Shown: positions 1 through 64,000 of the stretch, piece after piece
How positions within the stretch are numbered: position 1 is the first letter of the stretch
Layout of the letters: the number at the start of each line of letters is the position of its first letter
Source of the DNA: a virus
DNA: 64,000 nucleotides
Direction: 5' to 3' (one strand)
Virus record (IMG/VR): IMGVR_UViG_3300005573_000001
The notes under the pieces: generated by a model
Databases searched by the model: none
Seen by the model: only the letters and a program-made list of their open reading frames with translations
What the model was told of the DNA's origin: nothing
Made by a program: the position numbers and the translations under genes

Positions 1-537
1 TACAGCACAGTAACCGTGCCAGGAGTGTCTAATCCAGGCAACGCGGGCGTAGGGTTAGTTGGCGCAATAATCAACAAATCCCCGCTATCCGACAGCATAA
101 CGAACAAATCCCTTTCTAATAGTCTCATAAGCGACAGTTTACTGGGAACAGAAGATGCGTTAGCCCTGGCTCGAGTAGGAATTACAACCTTTACAAGGAC
201 AATCAGGAGAGGGATAGTCGTAGGGTATAGCGTTACTACCTTAGGTCTCGACAATATATTGGGCAGCATTAAGAATGTACGTATAGTAAATTCAACGGTA
301 CGCGACCTATCTAATGCCTATGACTATATTAGCAAGGAGTACCCCATAGTTGACTTGTCAACAGTAAGAGACGTCAACAAGGCCATCCTTGATAGGAAGC
401 TTAGCGACGGCACTATAGCCGACTATTCGTTCAAGGTGTACTCGCTCTCGGATGAACCAAACCATATCTACTCTGACATCAACATAGTACCATATGGGGA
501 GATAACACAAGTATCGGCTACTATCAAGGTATTATAG
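1..537 (+). CDS. Tail sheath-like protein, C-terminal part (5'-truncated by the window edge)
   Basis: Frame is open from base 1 (TAC AGC ACA GTA ACC GTG...). The sequence parallels the C-terminus of the sheath at 1153 (S-ITNK; NVRIVN vs TVRIVN; DINIVPYGEITQVSATI vs QLDIVPASETLRISTTI). Confidence 0.65.
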   Translation, partial: YSTVTVPGVSNPGNAGVGLVGAIINKSPLSDSITNKSLSNSLISDSLLGTEDALALARVGITTFTRTIRRGIVVGYSVTTLGLDNILGSIKNVRIVNSTVRDLSNAYDYISKEYPIVDLSTVRDVNKAILDRKLSDGTIADYSFKVYSLSDEPNHIYSDINIVPYGEITQVSATIKVL

Positions 538-544
538 GAGCACT

Positions 545-1099
545 ATGGAAGCACTAAATTATACGGGTTTTATGGAGCTGGTTAAGGCTCAGCTATACAA
601 AACCTTTGGCAGTAAGGCTGTTCAATTTACAGCCGCTTACCCTAAAAAGCCTCTAGATAATGTGCCAATCATAACTCACCACATGCAAGCGCGGCCCGCT
701 AAAGTTGGCAGAGACACTACAGAGCTTAAGGCAAGGCAGCGTACTAGTGAGTTAGTAGACGGCAAAGTCAAAGAGGTGTGGGGCAAACTCAAGGATGCAT
801 ACATAACCTTCGAAGTATGGTGCCAGAACGCAGAGGAAGCAGATAGGTGGGTTGAAATCTTTGAAACCTTTTTCGACGAGAATATCGGATATTTCAAACA
901 GAATGGTGTCGTTGAAATCACATGGATCGGCAATAACAGCGACCAGTCTACAGATCGCTGGGAAGTAGACCTAGTACATAGGTCAGTAGAGTATGTATGT
1001 AGATTTGAGACCACATATACTAAAGAATCTGAACCTATCGCAGGGGTAACGCCCGAAATAGTTCACCCACAACGAAGGTCCACCAAGATTCTAAGGTAA
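545..1099 (+). CDS. Putative tail completion/terminator-like structural protein
   Basis: 184 aa, SD TAGGAG overlapping the upstream stop. Sits immediately before the sheath gene and has an ITFEVW..NAEEAD beta/alpha pattern typical of tail completion proteins. Function inferred from synteny. Confidence 0.45.
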   Translation: MEALNYTGFMELVKAQLYKTFGSKAVQFTAAYPKKPLDNVPIITHHMQARPAKVGRDTTELKARQRTSELVDGKVKEVWGKLKDAYITFEVWCQNAEEADRWVEIFETFFDENIGYFKQNGVVEITWIGNNSDQSTDRWEVDLVHRSVEYVCRFETTYTKESEPIAGVTPEIVHPQRRSTKILR

Positions 1100-1152
1100 G
1101 CGCTGCAGATAAGCAGATTTACATAATCAACAAATAACAAGGAGGAAAAATT

Positions 1153-2616
1153 ATGACTTATAACAATCTTCCAGGAATTCATACACTCTTGAGAGATGGC
1201 GGACTAGTTATCGACAGGCCAGGCGCGCAAACACAGAGCGTCCTTATTATCGCATGTACTGGAACAGCTTTAACTGGCGAAGATACGCAAGAGTGTAAAC
1301 CTGTATGGGTGTCTAACGAAGCAGCATGGGAAAGGCAGGGCTTCGGGAGCGCGTCCATTAAAAATATTGCGTATACAGCCTGGAGGGAAGCTATTAATAC
1401 CGGATGTCAGGATGTAAGGGTGCTCACCGTATACGGAAACAACGGAGCAGACAAATATGAAAACCTGCACAAAGTATACAAGGGCCTCGAGGACTATGAC
1501 GTTGACATTATAGCACTTACGGGCGTTTACGCGGACGACGATGTTGGAAGCCCAACGTTCAATCAAGACTATGACCAAGTAGATTATTGTTCAGTCGGTG
1601 CTAATGAGGTAGACGTAGTAGGTGAAACGCCAGATGGTGACATTGACGGTACGAATACGGTCTTCACCTTGGCTCATACGCTGATTGTTCCAGGGTCAGT
1701 TGTACTCACGAAAACTACAGGAGGCACCTCGGTTACACTTGTCGAGGTCAACAACCTGACTGATGCGAGTGCAAACGCTTATAAGGTAAACTACATCGAC
1801 GGGTCTATCGAAGTCAAGACGGCACCGACCGACGATCCTGAACAGTCGCTTACAGTATCATATGCATACTACGACGCTACGAGGAGTTTTGCCGCACAGC
1901 TCAACGGGTTCCTGAACATAGTATCGCAGAGAACGAGCCAGACGCTTGGTGTAATCGCGTTGAAGCCTTCAGATGACAATGACCTTCTGACGGTAAGAGA
2001 TTACGTTGCCAACTTACCGACGCAGATATACAGTGGACTGCTCCAAGTCGTAGGCGGGCCCGAGTGCATTGCTAAGGATAATTCTGGGAATGCTTACGCT
2101 ACTAGCGGCGTAGCTTCCTATGCGGGTTTAATTAGTACGCTGTCCCCACAATCCGGCCCAGTATACAAGATACTGCCGGGCATCTTTGGACTCACGTATA
2201 CCCTTTCGCCAGCCCAGCAAAGCATCATACTTAATAAGAACATAGTATGTTTCATAATGAGGAATGGACAGGTAAGGGTTTTGGACGGGGTTACGACAGC
2301 CGGTGCCGATAGCGACTATAGACGTCTCACGACGGTAAGGATAGTCAACGAGTTGATTCAGGGGATACGTTCCATCGGAGAACCATTCATTGGCGAGCCG
2401 AACGACTTGCCACATAGAAACGCGCTTGACGCCAAGATCAAGGCCCTTAGCAAAGCCATGGTCAGCGCAGGTGCGCTTGCCGGCGCTTCGTGCGTAATCA
2501 AAGCCACTAACGAACAGGTAATCAACGGTAATATGGAAATTCAACTAGACATTGTACCGGCCAGCGAGACGTTGAGAATCTCTACAACGATCGCCCTAAG
2601 GCCGAGTATAGCCTAA
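1153..2616 (+). CDS. Contractile tail sheath protein
   Basis: 487 aa, strong SD AAGGAGG. N-terminal LPG, YAGLIS motif, C-terminal RRLTTVRIVNELIQGIRSIGEPFIGEPN...IQLDIVPASETLRI typical of the sheath C-terminal domain. Followed by the tube gene. Confidence 0.9.
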   Translation: MTYNNLPGIHTLLRDGGLVIDRPGAQTQSVLIIACTGTALTGEDTQECKPVWVSNEAAWERQGFGSASIKNIAYTAWREAINTGCQDVRVLTVYGNNGADKYENLHKVYKGLEDYDVDIIALTGVYADDDVGSPTFNQDYDQVDYCSVGANEVDVVGETPDGDIDGTNTVFTLAHTLIVPGSVVLTKTTGGTSVTLVEVNNLTDASANAYKVNYIDGSIEVKTAPTDDPEQSLTVSYAYYDATRSFAAQLNGFLNIVSQRTSQTLGVIALKPSDDNDLLTVRDYVANLPTQIYSGLLQVVGGPECIAKDNSGNAYATSGVASYAGLISTLSPQSGPVYKILPGIFGLTYTLSPAQQSIILNKNIVCFIMRNGQVRVLDGVTTAGADSDYRRLTTVRIVNELIQGIRSIGEPFIGEPNDLPHRNALDAKIKALSKAMVSAGALAGASCVIKATNEQVINGNMEIQLDIVPASETLRISTTIALRPSIA

Positions 2617-2638
2617 GGAAAGGTAAGGAGAAAGAACT

Positions 2639-3259
2639 ATGCCACAGTCCCAATATACGAGAAGTTATACGTCGTTTGGCGGCGTAGACATTGTAGCGAC
2701 ATTCAACGGAAGAGTCATCGGAGAACTCCAGGCTATTACATACTCTGTTACCAGAGAAAAAGCGCCTATCTACACAATGGGCAGCCCCGACCCGAGGTCT
2801 TTCAGCAGAGGCAAGCGCGGCATCGCGGGCAGCCTAGTATTTACTGTACTCGATAGGGATGCCTTCTACAACCTTAAGGGCGAGGCCGCAACCTTTTATA
2901 CGGCATATGCCAACACTTACGATCCGTCTCAGACAGAGGCCGGAATCTACGTACCGAGATACGTGTATACAGAGGGCGGATGGACTAACCTCATGCAATC
3001 GAGGGTAGGCGACGGGGTAACAAACCCGGCGTTGGCAAACTTGTTCTCGGCATCGGAAGCTATATACGCAGATCAGATCCCGCCATTCGACATAACGATT
3101 ACAATGCAGAATGAGTACGGCCAGGCGGCGAGATTGAGCATCTACGGTGTAGAAATCCTGAACGAAGGCTCTGGAATGAGCATCGACGATCTTACAACGG
3201 AAAAGGCGTGCACTTATGTTGCACGTGGTTTGTCACATTTGACACCAGTAACGCAGTAA
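2639..3259 (+). CDS. Major tail tube protein
   Basis: 206 aa directly after sheath. SFGGVDIVATF...GELQAITYSVTREKAPIYTMGSPDPRSFSRGKRGIAGSLVF...PPFDITIT...GVEILNEG pattern of tube proteins. Followed by a hairpin terminator, as expected for a highly expressed gene. Confidence 0.8.
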   Translation: MPQSQYTRSYTSFGGVDIVATFNGRVIGELQAITYSVTREKAPIYTMGSPDPRSFSRGKRGIAGSLVFTVLDRDAFYNLKGEAATFYTAYANTYDPSQTEAGIYVPRYVYTEGGWTNLMQSRVGDGVTNPALANLFSASEAIYADQIPPFDITITMQNEYGQAARLSIYGVEILNEGSGMSIDDLTTEKACTYVARGLSHLTPVTQ

Positions 3260-3281
3260 CACGTGGTTTTACACGAAAGGC

Positions 3282-3314
3282 AGGGCGAGGTTTAATTTAT
3301 CTCGCCCTTTATTA
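3282..3314 (+). terminator. Probable intrinsic terminator/attenuator after the sheath-tube genes
   Basis: Inverted repeat AGGGCGAGGT (3282-3291) / ATCTCGCCCT (3299-3308) with one G-U pair, followed by a short T-rich tail (TTATT). Confidence 0.6.
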
Positions 3315-3328
3315 TATCGAGGGAAACT

Positions 3329-3679
3329 ATGAAAAGTTACACAGCAGAGTACAAGGCGGGGCCGCAGAGTGAAATCCTCGCTAAATTAGGCAACTTCGTA
3401 TTCGGAGAAATCAGCAGCATAAAGTTCCAGCTTATGGAGAATGGAGCCGTAGGAGAGCTATGCTTCAAGGTAATATACAAGGAACTAATCGAGAACGATA
3501 TTATGCCTATGTTCGATATATGTATCTTCACCGAAGACTCCGGGACAATCTATCAATGCCACCTAAATAACGTAATGCTTAGTTGCGGTAAGACCGTAAC
3601 AACGAACGAAGTAGGGTGTGGGCAAAACTACGTCTTTGCCGCACTTGAAGCCGAATATACACCAACGCATAGGGGGTAA
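3329..3679 (+). CDS. Short, divergent tail tube paralog
   Basis: 116 aa. Keeps VFGEISSIKF, GELCFKV and DIMPMFDICI, matching VIGELQAITY, GSLVFTV and DQIPPFDITI of the tube. Confidence 0.55.
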   Translation: MKSYTAEYKAGPQSEILAKLGNFVFGEISSIKFQLMENGAVGELCFKVIYKELIENDIMPMFDICIFTEDSGTIYQCHLNNVMLSCGKTVTTNEVGCGQNYVFAALEAEYTPTHRG

Positions 3680-3685
3680 GACATA

Positions 3686-4963
3686 ATGCAGTCTGCCTAT
3701 AGTAAAACATATAGCACCTTCTCTGGTGCAGACATAGTAGCCACCATCACACTGCCCGGCGGAAAACCCGTAGTGCTAGGCGAAATACAAACTATCTCCT
3801 ATAGTATACATAGGGATAAGTTTCCAGCACGCACCTTAGGACGTATTAACCCTAAGGGGTATTGTTTGCCAGAGTCAGAGCGTGTATACGTAAGAGAAAA
3901 GGGATACGTCTCAATCAAGGACGTAGAAGTCGGCGACAGTATACAAATAGATGTCCATGGATTTGGCAGCGTTGTAAACAAGTACGACAATGGGATTAAA
4001 CCATGTTATCGCCTTGAGTTAGAGAATGGATACCACCTTACTGCAAGTTATGACCACCGTATAATGACCCAGAACGGGTGGAAAGAAATGCAGGACATCA
4101 ATATTGGCGACCGCATATATGTGTGTACGTCGACACCCTCGCCCGACGATGCGCCCCTTAGCGATGATATGCTGCTTACGGTGGCGGGCTTTATAAATCC
4201 CGAGAATGAATGCGAGCACATCCCACAGGAACTGCTCAGAAACCTTAGTAAGCGACAGGTAGAAGTATTCTTGAACGGGCTTCTTCACACCGTCCCATAT
4301 TGCACAAAGTCTAAACGGCTCGCCGAGGACATAAGGTTTCTGCTTTCTAAGATTAGCATGGAGTGCAAGATAGAAGGAGAGTGTAGTATTACCGACATCA
4401 AGCCGCCGGCAGACACCTTTAGGGTAGTAACTGGCATCGCGCCTGCCGGAGAGCAACGCGTCTACGATATAACCGTAGATAACGTGCATAGCTTTATATG
4501 CAACCACATACTCGTCCATAACTCATATGGCGGCAGGACTATAGGGGGTTCGCTCATATTCACGGTCTTTAACAAGAATGTTCTAAAGTCTGTAATAGAA
4601 GAAGCATTCAGTAGTAACGCGTTAGGACAACTGGACTTTAGCAAGTTCAACAATAACGAGGAAGAGTACCTTATCAACGAGATGTACTACAGGATGTTGG
4701 CTGACGAAATGCCCCCGTTCGACGTCACAATTACCTTTGCCAACGAATATGGAAATACGGCTCAGCTCACAATCTCCGGGGTAACTATAATAGACGAAGG
4801 ACAAGTAATGTCTATAGAAGATATGGTAACCGAGAATACGATGTCATACCAGGCCCTTGACATAACTCCGATGCTGGAGTTAGGGCAGCTTTCTTTCAGC
4901 GAGAACAATGGACTCTATATGACCAAATTCACACCGTATATCCCATTCGATATGAAAGATTAA
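3686..4963 (+). CDS. Tail tube paralog (tube initiator-like) interrupted by an intein
   Basis: The exteins (aa 1-59 and 280-425) align with the 2639 tube protein (TFSGADIVAT, GEIQTISYS, GGSLIFTV, DEMPPFDVTIT). Confidence 0.85.
   Translation: MQSAYSKTYSTFSGADIVATITLPGGKPVVLGEIQTISYSIHRDKFPARTLGRINPKGYCLPESERVYVREKGYVSIKDVEVGDSIQIDVHGFGSVVNKYDNGIKPCYRLELENGYHLTASYDHRIMTQNGWKEMQDINIGDRIYVCTSTPSPDDAPLSDDMLLTVAGFINPENECEHIPQELLRNLSKRQVEVFLNGLLHTVPYCTKSKRLAEDIRFLLSKISMECKIEGECSITDIKPPADTFRVVTGIAPAGEQRVYDITVDNVHSFICNHILVHNSYGGRTIGGSLIFTVFNKNVLKSVIEEAFSSNALGQLDFSKFNNNEEEYLINEMYYRMLADEMPPFDVTITFANEYGNTAQLTISGVTIIDEGQVMSIEDMVTENTMSYQALDITPMLELGQLSFSENNGLYMTKFTPYIPFDMKD
3863..4522 (+). mobile_element. 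Intein (220 aa) with degenerate homing endonuclease remnant
   Basis: Block A CLPESERV, block B TASYDHRI, block F VYDITV, block G ILVHN followed by Ser+1. Removing it restores GRINPKGY|SYGGRTIGGSL, collinear with tube GSPDPRSFSRGKRGIAGSL. Internal FLNGLL...SKRLAEDIRFLLSKI resembles decayed LAGLIDADG blocks E/H. Confidence 0.93.
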
Positions 4964-4983
4964 CCTAATGGAGGAAGCAGCCA

Positions 4984-7191
4984 ATGCAGTACTATTCCCC
5001 ATACGCCAGATCGATAGAATACAAGAATAGCTCTAAGATTGAGACATCACAAGGTGTTATCAGCGGCGGCACTACTAATCACTTCAGATATGGACCAGAA
5101 TATTTTAGCGGTACCAATGCATACATCTACTTCGGCGACATATTAGTCGACGAGATATTCTCGTTACAATTCACACTAACCGAACAAGTCCAACCTATAT
5201 ATGGATACAACTCATATACAGCCGATGCGTGGGCATATGGGCAACGGCTGATCCAGGGTACATTCGACATATACTATAGGGATTCCGGGTATATCTTTAT
5301 CCTACTTGAGGAAGTAAAGAAAAGATATGATGCAGGAAAGGTAAGCACTAGTTTCTTTAGTGCCATAGAGTCACCAGAGGAAATGACGCTGGAAGCCCTG
5401 CTTGCCGCAGCCGCCCAAGGCGACAGCAAGGCGTTCGATAAGATTGCCAGCCAGTTCGAATCGATGTTATGGGGTAATGCCGTAGCCGACCCTGTCTTCA
5501 ACGACAGGAATATGTACGCACACAACAACCCATATTTTTATTCAACTAGGAACTTTAATAGCTTGCAAAAAGCCGGGTTTGATGTTATAATAACGTATGG
5601 GAGCGAAGCTAAGAAACAGATACAGGAGAAGACAAAGCTTGACTCAAGGTTTCAGCCAGTTACGGCTATAGAGACTATAAACGGGGTCAGGCTGCAGGCA
5701 GTCGATAAAATCATAGACGCTACGGGAACTCCAATCTTTGAGCGCTATACATTTCTAGCGGAAGACTTAAACCGTTCCATCAGGGCAACCTCTGGAAGTA
5801 CCCAGAGCTCTCAGAATACCGATAATACGTACAAGGAAGCACTCAAACCACAAACCACGCCTTACACCAAGGTGTCCAAGGGTACAACTGGAGCATGGGC
5901 TGAATTGGCCGAGGCAACGCTTAACGAAATCCTATGCAACGAGATATACGCATGCAGTAAGGATAAGAACTATACTTCGGAAATGCTCACAGCCCTAGGT
6001 AGCAGCCCATACAAAGTCCTGCCAATCGACGGTTCATTCGGAGATAAAGACGTAACATATACAAAGGCTATGAGCAAGTATTTTGCAACCATATATGGTT
6101 CCGGGTCGTTATATGGTGGCAATGGATATTTTGACGACACCACTTGGTCTGTCTGTAAGCAACGCAATATAGACTCGCTAGCCAAGGATGCCACCATGCC
6201 GATAACGGGCATAGGCGACATTCAATATATACCCCCTATGGCAAGGGGCAGCAAGGGATATTATGCAACAAAGCTGCAGAATGCCATCAATGCATGGGTA
6301 GACATGGTTCTTACCAACAACGCGATAGGGTCAATCTCAATGCAAAAGTTCCTTAGTGAACTGGATAAAGCCGGGCTAGGTAACACCTTTACTACTTCAT
6401 GTAAAGTGAAGGTCGACGGAGACTTTGGCACAGGAACTGCAACGGCGCTCAAGAAAGTTTATATATGGCTGAAGACCTTTGGCGCACTCAGCTATGCTTC
6501 CTTGGTAGATAAGGAAAAGGTATGGGGGGATTCGCTGGAGAAGTCTGCGGCTAAGTACCTTGGACAATATCTAACCAACGTATCACTTAATATGAGCAAC
6601 TCCGCTACAGTAACTACGGTACAGGCTGCACTCAACGAATGGGCAGACGCCCATAATAGGGAAGGCGGCAAGTATGCGCTTGTTCCGATTACCGGCAAGT
6701 ATGACGACAAGACTAAAGCACTACTGACATCATTTAAGACTAGCCTAAATATAACAGACCCAACCCCATGTGGGGAGTCAACATACGAGAAACTCAAAGC
6801 TTATATATATGACTATGAGCATAATATGGATACAATCAAAGATAACCCCTTTAGAATCCCGCCTATGGCTAACGGTAGTAAGGGTAAATTTGTTGTCTCC
6901 CTGCAGAATATCATTAATTCCTACTTCACCGCAATAGGCGGAAAGATAGACTACATAAACACGGAGGCCCTAGAAAATGGTTATAAGGCCCTTCCGGCAA
7001 GCAGGAGTATAACAGTAGACGGTACTTACAGTGCTACTGTAGCAGACATTATAGAGACGTTATCCTGGTATTACGTCAACAGTGAACACGAAGTACACAA
7101 AATAGCCGCGTCCGATATGGGCAACGGCGGAAATAACAAGGATATTTGTAGAGCCCTCATTGAGAAGCTCTACTATGAAATTAATCTATAG
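4984..7191 (+). CDS. Tube-like baseplate protein with C-terminal peptidoglycan-binding-like repeats
   Basis: N-terminal tube-family motif (YFSG..YFGDILVDEI..QF...PIYGYNS...GQRLIQGTF). The C-terminal half has about four G-S-x-G...LQ..LN...DG-x-[FY] units resembling PG_binding_1. Confidence 0.65.
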   Translation: MQYYSPYARSIEYKNSSKIETSQGVISGGTTNHFRYGPEYFSGTNAYIYFGDILVDEIFSLQFTLTEQVQPIYGYNSYTADAWAYGQRLIQGTFDIYYRDSGYIFILLEEVKKRYDAGKVSTSFFSAIESPEEMTLEALLAAAAQGDSKAFDKIASQFESMLWGNAVADPVFNDRNMYAHNNPYFYSTRNFNSLQKAGFDVIITYGSEAKKQIQEKTKLDSRFQPVTAIETINGVRLQAVDKIIDATGTPIFERYTFLAEDLNRSIRATSGSTQSSQNTDNTYKEALKPQTTPYTKVSKGTTGAWAELAEATLNEILCNEIYACSKDKNYTSEMLTALGSSPYKVLPIDGSFGDKDVTYTKAMSKYFATIYGSGSLYGGNGYFDDTTWSVCKQRNIDSLAKDATMPITGIGDIQYIPPMARGSKGYYATKLQNAINAWVDMVLTNNAIGSISMQKFLSELDKAGLGNTFTTSCKVKVDGDFGTGTATALKKVYIWLKTFGALSYASLVDKEKVWGDSLEKSAAKYLGQYLTNVSLNMSNSATVTTVQAALNEWADAHNREGGKYALVPITGKYDDKTKALLTSFKTSLNITDPTPCGESTYEKLKAYIYDYEHNMDTIKDNPFRIPPMANGSKGKFVVSLQNIINSYFTAIGGKIDYINTEALENGYKALPASRSITVDGTYSATVADIIETLSWYYVNSEHEVHKIAASDMGNGGNNKDICRALIEKLYYEINL

Positions 7192-7200
7192 GAGTAGAAT

Positions 7201-7626
7201 ATGGCAAAGAAATCACCATTGATTCCAGAAGAAGAAGTAACTGCAACTCCGATGGTTACACCAGAGGATGACACGGCCTTCTACAATGAGAAGGGGGAGG
7301 AACTGCTGTTCCAAAACGGCCCGACGCTTACCGAAGTCGAAGAGTGGAAGCGCAGGTATACTAACATATATGTTACCGACTTTGAGAACGGTGACGTATA
7401 TATATACAGGCCACTTACACGCAAGGAATGGAAAGAGATACGCAACATACAGAATGCCGACCAGCTTTACCAAGAAGAGCGTATATGCGACACAGCCGTA
7501 ATATGGCCCAAGACAGATATAAACAAGTTTAGGATTCATGGGCCTGCGGGAGTTCCTACGGTTCTCGCCGAGCAAATACTTGAAATATCTGGGTTCATTC
7601 CTAACGTATCCGGCGTAAAACTATAA
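7201..7626 (+). CDS. Tail assembly chaperone 1
   Basis: 141 aa, acidic, located between tube genes and tape measure. YIYRPLTRKEW...ICD..VIWP...AGVP..LAEQILEISGF. Confidence 0.65.
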   Translation: MAKKSPLIPEEEVTATPMVTPEDDTAFYNEKGEELLFQNGPTLTEVEEWKRRYTNIYVTDFENGDVYIYRPLTRKEWKEIRNIQNADQLYQEERICDTAVIWPKTDINKFRIHGPAGVPTVLAEQILEISGFIPNVSGVKL

Positions 7627-7645
7627 AGTGTAGGGAGGTAACTTT

Positions 7646-8230
7646 ATGACCTCTCGAGAACTTCTCCTCTCCAGAATCCCAGAATCAAAACTAGCCGAGT
7701 GGCTGGAAAAGTATAGGGATATATTTATCGTGGAGAGCGGAGAATACGCTTACATGTGTAGGCCTATCTCGTATGCGTCTCTCATGTTGATAGACAAATT
7801 CGGCGGCGATGACAGCGCTAAAGAGGATGCTATCTGCGCAGAATGTGTCCTTTACCCACCGATAGAAAACGTTAACAACCTCCCAGCTGGTATTCCGACA
7901 GCTATCGCCCGTAGCGTACTAGAGCGATCATGTTTCCTAAGTGAAAAGTATGCAGAGGAAATACTGAAGGAATTTAGGGAGGATATGAAAAAGGCTATCA
8001 ATCAGTTCATCGCCGTCACTGCGTATGCCTTCAAGATAGACATGGAGGAACTGGAGGAATGGCCAATAAATAAGCTTATCAAGTACTATACCCGTGCCGA
8101 GTGGATACTGCAGCAAATTTATGGCGGCGGGGAACAGAGTACACGGCAGGAAGGTAGTATAGAAGACTTCCCAGAGCTCAAGGCAGAGCAGGCTTTTTTA
8201 AGCGGAAAGTTGCACCCAAAGAAAGGGTAG
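7646..8230 (+). CDS. Tail assembly chaperone 2 (paralog of 7201 with C-terminal extension)
   Basis: Own SD GGGAGG. YMCRPIS...ICAECVLYP...AGIPTAIARSVLERSCF mirrors chaperone 1. Immediately precedes the tape measure. Confidence 0.65.
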   Translation: MTSRELLLSRIPESKLAEWLEKYRDIFIVESGEYAYMCRPISYASLMLIDKFGGDDSAKEDAICAECVLYPPIENVNNLPAGIPTAIARSVLERSCFLSEKYAEEILKEFREDMKKAINQFIAVTAYAFKIDMEELEEWPINKLIKYYTRAEWILQQIYGGGEQSTRQEGSIEDFPELKAEQAFLSGKLHPKKG

Positions 8231-8234
8231 GCGG

Positions 8235-11200
8235 ATGAACAAGTATCAGGCATACTTGAACAGGGAATACCTGAATACACGAGCACGGGCCACCCGTCAG
8301 CGCCATAACAGAGAAGAATCAAGAGAGAGATTTGCCAACATAGTTGGCAGTCTAGCTACCGCAGCCGGGATAATCGGCGGCGTCTACTTAGTGCGCTCTG
8401 GAAAGCTTGGAGACCTGCTTGGTGGCACACTAGGAGAAGGGCTCTCTCGTAATATAGGCAGTGTCAAGCGCGGGGTGGCAGCCGTCGACTCTGCAATACA
8501 GGCCATCAGTGCCGGCATTAGGGAGCGGGGACTTCTTAAATTTCTCGGTGGCGAAAGCACAGAGTATATAACAAAGAAGTTTGGCCGCATCTATGCAGGA
8601 ACGCTGCGTAAAACAAGTACCGCGCTCTCCGGCACAAGCACTATGATAGAAAACATGGCCAAGAGCTTCGAGCGCATAAGTAGTAGTGCGGAAAAGTCTA
8701 TTATATCCCATGCACGCCTGAATACTATTATAGACAGCGTAGAGAAGCAATTCGGCTCCGAGGTCGGGGCATCGTTCAAGGCGAGTGCTCTGGGTGCGCT
8801 ACAGTCAAGCAAGAACCAAGGGCTCTTTGATACACAAAGCCCCGAACAGTTACTCAAGAAGATAAAGTTAGACAAGAGGATTAGCGCTGAGCAACAGAAG
8901 CAAATCTTTGAACATATACAAGGGTTATACAATAGCGGAGCTCTTAGCGACGGGAACCTTATGAGCCCTGCCAGCGTTAAGGAGCAGGCTGAAAAATTCC
9001 GCCAAGCTATACTGAAGGGTGCCATAGAGACACTAACCCCCAAGAAAGAAAGTATCATGGCTAGGTCTATTCTGGCAAGTGGGGGCAGATACGCAACAGC
9101 CAAGGACATCATAGATAATCCCGACCTAATCCTCAATGAGTCGAGGTTTTTCGGCGTAAGGGAACGGGGTATTAGTAGGGCTAAGGAGTCAATCAAGACG
9201 GGACAGTCGGCGTCTAAGCTAGTCCATGAACAGGTGAGAAGGTTCATCGACGAGATGGTGGCTAACGGTGCGGACCCAAGTAAGATTATAATAGACCCTG
9301 GGGTGCTTATAAATAAGGCCGGAGAAGTAGTAGATATACGCGGACTACAAGATGTGTCCCGCCGCGCCATAAGTTATCTAAGTAATAAGTTTGCTATACC
9401 TTTCGTCAACATAAACCCACTAAATCTGTTACACTTCAATGCACAGGAAGCTGCCCGCGAGGCCCCTATGATGACCGAGCTCTTTCGTGGCGAGTTTCAG
9501 CCCGTAATTACCGGCACGCGCACAAGAATGGAAGAGACACTAGTTCGCGTCGGCAGTAAATTATACAACTATTCTGGCGAAGTAGTATCTAAGATACAAG
9601 GAGGCTACCTTACTTCTAATAGATATGGTACTCAGAAGGAAATTCTAGAGGCCATGGCTGCTGTTGGGGAGACACCAAACCAGGGAATATTACAGGAAGT
9701 CTTGGATATAGGCGGCCAAAGGAGAACATCGGAAATTAGACGGGCTATAGGGTTTTTCAGGAAATTCAACGACCCCGACTGGTTGCCAAATAAGTTACGC
9801 GACATAGAGGATGAATATAAGGTATGGAAAGGTACTAAGGGGGCAGAGTTTCCAAACAGGCGACCTAACGAGGCCATAAGACAACTCTATAGCATATTCA
9901 ATCGCCATGCAGATACGCTAGATACGGATACAATAGAGAGCCTGTCAGGCAAATTAATGGATGTCTTTAAGGGTGTCGGATTCACACCCGAAGACTTTAT
10001 GATGGAGACAGAAGAGGATGTTATGCTTACTCTAAGTAAGTATATATCCAGCAATTATGTCAACCATAACAACCTTATTGATAGACAACTTATTGCGGCT
10101 GCTAAACAGTTTAGGGAGAACCCAGAGGCATTCTTTAAGACAAAGGAAGCTGTCTACAGTCAGGGACCTCCGTTCAATGCCGCAGAGAACCTGCAGTTCA
10201 AAGGCACGTTTCTGCGCACAAAGGTTGGCCGCGTAAAGAGGCAACTACAGCAGCAGTTTTTACAGAAGCTAGCCGATTCGGGTAACTTGCAAGAGTCCGC
10301 ATTAGAAAGCCTTGACGCGTTGCAGCAGCATAAGGTAAATGACCTTCTCACCCTGAACTGGCTCAACGGCTTGCAGTATGACATAAAGAATAATACAGGC
10401 AGACAGGCTGAGAAGATATTCGCAGACGTATGGGCGAATCCCGAGAGCGAAATAAGGTATGCTAAGAATTATACAGAATCAATAAGGCGTAATGTCCGCA
10501 AGTACAACTCGCGTTTCAGTAGTTGGGTCCTTCCGCAGACAGAGACCAGCGAGTTTGGAGACCAACCGTATCTATGGGTTAACAAAGCCGTAAATCCATT
10601 CAAGGCAACCCTCGAGGCTATAAACGAATCCCTCACGAGCGGGAAGAATATGCTTGACGCCATTAAGGAGGCTACAGCAGGCACGTTTTCCCAATTCTTC
10701 GCAGGCCGCAAGAATTTACGCGACGTGACTACGGCGACAATGTTCCCATATTACTTTATGTACCGCCTCAACACTGGGATAAGCACGGTAGGACTAGGGC
10801 TGTCAGAGCATAATATGGGAAGCGCACAGCAAATATTCGCCAACTTACTCGCCAGGCGTTACGGTGCTACCATGCTAGCTCTAGGACTAGCCTCGTATCT
10901 AGCCTATGAAATTGGCAATGCTACTGGTAAGAAACCACAGGATGTCGCGGCCGGTGCTTACGTAAATATGACGCTTGGCATGGCCAAGGTCAAGGACATT
11001 TTCGGTATTACAAACCTCTCTAAGTGGACGTCCAACCTATTTCCAGGATCAGAGCGTCTATGGCAGAACCCAATCGGGGCCGCCATAAAGTACGGCACAT
11101 TCGGGTTAATAGGTGACGACCGGAGCATGGAAGAACTCAAGCGCTATTACCAGAAAGGAAGCGACCCTATTCGAAGTGGCCGTTGGTGGGGCATCGGGTC

Positions 11201-14200
11201 TACGACAGAGTTCCGCGGCTGCCTCACTCCAGAGTCCAAGATACAATGTAGGGGCGGTATGGTAAGCGCAAAAGACATCCGGTTTGGAGATCTGGTACTA
11301 ACGAAGGATGGAACATACCACCCGATAACTGCCATAATTCCAAGAGACACCGCAGAAACAATCTATAAGGTTACTACTATACTGGATGATAGCGAAACAG
11401 TATGGCTTACCGGCAATCATCAAGTACTTGCCATACACACCGGCCATACGCCAGAATGGGTGCCTGTAGAGAATATTACACTTAACGACTATATGTTGTA
11501 CCCCATACCAAAGGGAAACAACGACAGCGATACAATATCCATTGGTGGCACGGTGCTTACCGTTAACAAGTCGCTAGGTAGATTAGTCGGGCTATATACC
11601 GTCACAGGACACTGTGAAACAGGTACGGCCAGCATCTTTAAAAGCCTGGTACCTGGAGAGAATCAACAAAGCAGACACTTGTCCAATACTATAATGGATT
11701 TGTCAAACCTGGACTTCTGGCTTGGCTTTATCGAGGCATTTGAAACAACGAGTATCGAAGTCGCGAACTATCGGCTAGCTAAACAAATACAACATATTCT
11801 TCTAAGGCTCTATATCGTCGCGTCAATATCAACGTCGAATAATGCATACAGAATAGATTATAGTAGCAATAATGGGCTTTATAAGTGGGCAGACGACGAT
11901 ACGCTGGCTGTCGCTATCAAGTCTATAGGGACCGCCTATTACAAGGGGGTAGTGTATGACTTCTCGGTAGATACAGAGCCAAGCTTTGTATCATCCGGTT
12001 ACATTATGCACAACTCAAAGATCTCATACTTTGCGCCAAACTGGTACCGTCGCATGAAGTCAGATTACATGATGACGGACGTAGGGTACGGATCAGAGAG
12101 TGAGTATTGGGCTAACAACTGGCTCCCAACGCCGCGTAACCCGCTTGGACCAATCAAGACAATGATACTTGACCCAAACCATTGGCAGCGTAAACACCTA
12201 AAGGATAGGCCAGCAGCTGTTATAGGCGGAGTCCAAGAATTGCAACAGATACCCCTTGTGGGGCCATTGCTTGACACTACAATCGGTCGAGTCTTAAATC
12301 CACGCAGGCTGCGTGCAGGGTATGCCAGGGCCCACAGGCAATATATCAATAGGATTAACGAAGAGATAAAGGCACGCTACGAACAAGAGAGTCAAGGTGG
12401 GTACTACGAAGTACAGCCAGGTGGCGGCCTAGTTCCTGTCGCAGTCCCCGACGTAATAGAAGCCGGAGACGAGGACATAGTTCCCGCAACAGGCTTAAGG
12501 CCTGGTTACTACGGACGCAACGTGTCAGTTAGTGGTATCCATATCACCGACGAAGTAGCGGACAGCAGGCGGCGCGGGATGGGATATGGTGCAGCCCTAT
12601 CAACCTCAGAACTAAGCGACATCAACGCTAGCTTCACCGCAGGGTCTCGCGTAATACCTATTAGTCCTGCTGCAATGCTCAACTCCATTATGTCTAATGA
12701 AGACTATATGGACGCTTTCCTGCCGACTACTAATCCAAGCAGCGTTTCATACCGGCTTGGCGAAGCTAAGTATAGCCTGACTGAGTTAGCCGGCTTATAT
12801 GGATTCACATTTAATATGTTGTTCGGCGGGGAGGGAGCTGCCTCTGGACCCGTCTTACAGTATGGCGGGGATGCATGGAGCATACAAAGAGCCTTCTGGG
12901 ATATGGGGCTTGGAGGATTCCCGGGAGAACTATCAGAGATAGGACGTAGGTTCATACCGAAGAAACGTACGGAGAGACAGTGGAGTCCGTTCAGGAATAC
13001 GATGCCAGAATGGCTGCCTATGGAGTTTCAATATGGAGACCCCTTTACTAAGATAGCACGTGGAGAAGCGAGACTACCCGGCAGCGGATACGAAAGCCTT
13101 AACCAGCTCCATCCAGATATGTTCGGCGAATATGGAGCAATCGACAGATTTAAGATACTCGCCGATATAGCTCCATACTCGGAACAATACAAATATTACA
13201 GCAAGATACTTACCCTATACAACCAAGCCGGGCTGCTTTCTGACGAAGAAAAGGAAGACATACGGGAAATCAAGCATCAGGTCCATCAGCAGAAACAACG
13301 CTATGACATGACGCCGTATAAGTTTCTATATGCTCACACGCAAAGACATAAGGTCAAGATTAAAGAGGTTATTGATGACATTACGTTCATAGCGGAAGGG
13401 TATGCTCATCCAATGAGATTGGCTGGCATAACCATGCCGCCACAATCGGATACCAGTCCCGGAGCACAAGAGGCAAGAGAATACCTCAGGTCGGTTATTC
13501 GTGGCGGCGCAACCATATGGATAGAAACCGACGCAGACCCGCTCTTCGCTGTCCGCGGCGACGTGATGCAGACTATGAGGGTAGCAGTCTTCGACCAGCA
13601 CGGCGAATCTGTATCCAGTAAGTTGGCACGTACCAAATGGGGCGGCCAGAAGGGCGTAGTCAAGGCTGATTACAAAGATACGAGAGCGACTACAGTACGT
13701 GCGTTATATAGCAAGGGCGAGATAACGGTAGGTAAGGTTTGGGAGCTGTTAGTACACCGTAATAACCCATTCAACAATAAGTTTATGCAGGTACGTAGTC
13801 CATACGAACAATACGTTCGAAGGATGGTATACGGCAAAGACTTTAGAACGTGGCAACACCCAATTAAGGGATTCATACAACCTATTATAGACACCAACGC
13901 GATGCGCAACCCAATACTGGCTACGGCAGTGGGTGCACTCGGAGGATCTCTATTCGGAAGGCGCGGGCAAACCGGGGCCAAACTAATAGGGGCCATTATC
14001 GGCGGCGCTATTATGGGCGGGGCCTCATCTCTACGCGCAATTAACGAGACATGGAATAGAATAACCAAGAGATCCGACTATACGTGGATACCGAAACGCC
14101 GCAGACTAGAACGTGAAATCAACGAATACTTTGATAGACTAACATATATAAAGTATAAGGGCCTATACGAGCGAGCCAGAGAATTGGCTCGCAAGGAAGA

Positions 14201-15035
14201 AGGCGTAGACGTAGAAGAACTAGCCAAGTCTGCTCGAGGCGGCAAGGCAATCAGCAAGCGCAGGAGAAAGGCGTTAGAAGCGCGTAAACGTTGGGTATAT
14301 ACCAATATGGCAAACCCGCTAAACGATCCAGACGTCTGCAAGGCGGAGCTTCAGGCAATAAACGAGGAACTTGGAGAAGTCAGCGGAGACACCGCTAAGA
14401 AGTTATATAGGCTTGGGCCTCTTACTATGAAAGCGCTCGAATTCAAGGGTATATACGAATCCACCCTATATGGCGCGACACCTAGCGGAGACTTACAGAA
14501 GATAATAAGGGCCCTCCCAAAAACAGAGCGTGACTTCTTCTCCGGTTTCCTAACGTCGCCTCCAGAAGAACGAGAGAAAATACTACGAGTAGTTCCTCAG
14601 AACGAACGTAGGTTCCTGCAGGCAATGTGGGGTCTAAAGCCAGACAAGGTGAAGTCAAACGAAGAGTATTTCATGTACCACAACTTGCCGGGACCCCTAT
14701 GGGAGGGCTGGAAGCCAGACGTCTCACTCGAGGCTATCAAGCTAAATACAGCCAAGGCAATGGGCTTGGACGTATCAGACCTAGGCTTTTACCCAAGCGA
14801 TGTCAGCGAGGCTAGAGGAGCTGGGAAGGTTTACACTGGCAAGGGGCTAAACTGGTTCAGCTTCGGCAAGCTACACGGGGTCCTTAAGGGCCTTGGACTA
14901 AAGAAGATAGACATCAAATCTTACCTCGGAAATACGCCGCTTTACGATACACAGGTAGATATAGAGGTCGAGTATGACCGTAAGAACGATATAATTAAGT
15001 CAATGAATGATAACTATAGATCCCTGTTCAGGTAG
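8235..15035 (+). CDS. Tape measure protein (2266 aa precursor, about 2001 aa after intein removal) with degenerate thermonuclease-like domain
   Basis: Very long helical-type protein after the tube and chaperone genes, with several Gly/Ala-rich hydrophobic segments (SLATAAGIIGGVYLV; ATMLALGLASYLAY; ILATAVGALGG...IGAIIGGAIMGG). Confidence 0.75.
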   Translation: MNKYQAYLNREYLNTRARATRQRHNREESRERFANIVGSLATAAGIIGGVYLVRSGKLGDLLGGTLGEGLSRNIGSVKRGVAAVDSAIQAISAGIRERGLLKFLGGESTEYITKKFGRIYAGTLRKTSTALSGTSTMIENMAKSFERISSSAEKSIISHARLNTIIDSVEKQFGSEVGASFKASALGALQSSKNQGLFDTQSPEQLLKKIKLDKRISAEQQKQIFEHIQGLYNSGALSDGNLMSPASVKEQAEKFRQAILKGAIETLTPKKESIMARSILASGGRYATAKDIIDNPDLILNESRFFGVRERGISRAKESIKTGQSASKLVHEQVRRFIDEMVANGADPSKIIIDPGVLINKAGEVVDIRGLQDVSRRAISYLSNKFAIPFVNINPLNLLHFNAQEAAREAPMMTELFRGEFQPVITGTRTRMEETLVRVGSKLYNYSGEVVSKIQGGYLTSNRYGTQKEILEAMAAVGETPNQGILQEVLDIGGQRRTSEIRRAIGFFRKFNDPDWLPNKLRDIEDEYKVWKGTKGAEFPNRRPNEAIRQLYSIFNRHADTLDTDTIESLSGKLMDVFKGVGFTPEDFMMETEEDVMLTLSKYISSNYVNHNNLIDRQLIAAAKQFRENPEAFFKTKEAVYSQGPPFNAAENLQFKGTFLRTKVGRVKRQLQQQFLQKLADSGNLQESALESLDALQQHKVNDLLTLNWLNGLQYDIKNNTGRQAEKIFADVWANPESEIRYAKNYTESIRRNVRKYNSRFSSWVLPQTETSEFGDQPYLWVNKAVNPFKATLEAINESLTSGKNMLDAIKEATAGTFSQFFAGRKNLRDVTTATMFPYYFMYRLNTGISTVGLGLSEHNMGSAQQIFANLLARRYGATMLALGLASYLAYEIGNATGKKPQDVAAGAYVNMTLGMAKVKDIFGITNLSKWTSNLFPGSERLWQNPIGAAIKYGTFGLIGDDRSMEELKRYYQKGSDPIRSGRWWGIGSTTEFRGCLTPESKIQCRGGMVSAKDIRFGDLVLTKDGTYHPITAIIPRDTAETIYKVTTILDDSETVWLTGNHQVLAIHTGHTPEWVPVENITLNDYMLYPIPKGNNDSDTISIGGTVLTVNKSLGRLVGLYTVTGHCETGTASIFKSLVPGENQQSRHLSNTIMDLSNLDFWLGFIEAFETTSIEVANYRLAKQIQHILLRLYIVASISTSNNAYRIDYSSNNGLYKWADDDTLAVAIKSIGTAYYKGVVYDFSVDTEPSFVSSGYIMHNSKISYFAPNWYRRMKSDYMMTDVGYGSESEYWANNWLPTPRNPLGPIKTMILDPNHWQRKHLKDRPAAVIGGVQELQQIPLVGPLLDTTIGRVLNPRRLRAGYARAHRQYINRINEEIKARYEQESQGGYYEVQPGGGLVPVAVPDVIEAGDEDIVPATGLRPGYYGRNVSVSGIHITDEVADSRRRGMGYGAALSTSELSDINASFTAGSRVIPISPAAMLNSIMSNEDYMDAFLPTTNPSSVSYRLGEAKYSLTELAGLYGFTFNMLFGGEGAASGPVLQYGGDAWSIQRAFWDMGLGGFPGELSEIGRRFIPKKRTERQWSPFRNTMPEWLPMEFQYGDPFTKIARGEARLPGSGYESLNQLHPDMFGEYGAIDRFKILADIAPYSEQYKYYSKILTLYNQAGLLSDEEKEDIREIKHQVHQQKQRYDMTPYKFLYAHTQRHKVKIKEVIDDITFIAEGYAHPMRLAGITMPPQSDTSPGAQEAREYLRSVIRGGATIWIETDADPLFAVRGDVMQTMRVAVFDQHGESVSSKLARTKWGGQKGVVKADYKDTRATTVRALYSKGEITVGKVWELLVHRNNPFNNKFMQVRSPYEQYVRRMVYGKDFRTWQHPIKGFIQPIIDTNAMRNPILATAVGALGGSLFGRRGQTGAKLIGAIIGGAIMGGASSLRAINETWNRITKRSDYTWIPKRRRLEREINEYFDRLTYIKYKGLYERARELARKEEGVDVEELAKSARGGKAISKRRRKALEARKRWVYTNMANPLNDPDVCKAELQAINEELGEVSGDTAKKLYRLGPLTMKALEFKGIYESTLYGATPSGDLQKIIRALPKTERDFFSGFLTSPPEEREKILRVVPQNERRFLQAMWGLKPDKVKSNEEYFMYHNLPGPLWEGWKPDVSLEAIKLNTAKAMGLDVSDLGFYPSDVSEARGAGKVYTGKGLNWFSFGKLHGVLKGLGLKKIDIKSYLGNTPLYDTQVDIEVEYDRKNDIIKSMNDNYRSLFR
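11220..12014 (+). mobile_element. Intein (265 aa) in the tape measure gene, with degenerate LAGLIDADG remnants
   Basis: Block A CLTPESKI, block B LTGNHQVL (TxxH), block F VYDFSV, block G YIMHN followed by Ser+1. Internal LVGLYTVTGH / FWLGFIEAF / RLAKQIQHILLRL correspond to decayed blocks C/E/H. Confidence 0.93.
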
Positions 15036-15042
15036 GTAAAAC

Positions 15043-18000
15043 ATGGCAGATAATAGACTCGACAAGATTAAGATACATGGGATTACGTATGTAAGGTCAG
15101 ACAAGCTAAGAACGATAGCTGTAACGCCCAAAGCAGCGCCCTTCAGCGATATACAAGAGAATAAGGTAGATGAGGTTTTCAGCAAGCTGCAAGCTGCAGA
15201 CAAGAACGCAGCCATGTTAAATTCGCCTATGCATCAAATTAATGCTAACGTAGACTTTGGGCGACCTGATATAACGTATCGGAATTACTGCAACATCTAT
15301 GAGAACGGCGGCCAAGTATTCGCGTTCGACATCGAGGGCAACAACACTATTATTGGCGGCATAAAGCAATTTGGTGTAACAGAGATTGGTATACATGGAT
15401 ATAAGGTCCCAGCTAAGGCTATGCGTCAGTCTGAGTCAATAACAAAGAGTAGTAGCTGGAATGCGGCAGTCAGGCTTTCGTCGCCACAGGCGGCATACTA
15501 CAAGAAACTACTGGATAGCGGGGACTTTGCTAGCTTATCTGAAGGAGACGCATGGGCCATATCCACCTTGGCTTCGTATAGCGGTGCCAAGTTTGGACCT
15601 GATGGCAGTATCGTCTCTAAAGGTCCGATACGCGTTTCTCCCAGACACGTAAGGGAATGGCTAGAATCAAGCGCATCTAACGTCAGAGCTGCCCGTGCTG
15701 GCTTAGAGGCGCTTCAGAGACATGGCTTGCCATTAAGTCAGGCTGCCGCACAGGTAAACAAGTATATAGCCGATAATACGCTACCAGGAATGCCAGTATT
15801 CTCGCTTGGGCAGGGCAGCAGGGGGTTTGACCTTCCGATACTACAGCGCGCAGGATTTAATTTACCGACCGATCATATAGACATGTTGGAGCTTATGACG
15901 CAGTCAAAGGAAGCTCCAGAGATACTACGTGGCGCTGCGGACCACATAGTTATGAACTATAGCTTGTCGTCATATGCTAAATCGGTTCTTGGACATGAAG
16001 AAACACACTCGGCTGCCGCAGACGCGGAACTAGTCGGTACCCTGTTTGAGAGAAGTATCTATAAAACAGACAGGCTTAGTCTTGGAAAGAAGAAACCAAT
16101 CAGACAGATGTTCGCAAACCCAGTAGGGGCAGCCATCGAGGCCGATAAGCTATACGCACTGCGCAGCGCATCGACATCCGACGGCAAGGTCCTCTTCGGC
16201 GGTGTCTGGGAGAATGTCAGTAAAAGTAAGAATGGCGAAATCAAGTGGCGACTTAATAAGTATAATACATACCCTGTTAGTAAATATAGTATGTATAGTG
16301 CCTATACATACGATATGCCTGTAAGCGCCATACCTAAAGATATGGCCAGTAAACTAGCCGAGGAACATGGAATTGCGTCTGACGAAACGTTGAAAGTATT
16401 AAAGCTTACTGAACACGGCGGCGACTACGTGTCGCGAATGGTGTTTAGGAACCAAGATGACTTGGAGGGGTTTATACAGCACACCTTTGGACGCCCACCA
16501 AAGAATGGGGCCGCGACAGTAGAGCGACAGGCCCACATGATAGACCAAGCACGTAGACAGTATATCAATACATGGAGCGATGTCGCCAAGTTTACGAAGT
16601 ATACTAAGGCCAGTCAGATACTCAAAAAATACGTAGATACTATGAGTGCGGCTGGAGAAAGATATAGTATACCGACGTTCAATACGATCGACGAGATGGT
16701 GTCTTACTGGAACGACGTCGTAAAGAAAGTTGGCGGCAAAAATCCTCTGAACACAAGGTCTCAAATCAGGGACTTTATCATGCTAGGAGATAGGTATGTA
16801 TCTGAAGCAATGGTTAGAGGGGAGCTTCTCAACGAGCTTCCAACCCTTGAGGACTCATACAGCAAACAGGTAGCGGTACGCCGGCTGTATCACGAACTAA
16901 AGTCGGCTGGCGCACTGCCAAAACCAACTGGAGTTCCATACGCGTCCAAGGCATTTATCCTTAATGTAGACGAGGAGCTTGGAGAGCAGTATTATACCGT
17001 GCTTAATCGCTGGAACAAGCGTGACTTAATACGAGGAATAAACAACGCCATCTATGGTTCAGGTGCAAAGAACATCGGAGCTGTAAATCGAAGAGCTAGA
17101 CTAATCGTTCAAGAACTTGCAGATAGAGGAGTCGTTGACCAGTCTGTAGCTAAAACGTTGCTTGACATGACTACAGGTAGAGGTATCGTAACGCCAACAT
17201 ATATATCCAGCAAATTAGCTTATGCAATCCAACATGGTCCCAGCCAAGATATGCCTAATGGCGAAATCCCTGAAACAATAATGGGGATACCAGTAAGGGG
17301 CACAGTAGAGGACGTACGCAGCAGAATCCGCACAAGAGCTGCCAACGGCGCAGTAGAAAGGGCATTATCCTTTACAAGGCAATTCACCTCCGGTCCCGCC
17401 TCAGGTACAGGTAAACTTACACCAGAAGGTGAGGCAATACTCGAGAAGTATCAGAGTAGGGTTACCAAGAGGCTTAAAGAGAGTCTCGGGGTTACCGGTA
17501 ATATCGGAGAAATAGTAAAGACTAAGACTGGAGCTCGTATCATGATCTCGGTTCCTAATATGAAGGACGAGGTCAATAAGCTCATGGAAAACTGGGGAAG
17601 ACACGGCTTCAGTACTACGCTATCATATGATAGGACGTCCAACACGCTATTAGTTGCCGCGCAACGAAAGAGCATACAAGGCGCTACAGATATAGCGGAG
17701 ACGATCTCTAGCGGAAAGGTCGTTAGGTTTGCCATACCCTTAAGTCATGCCGAGGGATACTATACGATAGGCGGAACACGTAGAATGGCTCCTTTCTTCC
17801 TAAAGGAGGCCAAAGGCACAACACATCGGTTCACGGACATGTCCGTAGAGCTTACACGAAGGTATGCAAACTACGCTAGACTTGTCGCAGAAAAACTAGA
17901 GAGCGGCGCTAGCTATACTGAAGTTAATAATATGATACAGTCACTTCCAGGCAAGATGTTTATGGAAATGACAAACTTGGACTCCGACCTTAAGACTACA

Positions 18001-21000
18001 ATCAGTAGAAGCGGCGACTGGATGAGAACTAAGGCCATCTTCTTCGGCGATGTGAGCTCTTTTGGCAAGCCATGGAAAGACATCGGTTGGGACAAGAAGA
18101 TGGCAGCCAGGGAGCTTAGCGAGATGATGTGGAAAACCTACGGCATAACAACAGTTCCGTTCCGCGAGTCAGGGGCCGGACACAGTATGGGTATTCTCTA
18201 TGACCTTGTCAAACATACAAGGATTGGGCAAGAGCACATGACGCTCTATAGTCCCACTTTCTGGCAGACTGCCAACATCCTGAATGCCGGCGAGTTCAGA
18301 GTCAAGGGTGGGTATACCACTATAGAGGAGGCAATAAAAAACAACGAAAATATATTATTAGAGAAAAGCGGCAAGCTTGGCGAATATGAGCGCCCGCTCC
18401 TAACAGCATTCGAGCAAAAGCAGGAGCGTACCGGTAGCGCCAAAAGGTTTATGCTTAAGACGGTATACATGGAAGACGCTATGCTTCACGAGCTTGGATT
18501 AAAGGAAAGCGTATATAAGGGTAATATAATCGTCGACAAAGACGTAGCAAAGATTTTAGTGGCTACCGGCCATACGAAGAAGTATAAGATTCCATGGGAA
18601 AACTTAGACCCGGAAATACAGGCCAGGTTAGCTACAGAAGAATACAGCGGGTCAAGGTTCTTAGAGTTAAGCCCTAAAAGAAATGGCGGATACGTATATA
18701 ATGGCAATAGAATGGTCACGGTTGGCAAGGTGGCATCAGAAAGCATCGCGTCCAACATCTCAGACCCGACAAACTATAGACCGATAACTCATAAGCTCTC
18801 AGGAGACGTATATACACACATCGAATACGACAAGCGTACGCAGACGTTAATGCTTAGGACCATATACGACACAAGTACCGCCAGCAAACTGTTTGCGGGA
18901 TCTGATAAGGTCATGCCAACATTCGTAGACATGAACCCAATCATATTGCGGGCACGGGAGAAATTTGGTATAGACCTCACCGGTGTAAGGGCTATCACCT
19001 CCGCTTCAGAAATAACCAAGAAAGGAGCATGGGATACGCCCGTCGCATCATGGATGCTTTATGGTATAAAGAGCGGGGTAGACAGAGGTATAGAACTACC
19101 AGAAATACAGAAGTCACTAAGGACGCACTTTGGACTCAAGACAACAATCGACTCACGCGGCAGACTCATCAGTAGAGGGTACGACTTTAGGCTTGCCAGT
19201 AAATTCGAATCAGACGAAGCAAGGTGGGCAAACTGGTTTAAGAGCATGGGCATGAGCATGGACGATGCTCTGCTCAAGACCACAAGCGGGAACGAGCTCT
19301 TTATGGGATACACAGAATTCGGTATGAGCGACGTGTTCCGCTATATGCGCGCCTATGGGAAAACTCTCGACGAGGCTAACAAAGGCATATACTTCGGTAA
19401 ACGTGAACTAGACGCACTTAGGAAATTAAAATCAGATATTACAGACAACATAAGCTATCGTGGTGCCGAACAGACAATAGCATACATCCAAGGTGAAATC
19501 CAAAGAAGTCCCGAATTTCGCAACGTTAAGCCATCTCAGTGGGGTTCATTGTGGTACTCTCCATTAGAAAGTCTATATAAACAAGACCCAACTGTATCTA
19601 TAGTTACAGATACGATGACCGGTGAGGAAATCGGAAAGAGAATACTGCGCAGCGGTCGTGTCTTCAATAAGAAGGGCGGACCAGAAACCTTAGTATATAG
19701 CAGGGGGTCTTACATTCCAAACCTGCCGGAAGGCGTAAGGGCAATACCGGTAAGTGAGTTACACTCTATAGAGGGTACACTTAATATGGGGGAACCAATT
19801 CGGACACACGTAGGTGACGCAGTGTCAGATATTGGTAGAGTCATCAAGGGTACCGTCTACGACCCGCGGCTCGCCGGCAAAAGCGGAGGATGGCACTTAG
19901 AGCTACCGTTCCCGGTAACAGTCGGGGATGAAATGGTACGAAAGACAGTATCAACTATGTATATGATAGGAGCTCAGGAGGTAAGGGGTCGGATATTCAA
20001 CAACGACGCACTAAGAATAGCAGATGCCCTTGTCGGAGCCATCAATACCTTCCAGAACCCCGAAGCGGCGGCAAGTGAAGTGACAAGAGCCAGAGAGAGG
20101 ATCCCGCAATTAGTCAACCAGTATTACGGAGAGGTTTGGCGTCAGATATTCAGCAAGGATAGCAAGCTGTATGAAGAGTTCCTCGGTGGATATGTAGGTA
20201 GGTCTGCAATACTCACTCCTAAAACAGAAAACGTCCTAAGCAACCTTGCCGAGAGCAACACGGTAAAAATCTCAAGACAGGCTGCGGCGACAATGCTTGA
20301 AGGCATAAGTCAGGCAGACCAAATTATGAGGGAGATGGAACATGGCGAAGGAATACCAAGTTTAATGGGCAGGGAGCCGATATTTCATAGGGGTGCCCAA
20401 AGTTATGTCAGAACCAAGATAGACCCTAACATTGAGAAGAACGTAATCATGCTGACAGTCGGACAGGAATATATAGCACAGGCAGATAACGATGGCGACC
20501 CGATAAGACTGAAGCTGCTACTCGGACGCAATCCTGACAAGTATATAGAGAACCTTCATACAGCAAGGGAATGTGTCGATAGGCTCCTTGCTACTAACCC
20601 GAGTCAAGCGGAGTTCAACAAGCGGCTGCAACAGGAACTGTACAGGTACCGCAATAATGCAGATATGCCCCTCATAATAGAATCCATACTCAAGGAGCGC
20701 GCCGCCAAGAGAAACACAGATGCCGTTACGCTACTAATAGCCGGCGAAGAAACATCTAAGGTATCTACTAATATGCTTAAGAAGGCTCGGGAGCAGAAAG
20801 AACAATGGGACTATATTAAGTCAGCCAGGTCTAATAAGACACCCGAGATGCGGCAATTAGAGATGATGATTGCCAGCGAACAGAATATGGCCAAGGAGCT
20901 CTACATCGGTCGCATGAGTAACATTAACCTTAGGATAAAGACCTTTGTAGACTACGTTAACGAGTATGGTTCCGACGCTATAACGGTAGGCAAGTATGTA

Positions 21001-22260
21001 AAGAACACATTAGGACTAGCGACAGCAAGCGCCTCAATAGATAGTTACAGCAACGTATTTAAGGCCCTTAGCGACACTGCCTCCACTCAAGCGGAGCTCC
21101 TGTACGACGCAGCCAGTAAAATCGGCGGAGGTATGGAGAGCAACGTTGTTACAGACCTTAATAAGAAAATCATGCAACACCTTGGAGAGGGAACTACTCA
21201 AGAGGAAGTCCGCAGACTATACGACAAGCTAGGCAGTCTATTCGATGCATATCAGAGTGGCGGATGGAAAGAGGGCAACAGGCTACGTCAAGAGTTCCTA
21301 AAGTTGACCCCAGAGCGTGCGCTGTCCATCGATATGCAGTCTATAACACTCAACGGGCAAATCGACGACATCAGGAACAGACTGGTTGACGTATACGGTG
21401 CTGGCAACAGAGACGAAATAGAGAGCACCATTAAGAAGTTCTTCAGTATTAGTGGTTCTAATATGACGCTCGGCGACTATATTGACTATATAGATAAACA
21501 ATACAGCACCATAGAAAGTAGTATGAGCGCGCTTGGCGATAGCATGAAGCAGGTCTTTGGACAGCATATGCCGTTTATGCATGGTAGAGAAAGCGCAACC
21601 GGTACTACCGCGCTCATCGCCGCAGCACAGATGGAAGGCAATATGCCTGTTGTAATGTCCCCCACAGACTTCCGTAATCTACAAAGCTTTATAGGTAAAA
21701 GTAGTGAACACATAGCCGAAGTTGAGGAAACCTTAAGGTATAGGGCGAACATAGCAAGCGCAGCTATGAGGGAAGCAAGTACAGAGGCCAAGATAACCAA
21801 TGAAATTGTGTCAGACAGTGCACGGGTAATGGCTGATGACATACTAAAATCCAGACAGCGCAAAATTAACGTACCAGGCGGCAAACTGATTGGCGGCGTT
21901 ATGGCAGCCAGTCTTGCAGCTGCATTGTTTGCAGGAGAACCAGAAGAAAAGACAAGTGGTCAGGCACAAGCCGAAGACGTGCAAGGCACATACAAAGAAT
22001 TAGACCCTTCACTATTGCCGCCGTCCTCTCTAGGTACTGGTCCCACAGCAAGAATAACAACTAATACAGGGGTGTCACGCATACATATAAGCGTAAGCGA
22101 TCCCAAAGGCATAAGCCAGGCGCAGCTCAATCGAATCGTAGAACAGTACGTGAGGACCCCAAGGATATACAACTCACGTAAGGATAACTCTGCCAGGATC
22201 GACAGGCAGTGGACGGAAGATAAGATAAGAAAAGCTATGACCTATGGGTATACATTTTAA
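15043..22260 (+). CDS. Putative single-chain two-barrel (DPBB) RNA polymerase fused to an N-terminal DEDDh 3'-5' exonuclease; candidate virion RNAP
   Basis: Exo motifs FDIE (D96,E98), GFDLPIL (D263), HSAAAD (H322,D327). RNAP beta'-like motifs LGGYVGRSAI, GREPIFHRG (R1777) and QADNDGD (D1815,D1817,D1819; nt 20482-20499). Confidence 0.75.
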   Translation: MADNRLDKIKIHGITYVRSDKLRTIAVTPKAAPFSDIQENKVDEVFSKLQAADKNAAMLNSPMHQINANVDFGRPDITYRNYCNIYENGGQVFAFDIEGNNTIIGGIKQFGVTEIGIHGYKVPAKAMRQSESITKSSSWNAAVRLSSPQAAYYKKLLDSGDFASLSEGDAWAISTLASYSGAKFGPDGSIVSKGPIRVSPRHVREWLESSASNVRAARAGLEALQRHGLPLSQAAAQVNKYIADNTLPGMPVFSLGQGSRGFDLPILQRAGFNLPTDHIDMLELMTQSKEAPEILRGAADHIVMNYSLSSYAKSVLGHEETHSAAADAELVGTLFERSIYKTDRLSLGKKKPIRQMFANPVGAAIEADKLYALRSASTSDGKVLFGGVWENVSKSKNGEIKWRLNKYNTYPVSKYSMYSAYTYDMPVSAIPKDMASKLAEEHGIASDETLKVLKLTEHGGDYVSRMVFRNQDDLEGFIQHTFGRPPKNGAATVERQAHMIDQARRQYINTWSDVAKFTKYTKASQILKKYVDTMSAAGERYSIPTFNTIDEMVSYWNDVVKKVGGKNPLNTRSQIRDFIMLGDRYVSEAMVRGELLNELPTLEDSYSKQVAVRRLYHELKSAGALPKPTGVPYASKAFILNVDEELGEQYYTVLNRWNKRDLIRGINNAIYGSGAKNIGAVNRRARLIVQELADRGVVDQSVAKTLLDMTTGRGIVTPTYISSKLAYAIQHGPSQDMPNGEIPETIMGIPVRGTVEDVRSRIRTRAANGAVERALSFTRQFTSGPASGTGKLTPEGEAILEKYQSRVTKRLKESLGVTGNIGEIVKTKTGARIMISVPNMKDEVNKLMENWGRHGFSTTLSYDRTSNTLLVAAQRKSIQGATDIAETISSGKVVRFAIPLSHAEGYYTIGGTRRMAPFFLKEAKGTTHRFTDMSVELTRRYANYARLVAEKLESGASYTEVNNMIQSLPGKMFMEMTNLDSDLKTTISRSGDWMRTKAIFFGDVSSFGKPWKDIGWDKKMAARELSEMMWKTYGITTVPFRESGAGHSMGILYDLVKHTRIGQEHMTLYSPTFWQTANILNAGEFRVKGGYTTIEEAIKNNENILLEKSGKLGEYERPLLTAFEQKQERTGSAKRFMLKTVYMEDAMLHELGLKESVYKGNIIVDKDVAKILVATGHTKKYKIPWENLDPEIQARLATEEYSGSRFLELSPKRNGGYVYNGNRMVTVGKVASESIASNISDPTNYRPITHKLSGDVYTHIEYDKRTQTLMLRTIYDTSTASKLFAGSDKVMPTFVDMNPIILRAREKFGIDLTGVRAITSASEITKKGAWDTPVASWMLYGIKSGVDRGIELPEIQKSLRTHFGLKTTIDSRGRLISRGYDFRLASKFESDEARWANWFKSMGMSMDDALLKTTSGNELFMGYTEFGMSDVFRYMRAYGKTLDEANKGIYFGKRELDALRKLKSDITDNISYRGAEQTIAYIQGEIQRSPEFRNVKPSQWGSLWYSPLESLYKQDPTVSIVTDTMTGEEIGKRILRSGRVFNKKGGPETLVYSRGSYIPNLPEGVRAIPVSELHSIEGTLNMGEPIRTHVGDAVSDIGRVIKGTVYDPRLAGKSGGWHLELPFPVTVGDEMVRKTVSTMYMIGAQEVRGRIFNNDALRIADALVGAINTFQNPEAAASEVTRARERIPQLVNQYYGEVWRQIFSKDSKLYEEFLGGYVGRSAILTPKTENVLSNLAESNTVKISRQAAATMLEGISQADQIMREMEHGEGIPSLMGREPIFHRGAQSYVRTKIDPNIEKNVIMLTVGQEYIAQADNDGDPIRLKLLLGRNPDKYIENLHTARECVDRLLATNPSQAEFNKRLQQELYRYRNNADMPLIIESILKERAAKRNTDAVTLLIAGEETSKVSTNMLKKAREQKEQWDYIKSARSNKTPEMRQLEMMIASEQNMAKELYIGRMSNINLRIKTFVDYVNEYGSDAITVGKYVKNTLGLATASASIDSYSNVFKALSDTASTQAELLYDAASKIGGGMESNVVTDLNKKIMQHLGEGTTQEEVRRLYDKLGSLFDAYQSGGWKEGNRLRQEFLKLTPERALSIDMQSITLNGQIDDIRNRLVDVYGAGNRDEIESTIKKFFSISGSNMTLGDYIDYIDKQYSTIESSMSALGDSMKQVFGQHMPFMHGRESATGTTALIAAAQMEGNMPVVMSPTDFRNLQSFIGKSSEHIAEVEETLRYRANIASAAMREASTEAKITNEIVSDSARVMADDILKSRQRKINVPGGKLIGGVMAASLAAALFAGEPEEKTSGQAQAEDVQGTYKELDPSLLPPSSLGTGPTARITTNTGVSRIHISVSDPKGISQAQLNRIVEQYVRTPRIYNSRKDNSARIDRQWTEDKIRKAMTYGYTF

Positions 22261-22272
22261 GGAGTACTATAC

Positions 22273-25200
22273 ATGTCAAACAGCGATAATGTACTAAGTC
22301 AGGCAGAATTCAGTAGTAGCGCAGTTAAGGCGTTTCAAAAAGCACATGCACAGGATAATATCAACTATCAATTTGAGATGTTTCCAGGAGGAATCAATCC
22401 CGATCCGTCTGGCACCAATGGCGTACGAATTACAACACCAGAGTGTCTGTACGGCAAGGTCGTAAAGGTATACGACGGCGATACCTTCGATATTGAATTG
22501 TACGCAGTAAGCGAAGGATTGCAACTCTGGATTAATGGTGGTTTGGAGGACCCGTTCCTGTATGACACCGCTAGTAACAAGCACATATACTATACAGTCC
22601 GGTTAGTTGGCATCGACTGCGCCGAGTTAAAGAGCACATCTAATAGTGAGGAGAAGAATAGAGAATATCTCTATTATCTTGGTATACGCGATACAACGGA
22701 TACCCTATCTCGCATGTACGATCTAGCCGAAGAAGCTAAGGCTGCTACTGCTAAGATGGTCCTAAACAAGATGGTAGTCGTCTGGCTAGAAAATGACGTT
22801 GCGGCACCACACCATGTAGACACACATGGGAGACTAGTCGGATGCGTATACGTACCGTTAACCAAGGGTAACAATGGTAGCTCAAAAGACTACCCAGAAT
22901 GGAATCAGATAGGTATCAATGTAAATACGACCTTGCTTGCCACTAAAACCAAGATATTTGAGCATGAGAACCCTGACACTCGTCTGGCAAAGATCTCTAT
23001 CTATTTGGATAGTAGCAATAACGAGCTCGTAAGCCGTTTTCCGATAGCAGCATGGGCTAACTTAGGCATGAAACCTGGAGAACAGCAGACTGATGAAGTC
23101 GATACAGAGCTTAACAGGATGATTGATAAGTGGCTCGAAGCTATAAGCGTCAGTGAACGTGGTGGGGTTTATATAGGGTCTGACGGAACCCTATGGGGGC
23201 ACAAAACAGAAGGAGACAACATCGTATGTAAGGAAATAATAGCTGGTGGTAAGGACGGCGTTACGTTTGGCACTAGAAGGTTTGTACAGGACGACATATG
23301 GGTTAATAATCTAAATCCAATACCAGCAGCCGAGGACGAGGCAGAACTATCGTCCAAAGGCTATAAATTAGACCTTCAGGACATACCTGGTATCAATCAA
23401 TATGGATATGTCGATACTCGCGTACGTATCGGAGACACAATCCTTACAGTTCCTCCTTTAGCAATCCGTGTGCGTAACGTAACACAGAGTACTAAGGTTA
23501 ATACGTTGCGTAATAATAGCTCGATGCAAACTCAGTCCGGTTACGTAAACACAGTAGTCGAAATGGAACTATTCTTTCACGACCTTGAGTCGATTAATGG
23601 CATCGAGATACCTAACCCATTCCAGAATGCCGACTTCACATTCAAGGATGGCGTACCACCGATATTAACGGAGAGATGGAAGAATCCCTACGCCATCAAT
23701 GGTCTGCGCAGTCTAATCGCCCAGTTTAAGAAGGCTCCATTCCTCCCTATATATTGTGAATACCTAGAGGATGCCCATGAAATCGGGGCGGTCGCACTAG
23801 AGTCAATCAACGTAAGTACAGTGCCAGGATTCCCGAACTGCCTAATGGCTACGCTAGTTATGACTGCGTTCGACTGGAACACATACTTAATAGATTGTGC
23901 CGACTTCGGAGACAAATTCAACTGGCCTATCTTCAGGTGGTATTACCAGCATTGTATGCAGCCAAGTAAGAACAATAAGGGGTACGACACCTTTACATAC
24001 CTTCCAGCCATCGGCAAAGACAATACTACTAGTGATAAGATCAGCTTCTATATAGCAGACGAAGGGGTCCTTGCGGCGCGTCTTTGGGCTATAAAGGAGA
24101 TGCGTAACTATATATCGCCTCTTGACTTTAAGGAACAGTCTAAGGACAAGACAGTAGCATTAGGACAAATGCAATACGACGGCATCACTATTAACAGTGC
24201 TATAGACCAAGCTAATAGGTTCAAACAATGGATAGCAGAGACTACAGACACGAACCGGCGCGGGAATGCACAGGTAGTGCCCGACTTTCGGTGCGCAGGA
24301 ATGTCGGCAAATGACCCACCGGTGCACCTACCAACCACCTATGGGCAAGTATATCATATTTTAACTGGGGGCGGCAAATATCCGTTCAATATGATGCCGC
24401 CATCAATTAATCGTGACGGCAATGTCGTATTCGAACAGTTTGCCGGCAGGTTGTGCGTCTCTACATACCTAGGATGTCCTGTTGAGAATTTCTATGACAT
24501 GTTCGGCAATCCGATCAACTTGTATAGCTATAACACCCGTCCCAGTCCATATCAGATATTCACTGGCCATTATGCAGACTACTTAAAGCATCTTGGAAAG
24601 AGCGCATGTGCGGAAGACGTAGCAAAGATGTTACCAGAAGCGGTCTGGGCTAAATACTTTACAGAAATGATGGAGTATGTGTATGGCAAGAATGCGACGG
24701 ACTACTACTTTGTCATTAACGGCATGTTGCCTACAAGGTTATATGATCTTACAGATACGGGGATAGCCATGGGCTATGCTCTCGACTCGGTGTTTAACAA
24801 TATAGCATTCATCAAGTTTGTAGGGATGAACAAGATACAACTACTATATGACTCAGCTAATTCTAAGATTACTGAAACCACTAGGAAGAATATTGACGAT
24901 AACCCTTATCTTCTAGCGCAAGGCGGCGGTATGATGTACATACCGCTCTATGCCGAGATTAACTCCGTCATTATAGAAGGGAGTAAGTACGTATTCATTG
25001 ACATACCCAGCAATGAGGAAAGCGCAGGGTGCGTACGTGTAGTCGCCGCAATACCGCTTGGAGACGACGTTATATGTGCCCAACTAAAGAGAGCAGCCAA
25101 ATACTACGACGAGTCTATCCAGGGATATAGTAACTTTATCAATTACATGAATAAATTCTATGAGAGTGACGAGTCGGATCTCCCAATGCTACTCGCTGTA

Positions 25201-28200
25201 ACTAACGACAAAACAAAGAGTAGCGACCCAAACTATAATACATACTTTATGGATGCAGAGGCGCTATCAGTAGACGTAACGCTCGAAAACGTATTCGCCA
25301 CACAGCAACTCCAAGAAATGCCATCGCCAACGATACAATACTTAGGCAGTCAAGACGGCTATATCAATATAGTCTATCAGACCAACAATATGAACGATGT
25401 CAAGGCGCTTCAAAGGTTATTTTCGACATCACAGCGTATAGCTCGGGACTACAGAATCGCAATTAGTTCAGCCTTCTTAGGCATCGAGAATAGCTTTATC
25501 AACATGATGGGCATAAACCATTGTCTAGTTGATAGGTTCGAGGTGTCAACGATAGCCGGATTTCCTGGCAGCTACAGCATTGCCCTTGCACTCGTCGCAT
25601 TCGACAAATCACAGAGGCGGCGCGAAGAACTTGCGAATATGCCGCTTGCGCCGGATATGGACGAAGATACCACTGTAATGGACTATAAGCTGCAGACTTC
25701 CACAGCAAAGAAGGAAATGTTGCAGAGGATGCAGGCATATAACCTTAAACCTAATAGCTCAAGCGACGACGTAATAAAGAGGATGCCGTTCCTAGGACTA
25801 TTTAGCTTCGTGTCACAGAATGACGACAAACTTAAGAGCGCTATATTCCAGTATAAGCTGCAGACGCAGGAAGTCTACCCAGACCTGGAGCTGCCGACGT
25901 GGGAGGAATTCGCATGCGCCATTCCATACTTGAACTGCGGAATAAAGAGTATAGAGGAGTATAATGATAAACTACAGACGTTTACGGAAGCACCTATAGC
26001 GCAGGCGCGCGGCAAATACGTCGACCCCGACTTCTACATTAAGTGTGACATCACATTCAGTATGGAGACGATAGGGGAGATGTTCGATAATAATACAAAG
26101 GCTATGTTGCTCAAGGATACCTATGGAGCTAGAGCAGCCGACATTGCGCCTGCAGTCAGCATAACTAACGCATTAGGACGTAGCGATGCGTCCGACGAGA
26201 TGCAAGTCCCATATGTATCCTTCAACGATCAGTTCGCATATATGGATTCTGTACAACGTGACGTAGCCGGCCAAATTCAAGCTATAGAAGAACAGAACAG
26301 GAAGGAAGCTTACAATATAGAGCCCGCATCGACCGTAACGGTAGCTATGTGGGCCAACATAGAGCAAGGTGGGTGTGAGTTTAATATGATAGACCCGACA
26401 CCCGACCAAAAGAATTCTGGAGATGAGACATACAGCGAAGACCTATCTATTAGGCCAGAAGGCGATGGCGGAATCCTGAAGCGCATGTTCTCCGACTCCA
26501 ACTTCAATGGCTTCACTAAGGAACCTGGCTTTAACAAGATATACGACAAGCTTCTCGACAGCGAGGTTAACGAGTTATACGCAAAGATACTTGAGGCCGA
26601 GGTTGACAAAACGGTCATTAAGGAACCTACAGACGACGAAGTGGACATCTTTATAGAGGGCATGGCGGCACAACTGTTCCGTACGGTATCCATAGTAGAA
26701 GACGACGGCAACTTAAGCCAGGTCGCTCTTACGCCTAGTACGTGGAAATTTAATCACACGGAATACACACTAAGAACTGGCAACGACGTAGCAAGCGGGT
26801 TCATCATAGAAAGTGCATCTGCTGCTAAAGGAAAGAACAGCTGGACATATGGACAAAGGACCGTTTCGGCACCCCAAATAACCGTACGTAAGGTAATCAA
26901 TGCGTTCAAGGCTATCCTAGATATTGGAAGTCAATGGGATCAATTCATGCAAAACCCCTACCTCGTGCGTAATCAGAAAACACATGTACCCAGAGTAAAA
27001 CTTTACGACGCAGAACACATCGTCACCTACGATGATGGTAGTATCAAAATAGGTATGGCCCAAGTCTGCACTAACTGGGACGTAATCGAAGACGAAGAGG
27101 ACATCGCCAGGCTGGCATGGGACTGGCAATTTAACGTATTCTGCGGATTCAAGAGGTTCATACAACTATTATACAAGAATGCTACTCATGGTAACCATTC
27201 GCATGAAGCATATGCTTGGCCGCTCGATTACGCTATGGCTCAGTACTGGGATATTGACAACGACCTGAATAGTAACATGTACATTCAGACACGCAACAAG
27301 ATGATTAGTAAGTATGGACAAAGGCGTGCTGCTATGGCCAACTTCAGCCATCTAGTTACACAGGGCGTTGCGCACCAAGTACAGGAAGAGTTAGCCATTA
27401 AGCTATATGAACACAACGGCGTAATAGGACAAAGTACAGTACATAATGGCATCTTACTACCCGAACTAAAGTATGCAGACAACTACGTCGGACGGTACAA
27501 CGAGGAAATAAACCTATCTGGAAGCGAATACAATGTAGACATCCAAGAGTGGAGTAAGTTACACGAGGCACTAATAATGGACCGTGCACAAATTGGTGCG
27601 CACATATTACCGCGACTCCCTGTCTTAGAAGTTGGATTCTCTACTAACACAAGCTCCCCCGAACACCTGTCTGTCCCATATATTAGCGCGTTTGCAAGGA
27701 TTGCAGTATTTCAGGCACTAAGCGACTACATCCATAAGGATACTAAGAGAGTAGAGGCAATACAAAATCTAACTAGTGCAATCAATAGCGTACATAGCCT
27801 TATTAGTGTAAGTGAAATTCCGCCCACCGAGAAGGAAAAGAGTATAAAAAAGGTAAGAGATGCTATATTAAACTTGTATAAAACCGATCCAACACTCTTT
27901 GCGTTGTTCATGTACGAGAGCGAAGCATTGCGCGGAGACTGGATTGTGCGCACAGGGAGCGGAGCAACCACAAGTTATATTACAGTACCAATGAGAAGGG
28001 CCGAAGACGGGACCTACAAGACAATATATATCCGGTATGGTATCAATATAAATCCAACTGTCTCACCGAACATGACAATTCCAGCAACGTATATGGGACA
28101 AGAAAATGTAGTAGAGAGCGACTTGGGACCCATAGACATATCGGCATGCAATTATAAGCCAGAGGACGACCAAGTAGTCTTTAAGTGCAGTGTCGACAGC

Positions 28201-31074
28201 GTAAAGTTGATTAAAATTTTCAGCGATGCTGGTCTCGACATAAACGAGCCTCGTAAGACGTATGACTACGAGGAGACTGAGTTTTTACAAAAGCTACGTA
28301 ATGTCACCGGTATCACGAAGTGTTTTAAAGTAGAGATAGTTAAGGAAAAGGATATAGCCAACGAAGAGTATAAGCAGGCATCTAACACGGTATTGACTCA
28401 AAGCATGAGCGTTGCGCACTTTGTGCCGTCAGACGTATTCAGTGACACAGAGTCTTACCAGCGTACCTTTACAGACATGTTCTCGTATGACCATCGGGGC
28501 AGATTACTGCGTGCCTTCCCGACGTTCCAGATGTTCTTAATAGATGAAGGACGATGGGCTATTAACACAAAGCTTTGGGACAACATGTATGGTTACCAGG
28601 CTATTACCAGCATAGACGTAGTCAGGGACAGACGCATGGCCGCAGACACAGCCGTAATACAAATGACAAACCTATACAGCAGTTTGTCAACCAAAGACAA
28701 TAGGTTCCGCGACCCAAGTTGGAGTTACGACCTGCTCAACATGTTCAAGAGCGGACAAACCTTAAAGGTTGTTACAGACTTTATAGGCATAACCACGGAT
28801 GAAATACTCCAAGTACGCCGGCAGCATATAGACAGTATGATGCTCAAACCAGGAGCCCGCATACACTTGCGTATAGGATATGGTTCCAACGCATGTAATC
28901 TTCCTATTGTCTTCAATGGGACCATATCAGAAGTAGACTTACAAGAGGTAGTTACGATAGTAGCACAGGGTGATGGCATAGAGCTATGCAACAAGATGGC
29001 GGGCATTGAGAACACCAACGACAAAGGTTTTATGACAGGTGCCGCTACAGTACGTGAAACGATATGTGAAATTATGACAAGCAGGGGCAGTTGGTTTAAG
29101 GACGCTATTAATCTGCTCACCCAGGGGTTAGTATGGCGCGGGCATCCATTTGGCATAGCACATTTCGGACAAGAGGGCAAGGTACCTGATGCTCTCCTGA
29201 TACCAAGGGTATTCCGTGGACCAAGCGATGACTTTGGCGAAGCCGGAGCCAACGTTTACTCAGCCAACGGAGACGACTGTTACAACAGATGGACTAGTGG
29301 TAGCAGAAAGGTACAGCTAGACAACACTCCAAGCTATATCACGTGGGGAATAAGGCAACTTGGCGGCGACCCCAACGCAAAAACTAGGGACAATAAAGAT
29401 TTAAAGATTAAGATATACAAGCGGGACAAAACCCCATGGGACGTATTTCAGACCTTAGCTGCGGCATGCCCTGATTTCATCTGCGCTGTAGAACCATTCG
29501 AGTTGCGCAGTACACTGTTCTTTGGCAGACCAAACTATGGCTTAGCATACAAGTATGGGTACCTATATGCCTTCAGTAGGGATATTCCGAGCGATCCCAA
29601 TAATGATAAGTCACCCCCTGCAGACCCAGAGTTACGTATGCTAGTTCCGGTAGTAGCGCACGAATACAGGAAGCCCTTTGTACAGTATCATATCTTTAAC
29701 AGTATGATGGATATAATTAATAATAAGATTAAGGCTACAGACATCGGTATGTATACTAACGTACGTGTGTCCTACGGAGGCGTCAGTAAGGATGCCGGCA
29801 CGTTGACGGAAACCATATCTCTGGATGACGACATATTTACGCAGCACCAGAAGACGGCGATTGTAGAGGTAGGTATTGCCAAGGACGACCTACTTGGAGA
29901 CTTAGCTATCAATTACTTTACGCAAGAACTGCATGCGACTAATGCCGGGGCATCGGCACTAGCTGATTTTTGTAAGAATATGTACGACGGCGAGCTGGTT
30001 GTAATGGGATACCCGAGTATAAAGCCCCACGATAAGATATACATCGACGACACGTATAACGAAATGCAGGGACTTGTCGGTGTCAAGCGCGTAATACACC
30101 ACTTCTCATTCGAAACTGGCTTCATTACAAGCATATGCCCCGACTGTATCGCTATCATAGACGACCCGATCGAATCCGCAAGAATCAACTATGTTACGGC
30201 TGCCATCAGTGGAATAGTAGGTGGATTTATCGCCAGAAGAGTTGGTATGTCGCTTATGAGCAGCTTGGTCGGTAAATTGTTTGGACGCGCCTTTATGCGC
30301 AGGCCAGACGAGGCAGCCGGCGAATACGGCGAAGGCATCTTCTGGAAACTATATTCAAAGGCAGGAACATGCGCGAAGGAAGAGGCACAGGAGCGCGTTA
30401 AAATTATACTTGATGCTGTGCGCAATGAAGCGGGAGAGTATAAGGGAATAAAGAAGAGCCGGTATAGCCTCAAGCGAGTAATTGAAGCTATGGAAAATAA
30501 CAAGGGCTACTTTATGGACGCAGACGCATATATGAAAACATACGAAGAAGCCCTGAAGGTTACAAAGGACGTTGAAAAGGCAAGCGCAATAGCGGAAGAG
30601 GCCAGCATAAGCAAATTCCTCAAGTTCTTCAGACAGGTCGATAAGATCGCTGACGTTGCACGGGAGGGCGGCACGATAGCAAGGCTTGGAGGCAAGATAC
30701 TCAAGACAGCTAAAGCAATTATTACGGCCATAGATGCCAGCACGCTTGTCGGCCTAATAGCCTCAATAGGCATCAGTATAGCATGTTCATATCTGACTGA
30801 GTTCTATAGGCGTTGGTTAAGATATAGGCAAGCCGTAATCTTATTCCCTGTCAAATTGCATGGTAAAGCCTTAACAGCTGGTATTAACGGACACATGGGG
30901 TGTGTTTATGGAGACCCGATGGGCGTCCTTGATAAAGTATTGTATAAAGACTTGGAAGGCCTCAATGACTTTGTCATCAACTTCCTCGGCGGCGGCGACG
31001 ATGTTGACGTTTCCGCAAGGTATAGAGTAACTAACCCAGAAGAATGGGTTAACACCAGGGAAACGCAGGGATAG
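22273..31074 (+). CDS. Giant baseplate hub-like virion protein with N-terminal thermonuclease (SNase) domain
   Basis: N-terminal KVVKVYDGDT...VRLVGIDCAE...DTHGRL. C-terminal hub-like motifs (ADTAVIQMTN, PGARIHLRIGYGSN, VFNGTISEV, GELVVMGYPSIKPHDKIYIDD, VKRVIHHFSFETGFITSI) typical of gp27/gpD-like hubs. Located before the spike and wedge genes. Confidence 0.7.
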   Translation: MSNSDNVLSQAEFSSSAVKAFQKAHAQDNINYQFEMFPGGINPDPSGTNGVRITTPECLYGKVVKVYDGDTFDIELYAVSEGLQLWINGGLEDPFLYDTASNKHIYYTVRLVGIDCAELKSTSNSEEKNREYLYYLGIRDTTDTLSRMYDLAEEAKAATAKMVLNKMVVVWLENDVAAPHHVDTHGRLVGCVYVPLTKGNNGSSKDYPEWNQIGINVNTTLLATKTKIFEHENPDTRLAKISIYLDSSNNELVSRFPIAAWANLGMKPGEQQTDEVDTELNRMIDKWLEAISVSERGGVYIGSDGTLWGHKTEGDNIVCKEIIAGGKDGVTFGTRRFVQDDIWVNNLNPIPAAEDEAELSSKGYKLDLQDIPGINQYGYVDTRVRIGDTILTVPPLAIRVRNVTQSTKVNTLRNNSSMQTQSGYVNTVVEMELFFHDLESINGIEIPNPFQNADFTFKDGVPPILTERWKNPYAINGLRSLIAQFKKAPFLPIYCEYLEDAHEIGAVALESINVSTVPGFPNCLMATLVMTAFDWNTYLIDCADFGDKFNWPIFRWYYQHCMQPSKNNKGYDTFTYLPAIGKDNTTSDKISFYIADEGVLAARLWAIKEMRNYISPLDFKEQSKDKTVALGQMQYDGITINSAIDQANRFKQWIAETTDTNRRGNAQVVPDFRCAGMSANDPPVHLPTTYGQVYHILTGGGKYPFNMMPPSINRDGNVVFEQFAGRLCVSTYLGCPVENFYDMFGNPINLYSYNTRPSPYQIFTGHYADYLKHLGKSACAEDVAKMLPEAVWAKYFTEMMEYVYGKNATDYYFVINGMLPTRLYDLTDTGIAMGYALDSVFNNIAFIKFVGMNKIQLLYDSANSKITETTRKNIDDNPYLLAQGGGMMYIPLYAEINSVIIEGSKYVFIDIPSNEESAGCVRVVAAIPLGDDVICAQLKRAAKYYDESIQGYSNFINYMNKFYESDESDLPMLLAVTNDKTKSSDPNYNTYFMDAEALSVDVTLENVFATQQLQEMPSPTIQYLGSQDGYINIVYQTNNMNDVKALQRLFSTSQRIARDYRIAISSAFLGIENSFINMMGINHCLVDRFEVSTIAGFPGSYSIALALVAFDKSQRRREELANMPLAPDMDEDTTVMDYKLQTSTAKKEMLQRMQAYNLKPNSSSDDVIKRMPFLGLFSFVSQNDDKLKSAIFQYKLQTQEVYPDLELPTWEEFACAIPYLNCGIKSIEEYNDKLQTFTEAPIAQARGKYVDPDFYIKCDITFSMETIGEMFDNNTKAMLLKDTYGARAADIAPAVSITNALGRSDASDEMQVPYVSFNDQFAYMDSVQRDVAGQIQAIEEQNRKEAYNIEPASTVTVAMWANIEQGGCEFNMIDPTPDQKNSGDETYSEDLSIRPEGDGGILKRMFSDSNFNGFTKEPGFNKIYDKLLDSEVNELYAKILEAEVDKTVIKEPTDDEVDIFIEGMAAQLFRTVSIVEDDGNLSQVALTPSTWKFNHTEYTLRTGNDVASGFIIESASAAKGKNSWTYGQRTVSAPQITVRKVINAFKAILDIGSQWDQFMQNPYLVRNQKTHVPRVKLYDAEHIVTYDDGSIKIGMAQVCTNWDVIEDEEDIARLAWDWQFNVFCGFKRFIQLLYKNATHGNHSHEAYAWPLDYAMAQYWDIDNDLNSNMYIQTRNKMISKYGQRRAAMANFSHLVTQGVAHQVQEELAIKLYEHNGVIGQSTVHNGILLPELKYADNYVGRYNEEINLSGSEYNVDIQEWSKLHEALIMDRAQIGAHILPRLPVLEVGFSTNTSSPEHLSVPYISAFARIAVFQALSDYIHKDTKRVEAIQNLTSAINSVHSLISVSEIPPTEKEKSIKKVRDAILNLYKTDPTLFALFMYESEALRGDWIVRTGSGATTSYITVPMRRAEDGTYKTIYIRYGININPTVSPNMTIPATYMGQENVVESDLGPIDISACNYKPEDDQVVFKCSVDSVKLIKIFSDAGLDINEPRKTYDYEETEFLQKLRNVTGITKCFKVEIVKEKDIANEEYKQASNTVLTQSMSVAHFVPSDVFSDTESYQRTFTDMFSYDHRGRLLRAFPTFQMFLIDEGRWAINTKLWDNMYGYQAITSIDVVRDRRMAADTAVIQMTNLYSSLSTKDNRFRDPSWSYDLLNMFKSGQTLKVVTDFIGITTDEILQVRRQHIDSMMLKPGARIHLRIGYGSNACNLPIVFNGTISEVDLQEVVTIVAQGDGIELCNKMAGIENTNDKGFMTGAATVRETICEIMTSRGSWFKDAINLLTQGLVWRGHPFGIAHFGQEGKVPDALLIPRVFRGPSDDFGEAGANVYSANGDDCYNRWTSGSRKVQLDNTPSYITWGIRQLGGDPNAKTRDNKDLKIKIYKRDKTPWDVFQTLAAACPDFICAVEPFELRSTLFFGRPNYGLAYKYGYLYAFSRDIPSDPNNDKSPPADPELRMLVPVVAHEYRKPFVQYHIFNSMMDIINNKIKATDIGMYTNVRVSYGGVSKDAGTLTETISLDDDIFTQHQKTAIVEVGIAKDDLLGDLAINYFTQELHATNAGASALADFCKNMYDGELVVMGYPSIKPHDKIYIDDTYNEMQGLVGVKRVIHHFSFETGFITSICPDCIAIIDDPIESARINYVTAAISGIVGGFIARRVGMSLMSSLVGKLFGRAFMRRPDEAAGEYGEGIFWKLYSKAGTCAKEEAQERVKIILDAVRNEAGEYKGIKKSRYSLKRVIEAMENNKGYFMDADAYMKTYEEALKVTKDVEKASAIAEEASISKFLKFFRQVDKIADVAREGGTIARLGGKILKTAKAIITAIDASTLVGLIASIGISIACSYLTEFYRRWLRYRQAVILFPVKLHGKALTAGINGHMGCVYGDPMGVLDKVLYKDLEGLNDFVINFLGGGDDVDVSARYRVTNPEEWVNTRETQG

Positions 31075-31087
31075 TAGGAGGACCTAT

Positions 31088-33103
31088 ATGTCAATAGAAG
31101 TAATGAAAGAATTCTGGGAGTATCTATATCCACGGGTAAATAGGGACATATATATTAATGGAGCACAAGGACATCAAGCGTCAGACGAGTATATTAGAAA
31201 GCATGAGGGCAGTGAAAATAACCATTACAACCGTACAGTAAAGTTGCTAAAAAAGCGCTTAAAGGCCGGCATCAAACAGGAGGATATTCATGCTTTCGAT
31301 TGTTCTGGTCTTGGCTGCAAATTCTTTCTAGAAAAGAAGCTTATCAAGAGAGACTCAACAGCCAGTACGCTATTCCACGGTTATTGTAAGGAAATAACCA
31401 AAGAAGATTTACTGGCTGGAGATATGGTATTCCGTAGGCATAAGGGTAGAGTACACCACGTTGGATACGTCACACCATACGGAGTAATAGAAAGCGCAGG
31501 ACACGACTCTGGCGTTATTGTAGGCCATAAGTGGTATTGGAATGTCTACGGTAGACCGAAGTTCTGGAAGGACGATATAGAAGCATATAATTGTAAGCCG
31601 CAGTATACTTATACGTCCATTCCTGGGTATACCCCCGCGACATCTAGTTCATCGGATAGTAGCACAGACAGCAGTAGCACAGACGACAGTAAAGACTATT
31701 CGTGGTGCAACAGCAACGTCAGTAACCTTCAGGTAAAACAAATAGCCCATATGATCTCGGGCGCTGAGGGTAAGGAAGGCTCTTGTCGCTGGGACGATGG
31801 TAACTGCCTGAGTGTAGGTATGTTACAGTGGCACGGCAATAGAGGCAGAGACCTCATCAAGGAAATAGAAGAGGAGGATTCGTCACAAACACAAGTTTTA
31901 GATAACGGGGGCGTTAGGAGTAGGTCTGAAAGTTGGTCCGACTACATCCCGCCAGCTGGTAGCCAAAGGGACGCTATCGAGTCCGTTATGAAGAGCGATG
32001 CCAGTAAAAAAGTACAACACAGGAAGATTATTAAGGATACAATAAAGTACCTTAAGAAGATCGACGCATGGGGTATGGATAAGCTCACCGTTGGCACTAA
32101 GGCCCTAATAGCTGACCTTTATAATAACGAAGGACATAATGGTCCAACAGTCAAGTGGTGTAGGAAAAATTTTAAGGACGTAACCATCACCTTCGACGAG
32201 GCGTGGCCTAAGATGGATGAGGTACGTCGAGCAGCACGTGATGGCAATAAACGTGTCTATGGGCAACACAAAAAAGCCAAAGCAATAGAAGATGGTACGT
32301 ATAAGCACAAGATAGACTATGAGGATAACGATAGTGATACAGAGGATACGAGTGATAGTAGCGACTCGTTAAGGGAATACGATGACCAGTACATAGTAAG
32401 CGCAACCAAGATTATGAGTAAAATTGTGTACGACGAGAATATGGATGAGAAAACCGCTCGTGGTACAGACCGCTGGATGACCAAGTACATTGCTGAGGCC
32501 GTGGACAAGATGAACGACGCTCAGCGGGCTACAAGCTATACAATACGAAGCGATAATACAAACCAAAGCAGCACCGACCCTACTCTTATACCAGGAACTA
32601 ACTTGAAATATAACCCGTCTGCTACTGGCGGCATATGGTCGCTACCAATTAACAAGGCATATTGTGTGTCGCTAACGCAACTTGACGCCGCAGAGGACGC
32701 CATGGCAGACTACTGGGATGACTCTACCCACCAAGCAGATATGGTCGAACTTGCCGATACTAAGTTCACGTTTGCCGACAAGACACAGAATAAATTCAGG
32801 TCAGACTTTGCCGCATATATGACCATCTTGCGGATGCAGGTCATAACGAAGGGAAACGTATCTACACTAAGGGATGCATCCTGCAAGATGACTGTCATGC
32901 GTGGGTTTACACCGAAGAGCTCCACAGGAGCAGAGAAAGGACATATGGGCGGGATAGCAATAGACATCACGGTTGCCAACCAAGACGACGCAGTGGCGCT
33001 TGCTAATGCCGCAATTACAGCCGGCTTCATGGGCGTAACTATATCAAGCAAGAACTTCGTTCATATAGGCCTATGGGGAACAGGCACAATAACAAACGAA
33101 TAG
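31088..33103 (+). CDS. Virion-associated multi-domain peptidoglycan hydrolase (NlpC/P60 + lysozyme-like + M15-like peptidase)
   Basis: FDCSG...GDMVF...HHVG (NlpC/P60); GAEG...DDGNCLSVGMLQW (lysozyme-fold); HMGGIAIDI...FVHIG (HxxxxxxD...H zinc peptidase). Domains are separated by Ser/Asp-rich linkers. Confidence 0.75.
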   Translation: MSIEVMKEFWEYLYPRVNRDIYINGAQGHQASDEYIRKHEGSENNHYNRTVKLLKKRLKAGIKQEDIHAFDCSGLGCKFFLEKKLIKRDSTASTLFHGYCKEITKEDLLAGDMVFRRHKGRVHHVGYVTPYGVIESAGHDSGVIVGHKWYWNVYGRPKFWKDDIEAYNCKPQYTYTSIPGYTPATSSSSDSSTDSSSTDDSKDYSWCNSNVSNLQVKQIAHMISGAEGKEGSCRWDDGNCLSVGMLQWHGNRGRDLIKEIEEEDSSQTQVLDNGGVRSRSESWSDYIPPAGSQRDAIESVMKSDASKKVQHRKIIKDTIKYLKKIDAWGMDKLTVGTKALIADLYNNEGHNGPTVKWCRKNFKDVTITFDEAWPKMDEVRRAARDGNKRVYGQHKKAKAIEDGTYKHKIDYEDNDSDTEDTSDSSDSLREYDDQYIVSATKIMSKIVYDENMDEKTARGTDRWMTKYIAEAVDKMNDAQRATSYTIRSDNTNQSSTDPTLIPGTNLKYNPSATGGIWSLPINKAYCVSLTQLDAAEDAMADYWDDSTHQADMVELADTKFTFADKTQNKFRSDFAAYMTILRMQVITKGNVSTLRDASCKMTVMRGFTPKSSTGAEKGHMGGIAIDITVANQDDAVALANAAITAGFMGVTISSKNFVHIGLWGTGTITNE

Positions 33104-33112
33104 GGTGAAAAC

Positions 33113-33559
33113 ATGAGCGTAATCAAAGATGTAGTCAAGAAAGAGTTACAGGGACTCGGAGCAAACGAGGAATGCTATGGGATAATCAAGGATAAGAGCG
33201 CCGATGGGACCACCGTAGACGTAATGATAACGGATTCAACCAGCGCCGGCGTTGGTACGCTTGTAGGCGTATCTACCCAATACTTAGGTACTAGCAGCGG
33301 CATAGTCGGCGCTAACCTTAACCGCGGAGACAGGGTTACGGTAAAGTTTTTGGGTAGGCAGAAGACTATACCAGTAGTAGTTGGCACTATAAACAAAACA
33401 GGAACAGCCGCTATGCTTAACGATACGCAAATGACTGGGGACGCTGCCAACCCGCTAAGCAGCTATAAATTTGCAGCCGGTATACCGGACACCGGAAATA
33501 GCACATATGACGCAGACGCTGTTGAGGCGAAAATACAGTCTATTCTAGGAGGTCTATAA
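33113..33559 (+). CDS. Putative baseplate spike OB-fold protein
   Basis: YGII...TVDV...GDRVTVKF..IPVVVGTI resembles the gp5/gpV N-terminal OB domain. Position between hub and wedge genes. Confidence 0.5.
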   Translation: MSVIKDVVKKELQGLGANEECYGIIKDKSADGTTVDVMITDSTSAGVGTLVGVSTQYLGTSSGIVGANLNRGDRVTVKFLGRQKTIPVVVGTINKTGTAAMLNDTQMTGDAANPLSSYKFAAGIPDTGNSTYDADAVEAKIQSILGGL

Positions 33560-34101
33560 TGCCAATTCAATTAGTACCAAGGCCGGCAGAAGAGTCAACA
33601 ATAGACCCTATACAAGCCAAGGCGCTGCAAGCCTTAGCTATGGCCGGCTCGCTGCACGTAGAAACCAACCATAGAACAAAGGATAAGTTTCAAGACCAAG
33701 AAGTAGGACTTATACACCCCCGCAACGCAAGCTATGCGCGCATCAGGGATAACGGAAACATAGAGTTGTTTGCTAGTAACGGTTGTGGCATAGAAATAGG
33801 GAGAAACCCAGAGGGCGTGGCTATTTCTGGAGCTACAATGGAACTCAACTCCAAGACCATAAATATTAGAGTAAATCCAAGTGGCCTCAGCGTAAATGGA
33901 TATATCCTAAACCCAAACCTATACCTATTTGCAAATGGACAATATGCAAGGAACCTAAGACTGCAGGCTACGGTCGACCTATATGACACGTCTACCGGTG
34001 AATGGAGCACGGTGGAGACAAGCATAAGGCCCTTTGTGCAGAGGGCCAGCGACATTGGATACTACGATAATAATTTATTAAAGTTAGTCCTTGACAAATA
34101 A
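33559..34101 (+). CDS. Putative spike beta-strand/baseplate protein
   Basis: TAATG-coupled to the previous gene. Short beta repeats (SYARIRDNGNIELFA..GIEI..VAISGATMELNSKTINI) like spike beta-helices. Confidence 0.45.
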   Translation: MPIQLVPRPAEESTIDPIQAKALQALAMAGSLHVETNHRTKDKFQDQEVGLIHPRNASYARIRDNGNIELFASNGCGIEIGRNPEGVAISGATMELNSKTINIRVNPSGLSVNGYILNPNLYLFANGQYARNLRLQATVDLYDTSTGEWSTVETSIRPFVQRASDIGYYDNNLLKLVLDK

Positions 34102-34119
34102 CATTAGGAGTGATACAAT
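34091..34119 (+). promoter_or_regulatory. Sigma70/SigA-consensus promoter-like sequence
   Basis: TTGACA (34091-34096), 17 bp spacer, TACAAT (34114-34119) with extended -10 TG. Overlaps the SD of the 34123 gene, so it may be coincidental. Confidence 0.4.
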
Positions 34120-34122
34120 ACC

Positions 34123-34542
34123 ATGAGTACAGATATGCTCTTCTCTAAGGAAGGAGACATCCAAGTCGTACCTAAAGCACAGCTTGCAGACGGTACGGTT
34201 CTTTACGATATAGCCATAACTTACGACGAAAATGCCCTCAGTCAGATAGTATATAATAGGATCAAGACACAAGCACCGGACTGGTTCTTACACCCAACCC
34301 TTGGAAGCAACCTAGAGGACTTGATTGGAGAGCCTAATAGTAAGCTGACAGCAGTACGCGGCGAGGGCATGATTATGCAAGTCTTGACGTATGACAACCT
34401 ACTCAACGCAAATGCAGTATCCGTTAAGGGAATCCCAACAGCACACGACACAATAGTATTTATAATTACGGTCACTGTCAGAGGCACGCGCAATATAGTA
34501 ATCCCAGTCACATTCAACCTGTACACAGGTATTAGTTCATAG
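34123..34542 (+). CDS. Baseplate wedge subunit, gp25/GPW-like
   Basis: 139 aa. GDI...ALSQIVYNRIKTQAPDWFLHPTLGSNLEDLIGEP is characteristic of gp25/gp46-like proteins. Precedes the baseplate J-like gene. Confidence 0.8.
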   Translation: MSTDMLFSKEGDIQVVPKAQLADGTVLYDIAITYDENALSQIVYNRIKTQAPDWFLHPTLGSNLEDLIGEPNSKLTAVRGEGMIMQVLTYDNLLNANAVSVKGIPTAHDTIVFIITVTVRGTRNIVIPVTFNLYTGISS

Positions 34543-34551
34543 GGTGATAAC

Positions 34552-35361
34552 ATGTTACCAGGTAAAACATATGACCAAATATTAACCGATATGCTAGCGG
34601 ATATGGTTAAGATGACCCCGTTCACATATACTGAGGAAGGCAGCATAGCACGCTCGTTTTTCGAAGTAGTAGCATATCAAATAGGCGACTTATACTCTCA
34701 ATTAGAGGAAGACGTCGCTAACTGCAGAATATCTACAGCCACGGGAAGCTACTTGGACGAAATAGGGCAAATCGTAGGATGTACAAGGGGAACTGGCGAA
34801 GGCGACGAAAACTACCGATACCGTATAGCTAATCAAGTATATACGGCAGCTAAGTCAAACAAAACAGCCCTCGACATACTATGTAGACAAGTAGACGGAG
34901 TTAAAGACCTAATTTGGATGCCATACTCCAATGGTGTCGGCTCCTTCTCCGTATATGTAATTACGGATGAAATAGACACACCAAACGCTGTAGTCAACGC
35001 AGTACAGAACATAATCGAGCAAAACCAAGCGCTCGGTATAAGTGGCTACGCAAAGAAACCAACATTAATCCCAGTAGACTTGAAGATGCAAGCCGTATTT
35101 CCAAACAACACTCCCGATAGCTTAAGAGTACAGACGTGCGATACTATAGCCACGGCAATTGCTTCATATATAAATTACCTGCCCATGGGAGCTTCCTTAT
35201 CAATACAAGATATAAGGCAGAGTATGAAGGCTTCATACAATATAATGGACATAATCCCACAGGGTATAATTATTGCCGATATAGCAAGAGAAGTTACCGA
35301 CATGTATGCAATTAAGCTGGACGAGCGTTTATACGCGAGAAACATCAACGTGACCAAGTAG
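34552..35361 (+). CDS. Baseplate J-like wedge protein (short form)
   Basis: KTYDQIL...EGSIARSF...TATGSYLDEIG..GCTR..GEGDENYRYRI...VDGV...G.FSVYV motifs. Confidence 0.85.
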   Translation: MLPGKTYDQILTDMLADMVKMTPFTYTEEGSIARSFFEVVAYQIGDLYSQLEEDVANCRISTATGSYLDEIGQIVGCTRGTGEGDENYRYRIANQVYTAAKSNKTALDILCRQVDGVKDLIWMPYSNGVGSFSVYVITDEIDTPNAVVNAVQNIIEQNQALGISGYAKKPTLIPVDLKMQAVFPNNTPDSLRVQTCDTIATAIASYINYLPMGASLSIQDIRQSMKASYNIMDIIPQGIIIADIAREVTDMYAIKLDERLYARNINVTK

Positions 35362-35370
35362 GGATAATAT

Positions 35371-37038
35371 ATGGCAATTAACAGAAAAACCCGGTCAATG
35401 ATAAACATGTTTCCGTCATGGATGGAAACCAGACGGAATCAGGATAGCAACGGTGCAAGGCTTCTAAATGTCTGTGGAACGCACCTCGATATTGCCGAGA
35501 ACGATATAAAGGATTTTCTATACGACAGTTTCATAAGGACAGTCGACTTAGACGCCGTTGACCTAATCTATAAGGCACAGTTATTTACCGACGTACTCTT
35601 CGCAACCCACCTAGAGGTTGTTGGATATATCGGGAATACCGCCTATACCCTTATAGATGCTGGAAATTTGCGCTCATTCTATATGGAGGCAGAAGACAGT
35701 AATGTCTATATAGCAGACAGAATAGACCGCGTAGTATATGTACGAAGACTGTTCGACAGAATAACCGTCAACGGCGAAGAGTGCCCTATAGAGGCACAAC
35801 ATGTATGGAACGCACTCGACGAATTAGGATTACTAGTAGGTGTGCCAAGGCTTACCGGCGAAGGTAATGCAGAATACCAAGCTCGTATCCTAAACAGGAC
35901 TGAAGCCCCGGGAAGCGACAATAGGAACGCGTTTATCAACCACGTAAGAAGAAGTCTTGGGCTCAGTCCGGGAGAGATAACGGTAAATTCACTCAATACC
36001 TTGGCCTTTGAGGGGAGCCTACTCAATAGCGACGGTACTCCAAGCGATACATTAATAAAGTACGTAGAGAGCGTAAACTCCGTACTACCTATGATTGTTG
36101 GTAAGGGACAATGGGATAAGGCCTATTGGGATGCACTTGACGAGGCCAATGTAGGATTTTGTTATCTACCACATGTATGGGACGTATCGACAGATGTATG
36201 GAGTGATAGCGACTTTCAGTCTGGGTATGGTAGCGGAGACGACGTGCTTATATCCAGCCCAGAGGAACAACCCGATACCCAAGAGTTCGACTACTGGGTA
36301 GGACTGCGCGGTAAATATGTAGAGAAGACTGCGTCATACCCAGAACACACGTGCTCACTCAAGCTGTATGCAGAAGGTACGATAGACAGTATAGACGTCG
36401 AGCCAGAGGAATTCGACTATACTATAATAGCTTCCCCACGCATACCGTTATTAATGACGATTAGAGCAAACGATACCTGGGTACAATCCGTACATGCTGA
36501 TCCCAATAACCTAGATGCAATAACTGACATTAGGACGACAGGTGAAAGCCCAACTGCATCCGACTTTATAGTCCAGCATAGTAGAGACAGGCTGCAGCTC
36601 TTTTCAGGCACCGAATACAGGAGCCCTCAGGCGGAAAGGGTCCAAGTTAAAGTGGAGCTGTATCCATCTCTAGACAGAAGCGCCGCACCCGTCGTCGACG
36701 CTATATCCCTTCAATGGAGAGATGGCAATAATATTAGCCACATACTAAACTTTACCGAATACACGCAGAGCACAAAGGCAATCTACTCAAGCGGCAACAA
36801 CTATATAGCCACATTCGATGTCGACGGTTCAGTCACTAACGTGCTGACTGCTCAAAATATCGTGTCTACTAATATAGAGTATATTGCTGGTACTAACGAC
36901 GATGCGTCGATAACAATAAGCAAGGGAACTTACACAAAACTAATCGACACGCAAAATGAATGGCACATAAACCAGAACAAGCCGCTGTCAAGTAACATCA
37001 ACATATCTACCAATGGTACAATAAACCTGAATATATAA
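35371..37038 (+). CDS. Baseplate wedge/tail structural protein
   Basis: Follows the J-like gene. MFPSW and VWNALDELGLLVGVPRLTGEGNAEYQARI are typical of gpI/gp7-like wedge partners. Confidence 0.6.
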   Translation: MAINRKTRSMINMFPSWMETRRNQDSNGARLLNVCGTHLDIAENDIKDFLYDSFIRTVDLDAVDLIYKAQLFTDVLFATHLEVVGYIGNTAYTLIDAGNLRSFYMEAEDSNVYIADRIDRVVYVRRLFDRITVNGEECPIEAQHVWNALDELGLLVGVPRLTGEGNAEYQARILNRTEAPGSDNRNAFINHVRRSLGLSPGEITVNSLNTLAFEGSLLNSDGTPSDTLIKYVESVNSVLPMIVGKGQWDKAYWDALDEANVGFCYLPHVWDVSTDVWSDSDFQSGYGSGDDVLISSPEEQPDTQEFDYWVGLRGKYVEKTASYPEHTCSLKLYAEGTIDSIDVEPEEFDYTIIASPRIPLLMTIRANDTWVQSVHADPNNLDAITDIRTTGESPTASDFIVQHSRDRLQLFSGTEYRSPQAERVQVKVELYPSLDRSAAPVVDAISLQWRDGNNISHILNFTEYTQSTKAIYSSGNNYIATFDVDGSVTNVLTAQNIVSTNIEYIAGTNDDASITISKGTYTKLIDTQNEWHINQNKPLSSNINISTNGTINLNI

Positions 37039-37050
37039 GGGGAGATCACA

Positions 37051-38121
37051 ATGGCTGGTCCTAATATAGCAGACTTAACCAAAACTGCTTATCCAATCAA
37101 GATAGATGACAATAGAGAAAATGCTTCTGGCGATTACCAGTATAATGCCAACTTCGTCGCCAACGCAGATTACGACAGTGAGGATGCTTCAGGTGACAAC
37201 TACATCGTTAAGGCAGACGACGTAAACACATTCGCAGAAGCCATTATGGCAATACAGCGCACCCTTGGGGTAACTCCATATGGAGACGCCGAAAGCGTAT
37301 CTGCCAGAATAGCCAATATAGAGAACTTCTTAAGGAACCCGACTGTCTTTGACGAACGGTATGGCGGCGTCAACTGGGGTACCCCAGAAAATACTTGGCC
37401 TACTATATTATCTCATACACACGTAGGCGGCAACAACGCTCCTTCAAAGATAGACCTAACGGCAGCTGTTACCGGCAAGTTACCCAAAGGCAATATGACC
37501 CTATCTGCATCAGACGAAGCGCCGCTTACATCGGAAGACATTCTGTATACTAAGGCCGACGGCCGCTCCATAAAGTATCACTTAGACACTAAGATAGCCA
37601 CTACTGGCGACTATACAATCGAGGGCAATTTTACGTTCAAAGGGAACGTCGTGGGGCACATATTCGCAGAATATAATATGGCTAATGCCCCTGCTTCGGC
37701 ATGGGCAACTACAAGTCAATGTTCGGCAGCAGTAGACACCAAAGCATACTCCGGGTATTCCCTTAAAGCTTCACAGGCTAACGGCACGTGCACCGTAAGT
37801 GTGCCAGTGCGTTTTGGGTGGATGTCTATAAACTTAAGGTGTAAAATCTCTCAAAGCGACTTAGCCACAGCAGGAAATAAGCTAACCGTAGCAATATCCG
37901 ATTACGGTAGGCCTGCAGTGAGTACGACGCTTACCGATGCAAGCTTTGAGAATAGTGACGTATACCAGAATTTCGCCTTCAACTTTGAACACACGAACTC
38001 TACCACGGCTCCAAACAATAAGAACATGTTCGTCAATATTACATTCCACACTACCGGAGTATCTATAGACAGCATGATAGTTATGCCATCCAGTATAGGA
38101 CTCTGGGCAGAAAACGCATAA
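37051..38121 (+). CDS. Short tail fibre/baseplate appendage protein
   Basis: N-terminal YP..ID...ADDVN...AIMAIQRTLG..P module shared with 48976, an HTH motif, and a beta-rich C-terminal domain. Confidence 0.5.
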   Translation: MAGPNIADLTKTAYPIKIDDNRENASGDYQYNANFVANADYDSEDASGDNYIVKADDVNTFAEAIMAIQRTLGVTPYGDAESVSARIANIENFLRNPTVFDERYGGVNWGTPENTWPTILSHTHVGGNNAPSKIDLTAAVTGKLPKGNMTLSASDEAPLTSEDILYTKADGRSIKYHLDTKIATTGDYTIEGNFTFKGNVVGHIFAEYNMANAPASAWATTSQCSAAVDTKAYSGYSLKASQANGTCTVSVPVRFGWMSINLRCKISQSDLATAGNKLTVAISDYGRPAVSTTLTDASFENSDVYQNFAFNFEHTNSTTAPNNKNMFVNITFHTTGVSIDSMIVMPSSIGLWAENA

Positions 38122-38132
38122 GGTGACGACCA

Positions 38133-41100
38133 ATGGCCCAATATAATAAGAACTTCTATGGTGCTTCCTTCTACGGCGACATCAACGTACTAAGCGGACA
38201 ATATGCCAGTAACTGGATCCCACTATCCGACGATCCAATAAGTGGGACACTCAATGTCACAATTAATGCAGAGCTACCGGTTGCATCGTACGACTATCAA
38301 CACGTAGTAATGAGAGACGAGTTTAACGGTAGTGTCATACCTACTGTTACAGAGGTAATAAACGGAGACACATATATTAAGTTATCCGGGACCCACGTAG
38401 CGGAATTTCGAGTCACGTGCAGGAAGGCTGAAATTGTATACCTGAAGGGCCCAGGGTATGGCTCTCTTGCAGTAAATGGTTACAACGAGTTGGATGAATA
38501 CGTAAATGACTGGACAGTAAATTGCAACTACGCAACGATAGAGGAAGCGTCGGGAGTCAGTGGGTTCTGCTGGCCGACTCTCCACGATTATACATACTAC
38601 CTATGTGCAAGTTCCGGGACAGTATATATTCGCTGTATAAATGCGCATGTAACAGATGTCCAAGTACAGATGGTCGTGTCCGACACAGCCAGCGACCTTA
38701 GCAAGACTAGCTTTGAAACCCTTAGCAACGGTGAGTGGGAGCTCGTGTCTGGGAGTAAATATACGCGCGCTATGGAAGTTAGTCCGTTCTCAGACTGTAT
38801 AGTCTACGCATTCAAGATAATTATGAGCACGTCCGACGATACCTTGGCACCATCAGTCAGCGACATAATGTTCCAGACTAATGATACTAACGTATACGCG
38901 AGTAAGGCAACATGGGTAGCAGATATAACACTAAGTAATCCATCAAGCATAGACAATGTCTACTGTTCCAAAGAGAGCATAGAAGGAACTGCAGTCCATA
39001 TCTATACGAGGAGCTATAATGGAACAGCATGGTCTGCGTGGTCCCCGGTATATAACTGCGGTAAGTACATAGGGTTGGCAAACGATCAGCTTACTGAAAC
39101 GATATATACTCCAGTATTAGACCCGTCGTCTACGAACGTTAGCGCTGTAATCCGCCGGCTTGTAGTAGGGCAATATGCCCCTGCAGGTACCAGGATTACA
39201 TACAAGCTCATAAATCAAGATTTAGGCAATATAAGAAACTACTATGCCTTTATGGCGGCTACTGATCCATCTAACGATACGTATACGGTTACGGATGCGC
39301 TAACATCGGTCAGCGGCAGCAAAGTCCTATACAACGACGTCTTTATTAATACGATGGGTATGGACCTAAACAGTATAAGCAGCCCGGTCCGTGTCGCGAT
39401 CACTCTTAAGCGCGACAACCTGACGTCTCCAACTCCAATATTCAGGTTTGCTACAATCGAAGCAGACGCCACATATGAGGAGAGGTTCTTTGTATCCCCG
39501 TGCGATACGATGGCAGACGGTACACCAAATACAACAAAGAGATATGCGTACGCCAGTGCAGTATACAACAGACTGGGCGGCAACGTTCCAGCTGCCTTCG
39601 TACTAGACGAAGCAGATTACGAAGACATCCTTATTGGGAATGCCACATATATCACTCCAGAGAATATGAACTTCAGCCCACCGACAAAGGTCGAAGGGTT
39701 AGCCGTAAATACCACAAGCACAATCAGTACGCCTACCTACATAATTGAGCCAGAGTATGTGCTCTATAGAGTTGTCGACGGCACGGAGACAAAAGTGCCC
39801 CTAAATAAGAATGAGCTAGCGGTATTCTGGGAGTCTGGAGAAAGCACGCGTAGTCTGACTACTACATTGCCAAACGACGTGCTGATAGCGCAGGTAACTC
39901 CCTACGATCCTACCGGTACGGCAAACATAGACGAGTATAACATCTTCCTTGCATATCAATATGGGTACGGCGTAGTAGTTTACGGCAGCGATAAGACAAT
40001 AGAACCAGGCAACACATTCGTTGTGCCGCGGCTAAAGGGGCGGCAACCCATACTGGACGGCGTAAAATATGCATACTACCTAGTTAACGGCAGCGCTAAC
40101 GCATCCGGGATAGAGAACACTAACGAGCAGGTTGCCATAGCATGGGGTGGGACCCAATATCAGGAGCCGTACGCGGACATTGTGGAAGATTCCATCCATA
40201 ACGGCACGACGAACAGAGCCATTACAATAGCCAGTACAAACCCGGACAGATACGGTAGGATAGAGTGGATAAGTGAAGCAAAGCGCTTCTCCAGTATAAT
40301 AATAAACGAGAATGACGACTCGGTTGCGACTCCAGCGAGGGTGTTTCTAAGGTCAGTTGGCGATTTCCCAACGGTAGCACCGCAAGCTAACTTGGATAAG
40401 TATATAGTTGTAGCTGAGCCCGGGTCTGTTATGTGCCGTGGGAAAATAGTCCCAGACTCTAGAATCCATGCCGAACTTACTATCACCGGATATACGCCTG
40501 TAGACATGGATAATGAGCCAATCATCAGAACCGCCGGTAGTGCGCATGATACGTTGTCAAGAGAGGCCATCAGCGGTACTGCTCGTGTCGTAAATAGCGA
40601 GGGCGTCACGCTCATGCCCACAATTAGCGGCTCGGACATAGATTGGTCCGGCGTGTTTCCCGAGGGTACTCCAGAGGACGGCGAAATATACTACGTCAGT
40701 TACCAATACAATACACCAAGCGAGGGTATAATTACAGCGCGCGCAGTAGACAGCAAAGGACATGACTACTATGAGAACAAGGTCAGGACACACGCATGGA
40801 GCAGCGCGAAGCTGTATCACAGTCAAGGCATTTGTGCGCCTAGAGAAGACTACGTGTCTGCCACTTTGCCTGCCATTAGCGAAAGCGGTATCTGGGGCAC
40901 GATCGATACCAAGGTAGAAAACATCGAGTACTACGTGCTGGATAATAATCCTTGGGTAACTACGTTTATTAAGGACAGCAAGGTAGTAGGCACGCTGCGC
41001 AACCGCAAGCCATCGCAACAATGGCTTCCCTCCATTCACAACGGCTACTACTATCTGAATAAGGACGAATACTATAAATTCAGTCAACCGGCAGAGTATA

Positions 41101-43562
41101 CACCAGAAGTAACGAAGCTCGAACAGGCGACAAACGCCGTCATAACAAGTACTGGAACACTGCTTGAGCCAGCAACCACAAACTTAGTAACAGACCCAAC
41201 CTTCAATATCTCAGAAGGTACATATACAAAGGTATACGAGCTGCGTGGCAGCGATCCAGCAAGCTGCCAGATGGCATTGCTACACGGTGCATACACGGTC
41301 AACGAGGCAGGGATAATAGAGGCTAACGAGGCTACGATGGCGGCAACCGTCGTCCCCTTCCATAATATGCAGACTCGTATGGAGTATATATATAACGGAG
41401 ACTCAGTCAGCCTCGTATTTTGCTACAACGAAGATATAGGCTACCTCGAAGCAAAGATAACTCCGTACAACCTTACGCTACAAAGGGTGCAAATAGTACC
41501 AGACTACGGCGAGCGTGTAATTGCGACATTGGGTACGGCAGATATAGTCGAGGAACCTCAATTCACCATAGACTCCAGATATAGTATCACCGTTACAAAG
41601 ACAGACACAGTATTAGTAGTAGAGGCCACAACAGACGGCACAAGTATTACACTTACTGCCGAGGACAACCTGTATCAGTATGGTGGGGTTGGATTCAAAT
41701 GTGAGAACTCGATACGGCTTGACAATATCCAGGTTCTAGAGTGCCTAGGAGCATGGGAGCCAACACCAAACGATAGCAGCGGGCCGTCCGTAGACCTCTA
41801 TAATAACACCATATACATTACAAGTATAGACCAAGCCCATGGCATAGGCCAGACAGTCACCACAGAGGCTGGGTATGCTTATACGCTGTCCTTCGATTAT
41901 ACCGGCAATAGCGCTGTAATCGGTATAGACGATGATTACACAAGTGACACCAACGACACCGGGACTGTTAAGAGGGTCTCGCGTACATTTATTGCCTCCG
42001 AGGAAGCGCACCGCATATTTATAGGCAGCAGCGGAGAACAAACGATTGCGGTTGCTAATGTACAAGTAGAACAACACCCATACGCTACCCAGTTTACGCC
42101 AAGCGCAAGGGGCGAAGGTAGTATAACTATCCCATCCTCAAGCATCAGTCCCATCGTAGGAACACTCTATATCTCGTATACTCCGTTGACAGAGATTACA
42201 GAGGAAATTAATATCATATCCCTAACGGGCAGCGAAATGTCGATAAAAACTGATGGCAACACCGTCACATTCTACTATGGCGAGACGAGCACTAGCGTAA
42301 ATATCCCCATAGAGACTGGAAATGAGGTACAAATAGCTGCCTCATGGAATGCCTCAGACAACGAGTTTGAGATGCAACTAATCAAGCTTATGGTATGTAT
42401 AGAGGGCAGTGTCGCAAGTAATTATGCGACAGTATCAAGCAACGATCACATATCTATAGCTGAAGACAGTATACTAATGATCGGCGCACAGGAATCTATC
42501 CCGGCCATATACAAGAACCTCAGAATATACGACTACATATTTGGCGACTCATTTGGTGTACCAGACGACTACGTCTACGCGGCTGCTCTACAGGGTGTAA
42601 TTACCACGTACGACAACTCATATATAGAAATCAGCCCTGCCCCAGTTAACGGACAACCTATACTTGTATACGACGAAGACGGTCCATACACACATATAGC
42701 CTTCGTAGACAACAACAAGTTGGTCCCATATACGACTGAAATGCACACGTGGAGGGGGGAGCCAATCAGCCTGCACTATGTTGTCGATCCATCGTTCGTC
42801 ATCGTAATTAAGGATGAAAAGGGCGTACCCTTACTAAACTCAGATGAGGGTAAAATAATCATATCAGGCAACACACTTACTCTGGATGTAGCCGAAGAAG
42901 AGATAGAAGAAAGAAGCGAGGACGAACTATACGAGGGCAACATCTGGATTACGTATCGTCCGGCCAAATGCTTCACCTCAGAATTCTTTGACGACAAGTG
43001 TGTAATCCGCCTAACAGGGTTTTGCGGCAAGCCAGTAACTATAGTCTACGAGTCCAATCCATACGACTACGAGCATGCGCTAATAGATACTGCCGACCTG
43101 AATCCGATGAATAACCCAAACAACTTCGGCTTTATACGCATCCACCAGCGGACCGACGTAGCGACATCCTTCGACGTCAAAGTAACCCCAGAAACCCTTA
43201 GGGCGAATGGACACGAGTTCACCGTAATCATAATAGATGCCAAGGATGGAGTTGGAAACCCAGTTAGCAATGTAAATTACACATTCTCTGGATTGAGATA
43301 CGGCACGCTAGAGCGTTACATAACAGATGAACAGGCCGAGTTTATAGCGAGACGCGACAACGCGGAAGACCAGGCAAGCTTCAGATCAGAAAACGGATAC
43401 CTCATCACACTGAATGAGATGGCAGGAAGACAGATATTTATATATACGCCCAGAAGACATACAAACCTTGATCCCACCTACGGTACCGTAGAGGAGATAA
43501 ACCTGTTAGACACTGAGTCAGGATTAGGTATGGCAATCGATATAAGACTTATGCCAGCATAA
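38133..43562 (+). CDS. Large beta-rich baseplate/fibre structural protein (possible carbohydrate-binding and Ig-like domains)
   Basis: 1809 aa, Thr/Tyr-rich. LLEPATTNLV, QVEQHPYATQF and LamG-like segments, C-terminal Ig-like LRANG...IDAKDGVGNPV. Confidence 0.55.
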   Translation: MAQYNKNFYGASFYGDINVLSGQYASNWIPLSDDPISGTLNVTINAELPVASYDYQHVVMRDEFNGSVIPTVTEVINGDTYIKLSGTHVAEFRVTCRKAEIVYLKGPGYGSLAVNGYNELDEYVNDWTVNCNYATIEEASGVSGFCWPTLHDYTYYLCASSGTVYIRCINAHVTDVQVQMVVSDTASDLSKTSFETLSNGEWELVSGSKYTRAMEVSPFSDCIVYAFKIIMSTSDDTLAPSVSDIMFQTNDTNVYASKATWVADITLSNPSSIDNVYCSKESIEGTAVHIYTRSYNGTAWSAWSPVYNCGKYIGLANDQLTETIYTPVLDPSSTNVSAVIRRLVVGQYAPAGTRITYKLINQDLGNIRNYYAFMAATDPSNDTYTVTDALTSVSGSKVLYNDVFINTMGMDLNSISSPVRVAITLKRDNLTSPTPIFRFATIEADATYEERFFVSPCDTMADGTPNTTKRYAYASAVYNRLGGNVPAAFVLDEADYEDILIGNATYITPENMNFSPPTKVEGLAVNTTSTISTPTYIIEPEYVLYRVVDGTETKVPLNKNELAVFWESGESTRSLTTTLPNDVLIAQVTPYDPTGTANIDEYNIFLAYQYGYGVVVYGSDKTIEPGNTFVVPRLKGRQPILDGVKYAYYLVNGSANASGIENTNEQVAIAWGGTQYQEPYADIVEDSIHNGTTNRAITIASTNPDRYGRIEWISEAKRFSSIIINENDDSVATPARVFLRSVGDFPTVAPQANLDKYIVVAEPGSVMCRGKIVPDSRIHAELTITGYTPVDMDNEPIIRTAGSAHDTLSREAISGTARVVNSEGVTLMPTISGSDIDWSGVFPEGTPEDGEIYYVSYQYNTPSEGIITARAVDSKGHDYYENKVRTHAWSSAKLYHSQGICAPREDYVSATLPAISESGIWGTIDTKVENIEYYVLDNNPWVTTFIKDSKVVGTLRNRKPSQQWLPSIHNGYYYLNKDEYYKFSQPAEYTPEVTKLEQATNAVITSTGTLLEPATTNLVTDPTFNISEGTYTKVYELRGSDPASCQMALLHGAYTVNEAGIIEANEATMAATVVPFHNMQTRMEYIYNGDSVSLVFCYNEDIGYLEAKITPYNLTLQRVQIVPDYGERVIATLGTADIVEEPQFTIDSRYSITVTKTDTVLVVEATTDGTSITLTAEDNLYQYGGVGFKCENSIRLDNIQVLECLGAWEPTPNDSSGPSVDLYNNTIYITSIDQAHGIGQTVTTEAGYAYTLSFDYTGNSAVIGIDDDYTSDTNDTGTVKRVSRTFIASEEAHRIFIGSSGEQTIAVANVQVEQHPYATQFTPSARGEGSITIPSSSISPIVGTLYISYTPLTEITEEINIISLTGSEMSIKTDGNTVTFYYGETSTSVNIPIETGNEVQIAASWNASDNEFEMQLIKLMVCIEGSVASNYATVSSNDHISIAEDSILMIGAQESIPAIYKNLRIYDYIFGDSFGVPDDYVYAAALQGVITTYDNSYIEISPAPVNGQPILVYDEDGPYTHIAFVDNNKLVPYTTEMHTWRGEPISLHYVVDPSFVIVIKDEKGVPLLNSDEGKIIISGNTLTLDVAEEEIEERSEDELYEGNIWITYRPAKCFTSEFFDDKCVIRLTGFCGKPVTIVYESNPYDYEHALIDTADLNPMNNPNNFGFIRIHQRTDVATSFDVKVTPETLRANGHEFTVIIIDAKDGVGNPVSNVNYTFSGLRYGTLERYITDEQAEFIARRDNAEDQASFRSENGYLITLNEMAGRQIFIYTPRRHTNLDPTYGTVEEINLLDTESGLGMAIDIRLMPA

Positions 43563-43575
43563 GGAGAGAATCCCA

Positions 43576-46500
43576 GTGACCAAGAAACACATAGACAGAT
43601 TATCCAGCGTCGGCAAAGGAAGTGGCATTACGCAGGAGCATGGCACATATTCTATAGGAATCGTAAGGGAAGTTCCGTCAGATAGTGCCAACCTTGCCTT
43701 CGTATCAGGTGGAAAGCTCTCTGTTAATAAAAATATATCCCTACAAGACTATTGCAACACAATAGTTGAAAATCAACCTGCCGACTATACAGCAGACTTT
43801 CATATCCTTACACAAGATGGATCCGAGAGACTAAGGTTACGTATCGATGCTGGTGCATATACTTTTCACACCAGCGACCTCCTCATAACAGACGAGTTTT
43901 CCGTCCCTAATACTCCTCTCGATACCATCTACCCACTATATTATAAAGCCGTACCGTCATACAGTCTATACACAACCGACCTTGCACATAGTGGACTTAT
44001 GCGGCAATACGCGGCGGGTTACAATAGAGATAAGTCAGCATTCTCTCCCGTAGTAGATGATACTAAACCTATGGTATACTTCGGGCAGGACCTAATAATA
44101 CGGCACAGAAATGGGTCAGCCCTGTCAGATACCGAGGCTTATAAGGTAGTGCTAACCAAGTCTGCAAGCAACATATATAATGTCGTAATCTATACAAACT
44201 TCCAGAATACAGACAACAGGGAGTATATCGTAAGATATAGGCGCGGCCCAACAGCGTGGTTCGAAGAGAGCCTCAATGCCGCAACTTTCTTTACACGGGT
44301 CGAAACCTTCGATGCCATTAGTGAGACTCAGGAAAACTACCTCGCAGGCAACGAAGCAAACATATATACATACTACATAGACCAGGAAAGCCCTGGCAAG
44401 TATAATGTCTGTGCACCATCAAAGTTTGTCACTATCAATAATGCCGCCAGAGTGCCGGCAAGATTTAGGTATAGAATAGTCGGTACTGCACGAGATAGTT
44501 ATAACAACTATAACAAGTGCACGTTAAAGATAGGTATTATCTATGCAGCCGCATCCGGCAACGACAATACGCCATGCCATGTACTTGCCAGTATGAATGC
44601 AAAGGCTCCATATGGTTTGCCTTCATTCGTAACACTTACCAACCCGTATGCACACCCTGAATACTCGCCGTCACAAGCCGAGTACTGGTTAATAGACATT
44701 AATACGCCCTTAGAAATACTAGAGAATTACGACGTCATACTTATGACTGGCTACGGCGCAGTAGACTTGGACATCTATGCCGACAAATTCAACTCATATA
44801 TTACGGACGGTGGCAAGCTATGGATCGACAATCCGGCCAGTGGAGAAGGAACCTTCATCCCGTCTCTAATAGTGAACTCGTCCGACATTATCGGTGCTCA
44901 CTTTACCACCAATGAGCCAACGGCATATGAAATATCTGTCCCTACGTCTACTTACCTTAGCAACTACTATGCAGTCAATGGCACCGACATAGCATACGTG
45001 GATCAAGGCGCTATAGTAAAGGCCCCAATAGAGACAGCGACGACATGGATTACTCTCGTATCTGATAGTAATAACGACAACGTTGTTATATACCGCCAGT
45101 GCGGTAACGGGGCCATTATGATGAGCTCTTGCGGGCTCTTTAGAGAATACGCGAGGGCAGGCGGCTCCAACAATAATGCCAAACTGGTAACAAACCTTCT
45201 CCTAACGCTGGCGGAGAATAAATACATCTCCACGCCATGGATTTATGATAACGTCCACCACATAAGCAGCCTATTCGATAATGAATACGCCATAGGCGGT
45301 AGAACAGTATATCAGAAGGACGTAGTCAACGGAGTGGCTGTAGCAAAGAAAATACTTGCCCCATCGACCCTACATGCCATACTGCCATACATAGAGTATA
45401 ACTTGTCTAATGCCACACTCAACTTGGTGCCCCAGTTCCAGCAACTTAGAAACAACGTATGGACTGATGCCACACAGATCGAGTATGCCGGCACAAATGA
45501 CGGCTCGGAGCCACTGTGGGTCTACTGCAAAGCCCCATTATCAGCGTTTACCCCGCTTACTGTAGGATATAAAGAGTCCGACGTTAGAGTATGCGACGAT
45601 ACTGTGCCGTGGCAGGTCACCATAGTAGCCTATGCGAGCGTCTGGGGCGTAAACCAGAACGGACAGCCGGTATGCTCGAAGGTATATGGCACATCTAAAA
45701 AGGTCATACCATTTACCGTTAAGTATAGCGATGGATATAAGGATATAGCTACGCTAATTAATGTTCTGCCAGACTTATACTATGACAATAGTAATGTCCT
45801 ATGGCGCGACAAGACCAAGGTATCATACGAAATACGTATAGACACGATAGCCGGCGTACCTAATAGCAAAGTGAATATAGGGTTATATGACAAGCGCCTA
45901 AGCAAGTTCTATTATGCCAAGGATAACACCATAACAATCCCATATACTTCAGTTTTTGAACAGAGAAGCAATCCAGCGGCTATAGGTGGGGCAGAAATGA
46001 CTCTTAGGGCGTGGACGAACGAATACAGTATTATTGCTAACGACAGGACGTTTGGGGTATGTCCCGACACGAATAGTACCAGGGTATATCTTGAACTACC
46101 AAACAATACGGACGAGCGCGAGCAATGGCATGTAAGGATAAGGAATGGCCGGTTCGTGCGCAGCAGTATAGACAAAAACAACTACTTGCAGTATAGTACG
46201 ATAGTATCCAGCATCTATAATGGTACCTATTCGGTAATAGACGAGGTGCCGCTCGAAACAGGAGACATCCTTGAATATTCGGTAGAACCACAATACTTGA
46301 AGCAAGCCTTCTGGAGAAGCGACGGCATCAAAAGGGTCATACACGAGAAGGCACAGTACGTCAGAGATAATACAATTATGGTAATGAATAGCCCTCTAAT
46401 CATTACCGACCTCAGCGTTACAGAAGAACTGGTATCGCTCGGAGACGGCATTACATTTAAGGGCACCTACGACCTGTGGGACGAGGATGTAGTCCCAGTG

Positions 46501-47601
46501 CTCAAGGATGAGAATAATGATACTATTTCTATGGATGAGTATGACATCGACCTCTCGCGCGGCCTTGTAATATTTAAGGAAGTAGCGCCATATGCCAAAG
46601 TTATAGCAACATACACTTGCGAAAACACCAAAGTAACCAGGAATAGGTTTGCCAATAGAAGCGTTAGTCAAGAAGAGCTTAGGCGCATAAGTAGTTCTGT
46701 CTACCGCTTCAGCCACGGAGATATTGCCACGTCTCCAAGGCCAACGCTATATCACATTACACCAGGCAGCAGAACGCTAATACCGGCAGGAAGCTACACA
46801 ATAGACTACGAGCGTGGGTTATTGCGTATGCATGGCGTACAGGCAGAATCCATGAGGATCTTTGCCGACTATATCTACTATAGCGAAGATACTCTCACAA
46901 TAGCAGACTACAACGCAGAAGCCGGAACCATCAACGTGGCTGAGCCTATAGACTTTACCGACATTATCTATGTAAGCTACGAGTATCAAGAGAAGTTTCT
47001 GGTATACAACGGGTATGTAGACGCGGGGCAGTATTTCCACTTAGACCTAAACCCGTCAGAGGGGCATCTAAGCACGCAGTTAATCACAGATACAGCAGAT
47101 CATCCGGTCTATAGCTTGGAACCAACCAAAAATCTGATCAATAAGAGTATATACATATACATGCTCCCGAGTACGATCTACGACGCCACTACCGGCGCTG
47201 TCAAGTATCAAGAGGAGTACCCAATCCGACATTGCATAGGCCAATCTACTATAGAGTATATACTTACGACCTATCCCTATGCCGTAGTACTAGGAGAAAT
47301 CATAATTAGAGATCAAAACAAGGAGGCACAGGCCCTGGTTTTGGATACCCGCAAGCGTGGCGGCGGGCTGCTCGAGAGCATAACGGTAGAGCAGATAGAT
47401 AGGGTATATCCGGGTGCCAGGTACCATTGGGATATTGCGGAGTTTGACGGACTGCCATACCAAGGCAACGGTGCGTTCGTAATCCGAATTCCCAAGACAG
47501 TACTTACATCCTATGGAGGCAGATTCACCGAGGACGAGGTCCAAGATATTATATCCAAATATCAGGCGTATGGTACATACGCCATCATAGAATATATCTA
47601 A
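43576..47601 (+). CDS. Large virion structural protein (baseplate-associated)
   Basis: 1341 aa, GTG start with SD AAGGAG. Repeated Y-x-ID-x3-G-L beta modules and C-terminal LDTRKRGGGL...WDI..FDG.PYQ.NG. Confidence 0.55.
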   Translation: MTKKHIDRLSSVGKGSGITQEHGTYSIGIVREVPSDSANLAFVSGGKLSVNKNISLQDYCNTIVENQPADYTADFHILTQDGSERLRLRIDAGAYTFHTSDLLITDEFSVPNTPLDTIYPLYYKAVPSYSLYTTDLAHSGLMRQYAAGYNRDKSAFSPVVDDTKPMVYFGQDLIIRHRNGSALSDTEAYKVVLTKSASNIYNVVIYTNFQNTDNREYIVRYRRGPTAWFEESLNAATFFTRVETFDAISETQENYLAGNEANIYTYYIDQESPGKYNVCAPSKFVTINNAARVPARFRYRIVGTARDSYNNYNKCTLKIGIIYAAASGNDNTPCHVLASMNAKAPYGLPSFVTLTNPYAHPEYSPSQAEYWLIDINTPLEILENYDVILMTGYGAVDLDIYADKFNSYITDGGKLWIDNPASGEGTFIPSLIVNSSDIIGAHFTTNEPTAYEISVPTSTYLSNYYAVNGTDIAYVDQGAIVKAPIETATTWITLVSDSNNDNVVIYRQCGNGAIMMSSCGLFREYARAGGSNNNAKLVTNLLLTLAENKYISTPWIYDNVHHISSLFDNEYAIGGRTVYQKDVVNGVAVAKKILAPSTLHAILPYIEYNLSNATLNLVPQFQQLRNNVWTDATQIEYAGTNDGSEPLWVYCKAPLSAFTPLTVGYKESDVRVCDDTVPWQVTIVAYASVWGVNQNGQPVCSKVYGTSKKVIPFTVKYSDGYKDIATLINVLPDLYYDNSNVLWRDKTKVSYEIRIDTIAGVPNSKVNIGLYDKRLSKFYYAKDNTITIPYTSVFEQRSNPAAIGGAEMTLRAWTNEYSIIANDRTFGVCPDTNSTRVYLELPNNTDEREQWHVRIRNGRFVRSSIDKNNYLQYSTIVSSIYNGTYSVIDEVPLETGDILEYSVEPQYLKQAFWRSDGIKRVIHEKAQYVRDNTIMVMNSPLIITDLSVTEELVSLGDGITFKGTYDLWDEDVVPVLKDENNDTISMDEYDIDLSRGLVIFKEVAPYAKVIATYTCENTKVTRNRFANRSVSQEELRRISSSVYRFSHGDIATSPRPTLYHITPGSRTLIPAGSYTIDYERGLLRMHGVQAESMRIFADYIYYSEDTLTIADYNAEAGTINVAEPIDFTDIIYVSYEYQEKFLVYNGYVDAGQYFHLDLNPSEGHLSTQLITDTADHPVYSLEPTKNLINKSIYIYMLPSTIYDATTGAVKYQEEYPIRHCIGQSTIEYILTTYPYAVVLGEIIIRDQNKEAQALVLDTRKRGGGLLESITVEQIDRVYPGARYHWDIAEFDGLPYQGNGAFVIRIPKTVLTSYGGRFTEDEVQDIISKYQAYGTYAIIEYI

Positions 47602-47614
47602 GGAGAGAGATAAT

Positions 47615-48781
47615 ATGGCAGAAACCATTCTGAAGGTAGGCTCAAGCGGGCCTGCAGTACTGGAGTTACAGAAGAACTTACAGAAACTCATTAACCCACT
47701 TACAAAGAAGCCATACTTTAATGCAACCCCAGGCGGCAACTTTGGGCCACTTACCAGCTTAGCAGTAAGGACGTTCCAAGCTGTAAGACACATTAAGGTA
47801 GACGGAATCGTTGGGCCACAAACGCAAGGAGAAATCAAGCTGGCACTACAGCAGCAAGCAGACGAAGCGGCAGGTATCATGCAGTATGGGGATACCGGCG
47901 AGGCCGTCAAGAAGCTACAGGCAAATCTTCATACCCTTATAGATCCGCAGACAAAACTCCCTTACTATAATGGAGTTAACGAGGGGAGCTTCCTTGGTAT
48001 TACTAAGGCCGCCGTCATGGCATTCCAAGCTGATAATGGGCTGCCAGTCAACGGTATAGCGGATAAGGCAACGCTAGCTGCTATAGACAAAGCGCTAGCT
48101 ATGACACAGGCTCCGCAAGTAGTACAGTATCTAACCAGAGAAACGCATCCTAACCTTACCAGTCAGCAGCTTACAGAAATCAATGCCGCCTTGCAAGGTG
48201 TCAACACCATGCGCAGGAACATGGTAATAGAGGGATGCAAGTATGTATGGCCAATAGGTATATACATGATAGGTGCCAATGAGTTTAATAAAAGCCTCAA
48301 GCTCAATACCGTAGACGAAGCCGAAATTAAGGCATACATCAAGCGTGCACCAACCTACGTTACAAATGGGCGCGGAGAGTTCCTGCTGAAACATGTAAGA
48401 GAAATGACGGCAAGTGGCAAATTCTGTGTCGGAACAGACTGCAGTGGACAGGAAGTAGGACTATTAAGATTCTTTAAGCTGGTCAGTCCGTCGTTCGACA
48501 CTACGGCTAATGGCATGTATCACAGCTATTGTCATGCAATCAGTAGGGAACAACTCATGCCCGGGGACTTCGTATTCAAAAAGCCAGCTGTTGGGCGCAT
48601 CCCGCATATGGCCATGTATGTTGGCAACGGATGGGTACTCGAAGCGGCGGGTGGCGCTTACGGCGTAGTACTATCACAGCTGGATACCCATAGGGTAAAG
48701 AACCAAATGACAGGTCGTACCGAGACTCACAAGCTATTCAACTGCTTCGGCAGACCAAAGTTCGCAGGATATGAATCCTAA
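47615..48781 (+). CDS. Endolysin-like enzyme: two PG_binding_1 domains + NlpC/P60 endopeptidase
   Basis: LKVGSSGPAVLELQKNL...GNFGPLT..AVRTFQ...VDGIVGPQT and a second similar repeat. Catalytic DCSG...GDFVF...PHMAMYVGNGWVLEA. Confidence 0.88.
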   Translation: MAETILKVGSSGPAVLELQKNLQKLINPLTKKPYFNATPGGNFGPLTSLAVRTFQAVRHIKVDGIVGPQTQGEIKLALQQQADEAAGIMQYGDTGEAVKKLQANLHTLIDPQTKLPYYNGVNEGSFLGITKAAVMAFQADNGLPVNGIADKATLAAIDKALAMTQAPQVVQYLTRETHPNLTSQQLTEINAALQGVNTMRRNMVIEGCKYVWPIGIYMIGANEFNKSLKLNTVDEAEIKAYIKRAPTYVTNGRGEFLLKHVREMTASGKFCVGTDCSGQEVGLLRFFKLVSPSFDTTANGMYHSYCHAISREQLMPGDFVFKKPAVGRIPHMAMYVGNGWVLEAAGGAYGVVLSQLDTHRVKNQMTGRTETHKLFNCFGRPKFAGYES

Positions 48782-48790
48782 GGAGGTTGT

Positions 48791-48979
48791 ATGGACGATA
48801 CAACTCCACTTGGTATCAGTCAAATATATGACGCCGCTACCGATACGACACAGGTCTCTTGGTCCTACTTAGAGGGTGCCAACATAGACTACTTTATCCT
48901 TGAATACTGGGACCAAGATAAAAATAGGTGGGTACCATACGACGGCCGTATGGGAATCATAAGGGTGGATAATGGATGA
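48791..48979 (+). CDS. Small acidic beta-rich protein (FnIII-fragment-like)
   Basis: SD AAGGAGG. VSWSY...YFILEYW pattern. ATGA overlap with the next gene. Confidence 0.55.
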   Translation: MDDTTPLGISQIYDAATDTTQVSWSYLEGANIDYFILEYWDQDKNRWVPYDGRMGIIRVDNG

Positions 48980-51900
48980 GCAACTATCCTCAGGCGATAG
49001 ACCAATTTGTAGTACAGGTAAATGATGAATATGATAGCCAAGGAAACCTAACAGCACAAGGCACTATTATTGATGCCAACGACTATAACGCACACAGTAG
49101 GGCTATTGTATCTATAGAATCAGTACTTGGCGTAAATCCAAACGGGGGTTCCACCAACGTTGCCGCGCGCCTCAGCAATATAGAGGAAGAGATCAGCAGC
49201 ATAGGCGAAGCAATCAGTGATATAGAGGAAGAGCTTGAGTCTTATTCCGGGGGCTGGGAACCGCCGGGCAGCATTATCGCTGCTATCAACGCAAGCAACG
49301 AAGAGACTACGATAAGTGTTAGTAAGGTATCCAACTACACCGTCAGCGATTCAGCCAAACTGAAGGGTGCCGTCGAAAAACTGTTCTCACATGACGCCAA
49401 CGACACCAACTTCGTAACAACAATAAATCCAACAAATCTATATCCCAAAGTAGCAGACGTGCTTGCCATAGATAAGGGCGCTAGTAACCCCCTTTATATC
49501 CCAAGGGTTCAGACCGACCGTATAACCGCAAGCAGCGAAGCGGCCGGACTGCTGTCTACAGATCTTATCAACATCATCAACGCCCAAGTAGGCGAAGCGC
49601 GCATCCTTAAAGGAGCGATAGGCGTACTTGATGTTAACAACCTGGGAGCCGGCTGTGTACATGCGGCACAGCTGGCTACCGGCATAATAACATCAGACAA
49701 GCTTACTATAGGATTAGCCCGCGGCTACGAACAATGGATATTCACATACAGAGTTATAAATAATACAAACGTCACTCTTAGTAGGCAGCTCTTGCTCGGG
49801 AAGGTGTGCACCGGGACTTCCGTAATCAGTGCCGATACAACGTCTCTGCCATTACACCAGTATATTACAAGGGTAGGCGGGTATATACCTAACCATATCG
49901 GTATGGTAACTACGTATATGGTAACCAGCGCCAGTACGACCTTTGGATGGTCGCTAACTTTGCCTGGACAGGGTTACCTATACATTAATGGGGTAGCCAC
50001 GTCGGAAACCCCTAGTAACACAATTAATGCTACTGTCAATCTTAACCAAGGCATAAACCTGGTACAAATCCTATATCTCGGATTAGAAACCAATGCTACA
50101 GAGTTTCTATTAAGTACTACACCTCGTATAACAGCAAAGGAAAATGTCCTCGATCCAGAGGACGAAAACAACACTGTACAATACTACTCGATAGATAATC
50201 TCGAGTATATAGACTGTTATGTTAACGAATCTGTCAGTATAGAGGGAGACACCATTAATGTCGGTGACAACATTAGTCTCAGTTCTACAGAGGGCATTAG
50301 TATCTTCGGCGGGTATGGCGTAAAAGTACACAATAGTGGGCATATCTGGATAGAGGACGGAGCACTCGACATAGTAGAAAGGATTGACGACTTATACATA
50401 AGCCGCATCTCAATAGGTAACATCGGACTCGACGCCGCCAGCACGGATGACACGGGTATGGTACTTACAACCAGCAGCAATAAGACTGTACGGCTTGATA
50501 AGGATGGAATCACGTCTCCAGGGTTTAGAATAGGCACAGACGGATATACGTATCTCGACAAGGCATATGCCAACAATATAACTGTCAATGGCTTAGTCAC
50601 CATAGGTAATATACTCATCAGCGGCGGAAGCACTAATCTGCTTAGCGATAACATTACTGACACATACCAAACTATCAATATAACGCCATACATATACTAT
50701 ACATTCAGCTGTACTAGTGTCAGTATGCCTATGGCATACAACATAGTGTATATACAGTTCTTAGATAACAATGATACCAATATAACAAGTACGGTACGCG
50801 TGGACAAGATCGAGGCACCGAATAGCACAAGGCTCTACGATGCAACGGCGGAAGCAATTACGATGCGGTCGAGCAAGGCACCGCAATTCTCGTTCAAGGG
50901 AGTTAACGCCTCTAAGATATCAATAAAGATCGTTTGTTATGATAACCAAAGTCCGCCGGAGGCCATATCCAACGCATATGCGGAAAACTCAATGTTAGCC
51001 CCATATGCTATGCCACACGAGTATATAACGTATGGAGCGCAACAGCCCAGCTATATAATGAGCGCAGACTACCAGCCTAACTACACAGGGTGGTATATAT
51101 CGGAATCTGGCAATGCCGAATTTAACAACGCTAAAATCCGTGGTGCCCTGTATAGCTCAATATTTATCAAAGAACAGATACAGGCTACCGACGGTACGTT
51201 ATACGTAAGACCGGCAGGGATACTATACGAGACGACAAGTCTCAACATTAGTCAAACGGGCGCGGAAATTAAGATACGTAAGCACTACACTACTGAGGTT
51301 ATCGCCTTTAGTGTAGACGACTACCTGCAAATCAAGGCGGCTAATAGAGACGGTACAGGGTACGTTACTGCCTTACTGCAGGTAACCTCGGTTGGGGAAG
51401 CAACCCCTGACTATGCGCCATTCACTGTCGACGTAATAGAAATAATAGGAGATAACATGATTGCCCTCGAAACGGGTAACGTTGTACTTAACGTAGGACA
51501 ACCCGGGGAAGGCGGCATCGTAATATCTTCCGATGTATCTAGAGGAAACAGGAATGTACCGGCTATAGAAATCTATAGCTTCGACTCGATAGACGAAAGC
51601 AACACAATACAGTATACTGTAAAGACGCGCATAGGTAACCTTACGGGTATAGTCGGCTCACCAGATACTTTCGGAAGAGACTTTCCATTCACGGGCTACG
51701 GCTTATATGCAGAGAACGCCTACCTATCCGGCACAGTAGCCCTGCCTAATGCAGGTATAACAGGTATAGGAAACTCGCCTAACTCTGTAAGGATGTGGGC
51801 GGGCGCTTCGTTGCCTGAAGTACTGTCAGATCCTACGCTGGCTCCATTCCGTGTCCTACAGGACGGAACCCTATATGCAACCAACGGGCACTTCGAGGGT

Positions 51901-52974
51901 AAGTTCTATGTAAACAGGAAAGTGGACAGCACTTATGAGAACGTCCTTACCATAAACGAGGATGGCATCACAATGGCATATGGCAAGTTACAACTAGACC
52001 TGGATACAACCGACTCCGTACCGCCATACTTCTTCATCTCAGGCCAAGACGCCATAACAGAAGACTTAAGGATTACCTATCCAGCTGGAGCAAGCCGTCC
52101 CCTTTTCCCTATAGACCTTACCTTAGAGTACAGAGTAACTTATAATGAGGAGGAACTGACCGAAGGCGAAGACTACGAGATACAAGACCAGCAGTGGGTG
52201 TACGTATTAGACCCTGACCCAGAAGGATCATACAAGATAACGTATCACCCAAAAGATAAAAACGACAGGATCATCCTTAAGAGCCTGCATGTATTTAACG
52301 AAGAACAGTTGGATGACGACTTCATTAGTGCCGAGTCTGTACATATTGAAGGTACACGTTTAATCGGCAGGAGAGATATATACGATGAAGTCCTTACGCG
52401 CCTCACACCGGCAGACATAGGTACCGCTGACAGTACCAAGCTCAACGTGGAACGCGCCCGTATTCGAGAGCGGATGGTAAGACAAAACTATGCTGGGAAT
52501 ATAATTGACTTAAGGCACAGCTATACGGTAAATGGTAAGACATATGAGGATGGTATAGGCATATTGCTCGAGCCAGGCTTCGGGGATCTTGCAATAGGTG
52601 TACACACCGGGGATATACCTGGCACACCCTCTATTGTGACGGAGCTGCCTTGGTGGCTGGACGAGTTAGTACACGTCCATATATATGGGGATCTTAGTGT
52701 CAATGAAATAACTGGGACCAGCATCAATGCGGATAACATCACCGTACAGGATATTCATGCCCTAACAATAGGTTCGGAGTACCCAGTAACATCTATAACT
52801 GCCCAGGAAATAAACACTGACACACAAGTTTCAGTGAATGAGACCGTTACAAACTTAAGTGCAGACCATGCCAGCATAAACCAAGCTAGTATAACAACGC
52901 TCTTCCTAGGTAATGCATCAATATACGAGCACACAGTATCAGGCATCAATGTGCTAACCATATTTGAAATCTAG
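48976..52974 (+). CDS. Long tail fibre / host-specificity protein
   Basis: N-terminal anchor shared with 37051, coiled coil, ITSDKL repeats, SADY..TGWYI..SGNAEFNNAKIRG and APFRV.QDG motifs common in phage tail fibres. Confidence 0.7.
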   Translation: MSNYPQAIDQFVVQVNDEYDSQGNLTAQGTIIDANDYNAHSRAIVSIESVLGVNPNGGSTNVAARLSNIEEEISSIGEAISDIEEELESYSGGWEPPGSIIAAINASNEETTISVSKVSNYTVSDSAKLKGAVEKLFSHDANDTNFVTTINPTNLYPKVADVLAIDKGASNPLYIPRVQTDRITASSEAAGLLSTDLINIINAQVGEARILKGAIGVLDVNNLGAGCVHAAQLATGIITSDKLTIGLARGYEQWIFTYRVINNTNVTLSRQLLLGKVCTGTSVISADTTSLPLHQYITRVGGYIPNHIGMVTTYMVTSASTTFGWSLTLPGQGYLYINGVATSETPSNTINATVNLNQGINLVQILYLGLETNATEFLLSTTPRITAKENVLDPEDENNTVQYYSIDNLEYIDCYVNESVSIEGDTINVGDNISLSSTEGISIFGGYGVKVHNSGHIWIEDGALDIVERIDDLYISRISIGNIGLDAASTDDTGMVLTTSSNKTVRLDKDGITSPGFRIGTDGYTYLDKAYANNITVNGLVTIGNILISGGSTNLLSDNITDTYQTINITPYIYYTFSCTSVSMPMAYNIVYIQFLDNNDTNITSTVRVDKIEAPNSTRLYDATAEAITMRSSKAPQFSFKGVNASKISIKIVCYDNQSPPEAISNAYAENSMLAPYAMPHEYITYGAQQPSYIMSADYQPNYTGWYISESGNAEFNNAKIRGALYSSIFIKEQIQATDGTLYVRPAGILYETTSLNISQTGAEIKIRKHYTTEVIAFSVDDYLQIKAANRDGTGYVTALLQVTSVGEATPDYAPFTVDVIEIIGDNMIALETGNVVLNVGQPGEGGIVISSDVSRGNRNVPAIEIYSFDSIDESNTIQYTVKTRIGNLTGIVGSPDTFGRDFPFTGYGLYAENAYLSGTVALPNAGITGIGNSPNSVRMWAGASLPEVLSDPTLAPFRVLQDGTLYATNGHFEGKFYVNRKVDSTYENVLTINEDGITMAYGKLQLDLDTTDSVPPYFFISGQDAITEDLRITYPAGASRPLFPIDLTLEYRVTYNEEELTEGEDYEIQDQQWVYVLDPDPEGSYKITYHPKDKNDRIILKSLHVFNEEQLDDDFISAESVHIEGTRLIGRRDIYDEVLTRLTPADIGTADSTKLNVERARIRERMVRQNYAGNIIDLRHSYTVNGKTYEDGIGILLEPGFGDLAIGVHTGDIPGTPSIVTELPWWLDELVHVHIYGDLSVNEITGTSINADNITVQDIHALTIGSEYPVTSITAQEINTDTQVSVNETVTNLSADHASINQASITTLFLGNASIYEHTVSGINVLTIFEI

Positions 52975-52982
52975 GTGATAAG

Positions 52983-55900
52983 ATGGCAACTACCACACTA
53001 TACGCAACCATGGGTGCCCGCCCATGGGCATACCATCCAGATACCGCATATAACTACGATTATCAAACCGCGGGAGAGAACAGCGGCGGCTATGCATATG
53101 AGTCGTTCGTTATGTTCGACATAAGCTCGTTATGTGGCGTCATAAACTCCGCAACACTTATCCTTACACAATTCGACAGTGATGATGACTGGTTAGTCCC
53201 AACGGTTACATGGGAGGCGTTTGTACCCTGCTTAACAAGCAATCCCAGCGCGACAAATATATGGAACTCTTCAACAACATGGAATAGCAGACCTACTGGC
53301 AGAGCGTCTGCAAGTGCATACTGTACATTCAATAACGCTATAAGTACCGGTATTAGGTTTAATGTAACTGACATACTACAAGATGTTGTAGATGGGCTCA
53401 TAGTGTGGAACGGTTTTAGAATACGCTACACCGGTACATCCTCATCTACTGCTAAATACTTCAGGTCACCTACGTATAGCACCACATCGGCTAGGCCAAA
53501 ACTAGTCATAGACTACACGCCAATTCCCGATCCTCCTGGCACTGTCAGTGCCATAGGGGATATTAGTAGTACTTATGCAGAACAACACATAACCTACTCC
53601 TGGCAAACGTTTTACAACCCTGGGGTCATAGTACGCAGCAGATGTTATTACAGCAACGGTACGTTATTTAGTACATCAACTACTACCGTAACTGAGCAGG
53701 ATCCACAACAAAGAAGCATTGACATATCGAGCGCAGCTCGTGGATCAACATTCTACATAGTCATAGACGCTACGTACAACCAGACTCAGTATAGCACGGC
53801 AAGCACTACCAATACCGTTACGCGCAACTACCAGCCAACAACTCCCAGCGCTCCGGTATTAGCTAACTCCAATGCAGATGGGAGCGTAACAAATAGCACT
53901 GCGGAAGCGGAAAGCTATGTCAATGTAACGTGGAACGCTTGTACAGACGCCGGAGGCGGGACGCTTAGCTATAGACTATACCGTAAGGTAGGAAGTGGCT
54001 CCTATACGCAGATATATAGCGGTACTGCGTGCAGCTATATAGACAACGTATCGAGTGATACCAACTTCCCTCGTGGCTCCACCATATACTATTACGTCGT
54101 GGCAACCGATGGCTATGTAAGTTCCGCCAATGGATCAGTAGCGACTATACTCAGAAACTCGCTACCGGAAATTCCGGCCCCTACGTTTACCACCACGGGT
54201 AATCCAGCTTACAGTATAATATCAGACACATATAACTATATCCACCCAGGTAACAACGTTACAATAGCATGGGATGCCCCGACAGATGCCGCCACATATA
54301 CGCTAACGCAGTACTTCTACAACGGAAGTACAACAACATCAACCACGCCGATTCAAAACCAGAACACTAGAACATACAACCTTCCCGTAAGCAACCTTAC
54401 GGACGGACAATATTACTACGTAACTATAGTAGCAATAGACGCCTTAGGGGCAGTAAGTTCTACATATACAAGCACTAGGTTCTACCGCGAACCGGTGCTT
54501 GCTGCGCCGACAATATCTAGTATAGGTAGCTATACGGGAATATCCCCATACAAAATATTCAGAAACACGTCATATGTAATTACATGGTCACAGTCTGCCA
54601 CTAACCTAAGTAGCCACAATAACTTGCAATATAAGATAGAGGTAGTAGACCAAACAGAACAGAGTCCTTTATCCCCATATGCAATACGAAACTATGCCAG
54701 CGCATCCACACTATCATACTCATACGACTTCAGCAACCTGCCGTCAAGCTGGCAAGGGCGGCAAGTTAAGGTCAAGATATATACGATGCATGGCGTATGG
54801 GGAGACGTTACTAGTGTAACGAGCACCGACACATATATAGTAGACACTAGGGCGGCAGCAACAAGCCCTGTAGCAATCAACAGAACAGGTAGTACATATG
54901 AAAGATACCGGCAGAATCTGAGTTGGACCGCCAGTACATGTTCCGGTGTAACAAATATGTACTACCAGATAAAGATATGGGTTGATGGAACTCCTACGAC
55001 TATAACGTCCGTACAAACCGGCACCAGCAAAACAGACTACTACCTGCCGTACGTCAGTACTAATACTCTCGCATACTTCACTATTCAGGCTATTCCAGAC
55101 GACGAGGCAGGCGGCTGTATTCCTGGGACGTCAACACATGCTTCCTACTTAGACAGCCCTATTGTGGCAAGCAGTCAATTTACAATCGTCAATCGTACGC
55201 TTCCGACACATACAATATCCTTCGCTAATCGCGGGGTAAGTCAGAGTGGGAACGACGAAATCAATAGCGTGACCGTCAATGTCGCATGGAACGTAGCCGG
55301 CGGATACATAATGAGCAATTACGTAGCCGGTAATCCAAACCATGGAGTCAGGTGGCGGCTAAAGTGGCGCATCAACGGTACTACGACGTACTACAACCCG
55401 ACATCATATATAGGACTGACCGCAGTAAACGGTTACATAGAGACGGTGCCTACAAGCTCTCCAGTAACATTCACTATTACCGACACTGGTGGGACTAACG
55501 GATATAAGACGCAGCAGCTTGACATTATAATGGAGGTCGAGTACACTTACCTGCTGCAGGATGATGGCATAACATGGGAATCGATCTCTAGTACCATAAC
55601 CAGTGGCACAGCAGTAAATACGCCACTAACCATTCCGGCTGCCTCGGTTCCAATCAACATAACCAGATACGGACTCGGAATTAATACGACGGTAGCAGAC
55701 GACAGTTACGTATGCAAGGTCGCTGGCAATATGCAGCTCATAGGCGCTGATATATATGACGACAACGGCCAAAGAAAGTATCAGCCATACGGCAACGAAC
55801 TGGCCGCGCTTCAGAACCTTGCCGACACAGCCGGTTTCGTAAAGAAAACCAGTGATGGTGCCTACTCTATAGACACCACTACGTATATTTCCACAAGCGC

Positions 55901-56471
55901 CCTATCAAGTCTTATGCTTGCAATGTACCCAGTAGGATCGATATATATATCCGTATCAAGCACGTCGCCGGCCGTGTTGTTTGGCGGCGTATGGTCGGCT
56001 TTCGGCGCGGGCAGAGTACTGGTGGGATATGACAGCGGCGATTCGGATTTTAATACCGCAGAGAAAATCGGCGGAGAAAAGACGCATACGCTGACTACGG
56101 CCGAGATGCCAAGTCATACGCACACGCAGAACGCGCATACGCACACGCAGAACGCGCATACGCACACGCAGGACGCGCATACGCATGGACCTGGAACCCT
56201 GGCAGGGTATTACAAGATGCGCGATACCGACGATTCGGGTACTGCCGTGTGGGGCAGCGAGGCGTTCCTATATTCTGCTTTCGATACAAATAGTACTGCC
56301 GGAGCTGTAGTAATTAACAGCGGTACTACGGCAAGCGCCACGGCCACGAACCAGAGCGCCACGGCCACAAACCAGAGCGCCACGGCCACGAACCAGAGCG
56401 CAGGCGGCGGAGACGCGCATAATAACCTACAGCCCTATATTACGGTATATATGTGGAAAAGGACGGCATAA
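52983..56471 (+). CDS. Tail fibre/receptor-binding protein: DNRLRE-like N-terminus, FnIII-like repeats, collar and HxH needle tip
   Basis: ESFVMFDISSL...SATLIL...TTWNSRP...RPKLVIDY; several Trp/Tyr FnIII-like units; C-terminal YPVGSIYIS...GRVLVG...GGEKTHTLT..EMPSHTH...HNNLQPYITVYMWKRTA. Confidence 0.8.
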   Translation: MATTTLYATMGARPWAYHPDTAYNYDYQTAGENSGGYAYESFVMFDISSLCGVINSATLILTQFDSDDDWLVPTVTWEAFVPCLTSNPSATNIWNSSTTWNSRPTGRASASAYCTFNNAISTGIRFNVTDILQDVVDGLIVWNGFRIRYTGTSSSTAKYFRSPTYSTTSARPKLVIDYTPIPDPPGTVSAIGDISSTYAEQHITYSWQTFYNPGVIVRSRCYYSNGTLFSTSTTTVTEQDPQQRSIDISSAARGSTFYIVIDATYNQTQYSTASTTNTVTRNYQPTTPSAPVLANSNADGSVTNSTAEAESYVNVTWNACTDAGGGTLSYRLYRKVGSGSYTQIYSGTACSYIDNVSSDTNFPRGSTIYYYVVATDGYVSSANGSVATILRNSLPEIPAPTFTTTGNPAYSIISDTYNYIHPGNNVTIAWDAPTDAATYTLTQYFYNGSTTTSTTPIQNQNTRTYNLPVSNLTDGQYYYVTIVAIDALGAVSSTYTSTRFYREPVLAAPTISSIGSYTGISPYKIFRNTSYVITWSQSATNLSSHNNLQYKIEVVDQTEQSPLSPYAIRNYASASTLSYSYDFSNLPSSWQGRQVKVKIYTMHGVWGDVTSVTSTDTYIVDTRAAATSPVAINRTGSTYERYRQNLSWTASTCSGVTNMYYQIKIWVDGTPTTITSVQTGTSKTDYYLPYVSTNTLAYFTIQAIPDDEAGGCIPGTSTHASYLDSPIVASSQFTIVNRTLPTHTISFANRGVSQSGNDEINSVTVNVAWNVAGGYIMSNYVAGNPNHGVRWRLKWRINGTTTYYNPTSYIGLTAVNGYIETVPTSSPVTFTITDTGGTNGYKTQQLDIIMEVEYTYLLQDDGITWESISSTITSGTAVNTPLTIPAASVPINITRYGLGINTTVADDSYVCKVAGNMQLIGADIYDDNGQRKYQPYGNELAALQNLADTAGFVKKTSDGAYSIDTTTYISTSALSSLMLAMYPVGSIYISVSSTSPAVLFGGVWSAFGAGRVLVGYDSGDSDFNTAEKIGGEKTHTLTTAEMPSHTHTQNAHTHTQNAHTHTQDAHTHGPGTLAGYYKMRDTDDSGTAVWGSEAFLYSAFDTNSTAGAVVINSGTTASATATNQSATATNQSATATNQSAGGGDAHNNLQPYITVYMWKRTA
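56115..56186 (+). repeat. 21-bp tandem repeat x3.4 encoding HTHTQNA
   Basis: CATACGCACACGCAGAACGCG twice, a third copy with one mismatch, then CATACGCAT. Confidence 0.97.
56334..56401 (+). repeat. 21-bp tandem repeat x3.2 encoding SATATNQ
   Basis: AGCGCCACGGCCACGAACCAG x3 (one synonymous mismatch in copy 2), then AGCGC. Confidence 0.97.
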
Positions 56472-56473
56472 CT

Positions 56474-56968
56474 ATGTTATATTACGCGGTTACTATTAAA
56501 GACAATATCATAACAGCGGTACATGAGAGTGCTTCGGTTATTACTTCCGACATGTTTGCCGGAACCGAGTACGAAGGTCAGGAGGTCATTACCGTGCCGG
56601 GCGGAGTGTATATTGAAGCCGGTCGACACGTACAGGAGTATACCTCTGACTGGGTACTTAAACCGTTAAGCCAGCGTGCCGCCGAAGGGTATTTTATAGT
56701 CCCCGACGGGTATGAGCTTGTTGGAGATGCGCTTATAAAAATGCCTGAGGAGACTCAAGAACCAACGCCGCCGACTCAGGAAGAACTCGATATGGCAAGG
56801 ATAGAGGAACTTAAGGCCTTACTTGATAACACAGACTACAGGATAATTAAATGTTACGAGTATTCCTTATTAGAATTGCCGCTTCCATATGACATACAGG
56901 CGCTGCATGAACAGCGCCAGTCATGGCGTGATGAAATAGACCAAATTAGAGAGATACACCAATGGTAA
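56474..56968 (+). CDS. Tail fibre assembly chaperone-like protein
   Basis: Follows the fibre gene. C-terminal LLDNTDYRIIK...RQSWRDEI is typical of fibre-adjacent chaperones. ATG at 56474 preferred over the overlapping GTG at 56453. Confidence 0.6.
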   Translation: MLYYAVTIKDNIITAVHESASVITSDMFAGTEYEGQEVITVPGGVYIEAGRHVQEYTSDWVLKPLSQRAAEGYFIVPDGYELVGDALIKMPEETQEPTPPTQEELDMARIEELKALLDNTDYRIIKCYEYSLLELPLPYDIQALHEQRQSWRDEIDQIREIHQW

Positions 56969-56976
56969 AATATATC

Positions 56977-57005
56977 TTGACAAACAGCAAGACTTATAGT
57001 ATCAT
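56977..57005 (+). promoter_or_regulatory. SigA/sigma70-type promoter
   Basis: TTGACA (56977-56982), 17 bp spacer, TATCAT (57000-57005), in one of the few intergenic gaps, with an AT-rich upstream region and SD TAAGGAG before ATG 57035. Confidence 0.7.
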
Positions 57006-57034
57006 ATAAGTAATATCAATATAAGGAGCAGAAA

Positions 57035-57436
57035 ATGATTATAGTTAAGGGAAGACAAATAGAACCTATCGTAAGGGCACTTACAGAGATTATGACAAAT
57101 AAGAGCATACGCCTTAGCGGGAAAACGGCATTAAAGTTGCTCAAGATAGACCATAAGCTCAGGAACGAGTTTGACGACATTGAAAAGGTACGGTGGCAGT
57201 TGCTTGAAAAGTACGGGAACAAGAAAGACGATCAGTCCCTAGAAGTAGATAATAATGGGTCTGTAGTCTTTACAGAAGAGAATCGTGCGGCGTTCTCTAT
57301 GGAATATGGAACTATACTATCCTCCGATATAGAGATAGACACCCCAAAGATCACAGAAGATGAGCTGGACGGAATTCAAGGCGTCACCCCCGCAACTATC
57401 GCCATTCTAGAACCACTTATAGACATTAAGTACTAA
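57035..57436 (+). CDS. Small helical phage protein (DUF1617-like)
   Basis: 133 aa. KTALKL....RWQLLEKYG.K....F..EY..IL..DIEI..PKI..DEL...TPA.IA.L resembles DUF1617-type proteins found near fibre genes. Confidence 0.5.
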   Translation: MIIVKGRQIEPIVRALTEIMTNKSIRLSGKTALKLLKIDHKLRNEFDDIEKVRWQLLEKYGNKKDDQSLEVDNNGSVVFTEENRAAFSMEYGTILSSDIEIDTPKITEDELDGIQGVTPATIAILEPLIDIKY

Positions 57437-57446
57437 GGAATATCAG

Positions 57447-57758
57447 ATGGACGACTACATAAAGTATGGCACAGTACGTTACGGTAGTAACCGCTTCCAC
57501 CAGCGTATTCTTAAGGCCGTTCCACAAGTCGTCAGACGAAATGTAAAGTATAGGTTAACTACAGTAGGAAGCACAACGACAAGTATCATTAATACATGGA
57601 CAACTATCCCTGGCAGGGTAAGCCGGGTGCGCATCAACGGCGTAATCAGTCAAGCAGTCACAATCAACGGACAAATAGGTCCTCTCAGATTAAGGGCAGT
57701 CAGCAACGCAAACGAATCAAAGGCAGTCCTTTCAACAGTAAACATCCTAACCAGATAG
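57447..57758 (+). CDS. Small basic beta-rich protein, probably structural
   Basis: 103 aa, KYG..RYG N-terminus like that of 38133, operon-coupled. Confidence 0.5.
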   Translation: MDDYIKYGTVRYGSNRFHQRILKAVPQVVRRNVKYRLTTVGSTTTSIINTWTTIPGRVSRVRINGVISQAVTINGQIGPLRLRAVSNANESKAVLSTVNILTR

Positions 57759-57768
57759 GTGAAAATCA

Positions 57769-59955
57769 ATGGGTAAGTATCTAAACGGATACTTGTCTAT
57801 AATTCCTGAAAACCAGAAACAGTACATTATAGACTTGATCCAAAAGAATAAGACCAAGTATAATCTCTCAATCAGCGAAGAAGAGTTTATACAGATTATT
57901 TCCAGCATACAAGAGAAGCACGAACAGCTTTATCACTACTCAAAGCTTAGCGGCCGCATTGACTCCACTGCCTATAATGCCGCAATAAGTAAGATAAGCA
58001 TAGACCTGCAGGTATTGTTCTCAGAAGTCAACCTGCTATCCAAGGCTGCCGAGAATTACAGTACGCTAGGCAACGCTATGCTAGCCGACCTGCGGCACGA
58101 AATAGACAAGCTTGCCAGTAAAGTGACGGCACTAGAAGCTTCTGTGACTACTAATGAAACCATAGTTGCCATTAACGAAACATTTGACACTGCCCAAAAC
58201 ATGGAGTCTACGGATAGCCCACTGTATCTTGGGATGAGTACCGTAGAGATGTCCACCCGTAATAAGGACCACATCATAACCCTAAGACAAGTAGCCAAAG
58301 ATTATGTAGAGACTGACAGTGTACGAGAAAATCCTACCATTAACGTTACGCAAAGAGTCGGGTTGCCTGTAAACCAGCAGAAACCCCAGTGCAGCGCTAC
58401 GGATACCAAGTGCCTCATCCAGAACTGGACCGAGACTGCCATATCCTTAGCTCCGCTAGACATGATGTTAGATAACGTCAGCGGACCTGGCGCAATCGCC
58501 AAACTTACCATAACGTTTCCATATAGTCAGCTCATCTCGTGTATTTCCATAACCCCAGGTGGGGTTGGCGACATAGAAGTCGCAGCTATATGTTACCAAA
58601 CAGAGGTAGACTTGGCTAACGCCGCAAGTACAGCGAGTTACAAGTACATATGCGCAAGTGACAGTGTCAAGGACAGCGTCGAAGTGCTGTGTACTCCAAA
58701 TACATATAGCTCCAGCAACCCTATGACATTTGTCTTCCCATCTATCGTCGCCAAACAGGTAATTATCTACATAAAGCAGCCTAATTACGTACAGGAGCGT
58801 CTGACTGAAGACATAACTCTGGACGACATACCAATCCAGTTTGCACAAGGATACGGCAGTGTCCATAAGTACACGTACGGTATTAAAAGTTTGGAAATCT
58901 CCCACTATGAGTACGGAGAGTGCTCATGCTTTATTTCCAAGCCATATAATATAGACAGGAACATAGCTAAGGTCACACTGTCTACAGTAGAACACCATCC
59001 GATATTGATAGCCGACTCCAGTATCCCTGTAAATAATATAAGCGAGAGGGATACAAGTATAGAGTACTACATTACAAACTCCGACGGCAATACAGCCGAA
59101 CAATGGATTCCCATACTGCCTACTAACGAGGAAATGGTCATTAACGAGTTGCTGAACTTCATCGGACCTACGGCAACACTAAGATTTAAAGCCGACGGTT
59201 CAAAGGAAGCCACGCTCTATAAGAATGGAATACGGGTATCCAACAACGAGTGGTCCAAACTGCAAACCGATAAGACCCTGATCAGTATCGACACAGGGTA
59301 CGACCCAAATGCTGTATATACAATAGATTACTACCCAACGCCAGAAGCCTATACAGTATTCCTCTCAAATTCATACATAACGCAGTATATAGGCAAAAAC
59401 ACGACTGGCAATAGCTTTGGCGAGGTATTTCACGGAACTAACAATGACAAGACTGTAGTCCTATCTAAGTATCCATACGTAGACTATATGGCAATCAATA
59501 CGAATGACGCATGGGATCCGAATATAGACAACCCGCCTATCCAGGTGTACTTTGAGAACGCATATATAACTGGACCAAATAGGAGCCTGCTTACCAGTAT
59601 AGCGCCATATCCAACCAGCGGAACCCCAGCACCAAATGCAGTCTATACAAAGAACATTACCGACTATAGAGACCCGGATAAGCAGTACCATATCCGAGAA
59701 TACGACCCTACAAGCTATAGGTTTATAGAGTACTACCATAAAGATAATAAGTTGTTCTTCGGAGAGATGTGGAAATACAAGGACAACCCACTATCCACGG
59801 AGAACAACCACGGTTGCGGCGACATTAGGGTACAATACAGTTACCCGGTTACATCGGTCCGTATAAAGATAATCCTCAGGCGCTTCAAATATGCAGACGC
59901 GGCCCTAACCCCAGAACTCTCCAGCTACACACTTAAGATATACATGAGGAAATAA
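57769..59955 (+). CDS. Baseplate-like structural protein, paralog 1
   Basis: N-terminal coiled coil, then ETF, YTYGIK, FISKPY, IEYYI..W.PI.P and C-terminal VRIKIIL..TPEL..Y motifs shared with the next two genes. Confidence 0.6.
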   Translation: MGKYLNGYLSIIPENQKQYIIDLIQKNKTKYNLSISEEEFIQIISSIQEKHEQLYHYSKLSGRIDSTAYNAAISKISIDLQVLFSEVNLLSKAAENYSTLGNAMLADLRHEIDKLASKVTALEASVTTNETIVAINETFDTAQNMESTDSPLYLGMSTVEMSTRNKDHIITLRQVAKDYVETDSVRENPTINVTQRVGLPVNQQKPQCSATDTKCLIQNWTETAISLAPLDMMLDNVSGPGAIAKLTITFPYSQLISCISITPGGVGDIEVAAICYQTEVDLANAASTASYKYICASDSVKDSVEVLCTPNTYSSSNPMTFVFPSIVAKQVIIYIKQPNYVQERLTEDITLDDIPIQFAQGYGSVHKYTYGIKSLEISHYEYGECSCFISKPYNIDRNIAKVTLSTVEHHPILIADSSIPVNNISERDTSIEYYITNSDGNTAEQWIPILPTNEEMVINELLNFIGPTATLRFKADGSKEATLYKNGIRVSNNEWSKLQTDKTLISIDTGYDPNAVYTIDYYPTPEAYTVFLSNSYITQYIGKNTTGNSFGEVFHGTNNDKTVVLSKYPYVDYMAINTNDAWDPNIDNPPIQVYFENAYITGPNRSLLTSIAPYPTSGTPAPNAVYTKNITDYRDPDKQYHIREYDPTSYRFIEYYHKDNKLFFGEMWKYKDNPLSTENNHGCGDIRVQYSYPVTSVRIKIILRRFKYADAALTPELSSYTLKIYMRK

Positions 59956-59957
59956 CC

Positions 59958-61745
59958 ATGGATGATATAGTCGCCAAGAAGATAGAGTGGCTAACCGAAT
60001 ACCTGAATGCCATGGCCGAACAAACATCAAGCCCCTATGAAAAGGCCATCATAAGGTATATATGCGAGAAGAAAATTAATGCAATAACTCAGGATGCAAG
60101 CCTACCGCTAACTACGCATAGGCCGATGATACCTGGGTTTACATTCGTACAGGAAGACATAAATGATATACTGCATGAGGCAGAGGCCGACATCAGCATA
60201 CTATATAAGGTTATAGAAGATGTAGGGGACCAGATAGCCGACGCATTTAATTATAACCAGAATAATAAGACGAGACTTAAGAACAAGATCATTCAACTTA
60301 CAAGCGCGGTTACAGATCTCAAGCTACTCAATACGACAAACGACCCCAGCGTAGTATACTTTACCGACACTTTCTCTAACTATAACAACGTAGATACAAA
60401 TATTAGTACCGGACCAATCGCCAATATATCAACGTCAGAGGGGATAGCAAGCTTAGCAAGAGAAGGCAGTATAGCTATTCCACACAACAAGATGAGTATA
60501 CGCGGCATCCAAGGTAACGGCATGTTCGGTAATAGCTATGTACTAACAGGACAAAGTCTGGCTGACGTACAGTACAAGTCAGAGACGCTCAATCCACGTA
60601 GGGTCGAGGCGGCGATAGACGACAAGGCAGATACGTGGTTTGAGTATCAAGCTGTCAACATTGAAGATGTCGCGAAGGATGTCGTAAGTAATTTCGTAGA
60701 CCTTACGGATATGTCGCTAAGACAGTATGGCGACAAGCTTAGGCTGCGCTTCATAGTAGACCTTGGGTCTATAACCCCTATCAACTGGATACAGCTATCC
60801 CCGTACATGCCAGAAGGAAGCAATGCCGCAATCACGGTATACTCAATAAGTACATCTGTCGATGGAACGGCATACACGACCGTAGCTGGCGGCGAAGACA
60901 TTGGTATTACAATCAACTCCACGCCGCAAACATACCGAGAGGACGAGATACTTACTACCACAAATAAGTTTAATGGGCAAGGTATATTCTGTTTCCCAAC
61001 CATGCAGGCAAGGTATATAGAATTCGTCCTAGACCAGAATACGTCATACAGCGAAAATCTTGGCGTAACTATCTACTATAAGTACGACGCGTCTAGTAGC
61101 ATCGCATTAGAGGAAACCAAGACTATAATACCTTCTAATAGCGAAGAGATACCGGCGATCATACGTAACGGCGTCGTTACAAAGATGTTTGTAAATCAGT
61201 CTGACGATAACAGCTACGTAATAGAGAAAAGCATCCTTCCATTACCAGGATGGAGATACGTCATAGGTATACGAGACATATCCGTATACAGACATACATA
61301 TCAGCCAACAAGCGAGATTATAAGTAAGCCGTACACGGCCCCAGGTCCGATAAGTCACGTAATGCTGTATGCAAGCGAGATCATTCCCAAGGAGCTTATG
61401 GCTATCACGTCCGGCGACGACACGGTTATAGACACCAGTAAGGCATACGACTTTATCAAGTATTATATAAGTATAGACGGTACGAACTGGTATGAAATAA
61501 GCCCAATGCAACACGAGCCAATCAGTAACTCTCCATTCCCGCCGAAGATATACGAAATCAACTCTAGTGCTAACGTTGAGGAACGCTCCAGTATGATAAA
61601 CAAGGGATATATAGAGGCCCCTTCAGACGTAACGTCGATCCGTGTCAAGATAGTCTTCAGCAACGGAGGCAAGACGGACTATACACCGCTGCTGCAAGAC
61701 TACACAATTAAGGCTATACTCAACAATACGCCATACATCCAGTAG
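59958..61745 (+). CDS. Baseplate-like structural protein, paralog 2 (discoidin-like insert)
   Basis: Same architecture. AIDDKADTWFE...VDLG...STSVDG..Y...ARYIEF is F5/8C-like. Confidence 0.6.
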   Translation: MDDIVAKKIEWLTEYLNAMAEQTSSPYEKAIIRYICEKKINAITQDASLPLTTHRPMIPGFTFVQEDINDILHEAEADISILYKVIEDVGDQIADAFNYNQNNKTRLKNKIIQLTSAVTDLKLLNTTNDPSVVYFTDTFSNYNNVDTNISTGPIANISTSEGIASLAREGSIAIPHNKMSIRGIQGNGMFGNSYVLTGQSLADVQYKSETLNPRRVEAAIDDKADTWFEYQAVNIEDVAKDVVSNFVDLTDMSLRQYGDKLRLRFIVDLGSITPINWIQLSPYMPEGSNAAITVYSISTSVDGTAYTTVAGGEDIGITINSTPQTYREDEILTTTNKFNGQGIFCFPTMQARYIEFVLDQNTSYSENLGVTIYYKYDASSSIALEETKTIIPSNSEEIPAIIRNGVVTKMFVNQSDDNSYVIEKSILPLPGWRYVIGIRDISVYRHTYQPTSEIISKPYTAPGPISHVMLYASEIIPKELMAITSGDDTVIDTSKAYDFIKYYISIDGTNWYEISPMQHEPISNSPFPPKIYEINSSANVEERSSMINKGYIEAPSDVTSIRVKIVFSNGGKTDYTPLLQDYTIKAILNNTPYIQ

Positions 61746-61752
61746 GTAAGAT

Positions 61753-63756
61753 ATGAACACAAGGGATCATAGATTAGATAAAGAATTTGATAAGGTAGTA
61801 CAGGAACTTCTGCAGCAAGGCACCTTCCCATCTGTTTACGACGTAGCCGCAAGGGTAGCCGCAAGGGTTACAAAGGAAGACCTTGACCTGCCTAGTATGA
61901 AGCCATACCTAGCATACCCCAACGAAAAAATAGACTACAATGCATACAACAAAATGATGGCCGACCTTATCGACGACCTCAGTGTACTCTATAGCGTATT
62001 GCTTGAAATAAAAGCCAAGGCGCTTAATAGCTTTACTACCTTTGACATAGAGGTCAAACAACAGGAAGCCATTATAGCTGGTCTTGAAAAAAGAATAAGG
62101 GAACTCATCCTAACTAACTCAGCAGAAGGACTTACCGGTGCCTTCGTCGAGGATTTCTCCACGTCAGTAAATATAGATACGTCCGCCACTTCTGCCAACG
62201 TAAATACTCAGTCCCATGAGGTTACATTACCAAAGATACAATCGAGCGAGGCAATTATTACTGAACCATGTGAAATATCGGTATCCGTTGACAATACACG
62301 TGCGATTACATCACAGATAGGCTCCACAGCCATTAGTGAGGTATACAATAGCACCGACCCAATCACAGTCTGGCAATATCAAATAGCATGTAACTCACAG
62401 GCTGTCATACCGATCTATATAGAGATAGATTACCACAAAGCAATAGTGGCAAACCAGATAGTAGTAGACATGCTGTCCGTAAAGCCCACAATGGTGCGTG
62501 TCGAGTTTAAGCCTAAGAGCATAGACACATGGTATCCTGTACCATACAACGAGAGTGCCACTACATGTGATAAATCTATAGTAGTAAAGTTCCCAAGTAT
62601 GGAGATCGCATCGCTAAGGCTAATACTATACAAGGAAGAAGCCGACAAACTAGAAGTTAGCGACAACCAGCCAAATTACCTATATATCTACGGTATTAAG
62701 AATATCTCTGTGTATAGCACCACATATACAACAAAGGCAGTTATACAAAGCAAACCGATAGCAATAGCCCCGGGCATCATATCTATCAGTACTGATGAAG
62801 ACATACCGGATGGGTGTAATATAAATTACAGCATAGCACTCGAGGAGCCTGAACTTACATGGAACCCAATATCGCCAGTAGGAAACCCAAACCCAAGGTA
62901 TAGCAAGACGTTAGACCTGTCCAATGTAATCACAAGTGATCCGCCCTCTGAATTCGCCTTTCCGAATGGCGTAAACCCACCAGCTTTACACGAGTTAGCC
63001 ACCAACGGAATAAACTTCTACGAGTTGCCTGCACTAGACAACTCGTTCAGTTCCCGTAATATCATAGACGGTTCAGAAATGCTATTCAGGGGCAAGAACG
63101 CATGGCTGGTAGAGGTAGCAAGCAGCAGCACTAGCGGCATACCCAATAACAGCCTATTTGCACAGGCAGACACATCGTATCTACAGCATACCGCTGGCGC
63201 GCAGAGTATATCAGGCTCATACGAACATCCGGTAAGATTGTCGTGCGCCGTATACCATAGCAAGCCTAATACCGGCATGAGTAAACTATTCTCCACTAAC
63301 TGCCCAGCGGCTGTATACGTCAATGGTGTGCCCATCTTCAGTACCCTGACACCAGTATCAAATGTCAGGGTAGAGTATCCATTACGTAATGGATGGAACA
63401 CGATAGCCATCCTAGTAAACTGCAACGCAGACGTCAACCTTAACCTGTCATTTGACCCGACATCAGAATTTAGGTACATGTTCGCATCTAACGTGCCAAT
63501 GACAAAGGTAAGCCTATACGACCTGCAGCATAATATAATGAACTACAATCACGATTGTTATGCGATAACGCAGCTCGACGGTAACAATGTAGCCATACTA
63601 AACCACACAACGGATAGCTCCCTAGTATATAGCATGTTCTATAGATATATAGGAACCTCAAGCTCTCAGGTAAGCATAATCCTAAGGGCAGTACTATCCT
63701 CAGACAATAGTAGTATAACCCCAACGCTGCGCAAATACATTGTAAGGAGTATCTAA
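61753..63756 (+). CDS. Baseplate-like structural protein, paralog 3
   Basis: Same architecture (EDF, YIYGIK, IQSKPI, W.PISP, ILRAVL..TPTL..Y). Confidence 0.6.
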   Translation: MNTRDHRLDKEFDKVVQELLQQGTFPSVYDVAARVAARVTKEDLDLPSMKPYLAYPNEKIDYNAYNKMMADLIDDLSVLYSVLLEIKAKALNSFTTFDIEVKQQEAIIAGLEKRIRELILTNSAEGLTGAFVEDFSTSVNIDTSATSANVNTQSHEVTLPKIQSSEAIITEPCEISVSVDNTRAITSQIGSTAISEVYNSTDPITVWQYQIACNSQAVIPIYIEIDYHKAIVANQIVVDMLSVKPTMVRVEFKPKSIDTWYPVPYNESATTCDKSIVVKFPSMEIASLRLILYKEEADKLEVSDNQPNYLYIYGIKNISVYSTTYTTKAVIQSKPIAIAPGIISISTDEDIPDGCNINYSIALEEPELTWNPISPVGNPNPRYSKTLDLSNVITSDPPSEFAFPNGVNPPALHELATNGINFYELPALDNSFSSRNIIDGSEMLFRGKNAWLVEVASSSTSGIPNNSLFAQADTSYLQHTAGAQSISGSYEHPVRLSCAVYHSKPNTGMSKLFSTNCPAAVYVNGVPIFSTLTPVSNVRVEYPLRNGWNTIAILVNCNADVNLNLSFDPTSEFRYMFASNVPMTKVSLYDLQHNIMNYNHDCYAITQLDGNNVAILNHTTDSSLVYSMFYRYIGTSSSQVSIILRAVLSSDNSSITPTLRKYIVRSI

Positions 63757-64000
63757 TGAAATCGGAGATTACAAGGCATAACCATAGATACCGCGGCCCA
63801 ACGTCTTATGCAGATATGGTACTCTTTATGGGCCAAGCTGAATACACGCTAACTAAACTGTATACTGGCATAAAGGTAGTCAGAGAGGCTGTGGCTAAGA
63901 ATACTGAACATTACATAGTAGGCTCTGGCGACACGCGGCATCAAACCGCAGTTACAACAGAAGTCGATGGTATCAGTAGTAGCAGGGTATTTACGCCGCT
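63756..64000 (+). CDS. Structural-module protein, 3'-truncated by the window edge
   Basis: TAATG overlap with the previous stop and upstream SD TAAGGAG. Frame is open to the end (MKSEITRHNHRYRGPTSYAD...). Absent from the supplied ORF track because it has no stop. Confidence 0.7.
   Translation, partial: MKSEITRHNHRYRGPTSYADMVLFMGQAEYTLTKLYTGIKVVREAVAKNTEHYIVGSGDTRHQTAVTTEVDGISSSRVFTP

Follow-up and report, generated by a model that had tools for sequence, protein, structure and literature searches.

What is encoded by three consecutive giant genes and an adjacent cell-wall hydrolase gene of a virus, and do they equip a tail with nucleic-acid enzymes for delivery into the cell? The question is raised by a 64-kb stretch of viral DNA, the whole of which is called the window here. 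Four open reading frames are densely arrayed on its plus strand: ORF1 (8235-15035, 2266 aa), ORF2 (15043-22260, 2405 aa), ORF3 (22273-31074, 2933 aa) and ORF4 (31088-33103, 671 aa), separated by 7, 12 and 13 bp, respectively. The sizes and gaps given for the three giant ORFs in the initial annotation are exact. That annotation assigned to each of them a nuclease-family domain and Gly/Ala-rich hydrophobic segments near the C-terminus, and proposed a tail that delivers a polymerase and nucleases. It is partly confirmed and largely holds as an observation, and is partly supported as an interpretation; the order of a tape-measure-slot protein, an exonuclease/RNA polymerase (RNAP), a staphylococcal-nuclease (SNase) hub and a lysin was read essentially right, and the hydrophobic segments are present in all three proteins.

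A two-gene tail assembly chaperone pair (7201..8230, plus strand; 7201-7626 and 7646-8230) directly precedes ORF1. BLASTP searches related it to gp143 and gp144 of Bacillus phage 0305phi8-36, WH1 gp098/gp097 and KLEB27-3 gp029/gp030, with E-values from 1e-11 to 4e-33, and the C-terminus of its first ORF resembles the N-terminus of the second (E=4e-10). The two-gene chaperonin of 0305phi8-36 was described by Hardies 2007 (PMC2147016). Cassette synteny and homology are common to 0305phi8-36, KLEB27-3, Edson, WH1, MTATph1 and ME3, and the source is an uncultured giant phage related to 0305phi8-36. We consider it moderately probable, jointly with the complete explanation given below, that the chaperone pair, ORF1, ORF2, ORF3 and ORF4, in this order, make up the inner-tail and hub cassette of a contractile-tailed giant phage of this lineage. 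Neither a capsid nor a terminase gene was found within the 64-kb window, as would be expected of a headless contractile injection system (eCIS or tailocin) armed with nucleic-acid effectors. Such a system is nevertheless very improbable, since all relatives bearing the cassette are complete phage genomes or viral contigs of 170-264 kb, several of them rated 100% complete, the contig recorded for the protein measures 174 kb, and 0305phi8-36 is an isolated myovirus. The choice between phage and injection device, left to be checked initially, thus falls on the tail of a phage whose relatives are complete giant phages.

ORF2 is the positional equivalent of 0305phi8-36 gp146, the 'hypothetical tape measure', and combines an exonuclease, a single-chain RNA polymerase and a tape-measure-like C-terminus. 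Residues ~890-2000 were confirmed, as a domain identity, to be a two-barrel RNA polymerase of the beta::beta'-fusion type, presumably active. The beta-subunit-like part (residues ~890-1350; 17710..19092, plus strand) possesses three collinear motifs that a clade of 17 sequences keeps and that have counterparts in E. coli RpoB: 'IPL..EG....GG.RR' (897-914) matches RpoB residues 126-146, 'YMED' (D1145) matches E813/D814, and K1282 and K/R1289 match K1065/K1073. Comparison of this part with RpoB by hhalign was not significant (E=0.11), and the beta-like barrel is proposed at the motif level. The beta-prime-like part with the catalytic double-psi beta-barrel (residues ~1557-1900; 19711..20742, plus strand) contains a switch-2-like sequence, GGYVGRSAIL, at 1715-1724 and the metal loop A-D1815-N-D1817-G-D1819. 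R1777, P1779, D1815, D1817 and D1819 are invariant in 35 of 35 homologues, at an identity of only 12-19%. All 11 PDB matches of the RNAP-core family profile are RNAP largest subunits (best 7ogp, E=1.5e-4), and the beta-prime-like part aligns to E. coli RpoC 327-472 by hhalign (E=1.7e-5, probability 78%). The core 1614-1874 was modelled by AlphaFold2 with pLDDT 74-93; the top 50 Foldseek hits of this core, with E about 2e-6, are RNAP largest subunits without exception, and VIA-align gave Z-scores of 11.1 to 9.7 for RPA1, Rpb1, archaeal A', Rpo147 and beta'. Motifs, invariance, profiles and predicted fold all uphold the polymerase that had been read in ORF2.

The N-terminal part of ORF2 (residues 80-345; 15280..16077, plus strand) is a DnaQ-like DEDDh 3'-5' exonuclease with motif residues D96/E98, D263 and H322/D327, in which a long insert separates ExoI and ExoII. 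D96, E98, D263 and D280 are invariant in 14 of 14 sequences, and H322/D327 are kept in most. In PDB, the profile of these 14 sequences matched DEDDh-type exonucleases, with 9mrc as the best (E=4.2e-9); Exonuclease I, a Cas2-DEDDh fusion and exonuclease domains of family-B DNA polymerases came next. The invariance of both the polymerase residues and the acidic residues of the exonuclease argues for selection on catalysis. The tape-measure-like C-terminal module (residues 2185-2405; 21595..22257, plus strand) combines a hydrophobic Gly/Ala segment at 2280-2300 with a Pro-rich linker and a domain at the very end, and is the sole region besides the catalytic core with family-wide BLAST conservation. 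It is preceded by residues 1875-2174, which form long helices in the AlphaFold2 model, at low confidence.

ORF1 (8235..15035, plus strand), directly 3' of the chaperone pair, occupies the canonical tape-measure slot and is homologous to 0305phi8-36 gp145, KLEB27-3 gp031+gp033, Edson 0930, WH1 gp096 and MTATph1 CDS0026 (tblastn and BLASTP). It has a hydrophobic segment near the N-terminus (residues 33-53) and paired Gly/Ala-rich, glycine-zipper-like segments at residues 1893-1945 (13911..14069, plus strand), which were read from the sequence and weakly match the Pfam Gly-zipper (E=0.068). An intein at residues 996-1260 (11220..12014, plus strand) is recognized by Cys1, C-terminal His-Asn and Ser+1, by Pfam Intein_splicing (37.1 bits, cut-off 35.8) and by a Hint_2 match; compared with gp145, which lacks it, the insertion is exact and falls between residues 661 and 667 of that protein. 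The nuclease-family domain assigned to each giant ORF holds for ORF2 and ORF3; in ORF1, a degenerate, catalytically dead SNase-like OB-fold domain is probable at residues ~1705-1800 (13347..13634, plus strand). This region is conserved in ORF1 homologues and aligns to the hub SNase family (hhalign, E=2.5e-4, probability 43%); the hub-SNase HMM cross-matches gp145 residues 1387-1449 (E=5e-4) and the same region of one other ORF1 homologue. No match to it was found in Pfam or PDB, and the catalytic SNase positions are substituted.

ORF2 could be the true tape measure, a TMP-RNAP fusion in the style of Thermus phage P23-45 that sets tail length; ORF1 would then be a different internal tail or pilot protein and would form the membrane channel. 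Its equivalent orf146 was indeed named the tape measure because its length correlates with the long tail (Hardies 2007, PMC2147016), the RNAP of P23-45 belongs to the TMP itself (PMC10770324), and in ORF2 a long, helical C-terminal third is accompanied by a hydrophobic segment and a conserved domain at the C-terminus. Yet the chaperone pair directly precedes ORF1, not ORF2, and membrane-type segments are more numerous and stronger in ORF1. Moreover, globular enzyme domains take up about 1900 of the 2405 ORF2 residues, so that a ruler could draw on only about 400 helical ones. We therefore regard ORF2 as the tape measure as a possible but doubtful reading, and retain ORF1 in this slot.

ORF3 (22273..31074, plus strand) is a baseplate hub protein homologous to 0305phi8-36 gp147, KLEB27-3 gp035, Edson 0910, WH1 gp094, MTATph1 CDS0032 and ME3 gp037 (tblastn); phrog_20474 matches its residues 2058-2893 (E=5e-199), and gp147 was placed in the T4 gp27 / P2 gpD hub family (Hardies 2007, PMC2147016). 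Searched as a fragment, its N-terminal SNase (thermonuclease) domain (residues ~55-200; 22435..22872, plus strand) reaches 23.8 bits with Pfam PF00565, where the gathering cut-off is 21, and in PDB the hub-SNase family profile (A5) matched 259 chains of SNases (best E=4e-5). The domain is catalytically intact by residues, with D68, D70, R110, D115, E118 and R187 all in place. Two hydrophobic Gly/Ala/Ser-rich segments (2638-2672 and 2814-2843; 30184..30801, plus strand) lie near the C-terminus. ORF4 (31088..33103, plus strand) is a tail-associated multi-domain cell-wall hydrolase. Two of the three enzymes assigned to it stand: residues 68-137 match NlpC/P60 (E=2.3e-6), and a LAS/M15-like zinc peptidase lies at the C-terminus (597-660; HH_signal, 22.3 bits, cut-off 22.1); the third, a 'lysozyme-like' middle domain, is a lead, with weak Atlas leads to VgrG3-C-like and endolysin-like domains at 207-560.

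The census comprised 45 unique related loci. The RNAP core is present in the gene next after the ORF1 homologue in 39 of the 45, together with the exonuclease in 13/45 and with both exonuclease and hub SNase in 8/45; the SNase at the hub N-terminus is kept in 15 loci. Besides the domain identities and the intact catalytic residues, a gene order kept in dozens of divergent phages is thereby shown; the proposed adjacency, whose lack would have spoken against the initial interpretation, is conserved. In 0305phi8-36, gp146 has no RNAP core: the DxDxD loop is absent and the RNAP-core HMM gives no match.

These enzymes might also act outside the cell or at its surface, or be structural relics, and never be injected; the hub SNase would then clear extracellular or wall-associated DNA, and the polymerase-like protein would be late-acting or an assembly scaffold. 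Staphylococcal nucleases are typically extracellular Ca2+ enzymes, in gp147 this N-terminal place in the hub is taken by an envelope-attacking transglycosylase, a YonO-like polymerase is additionally encoded by some relatives, and 0305phi8-36 manages without a tail RNAP core. This is unlikely given the invariant R, P and D-x-D-x-D of the polymerase and the invariant acidic residues of the exonuclease, the location of the ORF2 gene within a late structural operon flanked by virion genes, and the want of any substrate for a polymerase outside the cell.

Since the tail-module genes encode a tape-measure-like protein, an RNAP-exonuclease and a nuclease hub, a transcription enzyme of the phage's own is probably carried in the contractile tail. 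Mass spectrometry found the positional homologues gp145 and gp146 in virions of 0305phi8-36 (notes in record NC_009760), and two further positional homologues, KLEB27-3 gp034 and WH1 gp095, are annotated 'structural protein' and 'virion structural protein'. As gp146, the one homologue with published proteomics, has no RNAP core, its detection speaks only for a virion protein being encoded in this slot. These data and the precedent of P23-45 gp96 (PMC10770324) underlie the proposed delivery into the cell; carriage in the virion, ejection and polymerase activity are inferred for the source phage.

The complete explanation, an inner-tail cassette with ORF2 as a virion RNA polymerase expelled on contraction, is moderately probable. 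ORF1, the tape-measure-slot protein with its intein, its Gly/Ala segments of membrane type and an SNase-like fold that is probably dead, and ORF2, with its N-terminal DEDDh exonuclease, mid-protein polymerase and helical, hydrophobic tape-measure-like C-terminal module, would be assembled inside the tail tube on the gp27-type hub ORF3, anchored by their C-terminal modules. On sheath contraction, the wall would be opened by the enzymes of the hub and the multi-domain hydrolase ORF4. The lumen proteins would be expelled, and their hydrophobic segments may help to make a membrane passage. On the entering DNA, the ORF2 polymerase would transcribe the first phage genes without host RNA polymerase, as P23-45 gp96 does, and the exonuclease and the intact Ca2+-type hub nuclease may target entering or host nucleic acid. 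It counts against this explanation that the fit of a folded polymerase of ~1100 residues in the tail-tube lumen is not obvious.

By analogy, the closest precedent is the injected two-barrel virion RNAP fused to the tape measure protein of P23-45 (gp96; Chaban et al. 2024, PMC10770324; PDB 8h2m/8h2n), in a group with P74-26, G20c and TSP4, and not eCIS cargo. In both gp96 and ORF2, a two-barrel enzyme whose metal loop reads DxDGD is a product of the tail module and is joined to tape-measure-type sequence with a helical region and a membrane segment, and both are expected to be ejected with or before the DNA for transcribing the first genes. P23-45 is a siphovirus with the RNAP at the N-terminus of a single 5002-aa TMP, whereas ORF2 belongs to a contractile tail, is the second giant gene after the chaperones and has its polymerase mid-protein behind an exonuclease. 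No profile similarity was found between them; ORF2 fits multisubunit beta'/Rpb1 best (Z 9.7-11.1) and gp96 in the barrel only (Z 7.5, 93 residues). Of the likeness to evolved VgrG or eCIS cargo, drawn initially, the resemblance to an evolved VgrG holds for the hub, with its enzyme domain at the N-terminus; the better analogy is a virion RNA polymerase associated with the tape measure. Evolved VgrG and T4 gp5-gp27 are also contractile-device hubs with enzyme domains (here SNase, in relatives lysin), but ORF3 is a phage hub of 2933 aa with the nuclease N-terminal, and no T6SS or eCIS genes are present.

The gp145-gp146-gp147 genes of 0305phi8-36 have the same order, and ORF1 and ORF3 are clearly homologous (Thomas 2007; Hardies 2007, PMC2147016); an SNase domain in the hub of a relative (BtI1) had been noted before. 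The published tape measure gp146 lacks the RNAP core of ORF2, gp147 has a transglycosylase where ORF3 has SNase, and the YonO-like polymerase of 0305phi8-36 is a separate protein, gp99. The injected, virion-packaged RNA polymerases of crAss-like phage phi14:2 (gp66) and phage N4 (vRNAP) resemble ORF2, a putative virion protein, in exceeding 2000 aa, in lying among structural genes and in embedding the polymerase in a larger polypeptide. They belong to the QDE-1/YonO-like clade and the T7-like type, respectively, in podovirus-like particles, while ORF2 has motifs that are hallmarks of beta and beta' in multisubunit polymerases and reaches only Z 6.2 with QDE-1. The beta::beta' fusion polymerases of mobile elements, e.g. 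C. glutamicum NCgl1702 (Ruprich-Robert & Thuriaux 2010, PMC2919709), are by description similar giant single polypeptides with ~40 core residues kept, beta-then-beta' order and fast evolution; NCgl1702 is not reported to be fused to an exonuclease or to lie in a tail module, and ORF2 has both features.

The window is occupied by a single long tail-gene operon on the + strand, and the coordinates, lengths and gaps of its four focal ORFs agree exactly with the initial annotation: ORF1 (8235-15035, 2266 aa), ORF2 (15043-22260, 2405 aa), ORF3 (22273-31074, 2933 aa) and ORF4 (31088-33103, 671 aa). A sheath gene at 1153-2616 (+), tube paralogues at 2639-3259 and 3686-4963 (+), and baseplate wedge genes of the W/J type at 34123-35361 (+) were assigned with PHROGs. 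The label 'major head protein' on the tube paralogues is wrong, as it is in the 0305phi8-36 record. By tblastn against 50,697 phage records, ORF1 and ORF3 fall into one phage lineage, composed of Bacillus phages 0305phi8-36, KLEB27-3, Edson and WH1, Moorella phage MTATph1 and Acinetobacter phage ME3, with 25-35% identity over parts of the proteins only. All these named relatives share a common gene order, in which two small 'tail chaperonin' genes are followed by giant gene 1, giant gene 2, a giant hub gene and small baseplate genes. The window ORFs at 7201-7626 and 7646-8230 are homologues of the chaperonin pair and keep its overlapping-domain arrangement, which was described by Hardies et al. 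2007 (PMC2147016). As to capsid, portal and terminase genes, the 64-kb window holds tail genes only, and the relatives are all complete phage genomes.

ORF2, in the position of 0305phi8-36 gp146, found no match as a single sequence in Pfam, PHROGs, PDB (phmmer) or phage tblastn, and word-indexed homologue searches, the ESM Atlas and a related-locus search were all blank; an exhaustive search of representatives returned one relative (P0002). Its sole DxDxD motif sits within 'GREPIFHR...(38 aa)...AQADNDGD'. The combination of R-x-P with NADFDGD belongs to the set of eight residues that do not vary in two-barrel RNA polymerases (RNAPs) (PMC2919709), where the Arg-x-Pro lies about 35 residues ahead of the metal loop (Rpb1 R446/P448). 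R1777 and P1779 of ORF2 are located 38 residues ahead of D1815, and both they and the β′-type metal loop A-D1815-N-D1817-G-D1819 are unchanged across 35 sequences. In this alignment, whose homologues are 12-19% identical to ORF2, the invariant positions are R1777, P1779, D1815, D1817, D1819 and G1956. The signature is also kept in KLEB27-3 gp034 (NRYP...ADYDGD), Edson 0920 (NRYP...ADHDGD) and ME3 gp036 (SREP...GDHDQD).

Profile and structure comparisons lead to the same family. All eleven PDB matches of the ORF2 family profile at E up to 10 are RNAP largest subunits, the best being phiKZ nvRNAP β′ (E=1.5e-4). By hhalign, ORF2 1698-1827 aligns on E. coli RpoC 327-472 (E=1.7e-5), a stretch spanning 'GGYVGRSAIL' of ORF2, 'GKRVDYSGRSVI' of RpoC and the metal loops of both proteins. 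AlphaFold2 on the 35-sequence alignment, with the L074 locus segment excluded from the modelling set, gave a poor overall pLDDT of 55 and a confident core at residues 1614-1874 (pLDDT 74-93). At least 500 Foldseek matches at E<=1e-3 were obtained with the modelled core, and the best 50 are all β′, Rpb1, phiKZ or AR9 RNAP chains, with E about 2e-6. VIA-align, which is independent of Foldseek, ranked RPA1 (Z 11.1), Rpb1 (10.7) and archaeal A′ (10.3) highest, followed by vaccinia Rpo147 (10.1), AR9 nvRNAP (9.9) and M. tuberculosis β′ (9.7), and gave Z 6.2 for QDE-1. The RNAP assignment proposed earlier for ORF2 is thus borne out at the level of a β′-type barrel with the Arg-x-Pro signature of the two-barrel superfamily, as judged from the motifs, the profiles and the model, and template-dependent RNA synthesis is its predicted activity.

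A β-type barrel is recognized by two basic residues and the 'ED' aspartate (Rpb2 K979, K987 and D837). In the alignment of a 17-sequence clade, three β hallmark motifs lie upstream of the β′ barrel in the correct order. These are 'IPL..(D/E)G....G..R' at ORF2 897-914, corresponding to the β N-terminal-type motif of RpoB 126-146; 'YM.D' ('YMED' in ORF2), with D1145 corresponding to RpoB E813/D814; and K1282 with K/R1289, corresponding to RpoB K1065/K1073. The spacing from the aspartate to the lysine is 137 aa in ORF2 and 142 in Rpb2. hhalign against RpoB gave no significant match, and AlphaFold2 from a 2-sequence alignment reached a pLDDT of 31, leaving the β-like part without a confident model. 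A regular-expression search for the β motif 'K..K..D..NP' over the wider family failed and the motif was rejected; of it, the K and K/R pair alone is conserved, and solely in the exonuclease-bearing clade. Overall, ORF2 from about residue 890 to 2000 looks like a compacted β::β′ fusion, the β half being recognized at motif level only.

The N-terminal part of ORF2 (residues 80-345) is a DEDDh exonuclease domain. Such domains are defined by ExoI (DxE), ExoII (D) and ExoIII (H-x4-D) motifs together with profile likeness to solved DEDD exonucleases. D96, E98, D263 and D280 do not vary among the aligned sequences, most of which also have H322/D327. The domain profile matched the 195-aa DEDDh-type exonuclease 9mrc in the PDB at E=4.2e-9, with further matches to Exonuclease I, a Cas2-DEDDh fusion and the proofreading domains of family-B polymerases. 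Pfam by itself did not detect the domain. The exonuclease claimed for ORF2 in the initial annotation is accordingly of the DnaQ-like DEDDh 3′-5′ type. Apart from the catalytic core, the only region conserved throughout the family is the last ~220 residues, a C-terminal module in which 'GGKLIGGVMAASLAAALFAG' occurs together with a terminal domain and a linker rich in Pro. ORF2 resembles a tape measure in its C-terminal third, which is helical, in a single hydrophobic segment and in the conserved terminal domain. The canonical tape-measure slot directly after the chaperones is taken by ORF1; in 0305phi8-36, gp146 was named as the tape measure by Hardies 2007 (PMC2147016). ORF1 and ORF2 are both candidates for the length ruler.

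A total of 49 IMG/VR and 79 metagenome loci were retrieved with an alignment of the conserved ORF1 C-terminus. The next ORF after the ORF1 homologue carries R-x-P...DxDxD in most loci, with a size ranging from 2026 to 3161 aa where the core is present. In 45 unique loci the ORF1 homologue is followed by an ORF that is complete; the RNAP core was found in 39 of these following ORFs, thirteen of the 45 have both the core and the exonuclease, and six, 0305phi8-36 included, lack the core. The arrangement of an RNAP in the tail module is therefore lineage-wide. A hub SNase (staphylococcal nuclease) is present on the third ORF in eight of the 31 loci where this ORF is visible, and all eight are exonuclease-bearing. 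The synteny suggested for the cassette is confirmed on this basis, its full three-enzyme form occurring in the eight loci and marking the subclade that contains the window and the Bacillus phages.

Several relatives carry interrupted genes. In KLEB27-3 (L002:9827-16980), the ORF1 homologue is in two pieces, gp031 (1340 aa) and gp033 (677 aa), separated by a 211-aa ORF (gp032) and non-coding DNA; the break corresponds to about ORF1 residues 1600-1613 and could be an intron, a homing-endonuclease insertion or a truly split gene. The middle giant gene of MTATph1 (L003:5730-13086) encodes just 1309 aa without a DxDxD loop, and a gene annotated as a transposase and then two short ORFs separate it from the hub gene, so that an insertion element seems to have disrupted the RNAP gene. 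The RNAP motif was found in a 670-aa ORF of a gene in pieces at L043:19416-21425, and at L015 the RNAP gene is cut to 2026 aa (12068-18145) with a separate 419-aa C-terminal piece (18088-19344). These two broken genes could be due to frameshifts, assembly errors or recoding.

The RNAP signature kept in KLEB27-3 gp034, Edson 0920 and ME3 gp036 is absent from 0305phi8-36 gp146. This protein (L001:17624-25237; also L019), published as a 'hypothetical tape measure', has no DxDxD loop and no match to the RNAP-core HMM of the family, in contrast to 39 of the 45 positional homologues. Either the polymerase was lost from gp146, or a different protein occupies the same slot. A YonO-like polymerase (PF05183), gp99, is encoded elsewhere in 0305phi8-36 (L136), and it is the only RNAP given for this phage in Iyer et al. 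2021. The pattern in five isolated phages had suggested that the tail RNAP and the YonO-like RNAP are mutually exclusive, and this was refuted by two complete contigs of ~213-245 kb, G009 and G010 (the contigs of loci L014 and L023), that have both the tail RNAP and a PF05183 match. The match is above the cut-off in G010 (80.6 bits) and below it in G009 (18.3 bits, E=4.4e-5). PF05183 is absent from five contigs that lack the tail RNAP core. YonO-like polymerases are found with or without the tail RNAP, and the two are thus not simple alternatives; G010 at least possesses a possible pair of virion and non-virion polymerases, like Thermus phage P23-45.

ORF3 is a gp147-type hub by homology to 0305phi8-36 gp147, which was assigned as a hub of the T4 gp27/P2 gpD type by Hardies 2007 (PMC2147016). 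Its N-terminal SNase domain scored 23.8 bits with PF00565 on the fragment (cut-off 21) and 19.8 on the whole protein, its family profile matched 259 SNase chains in the PDB (E=4e-5), and the catalytic set D68, D70, R110, D115, E118 and R187 is complete, in agreement with the initial assignment of an SNase to the hub. Hardies 2007 (PMC2147016) had already reported that the hub of a prophage relative, BtI1, bears an SNase. ORF4, annotated initially as a triple lysin, has NlpC/P60 and LAS/M15-like domains, and its middle domain is indicated by Atlas leads only, which are VgrG3-C-like and endolysin-like.

ORF1 is the homologue of gp145, which was found in the virion by mass spectrometry, and possesses hydrophobic segments at residues 33-53 and 1893-1945. 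The region at about 1705-1800, described earlier as a dead SNase, is conserved in ORF1 homologues. Its catalytic positions are indeed replaced ('IDDITF' and 'MRLAGITMPP' in ORF1, 'DQNT' and 'IKLAGVSIK' in homologues). The SNase fold is suggested by hhalign against the hub SNase (E=2.5e-4, probability 43%) and by HMM cross-matches with E about 5e-4, and the region has no Pfam or PDB match to SNase; phosphoglycerate mutase matches, the sole PDB result of its profile, are spurious. Support for the fold is moderate, and a domain of this fold would be inactive here. A second, more N-terminal match to the hub-SNase HMM (E=1e-4) was found at residues 552-623 of the ORF1 homologues from two relative loci, L063 and L064, and may represent an extra SNase-like domain. 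ORF1 further contains an intein of 265 aa at 11220-12014 (+), with a Pfam Intein_splicing score of 37.1 (cut-off 35.8). Compared with gp145 the intein is inserted exactly, and it has Cys1, the C-terminal His-Asn and the +1 nucleophile; splicing would have to come before tail assembly. The intein carries the LAGLIDADG-like stretch 'LGRLVGLYTVTGH'.

Virion RNA polymerases allow transcription to start without a host enzyme, and to our knowledge the Thermus P23-45 siphovirus group is the only one with experimental proof of a two-barrel RNAP associated with the tail or the tape measure. The nearest known system to ORF2 is gp96 of P23-45, an RNAP fused to the tape measure protein, for which delivery and early transcription were demonstrated or proposed by Chaban et al. 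2024 (PMC10770324). hhalign of the ORF2 family against gp96 residues 1-1200 found nothing, and in VIA-align the ORF2 core matched gp96 within the barrel alone (93 residues, Z 7.5), with a lower score than for β′ and Rpb1. ORF2 probably lies outside the gp96 family because of this lack of a profile match and because its best structural matches are multisubunit β′/Rpb1 chains; the other virion type, the other gene position and the added exonuclease argue for the same separation. Chaban et al. (PMC10770324) tabulate an RNAP census in which 0305phi8-36-type phages do not appear, a full-text literature search found no paper on an RNAP in a 0305phi8-36-type tail module, and the searchable literature holds no description of an RNAP-DEDDh exonuclease fusion. 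The cassette extends the single-chain RNAP of multisubunit type (β::β′) to the tail module of a broad giant-myovirus lineage, which takes in isolated Bacillus and Acinetobacter phages whose records say just 'structural' or 'hypothetical'. The RNAP with a DEDDh exonuclease is, on these searches, a new domain combination, to which the adjoining hub adds an intact nuclease.

With the domain identities, the intact and strongly conserved catalytic residues, the position in a structural operon and the gene order established, the cassette can be regarded as real and conserved, and as open to experimental test, and a hypothetical route for the delivery of its proteins into the host can be drawn. ORF1 and ORF2 would be tail-lumen proteins, both anchored to the hub by their C-terminal modules, and would be expelled upon sheath contraction. 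Their glycine-zipper segments may help to build a membrane passage, and the polymerase would then transcribe the first genes on the incoming DNA. The presence of ORF2-type proteins in virions is suggested only by the annotation of homologues as structural or virion proteins. The exonuclease and the hub nuclease may serve in end resection of the incoming DNA, may edit transcripts, or may attack nucleic acid of the host or outside the cell.

A more complete reading, which we hold as tentative and rather improbable, is that a large unannotated family of giant phages with contractile tails (39 of the 45 sampled loci, with phages of the human gut, of bioreactors and of Bacillus among its members) stores an exonuclease-coupled single-chain β::β′ RNAP in the tail beside the tape measure and threads it into the cell before the DNA on contraction. 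The 3′-5′ exonuclease would ready the incoming genome end, for example as a single-stranded template, or edit transcripts, and the glycine-zipper segments of all three proteins would form a trans-membrane conduit. If this full reading is true, the cassette would represent the first virion transcription machine to be assisted by a nuclease, and the 'tape measure' would have been misassigned in the 0305phi8-36 lineage. The identity of the tape measure in this lineage needs re-examination in any case. KLEB27-3, Edson and WH1, which all carry the RNAP motif, are cultured, which opens enzymology, packaging and ejection to testing in tractable hosts.

A sheath-like pair (1-537 and 1153-2616) and a tube-like pair (2639-3259 and 3686-4963) are present in the window, resembling the paralogues gp137/gp139 and gp140/gp141 of 0305phi8-36. 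The second tube paralogue (3686-4963, 425 aa) has an N-terminal extension that weakly matches PHROGs of terminase and helicase type. Downstream, three candidates for virion enzymes or adhesins were found: a LysM/endolysin-like protein of 388 aa (47615-48781), a 1162-aa protein with a C-terminal T4 Gp10_C baseplate domain (52983-56471, E=5e-31), and a protein of 595 aa that bears an F5/8 type C (discoidin) domain (59958-61745).

Follow-up and report, generated by a model that had tools for sequence, protein, structure and literature searches.

The window analysed here, a stretch of 64,000 nucleotides of viral DNA (IMG/VR record IMGVR_UViG_3300005573_000001), carries a gene for a 2,405-residue protein in the middle of a tail module, which raises the question of what such a protein does in a place where a tape measure has been presumed. 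An earlier note, made from the sequence alone, had proposed a virion-packaged single-chain two-barrel RNA polymerase that would most likely be annotated as hypothetical. This last expectation is borne out, as single-sequence searches of Pfam, PHROGs, NCBIfam, PDB sequences, annotated phages and a 5.8-billion-entry set returned no useful match. A Pfam match of the protein to Med8 fell below the cut-off and was discarded.

The gene belongs to a tightly packed plus-strand operon, in which the previous stop lies 7 nt before it and the next start 12 nt after it (Table 1). Since its neighbours match gp145 (upstream) and the gp147 baseplate hub (downstream) of Bacillus phage 0305phi8-36, with sheath and baseplate J genes on either side of these three genes, the reading frame can be assigned to the slot of gp146, a putative tape measure, in a myophage tail operon like that of 0305phi8-36. 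The hub gene also matches those of the relatives Edson, KLEB27-3, WH1, Moorella phage MTATph1 and Acinetobacter phage ME3. The gp145 homologue directly follows the chaperone-like genes and has a clearer hydrophobic segment than the polymerase protein. Scans of the tail operon for sigma-70 promoters and terminators gave chance-level hits only.

Table 1. Features of the polymerase gene and of the surrounding tail operon
Feature	Position (nt)	Strand	Remarks
Tail sheath	1153..2616	+	Pfam Phage_sheath_1C
Tube-like genes, after sheath	within 1153..8230	+	gene order as in 0305phi8-36, WH1, ME3
Two chaperone-like genes	7201-7626, 7646-8230	+	synteny only (order as in 0305phi8-36, WH1, ME3)
gp145 homologue, 2,266 aa	8235..15035	+	BLAST to gp145, E 4e-100; alternative tape-measure candidate
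Intein in gp145 homologue	~11220-12014	+	Pfam Intein_splicing; boundaries by motifs
Polymerase gene, 2,405 aa	15043..22260	+	predicted exonuclease, unassigned folded region, single-chain two-barrel RNA polymerase and conserved C-terminal domain
Predicted DEDDh 3'-5' exonuclease, aa 85-335	15295..16047	+	D96, E98, D263, H322, D327, plus D280
Middle region, aa 336-1059	16048..18219	+	mixed alpha/beta and helical; conserved family-wide; mean pLDDT 70.6 (aa 71-1052)
Beta-like half, aa 1060-1470	18220..19452	+	predicted double-psi barrel with flap-like insertion
Basic pair	K1282 18886, K1289 18907	+	K1282 42/42; position 1289 K/R 41/42
Beta'-like half, aa 1509-1864	19567..20634	+	clamp-like region and predicted catalytic double-psi barrel
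Catalytic residues	R1777 20371, P1779, D1815/D1817/D1819 20485-20499	+	invariant 42/42
Post-barrel helical region, aa 1900-2060	20740..21222	+	candidate bridge helix and trigger loop
C-terminal ~150 aa	21805..22257	+	Gly/Ala-rich, mildly hydrophobic segment (hydropathy peak 1.54); common to gp146
gp147-like baseplate hub, 2,933 aa	22273..31074	+	SNase-like N-terminal domain

The intein of the gp145 homologue falls in a region that in KLEB27-3 is interrupted by a separate 636-nt ORF (gp031/gp032/gp033), which suggests a shared mobile-element hotspot, and a second intein occupies approximately residues 60-279 of a tail-tube-like gene (3686-4963). SNase-like (thermonuclease) motifs are found at the hub N-terminus (22273-22900, a weak Pfam match) and, on visual inspection alone, in the gp145 homologue (13400-13700); a nuclease domain may be present in each of three giant tail genes that lie side by side. 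Cell-wall hydrolases are encoded at 31088-33103, with NlpC/P60 and a peptidase M15/Hedgehog-like domain, and at 47615-48781, with peptidoglycan-binding and NlpC/P60 domains.

The motifs named for the polymerase are present at the places reported, namely LGGYVGRS at residue 1714 (nt 20182), R1777, the aspartates D1815, D1817 and D1819 and, further upstream, K1282 and K1289. No other of the window's 30 long plus-strand ORFs contains DxDGD. In 2,000 shuffles of the protein it arose in 2.5%, and an RxP located 30-46 residues upstream of [AG]DxDGD in 0.05%. The decisive evidence for a polymerase is conservation together with fold. With regard to conservation, a direct motif scan of viral contigs returned no relatives, an exhaustive HMMER search yielded two homologues and a second search two more. 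A walk from the conserved upstream (gp145-like) gene gave 162 loci, and in most of those with enough flanking sequence the next gene encodes a homologue of 2,200-3,300 residues, leading to 49 non-redundant homologues. Conservation was assessed in an alignment of 42 rows with 13-20% identity to the query, P0005 and L110 being excluded. Across these rows, which were picked by synteny and by a match to the catalytic-barrel region and thus favour conserved residues in that part (neither the lysines nor the residues of the exonuclease entered into the selection), only K1282, R1777, P1779, D1815, D1817 and D1819 are invariant, and position 1289 is a lysine or arginine in 41. The proposed conservation of R1777 and of the DxDxD aspartates among homologues therefore holds, and the lysines of the beta-like barrel, which the earlier note had offered on weaker evidence, prove to be conserved as well. 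A family profile built without the query finds it with an E-value of 4e-60 over residues 1154-2161. The polymerase slot directly follows the gp145 homologue in dozens of phages and, judging from these sequences, the family is widespread among large 0305phi8-36-like and ME3-like myophages.

When the family profile is compared with PDB sequences, beta'/Rpb1 chains come first (phiKZ gp55, E 7.6e-8; S. aureus beta', E 3.8e-5). Furthermore, hhalign gives 95.5% (E 1.5e-8) for the family against Bacillota beta', as opposed to 14.8% against YonO-like polymerases from this group of phages, and Pfam RdRP (PF05183) is matched by none of the 42 members, RNA_pol_Rpb1_2 being matched weakly by 8, which sets the family apart from the RdRP/YonO/gp66 types. 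At the level of fold, residues 488-843 of the model resemble the beta'/Rpb1 clamp and catalytic barrel with Z 8-10 (best 10.1), and the inter-barrel region aligns, partly at low confidence, with the N-terminal clamp of beta'/Rpb1, from chain residues 12-29 onwards (Z 6.8 for the clamp fragment 3qqc). The likeness of LGGYVGRS to beta' stands in that the region is homologous, but the GRS-to-GRS pairing does not, as there is an offset of two residues and S1721 pairs with the serine of DYSG in the profile alignment with Bacillota beta'. The position of the asparagine of beta' NADFDGD is variable, with a glutamine in the query, a lysine in 18 of the 42 rows and an asparagine in 8.

The beta-like half was assessed mainly by structure. 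The AlphaFold model of residues 1022-2115 has an overall pLDDT of 61.5 and a pTM of 0.60, with pLDDT values of 80-90 in both barrels. Model residues 1-416 match beta C-terminal chains with Z 12.4-15.1 over approximately 300 aligned residues, the best match being the AR9 non-virion RNAP (Z 15.1, rmsd 5.0, 295 aligned), and a non-significant beta-side profile alignment (E 0.11) puts K1282 and K1289 on the lysines of beta GDK and GNK. Single-chain enzymes align over both barrels, namely QDE-1 (Z 10.3, 280 aligned, rmsd 4.5), P74 gp62 (Z 8.5, 206 aligned, rmsd 3.6), P23-45 gp96 (Z 7.2) and phi14:2 gp66 (Z 6.5). In the model the two barrels appear to be packed together, since the gp62 and QDE-1 superpositions extend over both and a single barrel would give about 90 aligned residues. 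Foldseek matches agree with the two-barrel RNA polymerase reading, and ESM Atlas neighbours carry Rpb2_6 and Rpb1_2 in one chain. The paired double-psi beta-barrels predicted by the earlier note are thus present in the model, and alignment and model together support a complete two-barrel catalytic centre in one chain, formed by K1282/K1289, R1777 and three putative Mg-binding aspartates. The view of a highly diverged two-barrel polymerase is upheld, except that both profiles and fold place it nearer to cellular beta/beta' than to gp66, gp96 or YonO. As a side observation, the BFVD matches A0A075BUT7 (a large uncharacterised protein of Microcystis phage MaMV-DC) and A0A8S5SD80 (a siphovirus 'minor tail protein') cover 800-1,100 columns of the polymerase model and are possible further tail-linked polymerases.

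Outside the barrels, the assignments become more tentative. The middle region may include a counterpart of the beta N-terminal part. In the post-barrel region G1956 is conserved in 41 and N1960 in 35 of the 42 rows, and a leave-one-out HMM of this region matches the query (E 1.6e-5); pLDDT is below 50, and profile comparison gave no significant bridge-helix or trigger-loop match. YonO-like enzymes have a similar short IGxxN motif after the catalytic barrel (E 0.07). The C-terminal domain is probably a virion-assembly anchor. In the whole protein, Pfam and hydropathy analysis revealed no peptidase match and no segment above a hydropathy of 1.6.

A feature that goes beyond the earlier note is the N-terminal domain, which residues and fold predict to be an intact DEDDh exonuclease. 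The set composed of the ExoI D-x-E, the ExoII D and the ExoIII H-x4-D (D96, E98, D263, H322, D327) is invariant in 40 of 40 rows, the domain profile matches DEDDh nucleases (E 5e-8), and its model has the DnaQ/RNase H-like fold, with Cap18 (Z 15.0, rmsd 2.6, 171/177 residues) and RNase T (Z 14.5) among the matches. The domain thus shares fold (Z 13-15) and full catalytic set with DnaQ-like DEDDh exonucleases such as Cap18, RNase T, Pol III epsilon and TREX, from which it differs by a long insertion between ExoI and ExoII and by its fusion to an RNA polymerase. DNases as well as RNases are found among the matches.

Proofreading DNA polymerases usually carry a fused DEDDh domain, and the protein could therefore be regarded as a virion-delivered two-barrel DNA polymerase with PolD-like logic and a DEDDh editor. 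The variable asparagine position of NADFDGD would also agree with this. Against it, R1777, the counterpart of the ribonucleotide-selecting R425 of beta', is invariant, the fold matches listed contain RNA polymerases and no PolD chain, and lineages with only the exonuclease or only the polymerase exist. A DNA polymerase thus appears very unlikely, and an RNA polymerase joined to an exonuclease is the preferred reading of the enzyme.

The link to the virion comes from 0305phi8-36 gp146, which is annotated as a hypothetical tape measure and was found in the virion by mass spectrometry. It occupies the same slot, is of similar size, and has the exonuclease (E 2.8e-6) and the C-terminal domain in common with the protein studied here, the family C-terminal HMM matching gp146 residues 2385-2529 with an E-value of 1.2e-10. 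It differs in having neither DxDxD nor a polymerase region and in carrying its own exonuclease in mid-chain; this DEDDh-like domain of gp146 (L002:11573-19186), at approximately residues 1214-1505, is absent from the GenBank annotation. The C-terminal domain and the exonuclease in common with this MS-confirmed protein are the best, though indirect, evidence for a virion-associated family.

The slot is found in three states, of which exonuclease plus polymerase is the commonest. The exonuclease stands without polymerase in 0305phi8-36 gp146, in MTATph1 and in four other loci, and a shorter form of approximately 1,400-2,300 residues, with DxDxD and no exonuclease detected, occurs in ME3 (gp36) and in distant loci. 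This shorter form is tentatively regarded as a polymerase on the basis of a weak match (ME3, E 1e-4). ME3 gp36 itself (L174:10524-15335), a hypothetical protein of 1,603 residues in the same slot, with RxP, DxDxD and a weak family-barrel match, is probably a polymerase that has escaped recognition in a cultured phage infecting a Gram-negative bacterium; the top BFVD fold matches also include an ME3 protein of matching half-length. Two loci present the protein in pieces. The gp146 homologue of MTATph1 (L001:11730-19086) is split by a transposase cassette, with the exonuclease in CDS0027 and the C-terminal domain in CDS0031, and the homologue at L058:13125-21410 is divided into three ORFs (634, 1,441 and 653 aa), with the exonuclease in the first and the catalytic barrel in the last. 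In a midpoint-rooted FastTree phylogeny of the upstream gene, exonuclease-only loci are nested at several places among the exonuclease-plus-polymerase loci, which suggests that the polymerase was lost repeatedly and, since these lineages kept the exonuclease, that it is dispensable.

These losses, together with the tape-measure label of gp146, which rests mainly on length (PMC2147016), would fit a structural tape measure with dead enzyme relics. A relic would not be expected to keep catalytic residues of both enzymes as its only invariant columns, and this reading is the least probable of those considered. An active RNA polymerase that merely happens to be located in the late operon, for instance as a late-gene amplifier, seems quite improbable as well, though slightly less so than a DNA polymerase. 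The MS-confirmed homologue gp146 has no polymerase, so that no member with one is known from virions, and this reading would avoid the need for approximately 2,000 residues of globular domains to be packed unfolded in order to fit the tail tube. On the other hand, the C-terminal domain shared with the virion protein gp146 is kept even when the polymerase is lost, and the position of the gene between gp145 and the hub does not vary.

The likely identity of the protein is thus a DNA-dependent RNA polymerase of the single-chain two-barrel type, associated with the virion and preceded by a DEDDh exonuclease at the N-terminus. On sequence and model, the beta-like barrel would supply K1282 and K1289, and the beta'-like barrel R1777 and the three aspartates. 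As operon position and the homology to gp146 suggest, the protein would be synthesised late, with the tail proteins, and incorporated into the particle, where it would probably lie unfolded or partly folded within the tail lumen, held by the conserved C-terminal domain. On infection it would be released, refold and transcribe the first-entering DNA without host RNA polymerase; this ejection through the tail and early transcription are proposed by analogy with P23-45 gp96 and phi14:2 gp66, and for gp96 both the release on infection and the host-independent transcription of the first-entering DNA have been shown (PMC10770324). More speculatively, the exonuclease might act as a separable, co-injected activity, in the simplest case resecting 3' ends of the incoming DNA and so exposing single-stranded template, or trimming RNA 3' ends.

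A crude k-mer search for promoter motifs in KLEB27-3, WH1 and a 244-kb relative found only Shine-Dalgarno words and nothing above shuffles, leaving room for end-initiated or non-mRNA roles. One such role, that of a self-sufficient enzyme injected through the contractile tail, whose exonuclease prepares the template by resecting the incoming DNA end, or edits the product, and whose beta/beta'-derived polymerase carries out promoter-independent, end-initiated early transcription, is conceivable but rather unlikely. Less likely still is an injected two-barrel enzyme with a non-mRNA task, such as making short RNA primers, pulling in DNA by transcription-coupled translocation, or processing genome ends (circularisation or protection) with the exonuclease. 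The missing promoter motif, the fixed fusion to a 3'-5' exonuclease in Bacillota-type members and the separate YonO-like polymerase of many carriers point to it, while the clamp-like region and an R1777/DxDxD centre like that of processive cellular RNA polymerases speak against it, as does the occurrence of exonuclease and polymerase apart, which indicates that they are not obligate partners.

With regard to the second polymerase, a YonO-like enzyme is encoded by some complete carrier genomes and none was detected in others, KLEB27-3, WH1 and Edson among them, and the tail enzyme is the only two-barrel polymerase detected in KLEB27-3, WH1 and the 244-kb relative. The idea that the two enzymes are mutually exclusive was rejected, as several complete genomes carry both and others only the tail enzyme. 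Their being paralogues, as in P23-45, receives no support from profile comparison.

Among known systems, the virion-associated polymerase proposed here can be compared with P23-45 gp96 (PMC10770324; PDB 8H2M/8H2N), with which it shares a single chain, a beta barrel preceding beta', DxDGD, a tail-lumen gene position and the fold match over both barrels. There is no sequence similarity between the two, however, and the present enzyme belongs to contractile-tailed phages. Its RNAP part (residues 1060-2060) lies in mid-chain behind an exonuclease and is followed by about 350 further residues, whereas that of gp96 is N-terminal in a 5,002-residue tape, which is very long and has peptidase and membrane domains that were detected neither by Pfam nor by hydropathy here. 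Furthermore, gp96 is clamp-less and flat, whereas a clamp-like region is present here, and the enzyme does not appear to be a paralogue of the YonO-like second polymerase. P23-45 also has a cluster of its own conserved promoters; in the three carrier genomes the simple k-mer search gave none above shuffles. The phi14:2 gp66 (PDB 6VR4), QDE-1 and YonO types are likewise large single-chain two-barrel enzymes; the RdRP/YonO types have no flap-like insertion in the beta barrel (PMC7824862), which the family appears to possess. For 0305phi8-36, only the YonO-like enzyme is named in PMC7824862. The best sequence and fold matches are cellular beta/beta' and the phiKZ/AR9 multisubunit RNAPs, which agree with the family in the order of both barrels, the clamp-like region and a switch-region motif. 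Here they form one polypeptide, the beta end joined to the beta' start, with an exonuclease and a tail-type C-terminus in addition, and the beta' C-terminal half is unrecognisable.

Virion two-barrel polymerases are already known. What is new, within the literature searched, is the family, its exonuclease fusion and its contractile-tail operon setting: no published description of any of these was found, subscription journals being thinly covered, and WH1, KLEB27-3, Edson, ME3 and Moorella are all missing from the RNAP survey table of PMC10770324. If the proposed reading is correct, the family would constitute one more independent way of delivering a two-barrel RNAP with the virion, after phiKZ/AR9, the crAss-like phages and P23-45; in the literature searched, no earlier case occupies a tail-lumen gene slot in contractile-tailed phages or is joined to a DEDDh exonuclease. 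The reduced beta-beta' fusion would offer a means to study the minimal needs of a cellular-type core. The reading is open to testing now, since four cultured phages, KLEB27-3 (gp034), WH1 (gp095), Edson and, without the exonuclease, ME3 (gp36), carry the gene, whose annotation in all of them goes no further than structural or hypothetical. What has been called the 'tape measure' slot in 0305phi8-36-like phages may be reread as that of a cargo protein with exchangeable enzymes.

Follow-up and report, generated by a model that had tools for sequence, protein, structure and literature searches.

A predicted DEDDh exonuclease fused to a single-chain two-barrel RNA polymerase in a phage tail-module protein

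A 2,405-aa protein encoded in a phage tail operon was found by sequence comparison and structure prediction to combine an N-terminal DEDDh (DnaQ-like) 3'-5' exonuclease with a single-chain two-barrel RNA polymerase. That this is the architecture of the tail-module protein is very nearly certain. The window (the whole stretch of DNA analysed, 64,000 nt of IMG/VR record IMGVR_UViG_3300005573_000001) was read on the strand given. The nuclease is proposed, with a probability of about 0.5, to be delivered together with the polymerase and to trim free single-stranded 3' ends, most likely those of the incoming phage DNA. Virion two-barrel polymerases in tail proteins are already known, and a literature search (thin on subscription journals) retrieved no description of the DEDDh fusion or of this polymerase family. 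If the proposal is true, the protein would belong to a new family of virion polymerases and would bring a conserved injected exonuclease to the earliest step of infection.

The operon in the 64-kb window runs from sheath genes through two genes at the tail-chaperone position to three giant genes. The features that set the gene in its context are as follows.

1153..2616, plus strand: tail sheath gene, marking a contractile-tail operon (PHROG tail sheath, 3e-60)
8235..15035, plus strand: upstream gp145-like virion gene with an intein, used as synteny marker (match to gp145)
15043..22260, plus strand: exonuclease-RNA polymerase gene, 2,405 aa (open reading frame, synteny, identical in three assemblies)
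15043..22260, plus strand: slot of 0305phi8-36 gp146, WH1 gp095 and KLEB27-3 gp034 (synteny)
21865..22257, plus strand: C-terminal hydrophobic stretch and conserved end, common to most genes in the gp146 slot
22273..31074, plus strand: downstream giant gene at the gp147 (baseplate hub) position, 2,933 aa (weak N-terminal SNase match, E 0.001)

The gene at 8235..15035 matched gp145 of Bacillus phage 0305phi8-36 as well as the corresponding genes of WH1, Edson, KLEB27-3, Moorella phage MTATph1 and Acinetobacter phage ME3, and pBtic235-type plasmid records, 22 in all, gave matches too; the 2,405-aa gene therefore occupies the gp146 slot. Its C-terminal region (21865..22257) is a probable tail or baseplate anchor. 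The coding DNA of 15043-22260 was letter-identical in two JGI assemblies and one ENA assembly, which may share one sampling site, and the longest of the three contigs measured 174 kb. A fusion gene of the same kind is present in the cultured phages WH1 and KLEB27-3. An assembly artefact absent from relatives, one of the two outcomes that would have refuted the original prediction, was therefore rejected; the pairing is retained in dozens of distant phages. Homologs of the downstream gene (22273-31074) are variously annotated as nuclease, lysozyme or NlpC/P60, and cargo thus varies at the gp147 position too. Inteins were seen in two virion structural genes, 8235-15035 (aa ~996-1260) and 3686-4963 (tail-tube position).

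The nuclease and the region that follows it were mapped as below.

15304..16062, plus strand: DEDDh (DnaQ-like) 3'-5' exonuclease domain, about aa 88-340 (profile matches, Atlas, catalytic conservation in the family)
15325..15336, plus strand: ExoI motif FDIE, starting at aa 95, with D96 (nt 15328) and E98 (nt 15334)
15400..15780, plus strand: insertion between ExoI and ExoII, about aa 120-245 with approximate limits, family-wide, with conserved L176, Y179 and G220
15808..15837, plus strand: ExoII motif with D263 (nt 15829)
16006..16023, plus strand: ExoIII motif H322-x4-D327, with H322 at nt 16006 and D327 at nt 16021
16075..16962, plus strand: conserved region after the nuclease, aa 345-640, with weak matches in polymerase-less relatives too

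The ExoI DxE, ExoII D and ExoIII HxxxxD residues thus occur in order (D96, E98, D263, H322, D327), exactly where the original prediction had placed them. The long insertion that it had described was also borne out: ExoI and ExoII are 167 aa apart here and about 91 apart in E. coli epsilon, so the insertion is real. For aa 70-350, ESM Atlas features pointed to exonuclease clusters with a score of 0.93; RNase_T accounts for 90% of one of these, which is DnaQ-like. No Atlas assignment was obtained for aa 345-1040. A single-sequence AlphaFold model of the nuclease had a pLDDT of 34, too low for a fold to be read from it.

Pfam and PHROGs recognised no exonuclease or polymerase family in the 2,405-aa protein, and word-indexed protein searches, phmmer (1.8 billion proteins) and a search of PDB sequences returned nothing beyond the protein itself. 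Relatives were therefore sought through the upstream gene. The C-terminus of gp145 was used as bait, 163 loci were fetched from the best 80 per scan (a sample, not a census), and the genes downstream of the bait were reduced to 113 at 85% identity. Because relatives were turned up by synteny, the blank direct searches reflect divergence.

An N-terminal nuclease was recognised in 62 non-redundant proteins of the 113 (median identity 19%), and the five catalytic residues (D, E, D, H, D) were kept in 62/62. In alignment A5 (52 sequences, 19% median pairwise identity) D96, E98, D263, D280 (nt 15880 in the reading frame 15043-22260), H322 and D327 were each present in 52/52, E114 in 47/52 and H278 in 22/52; the remaining Asp, Glu or His positions of the query were kept in at most 10/52. 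The nuclease family profile matched solved proteins with values from 7e-11 to 5e-4, among them DinG (7e-11), PolC (6e-8), small DnaQ-like DNases, ExoI and RNase T, as expected from the DEDDh identity first proposed. Searched singly, 14 of the 52 members matched RNase_H_2 and six matched RNase_T. Together these data indicate that 15304..16062 encodes a genuine DEDDh domain, a predicted 3'-5' exonuclease whose catalytic residues are under selection. Firmicute DinG, the PolC exonuclease, E. coli ExoI and RNase T share its ExoI, ExoII and ExoIII motifs with HxxxxD but not its family-specific insertion of about 75 residues between ExoI and ExoII, and in contrast to DinG- and PolC-type enzymes it is fused to an RNA polymerase rather than to a helicase or a DNA polymerase.

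Fusion to the polymerase was common in the family. A polymerase barrel was present in the same chain in 53 of the 62 N-terminal copies; seven were cut by the end of the contig or locus, and two had lost the aspartate triad by deletion. Both domains were thus kept in 53 of the 55 copies long enough to judge, which answers how often homologs retain the pair and agrees with the proposed position of the nuclease at the N-terminus of an RNA polymerase. The two deleted alleles lie on large Bacillus plasmids (L018:11967-18218, KBAB4 pBWB401; L020:10806-17057, H3 pH3-552), where an internal deletion took the triad and the nuclease motifs were kept; the gene upstream is also shortened in both. Automatic database names catch one half only, for example 'ribonuclease H-like' and 'DNA-directed RNA polymerase' for different clusters.

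The polymerase features of the query are given below; about 700 residues lie between the nuclease and the first barrel.

18181..19356, plus strand: beta-type half (DPBB-B) with the basic pair K1282/K1289 (Z 13-15 to beta/Rpb2 chains)
19519..20637, plus strand: beta-prime-type clamp part and DPBB-A, with RxPxxH (R1777, nt 20371) and D1815/D1817/D1819 (triad, nt 20485-20499)
20890..21087, plus strand: bridge-helix motif (G1956, N1960), then an atypical trigger-loop region

R1777, P1779, D1815, D1817 and D1819 of DPBB-A were conserved in 53/53 relatives; of the basic pair in DPBB-B, K1282 was present in 51/52 and position 1289 was Lys or Arg in 52/52. The polymerase family profile matched phiKZ beta-prime at 3e-7. 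A predicted model of aa 1040-2160 (pLDDT 64, pTM 0.65) matched beta/Rpb2 over its first 400 residues (Z 13-15) and beta-prime/Rpb1 over the next part (Z about 10), and single chains matched across both halves (QDE-1, Z 13.0 over 323 residues; P74-26 gp62, 10.4; P23-45 gp96, 9.3-9.5). The partner of the nuclease is accordingly predicted, from conserved motifs and the model, to be a single-chain, cell-type two-barrel RNA polymerase. Two uncharacterised viral proteins in BFVD also matched the model (A0A172Q0S6 of ME3 and A0A075BUT7 of Microcystis phage MaMV-DC, E about 1e-5) and are possible further unannotated two-barrel polymerases.

A non-standard product such as primers had been raised as a possibility, with PolD as the comparison; in this reading the protein would synthesise DNA or primers and its exonuclease would proofread them. 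The exonuclease-then-polymerase layout fits such an enzyme, and PolC and family B proofreading domains are among the exonucleases nearest to the present domain. Archaeal PolD (DP1-DP2) likewise pairs a two-barrel core with a 3'-5' exonuclease, but there DP1 forms a subunit of its own, of calcineurin-like type, and a PHT steric gate takes the position of the RNA polymerase Arg (PMC7708050). The PHT gate is absent here; residues 1777-1782 form an RxPxxH motif of the RNA polymerase RxPxLH type, the Arg of which selects ribose (PMC7862312). Since R1777 is invariant (52/52) at the position where PolD has PHT, a DNA product is unlikely, and the profile and fold matches are to RNA polymerases. The fold matches listed did not include PolD DP2, an absence that by itself excludes nothing. 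On this evidence a PolD-like activity is extremely improbable.

Two features of the query depart from the family. The ExoII Asn, expected four to five residues before the Asp and present in 60/62 N-terminal copies, is replaced by Gly258; this Asn is a substrate-binding, not a metal-binding, position. In the polymerase, the bridge-helix motif is kept and the trigger loop (20956-21087) aligns ambiguously at low pLDDT, which would mean either that about 19 aa were deleted or that Gln and Lys were lost. Among relatives the trigger-loop motif has Gln or Glu in 50/51, Lys in 51/51 and His in only 28/51. A compensated frameshift in this region was considered and rejected, as the other frames are full of stops and none restores the motif. 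With the ExoII Asn missing and the trigger loop odd, the query protein may be weaker than its relatives. The misaligned trigger loop, Gly258 and the position of the query nuclease as the longest branch on the nuclease tree could also mean that one of the enzymes is decaying in this phage and that the protein is mainly structural, a tape measure. Yet neither site has lost a metal ligand, the Arg and the two basic residues are intact, and the 7.2-kb frame is open; decay is considered very unlikely.

The two modules were also found apart. Nuclease motifs occurred without a polymerase core in eight relatives (gp146, MTATph1 CDS27, L040, L059, L076, L103, L121 and L140), in which the nuclease lies mid-chain behind 830-1,250 unrelated residues; the ExoI, ExoII and HxxxxD residues are present, with large insertions and weak single-motif scores. 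Searched in full, the 0305phi8-36 and MTATph1 genomes, both complete, contained no DPBB-A of the fusion family. A permuted or decayed polymerase in the first 1,200 residues of the gp146-like proteins was considered and rejected (hhalign probability 0.1%, no telling Pfam family). Conversely, polymerase motifs occurred without the nuclease in at least three relatives (ME3 gp36, L009:15743-20554; L063:12763-18498; L153:10707-14168), and the complete ME3 genome gave no match to the nuclease profile. Each module can therefore persist without the other. The triad of ME3 gp36 is unusual in that Gln replaces Gly, and the proteins of L045, L046 and L056, each about 1,250 aa long, are candidate minimal versions.

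On a quick nuclease tree, six of the eight polymerase-less proteins grouped in a single branch (98% support), which points to a state of long standing; a single origin of the polymerase-less forms is possible on this tree. On the neighbour-gene tree these proteins were scattered over at least three places, which suggests gene exchange. Neither module was present in about 30 further loci. A well-supported clade of 27 loci (L080-L098, L149-L182) has slot genes of about 1,600 aa with neither nuclease nor polymerase motifs, several of them split in two.

The separability of the modules weakens proofreading as the main role, and with it the suggestion that the nuclease proofreads transcripts. In the most general form of that suggestion the nuclease serves the polymerase by trimming extruded or mismatched RNA 3' ends, rescuing backtracked complexes or maturing transcript ends, and so replaces host Gre factors before phage proteins exist. 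The RNA-cutting enzymes RNase T and DinG among the profile matches would suit this role, as would retention of the fusion in 53 divergent proteins and the trigger-loop His in only 28/51 relatives, from which intrinsic cleavage may be weak. Against these points stand the eight intact nucleases without a polymerase, the polymerases without a nuclease, and the roughly 700 residues between the nuclease and the first barrel, and we consider service to the polymerase somewhat unlikely. A stricter version, in which the tethered DEDDh domain edits the polymerase's own product as a DNA-polymerase-style second editing site replacing intrinsic and Gre-assisted cleavage, is a little more doubtful still. 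Persistence of the fusion in 53/55 copies fits functional coupling equally well, and the polymerase-less forms, with their large nuclease insertions, may have changed role. On balance a nuclease that is independent cargo rather than a proofreader is moderately favoured.

The slot points to how such cargo could reach the cell. In Thermus phage P23-45, gp96 is a virion two-barrel RNA polymerase fused to the tape measure (Chaban et al., bioRxiv 10.1101/2022.12.01.518664 / PMC10770324; PDB 8H2M, 8H2N). Both proteins hold a single-chain two-barrel RNA polymerase within a giant tail-module protein. The gp96 paper (PMC10770324) nowhere mentions an exonuclease, whereas here a DEDDh domain precedes a mid-chain polymerase; gp96 has no clamp and comes from a phage with a non-contractile tail, whereas the present model has clamp-like parts and the present tail is of the contractile type. 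In crAss-like phage phi14:2 gp66 (Z 6.0) and Neurospora QDE-1 a beta part likewise precedes a beta-prime part in one chain, but with no detectable sequence similarity among the listed matches. To our knowledge, neither carries a DEDDh domain.

The nearest studied relative by position is gp146 of 0305phi8-36 (L008:15129-22742), which has the same slot, the same conserved C-terminus and the same DEDDh motifs (D1223/E1225, ExoII, H1685-x4-D). It differs in that the nuclease is mid-chain behind about 1,200 unrelated residues and that it has no aspartate triad, no DPBB-A and no polymerase barrel; an unrelated RdRP/YonO-like polymerase is encoded elsewhere in that genome. It is annotated as tape measure protein, with the DEDDh motifs unmentioned (Hardies et al., 2007, PMC2147016), an assignment that rests mainly on length correlation (PMC2147016). 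In that genome gp145, not gp146, is nearer the chaperone genes. According to a record note, gp146 was found in virions by mass spectrometry; it is the only slot member with documented virion presence and is polymerase-less. A protein long filed as purely structural thus probably contains an enzyme, and a group of Bacillota phages and plasmid-phages resembling 0305phi8-36, among them pBtic235 and the cultured WH1 and KLEB27-3, would carry an unannotated RNA polymerase and nuclease in the 'tape measure' gene.

By analogy with P23-45 gp96 and with gp146, the 2,405-aa protein would be packaged and enter the cell with the phage DNA; virion delivery of the exonuclease-polymerase protein is likely. 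The polymerase would then make the first phage transcripts. The nuclease would act as co-delivered, semi-independent cargo, not as an obligate proofreader of the polymerase, and would trim back free single-stranded 3' ends where the phage DNA enters. Incoming phage DNA is the leading candidate target, its ends or flaps being trimmed for circularisation or template preparation. This choice is made because many family members are circular plasmid-like phages that persist as circles, a weak step, and DNA ends as the target are put forward only tentatively. Among DEDDh enzymes sequence cannot tell a DNase from an RNase, and S. aureus DinG acts on both ssDNA and ssRNA (PMC3270479).

An injected enzyme could instead serve counter-defence or host takeover: during the opening minutes of infection it would break down single-stranded DNA or RNA of the host, such as nucleic acids linked to defence or short oligonucleotides. 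The nuclease is separable cargo in a virion-slot protein, and differing N-terminal or internal cargo is swapped in the gp146 slot across the family, as this function would allow. That nearly every member of so divergent a family retains it would fit a core function better than an arms-race gene tied to particular hosts, and counter-defence is judged unlikely. For the preferred role in end trimming and for its alternatives alike, the existence of natural forms with both modules, with the nuclease alone and with the polymerase alone, together with culturable hosts (Bacillus australimaris for KLEB27-3), makes the role of the nuclease directly testable.

Insertions were also seen at or beside the slot. 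In MTATph1 (L006:14226-21582) the slot gene is broken by a transposase and an ATPase-like gene, and the conserved C-terminus is a separate open reading frame. In Cetobacterium somerae plasmid p3 (L019:14218-20715) an inserted type I restriction-modification cassette separates the gp145-like gene from the giant gene that follows.
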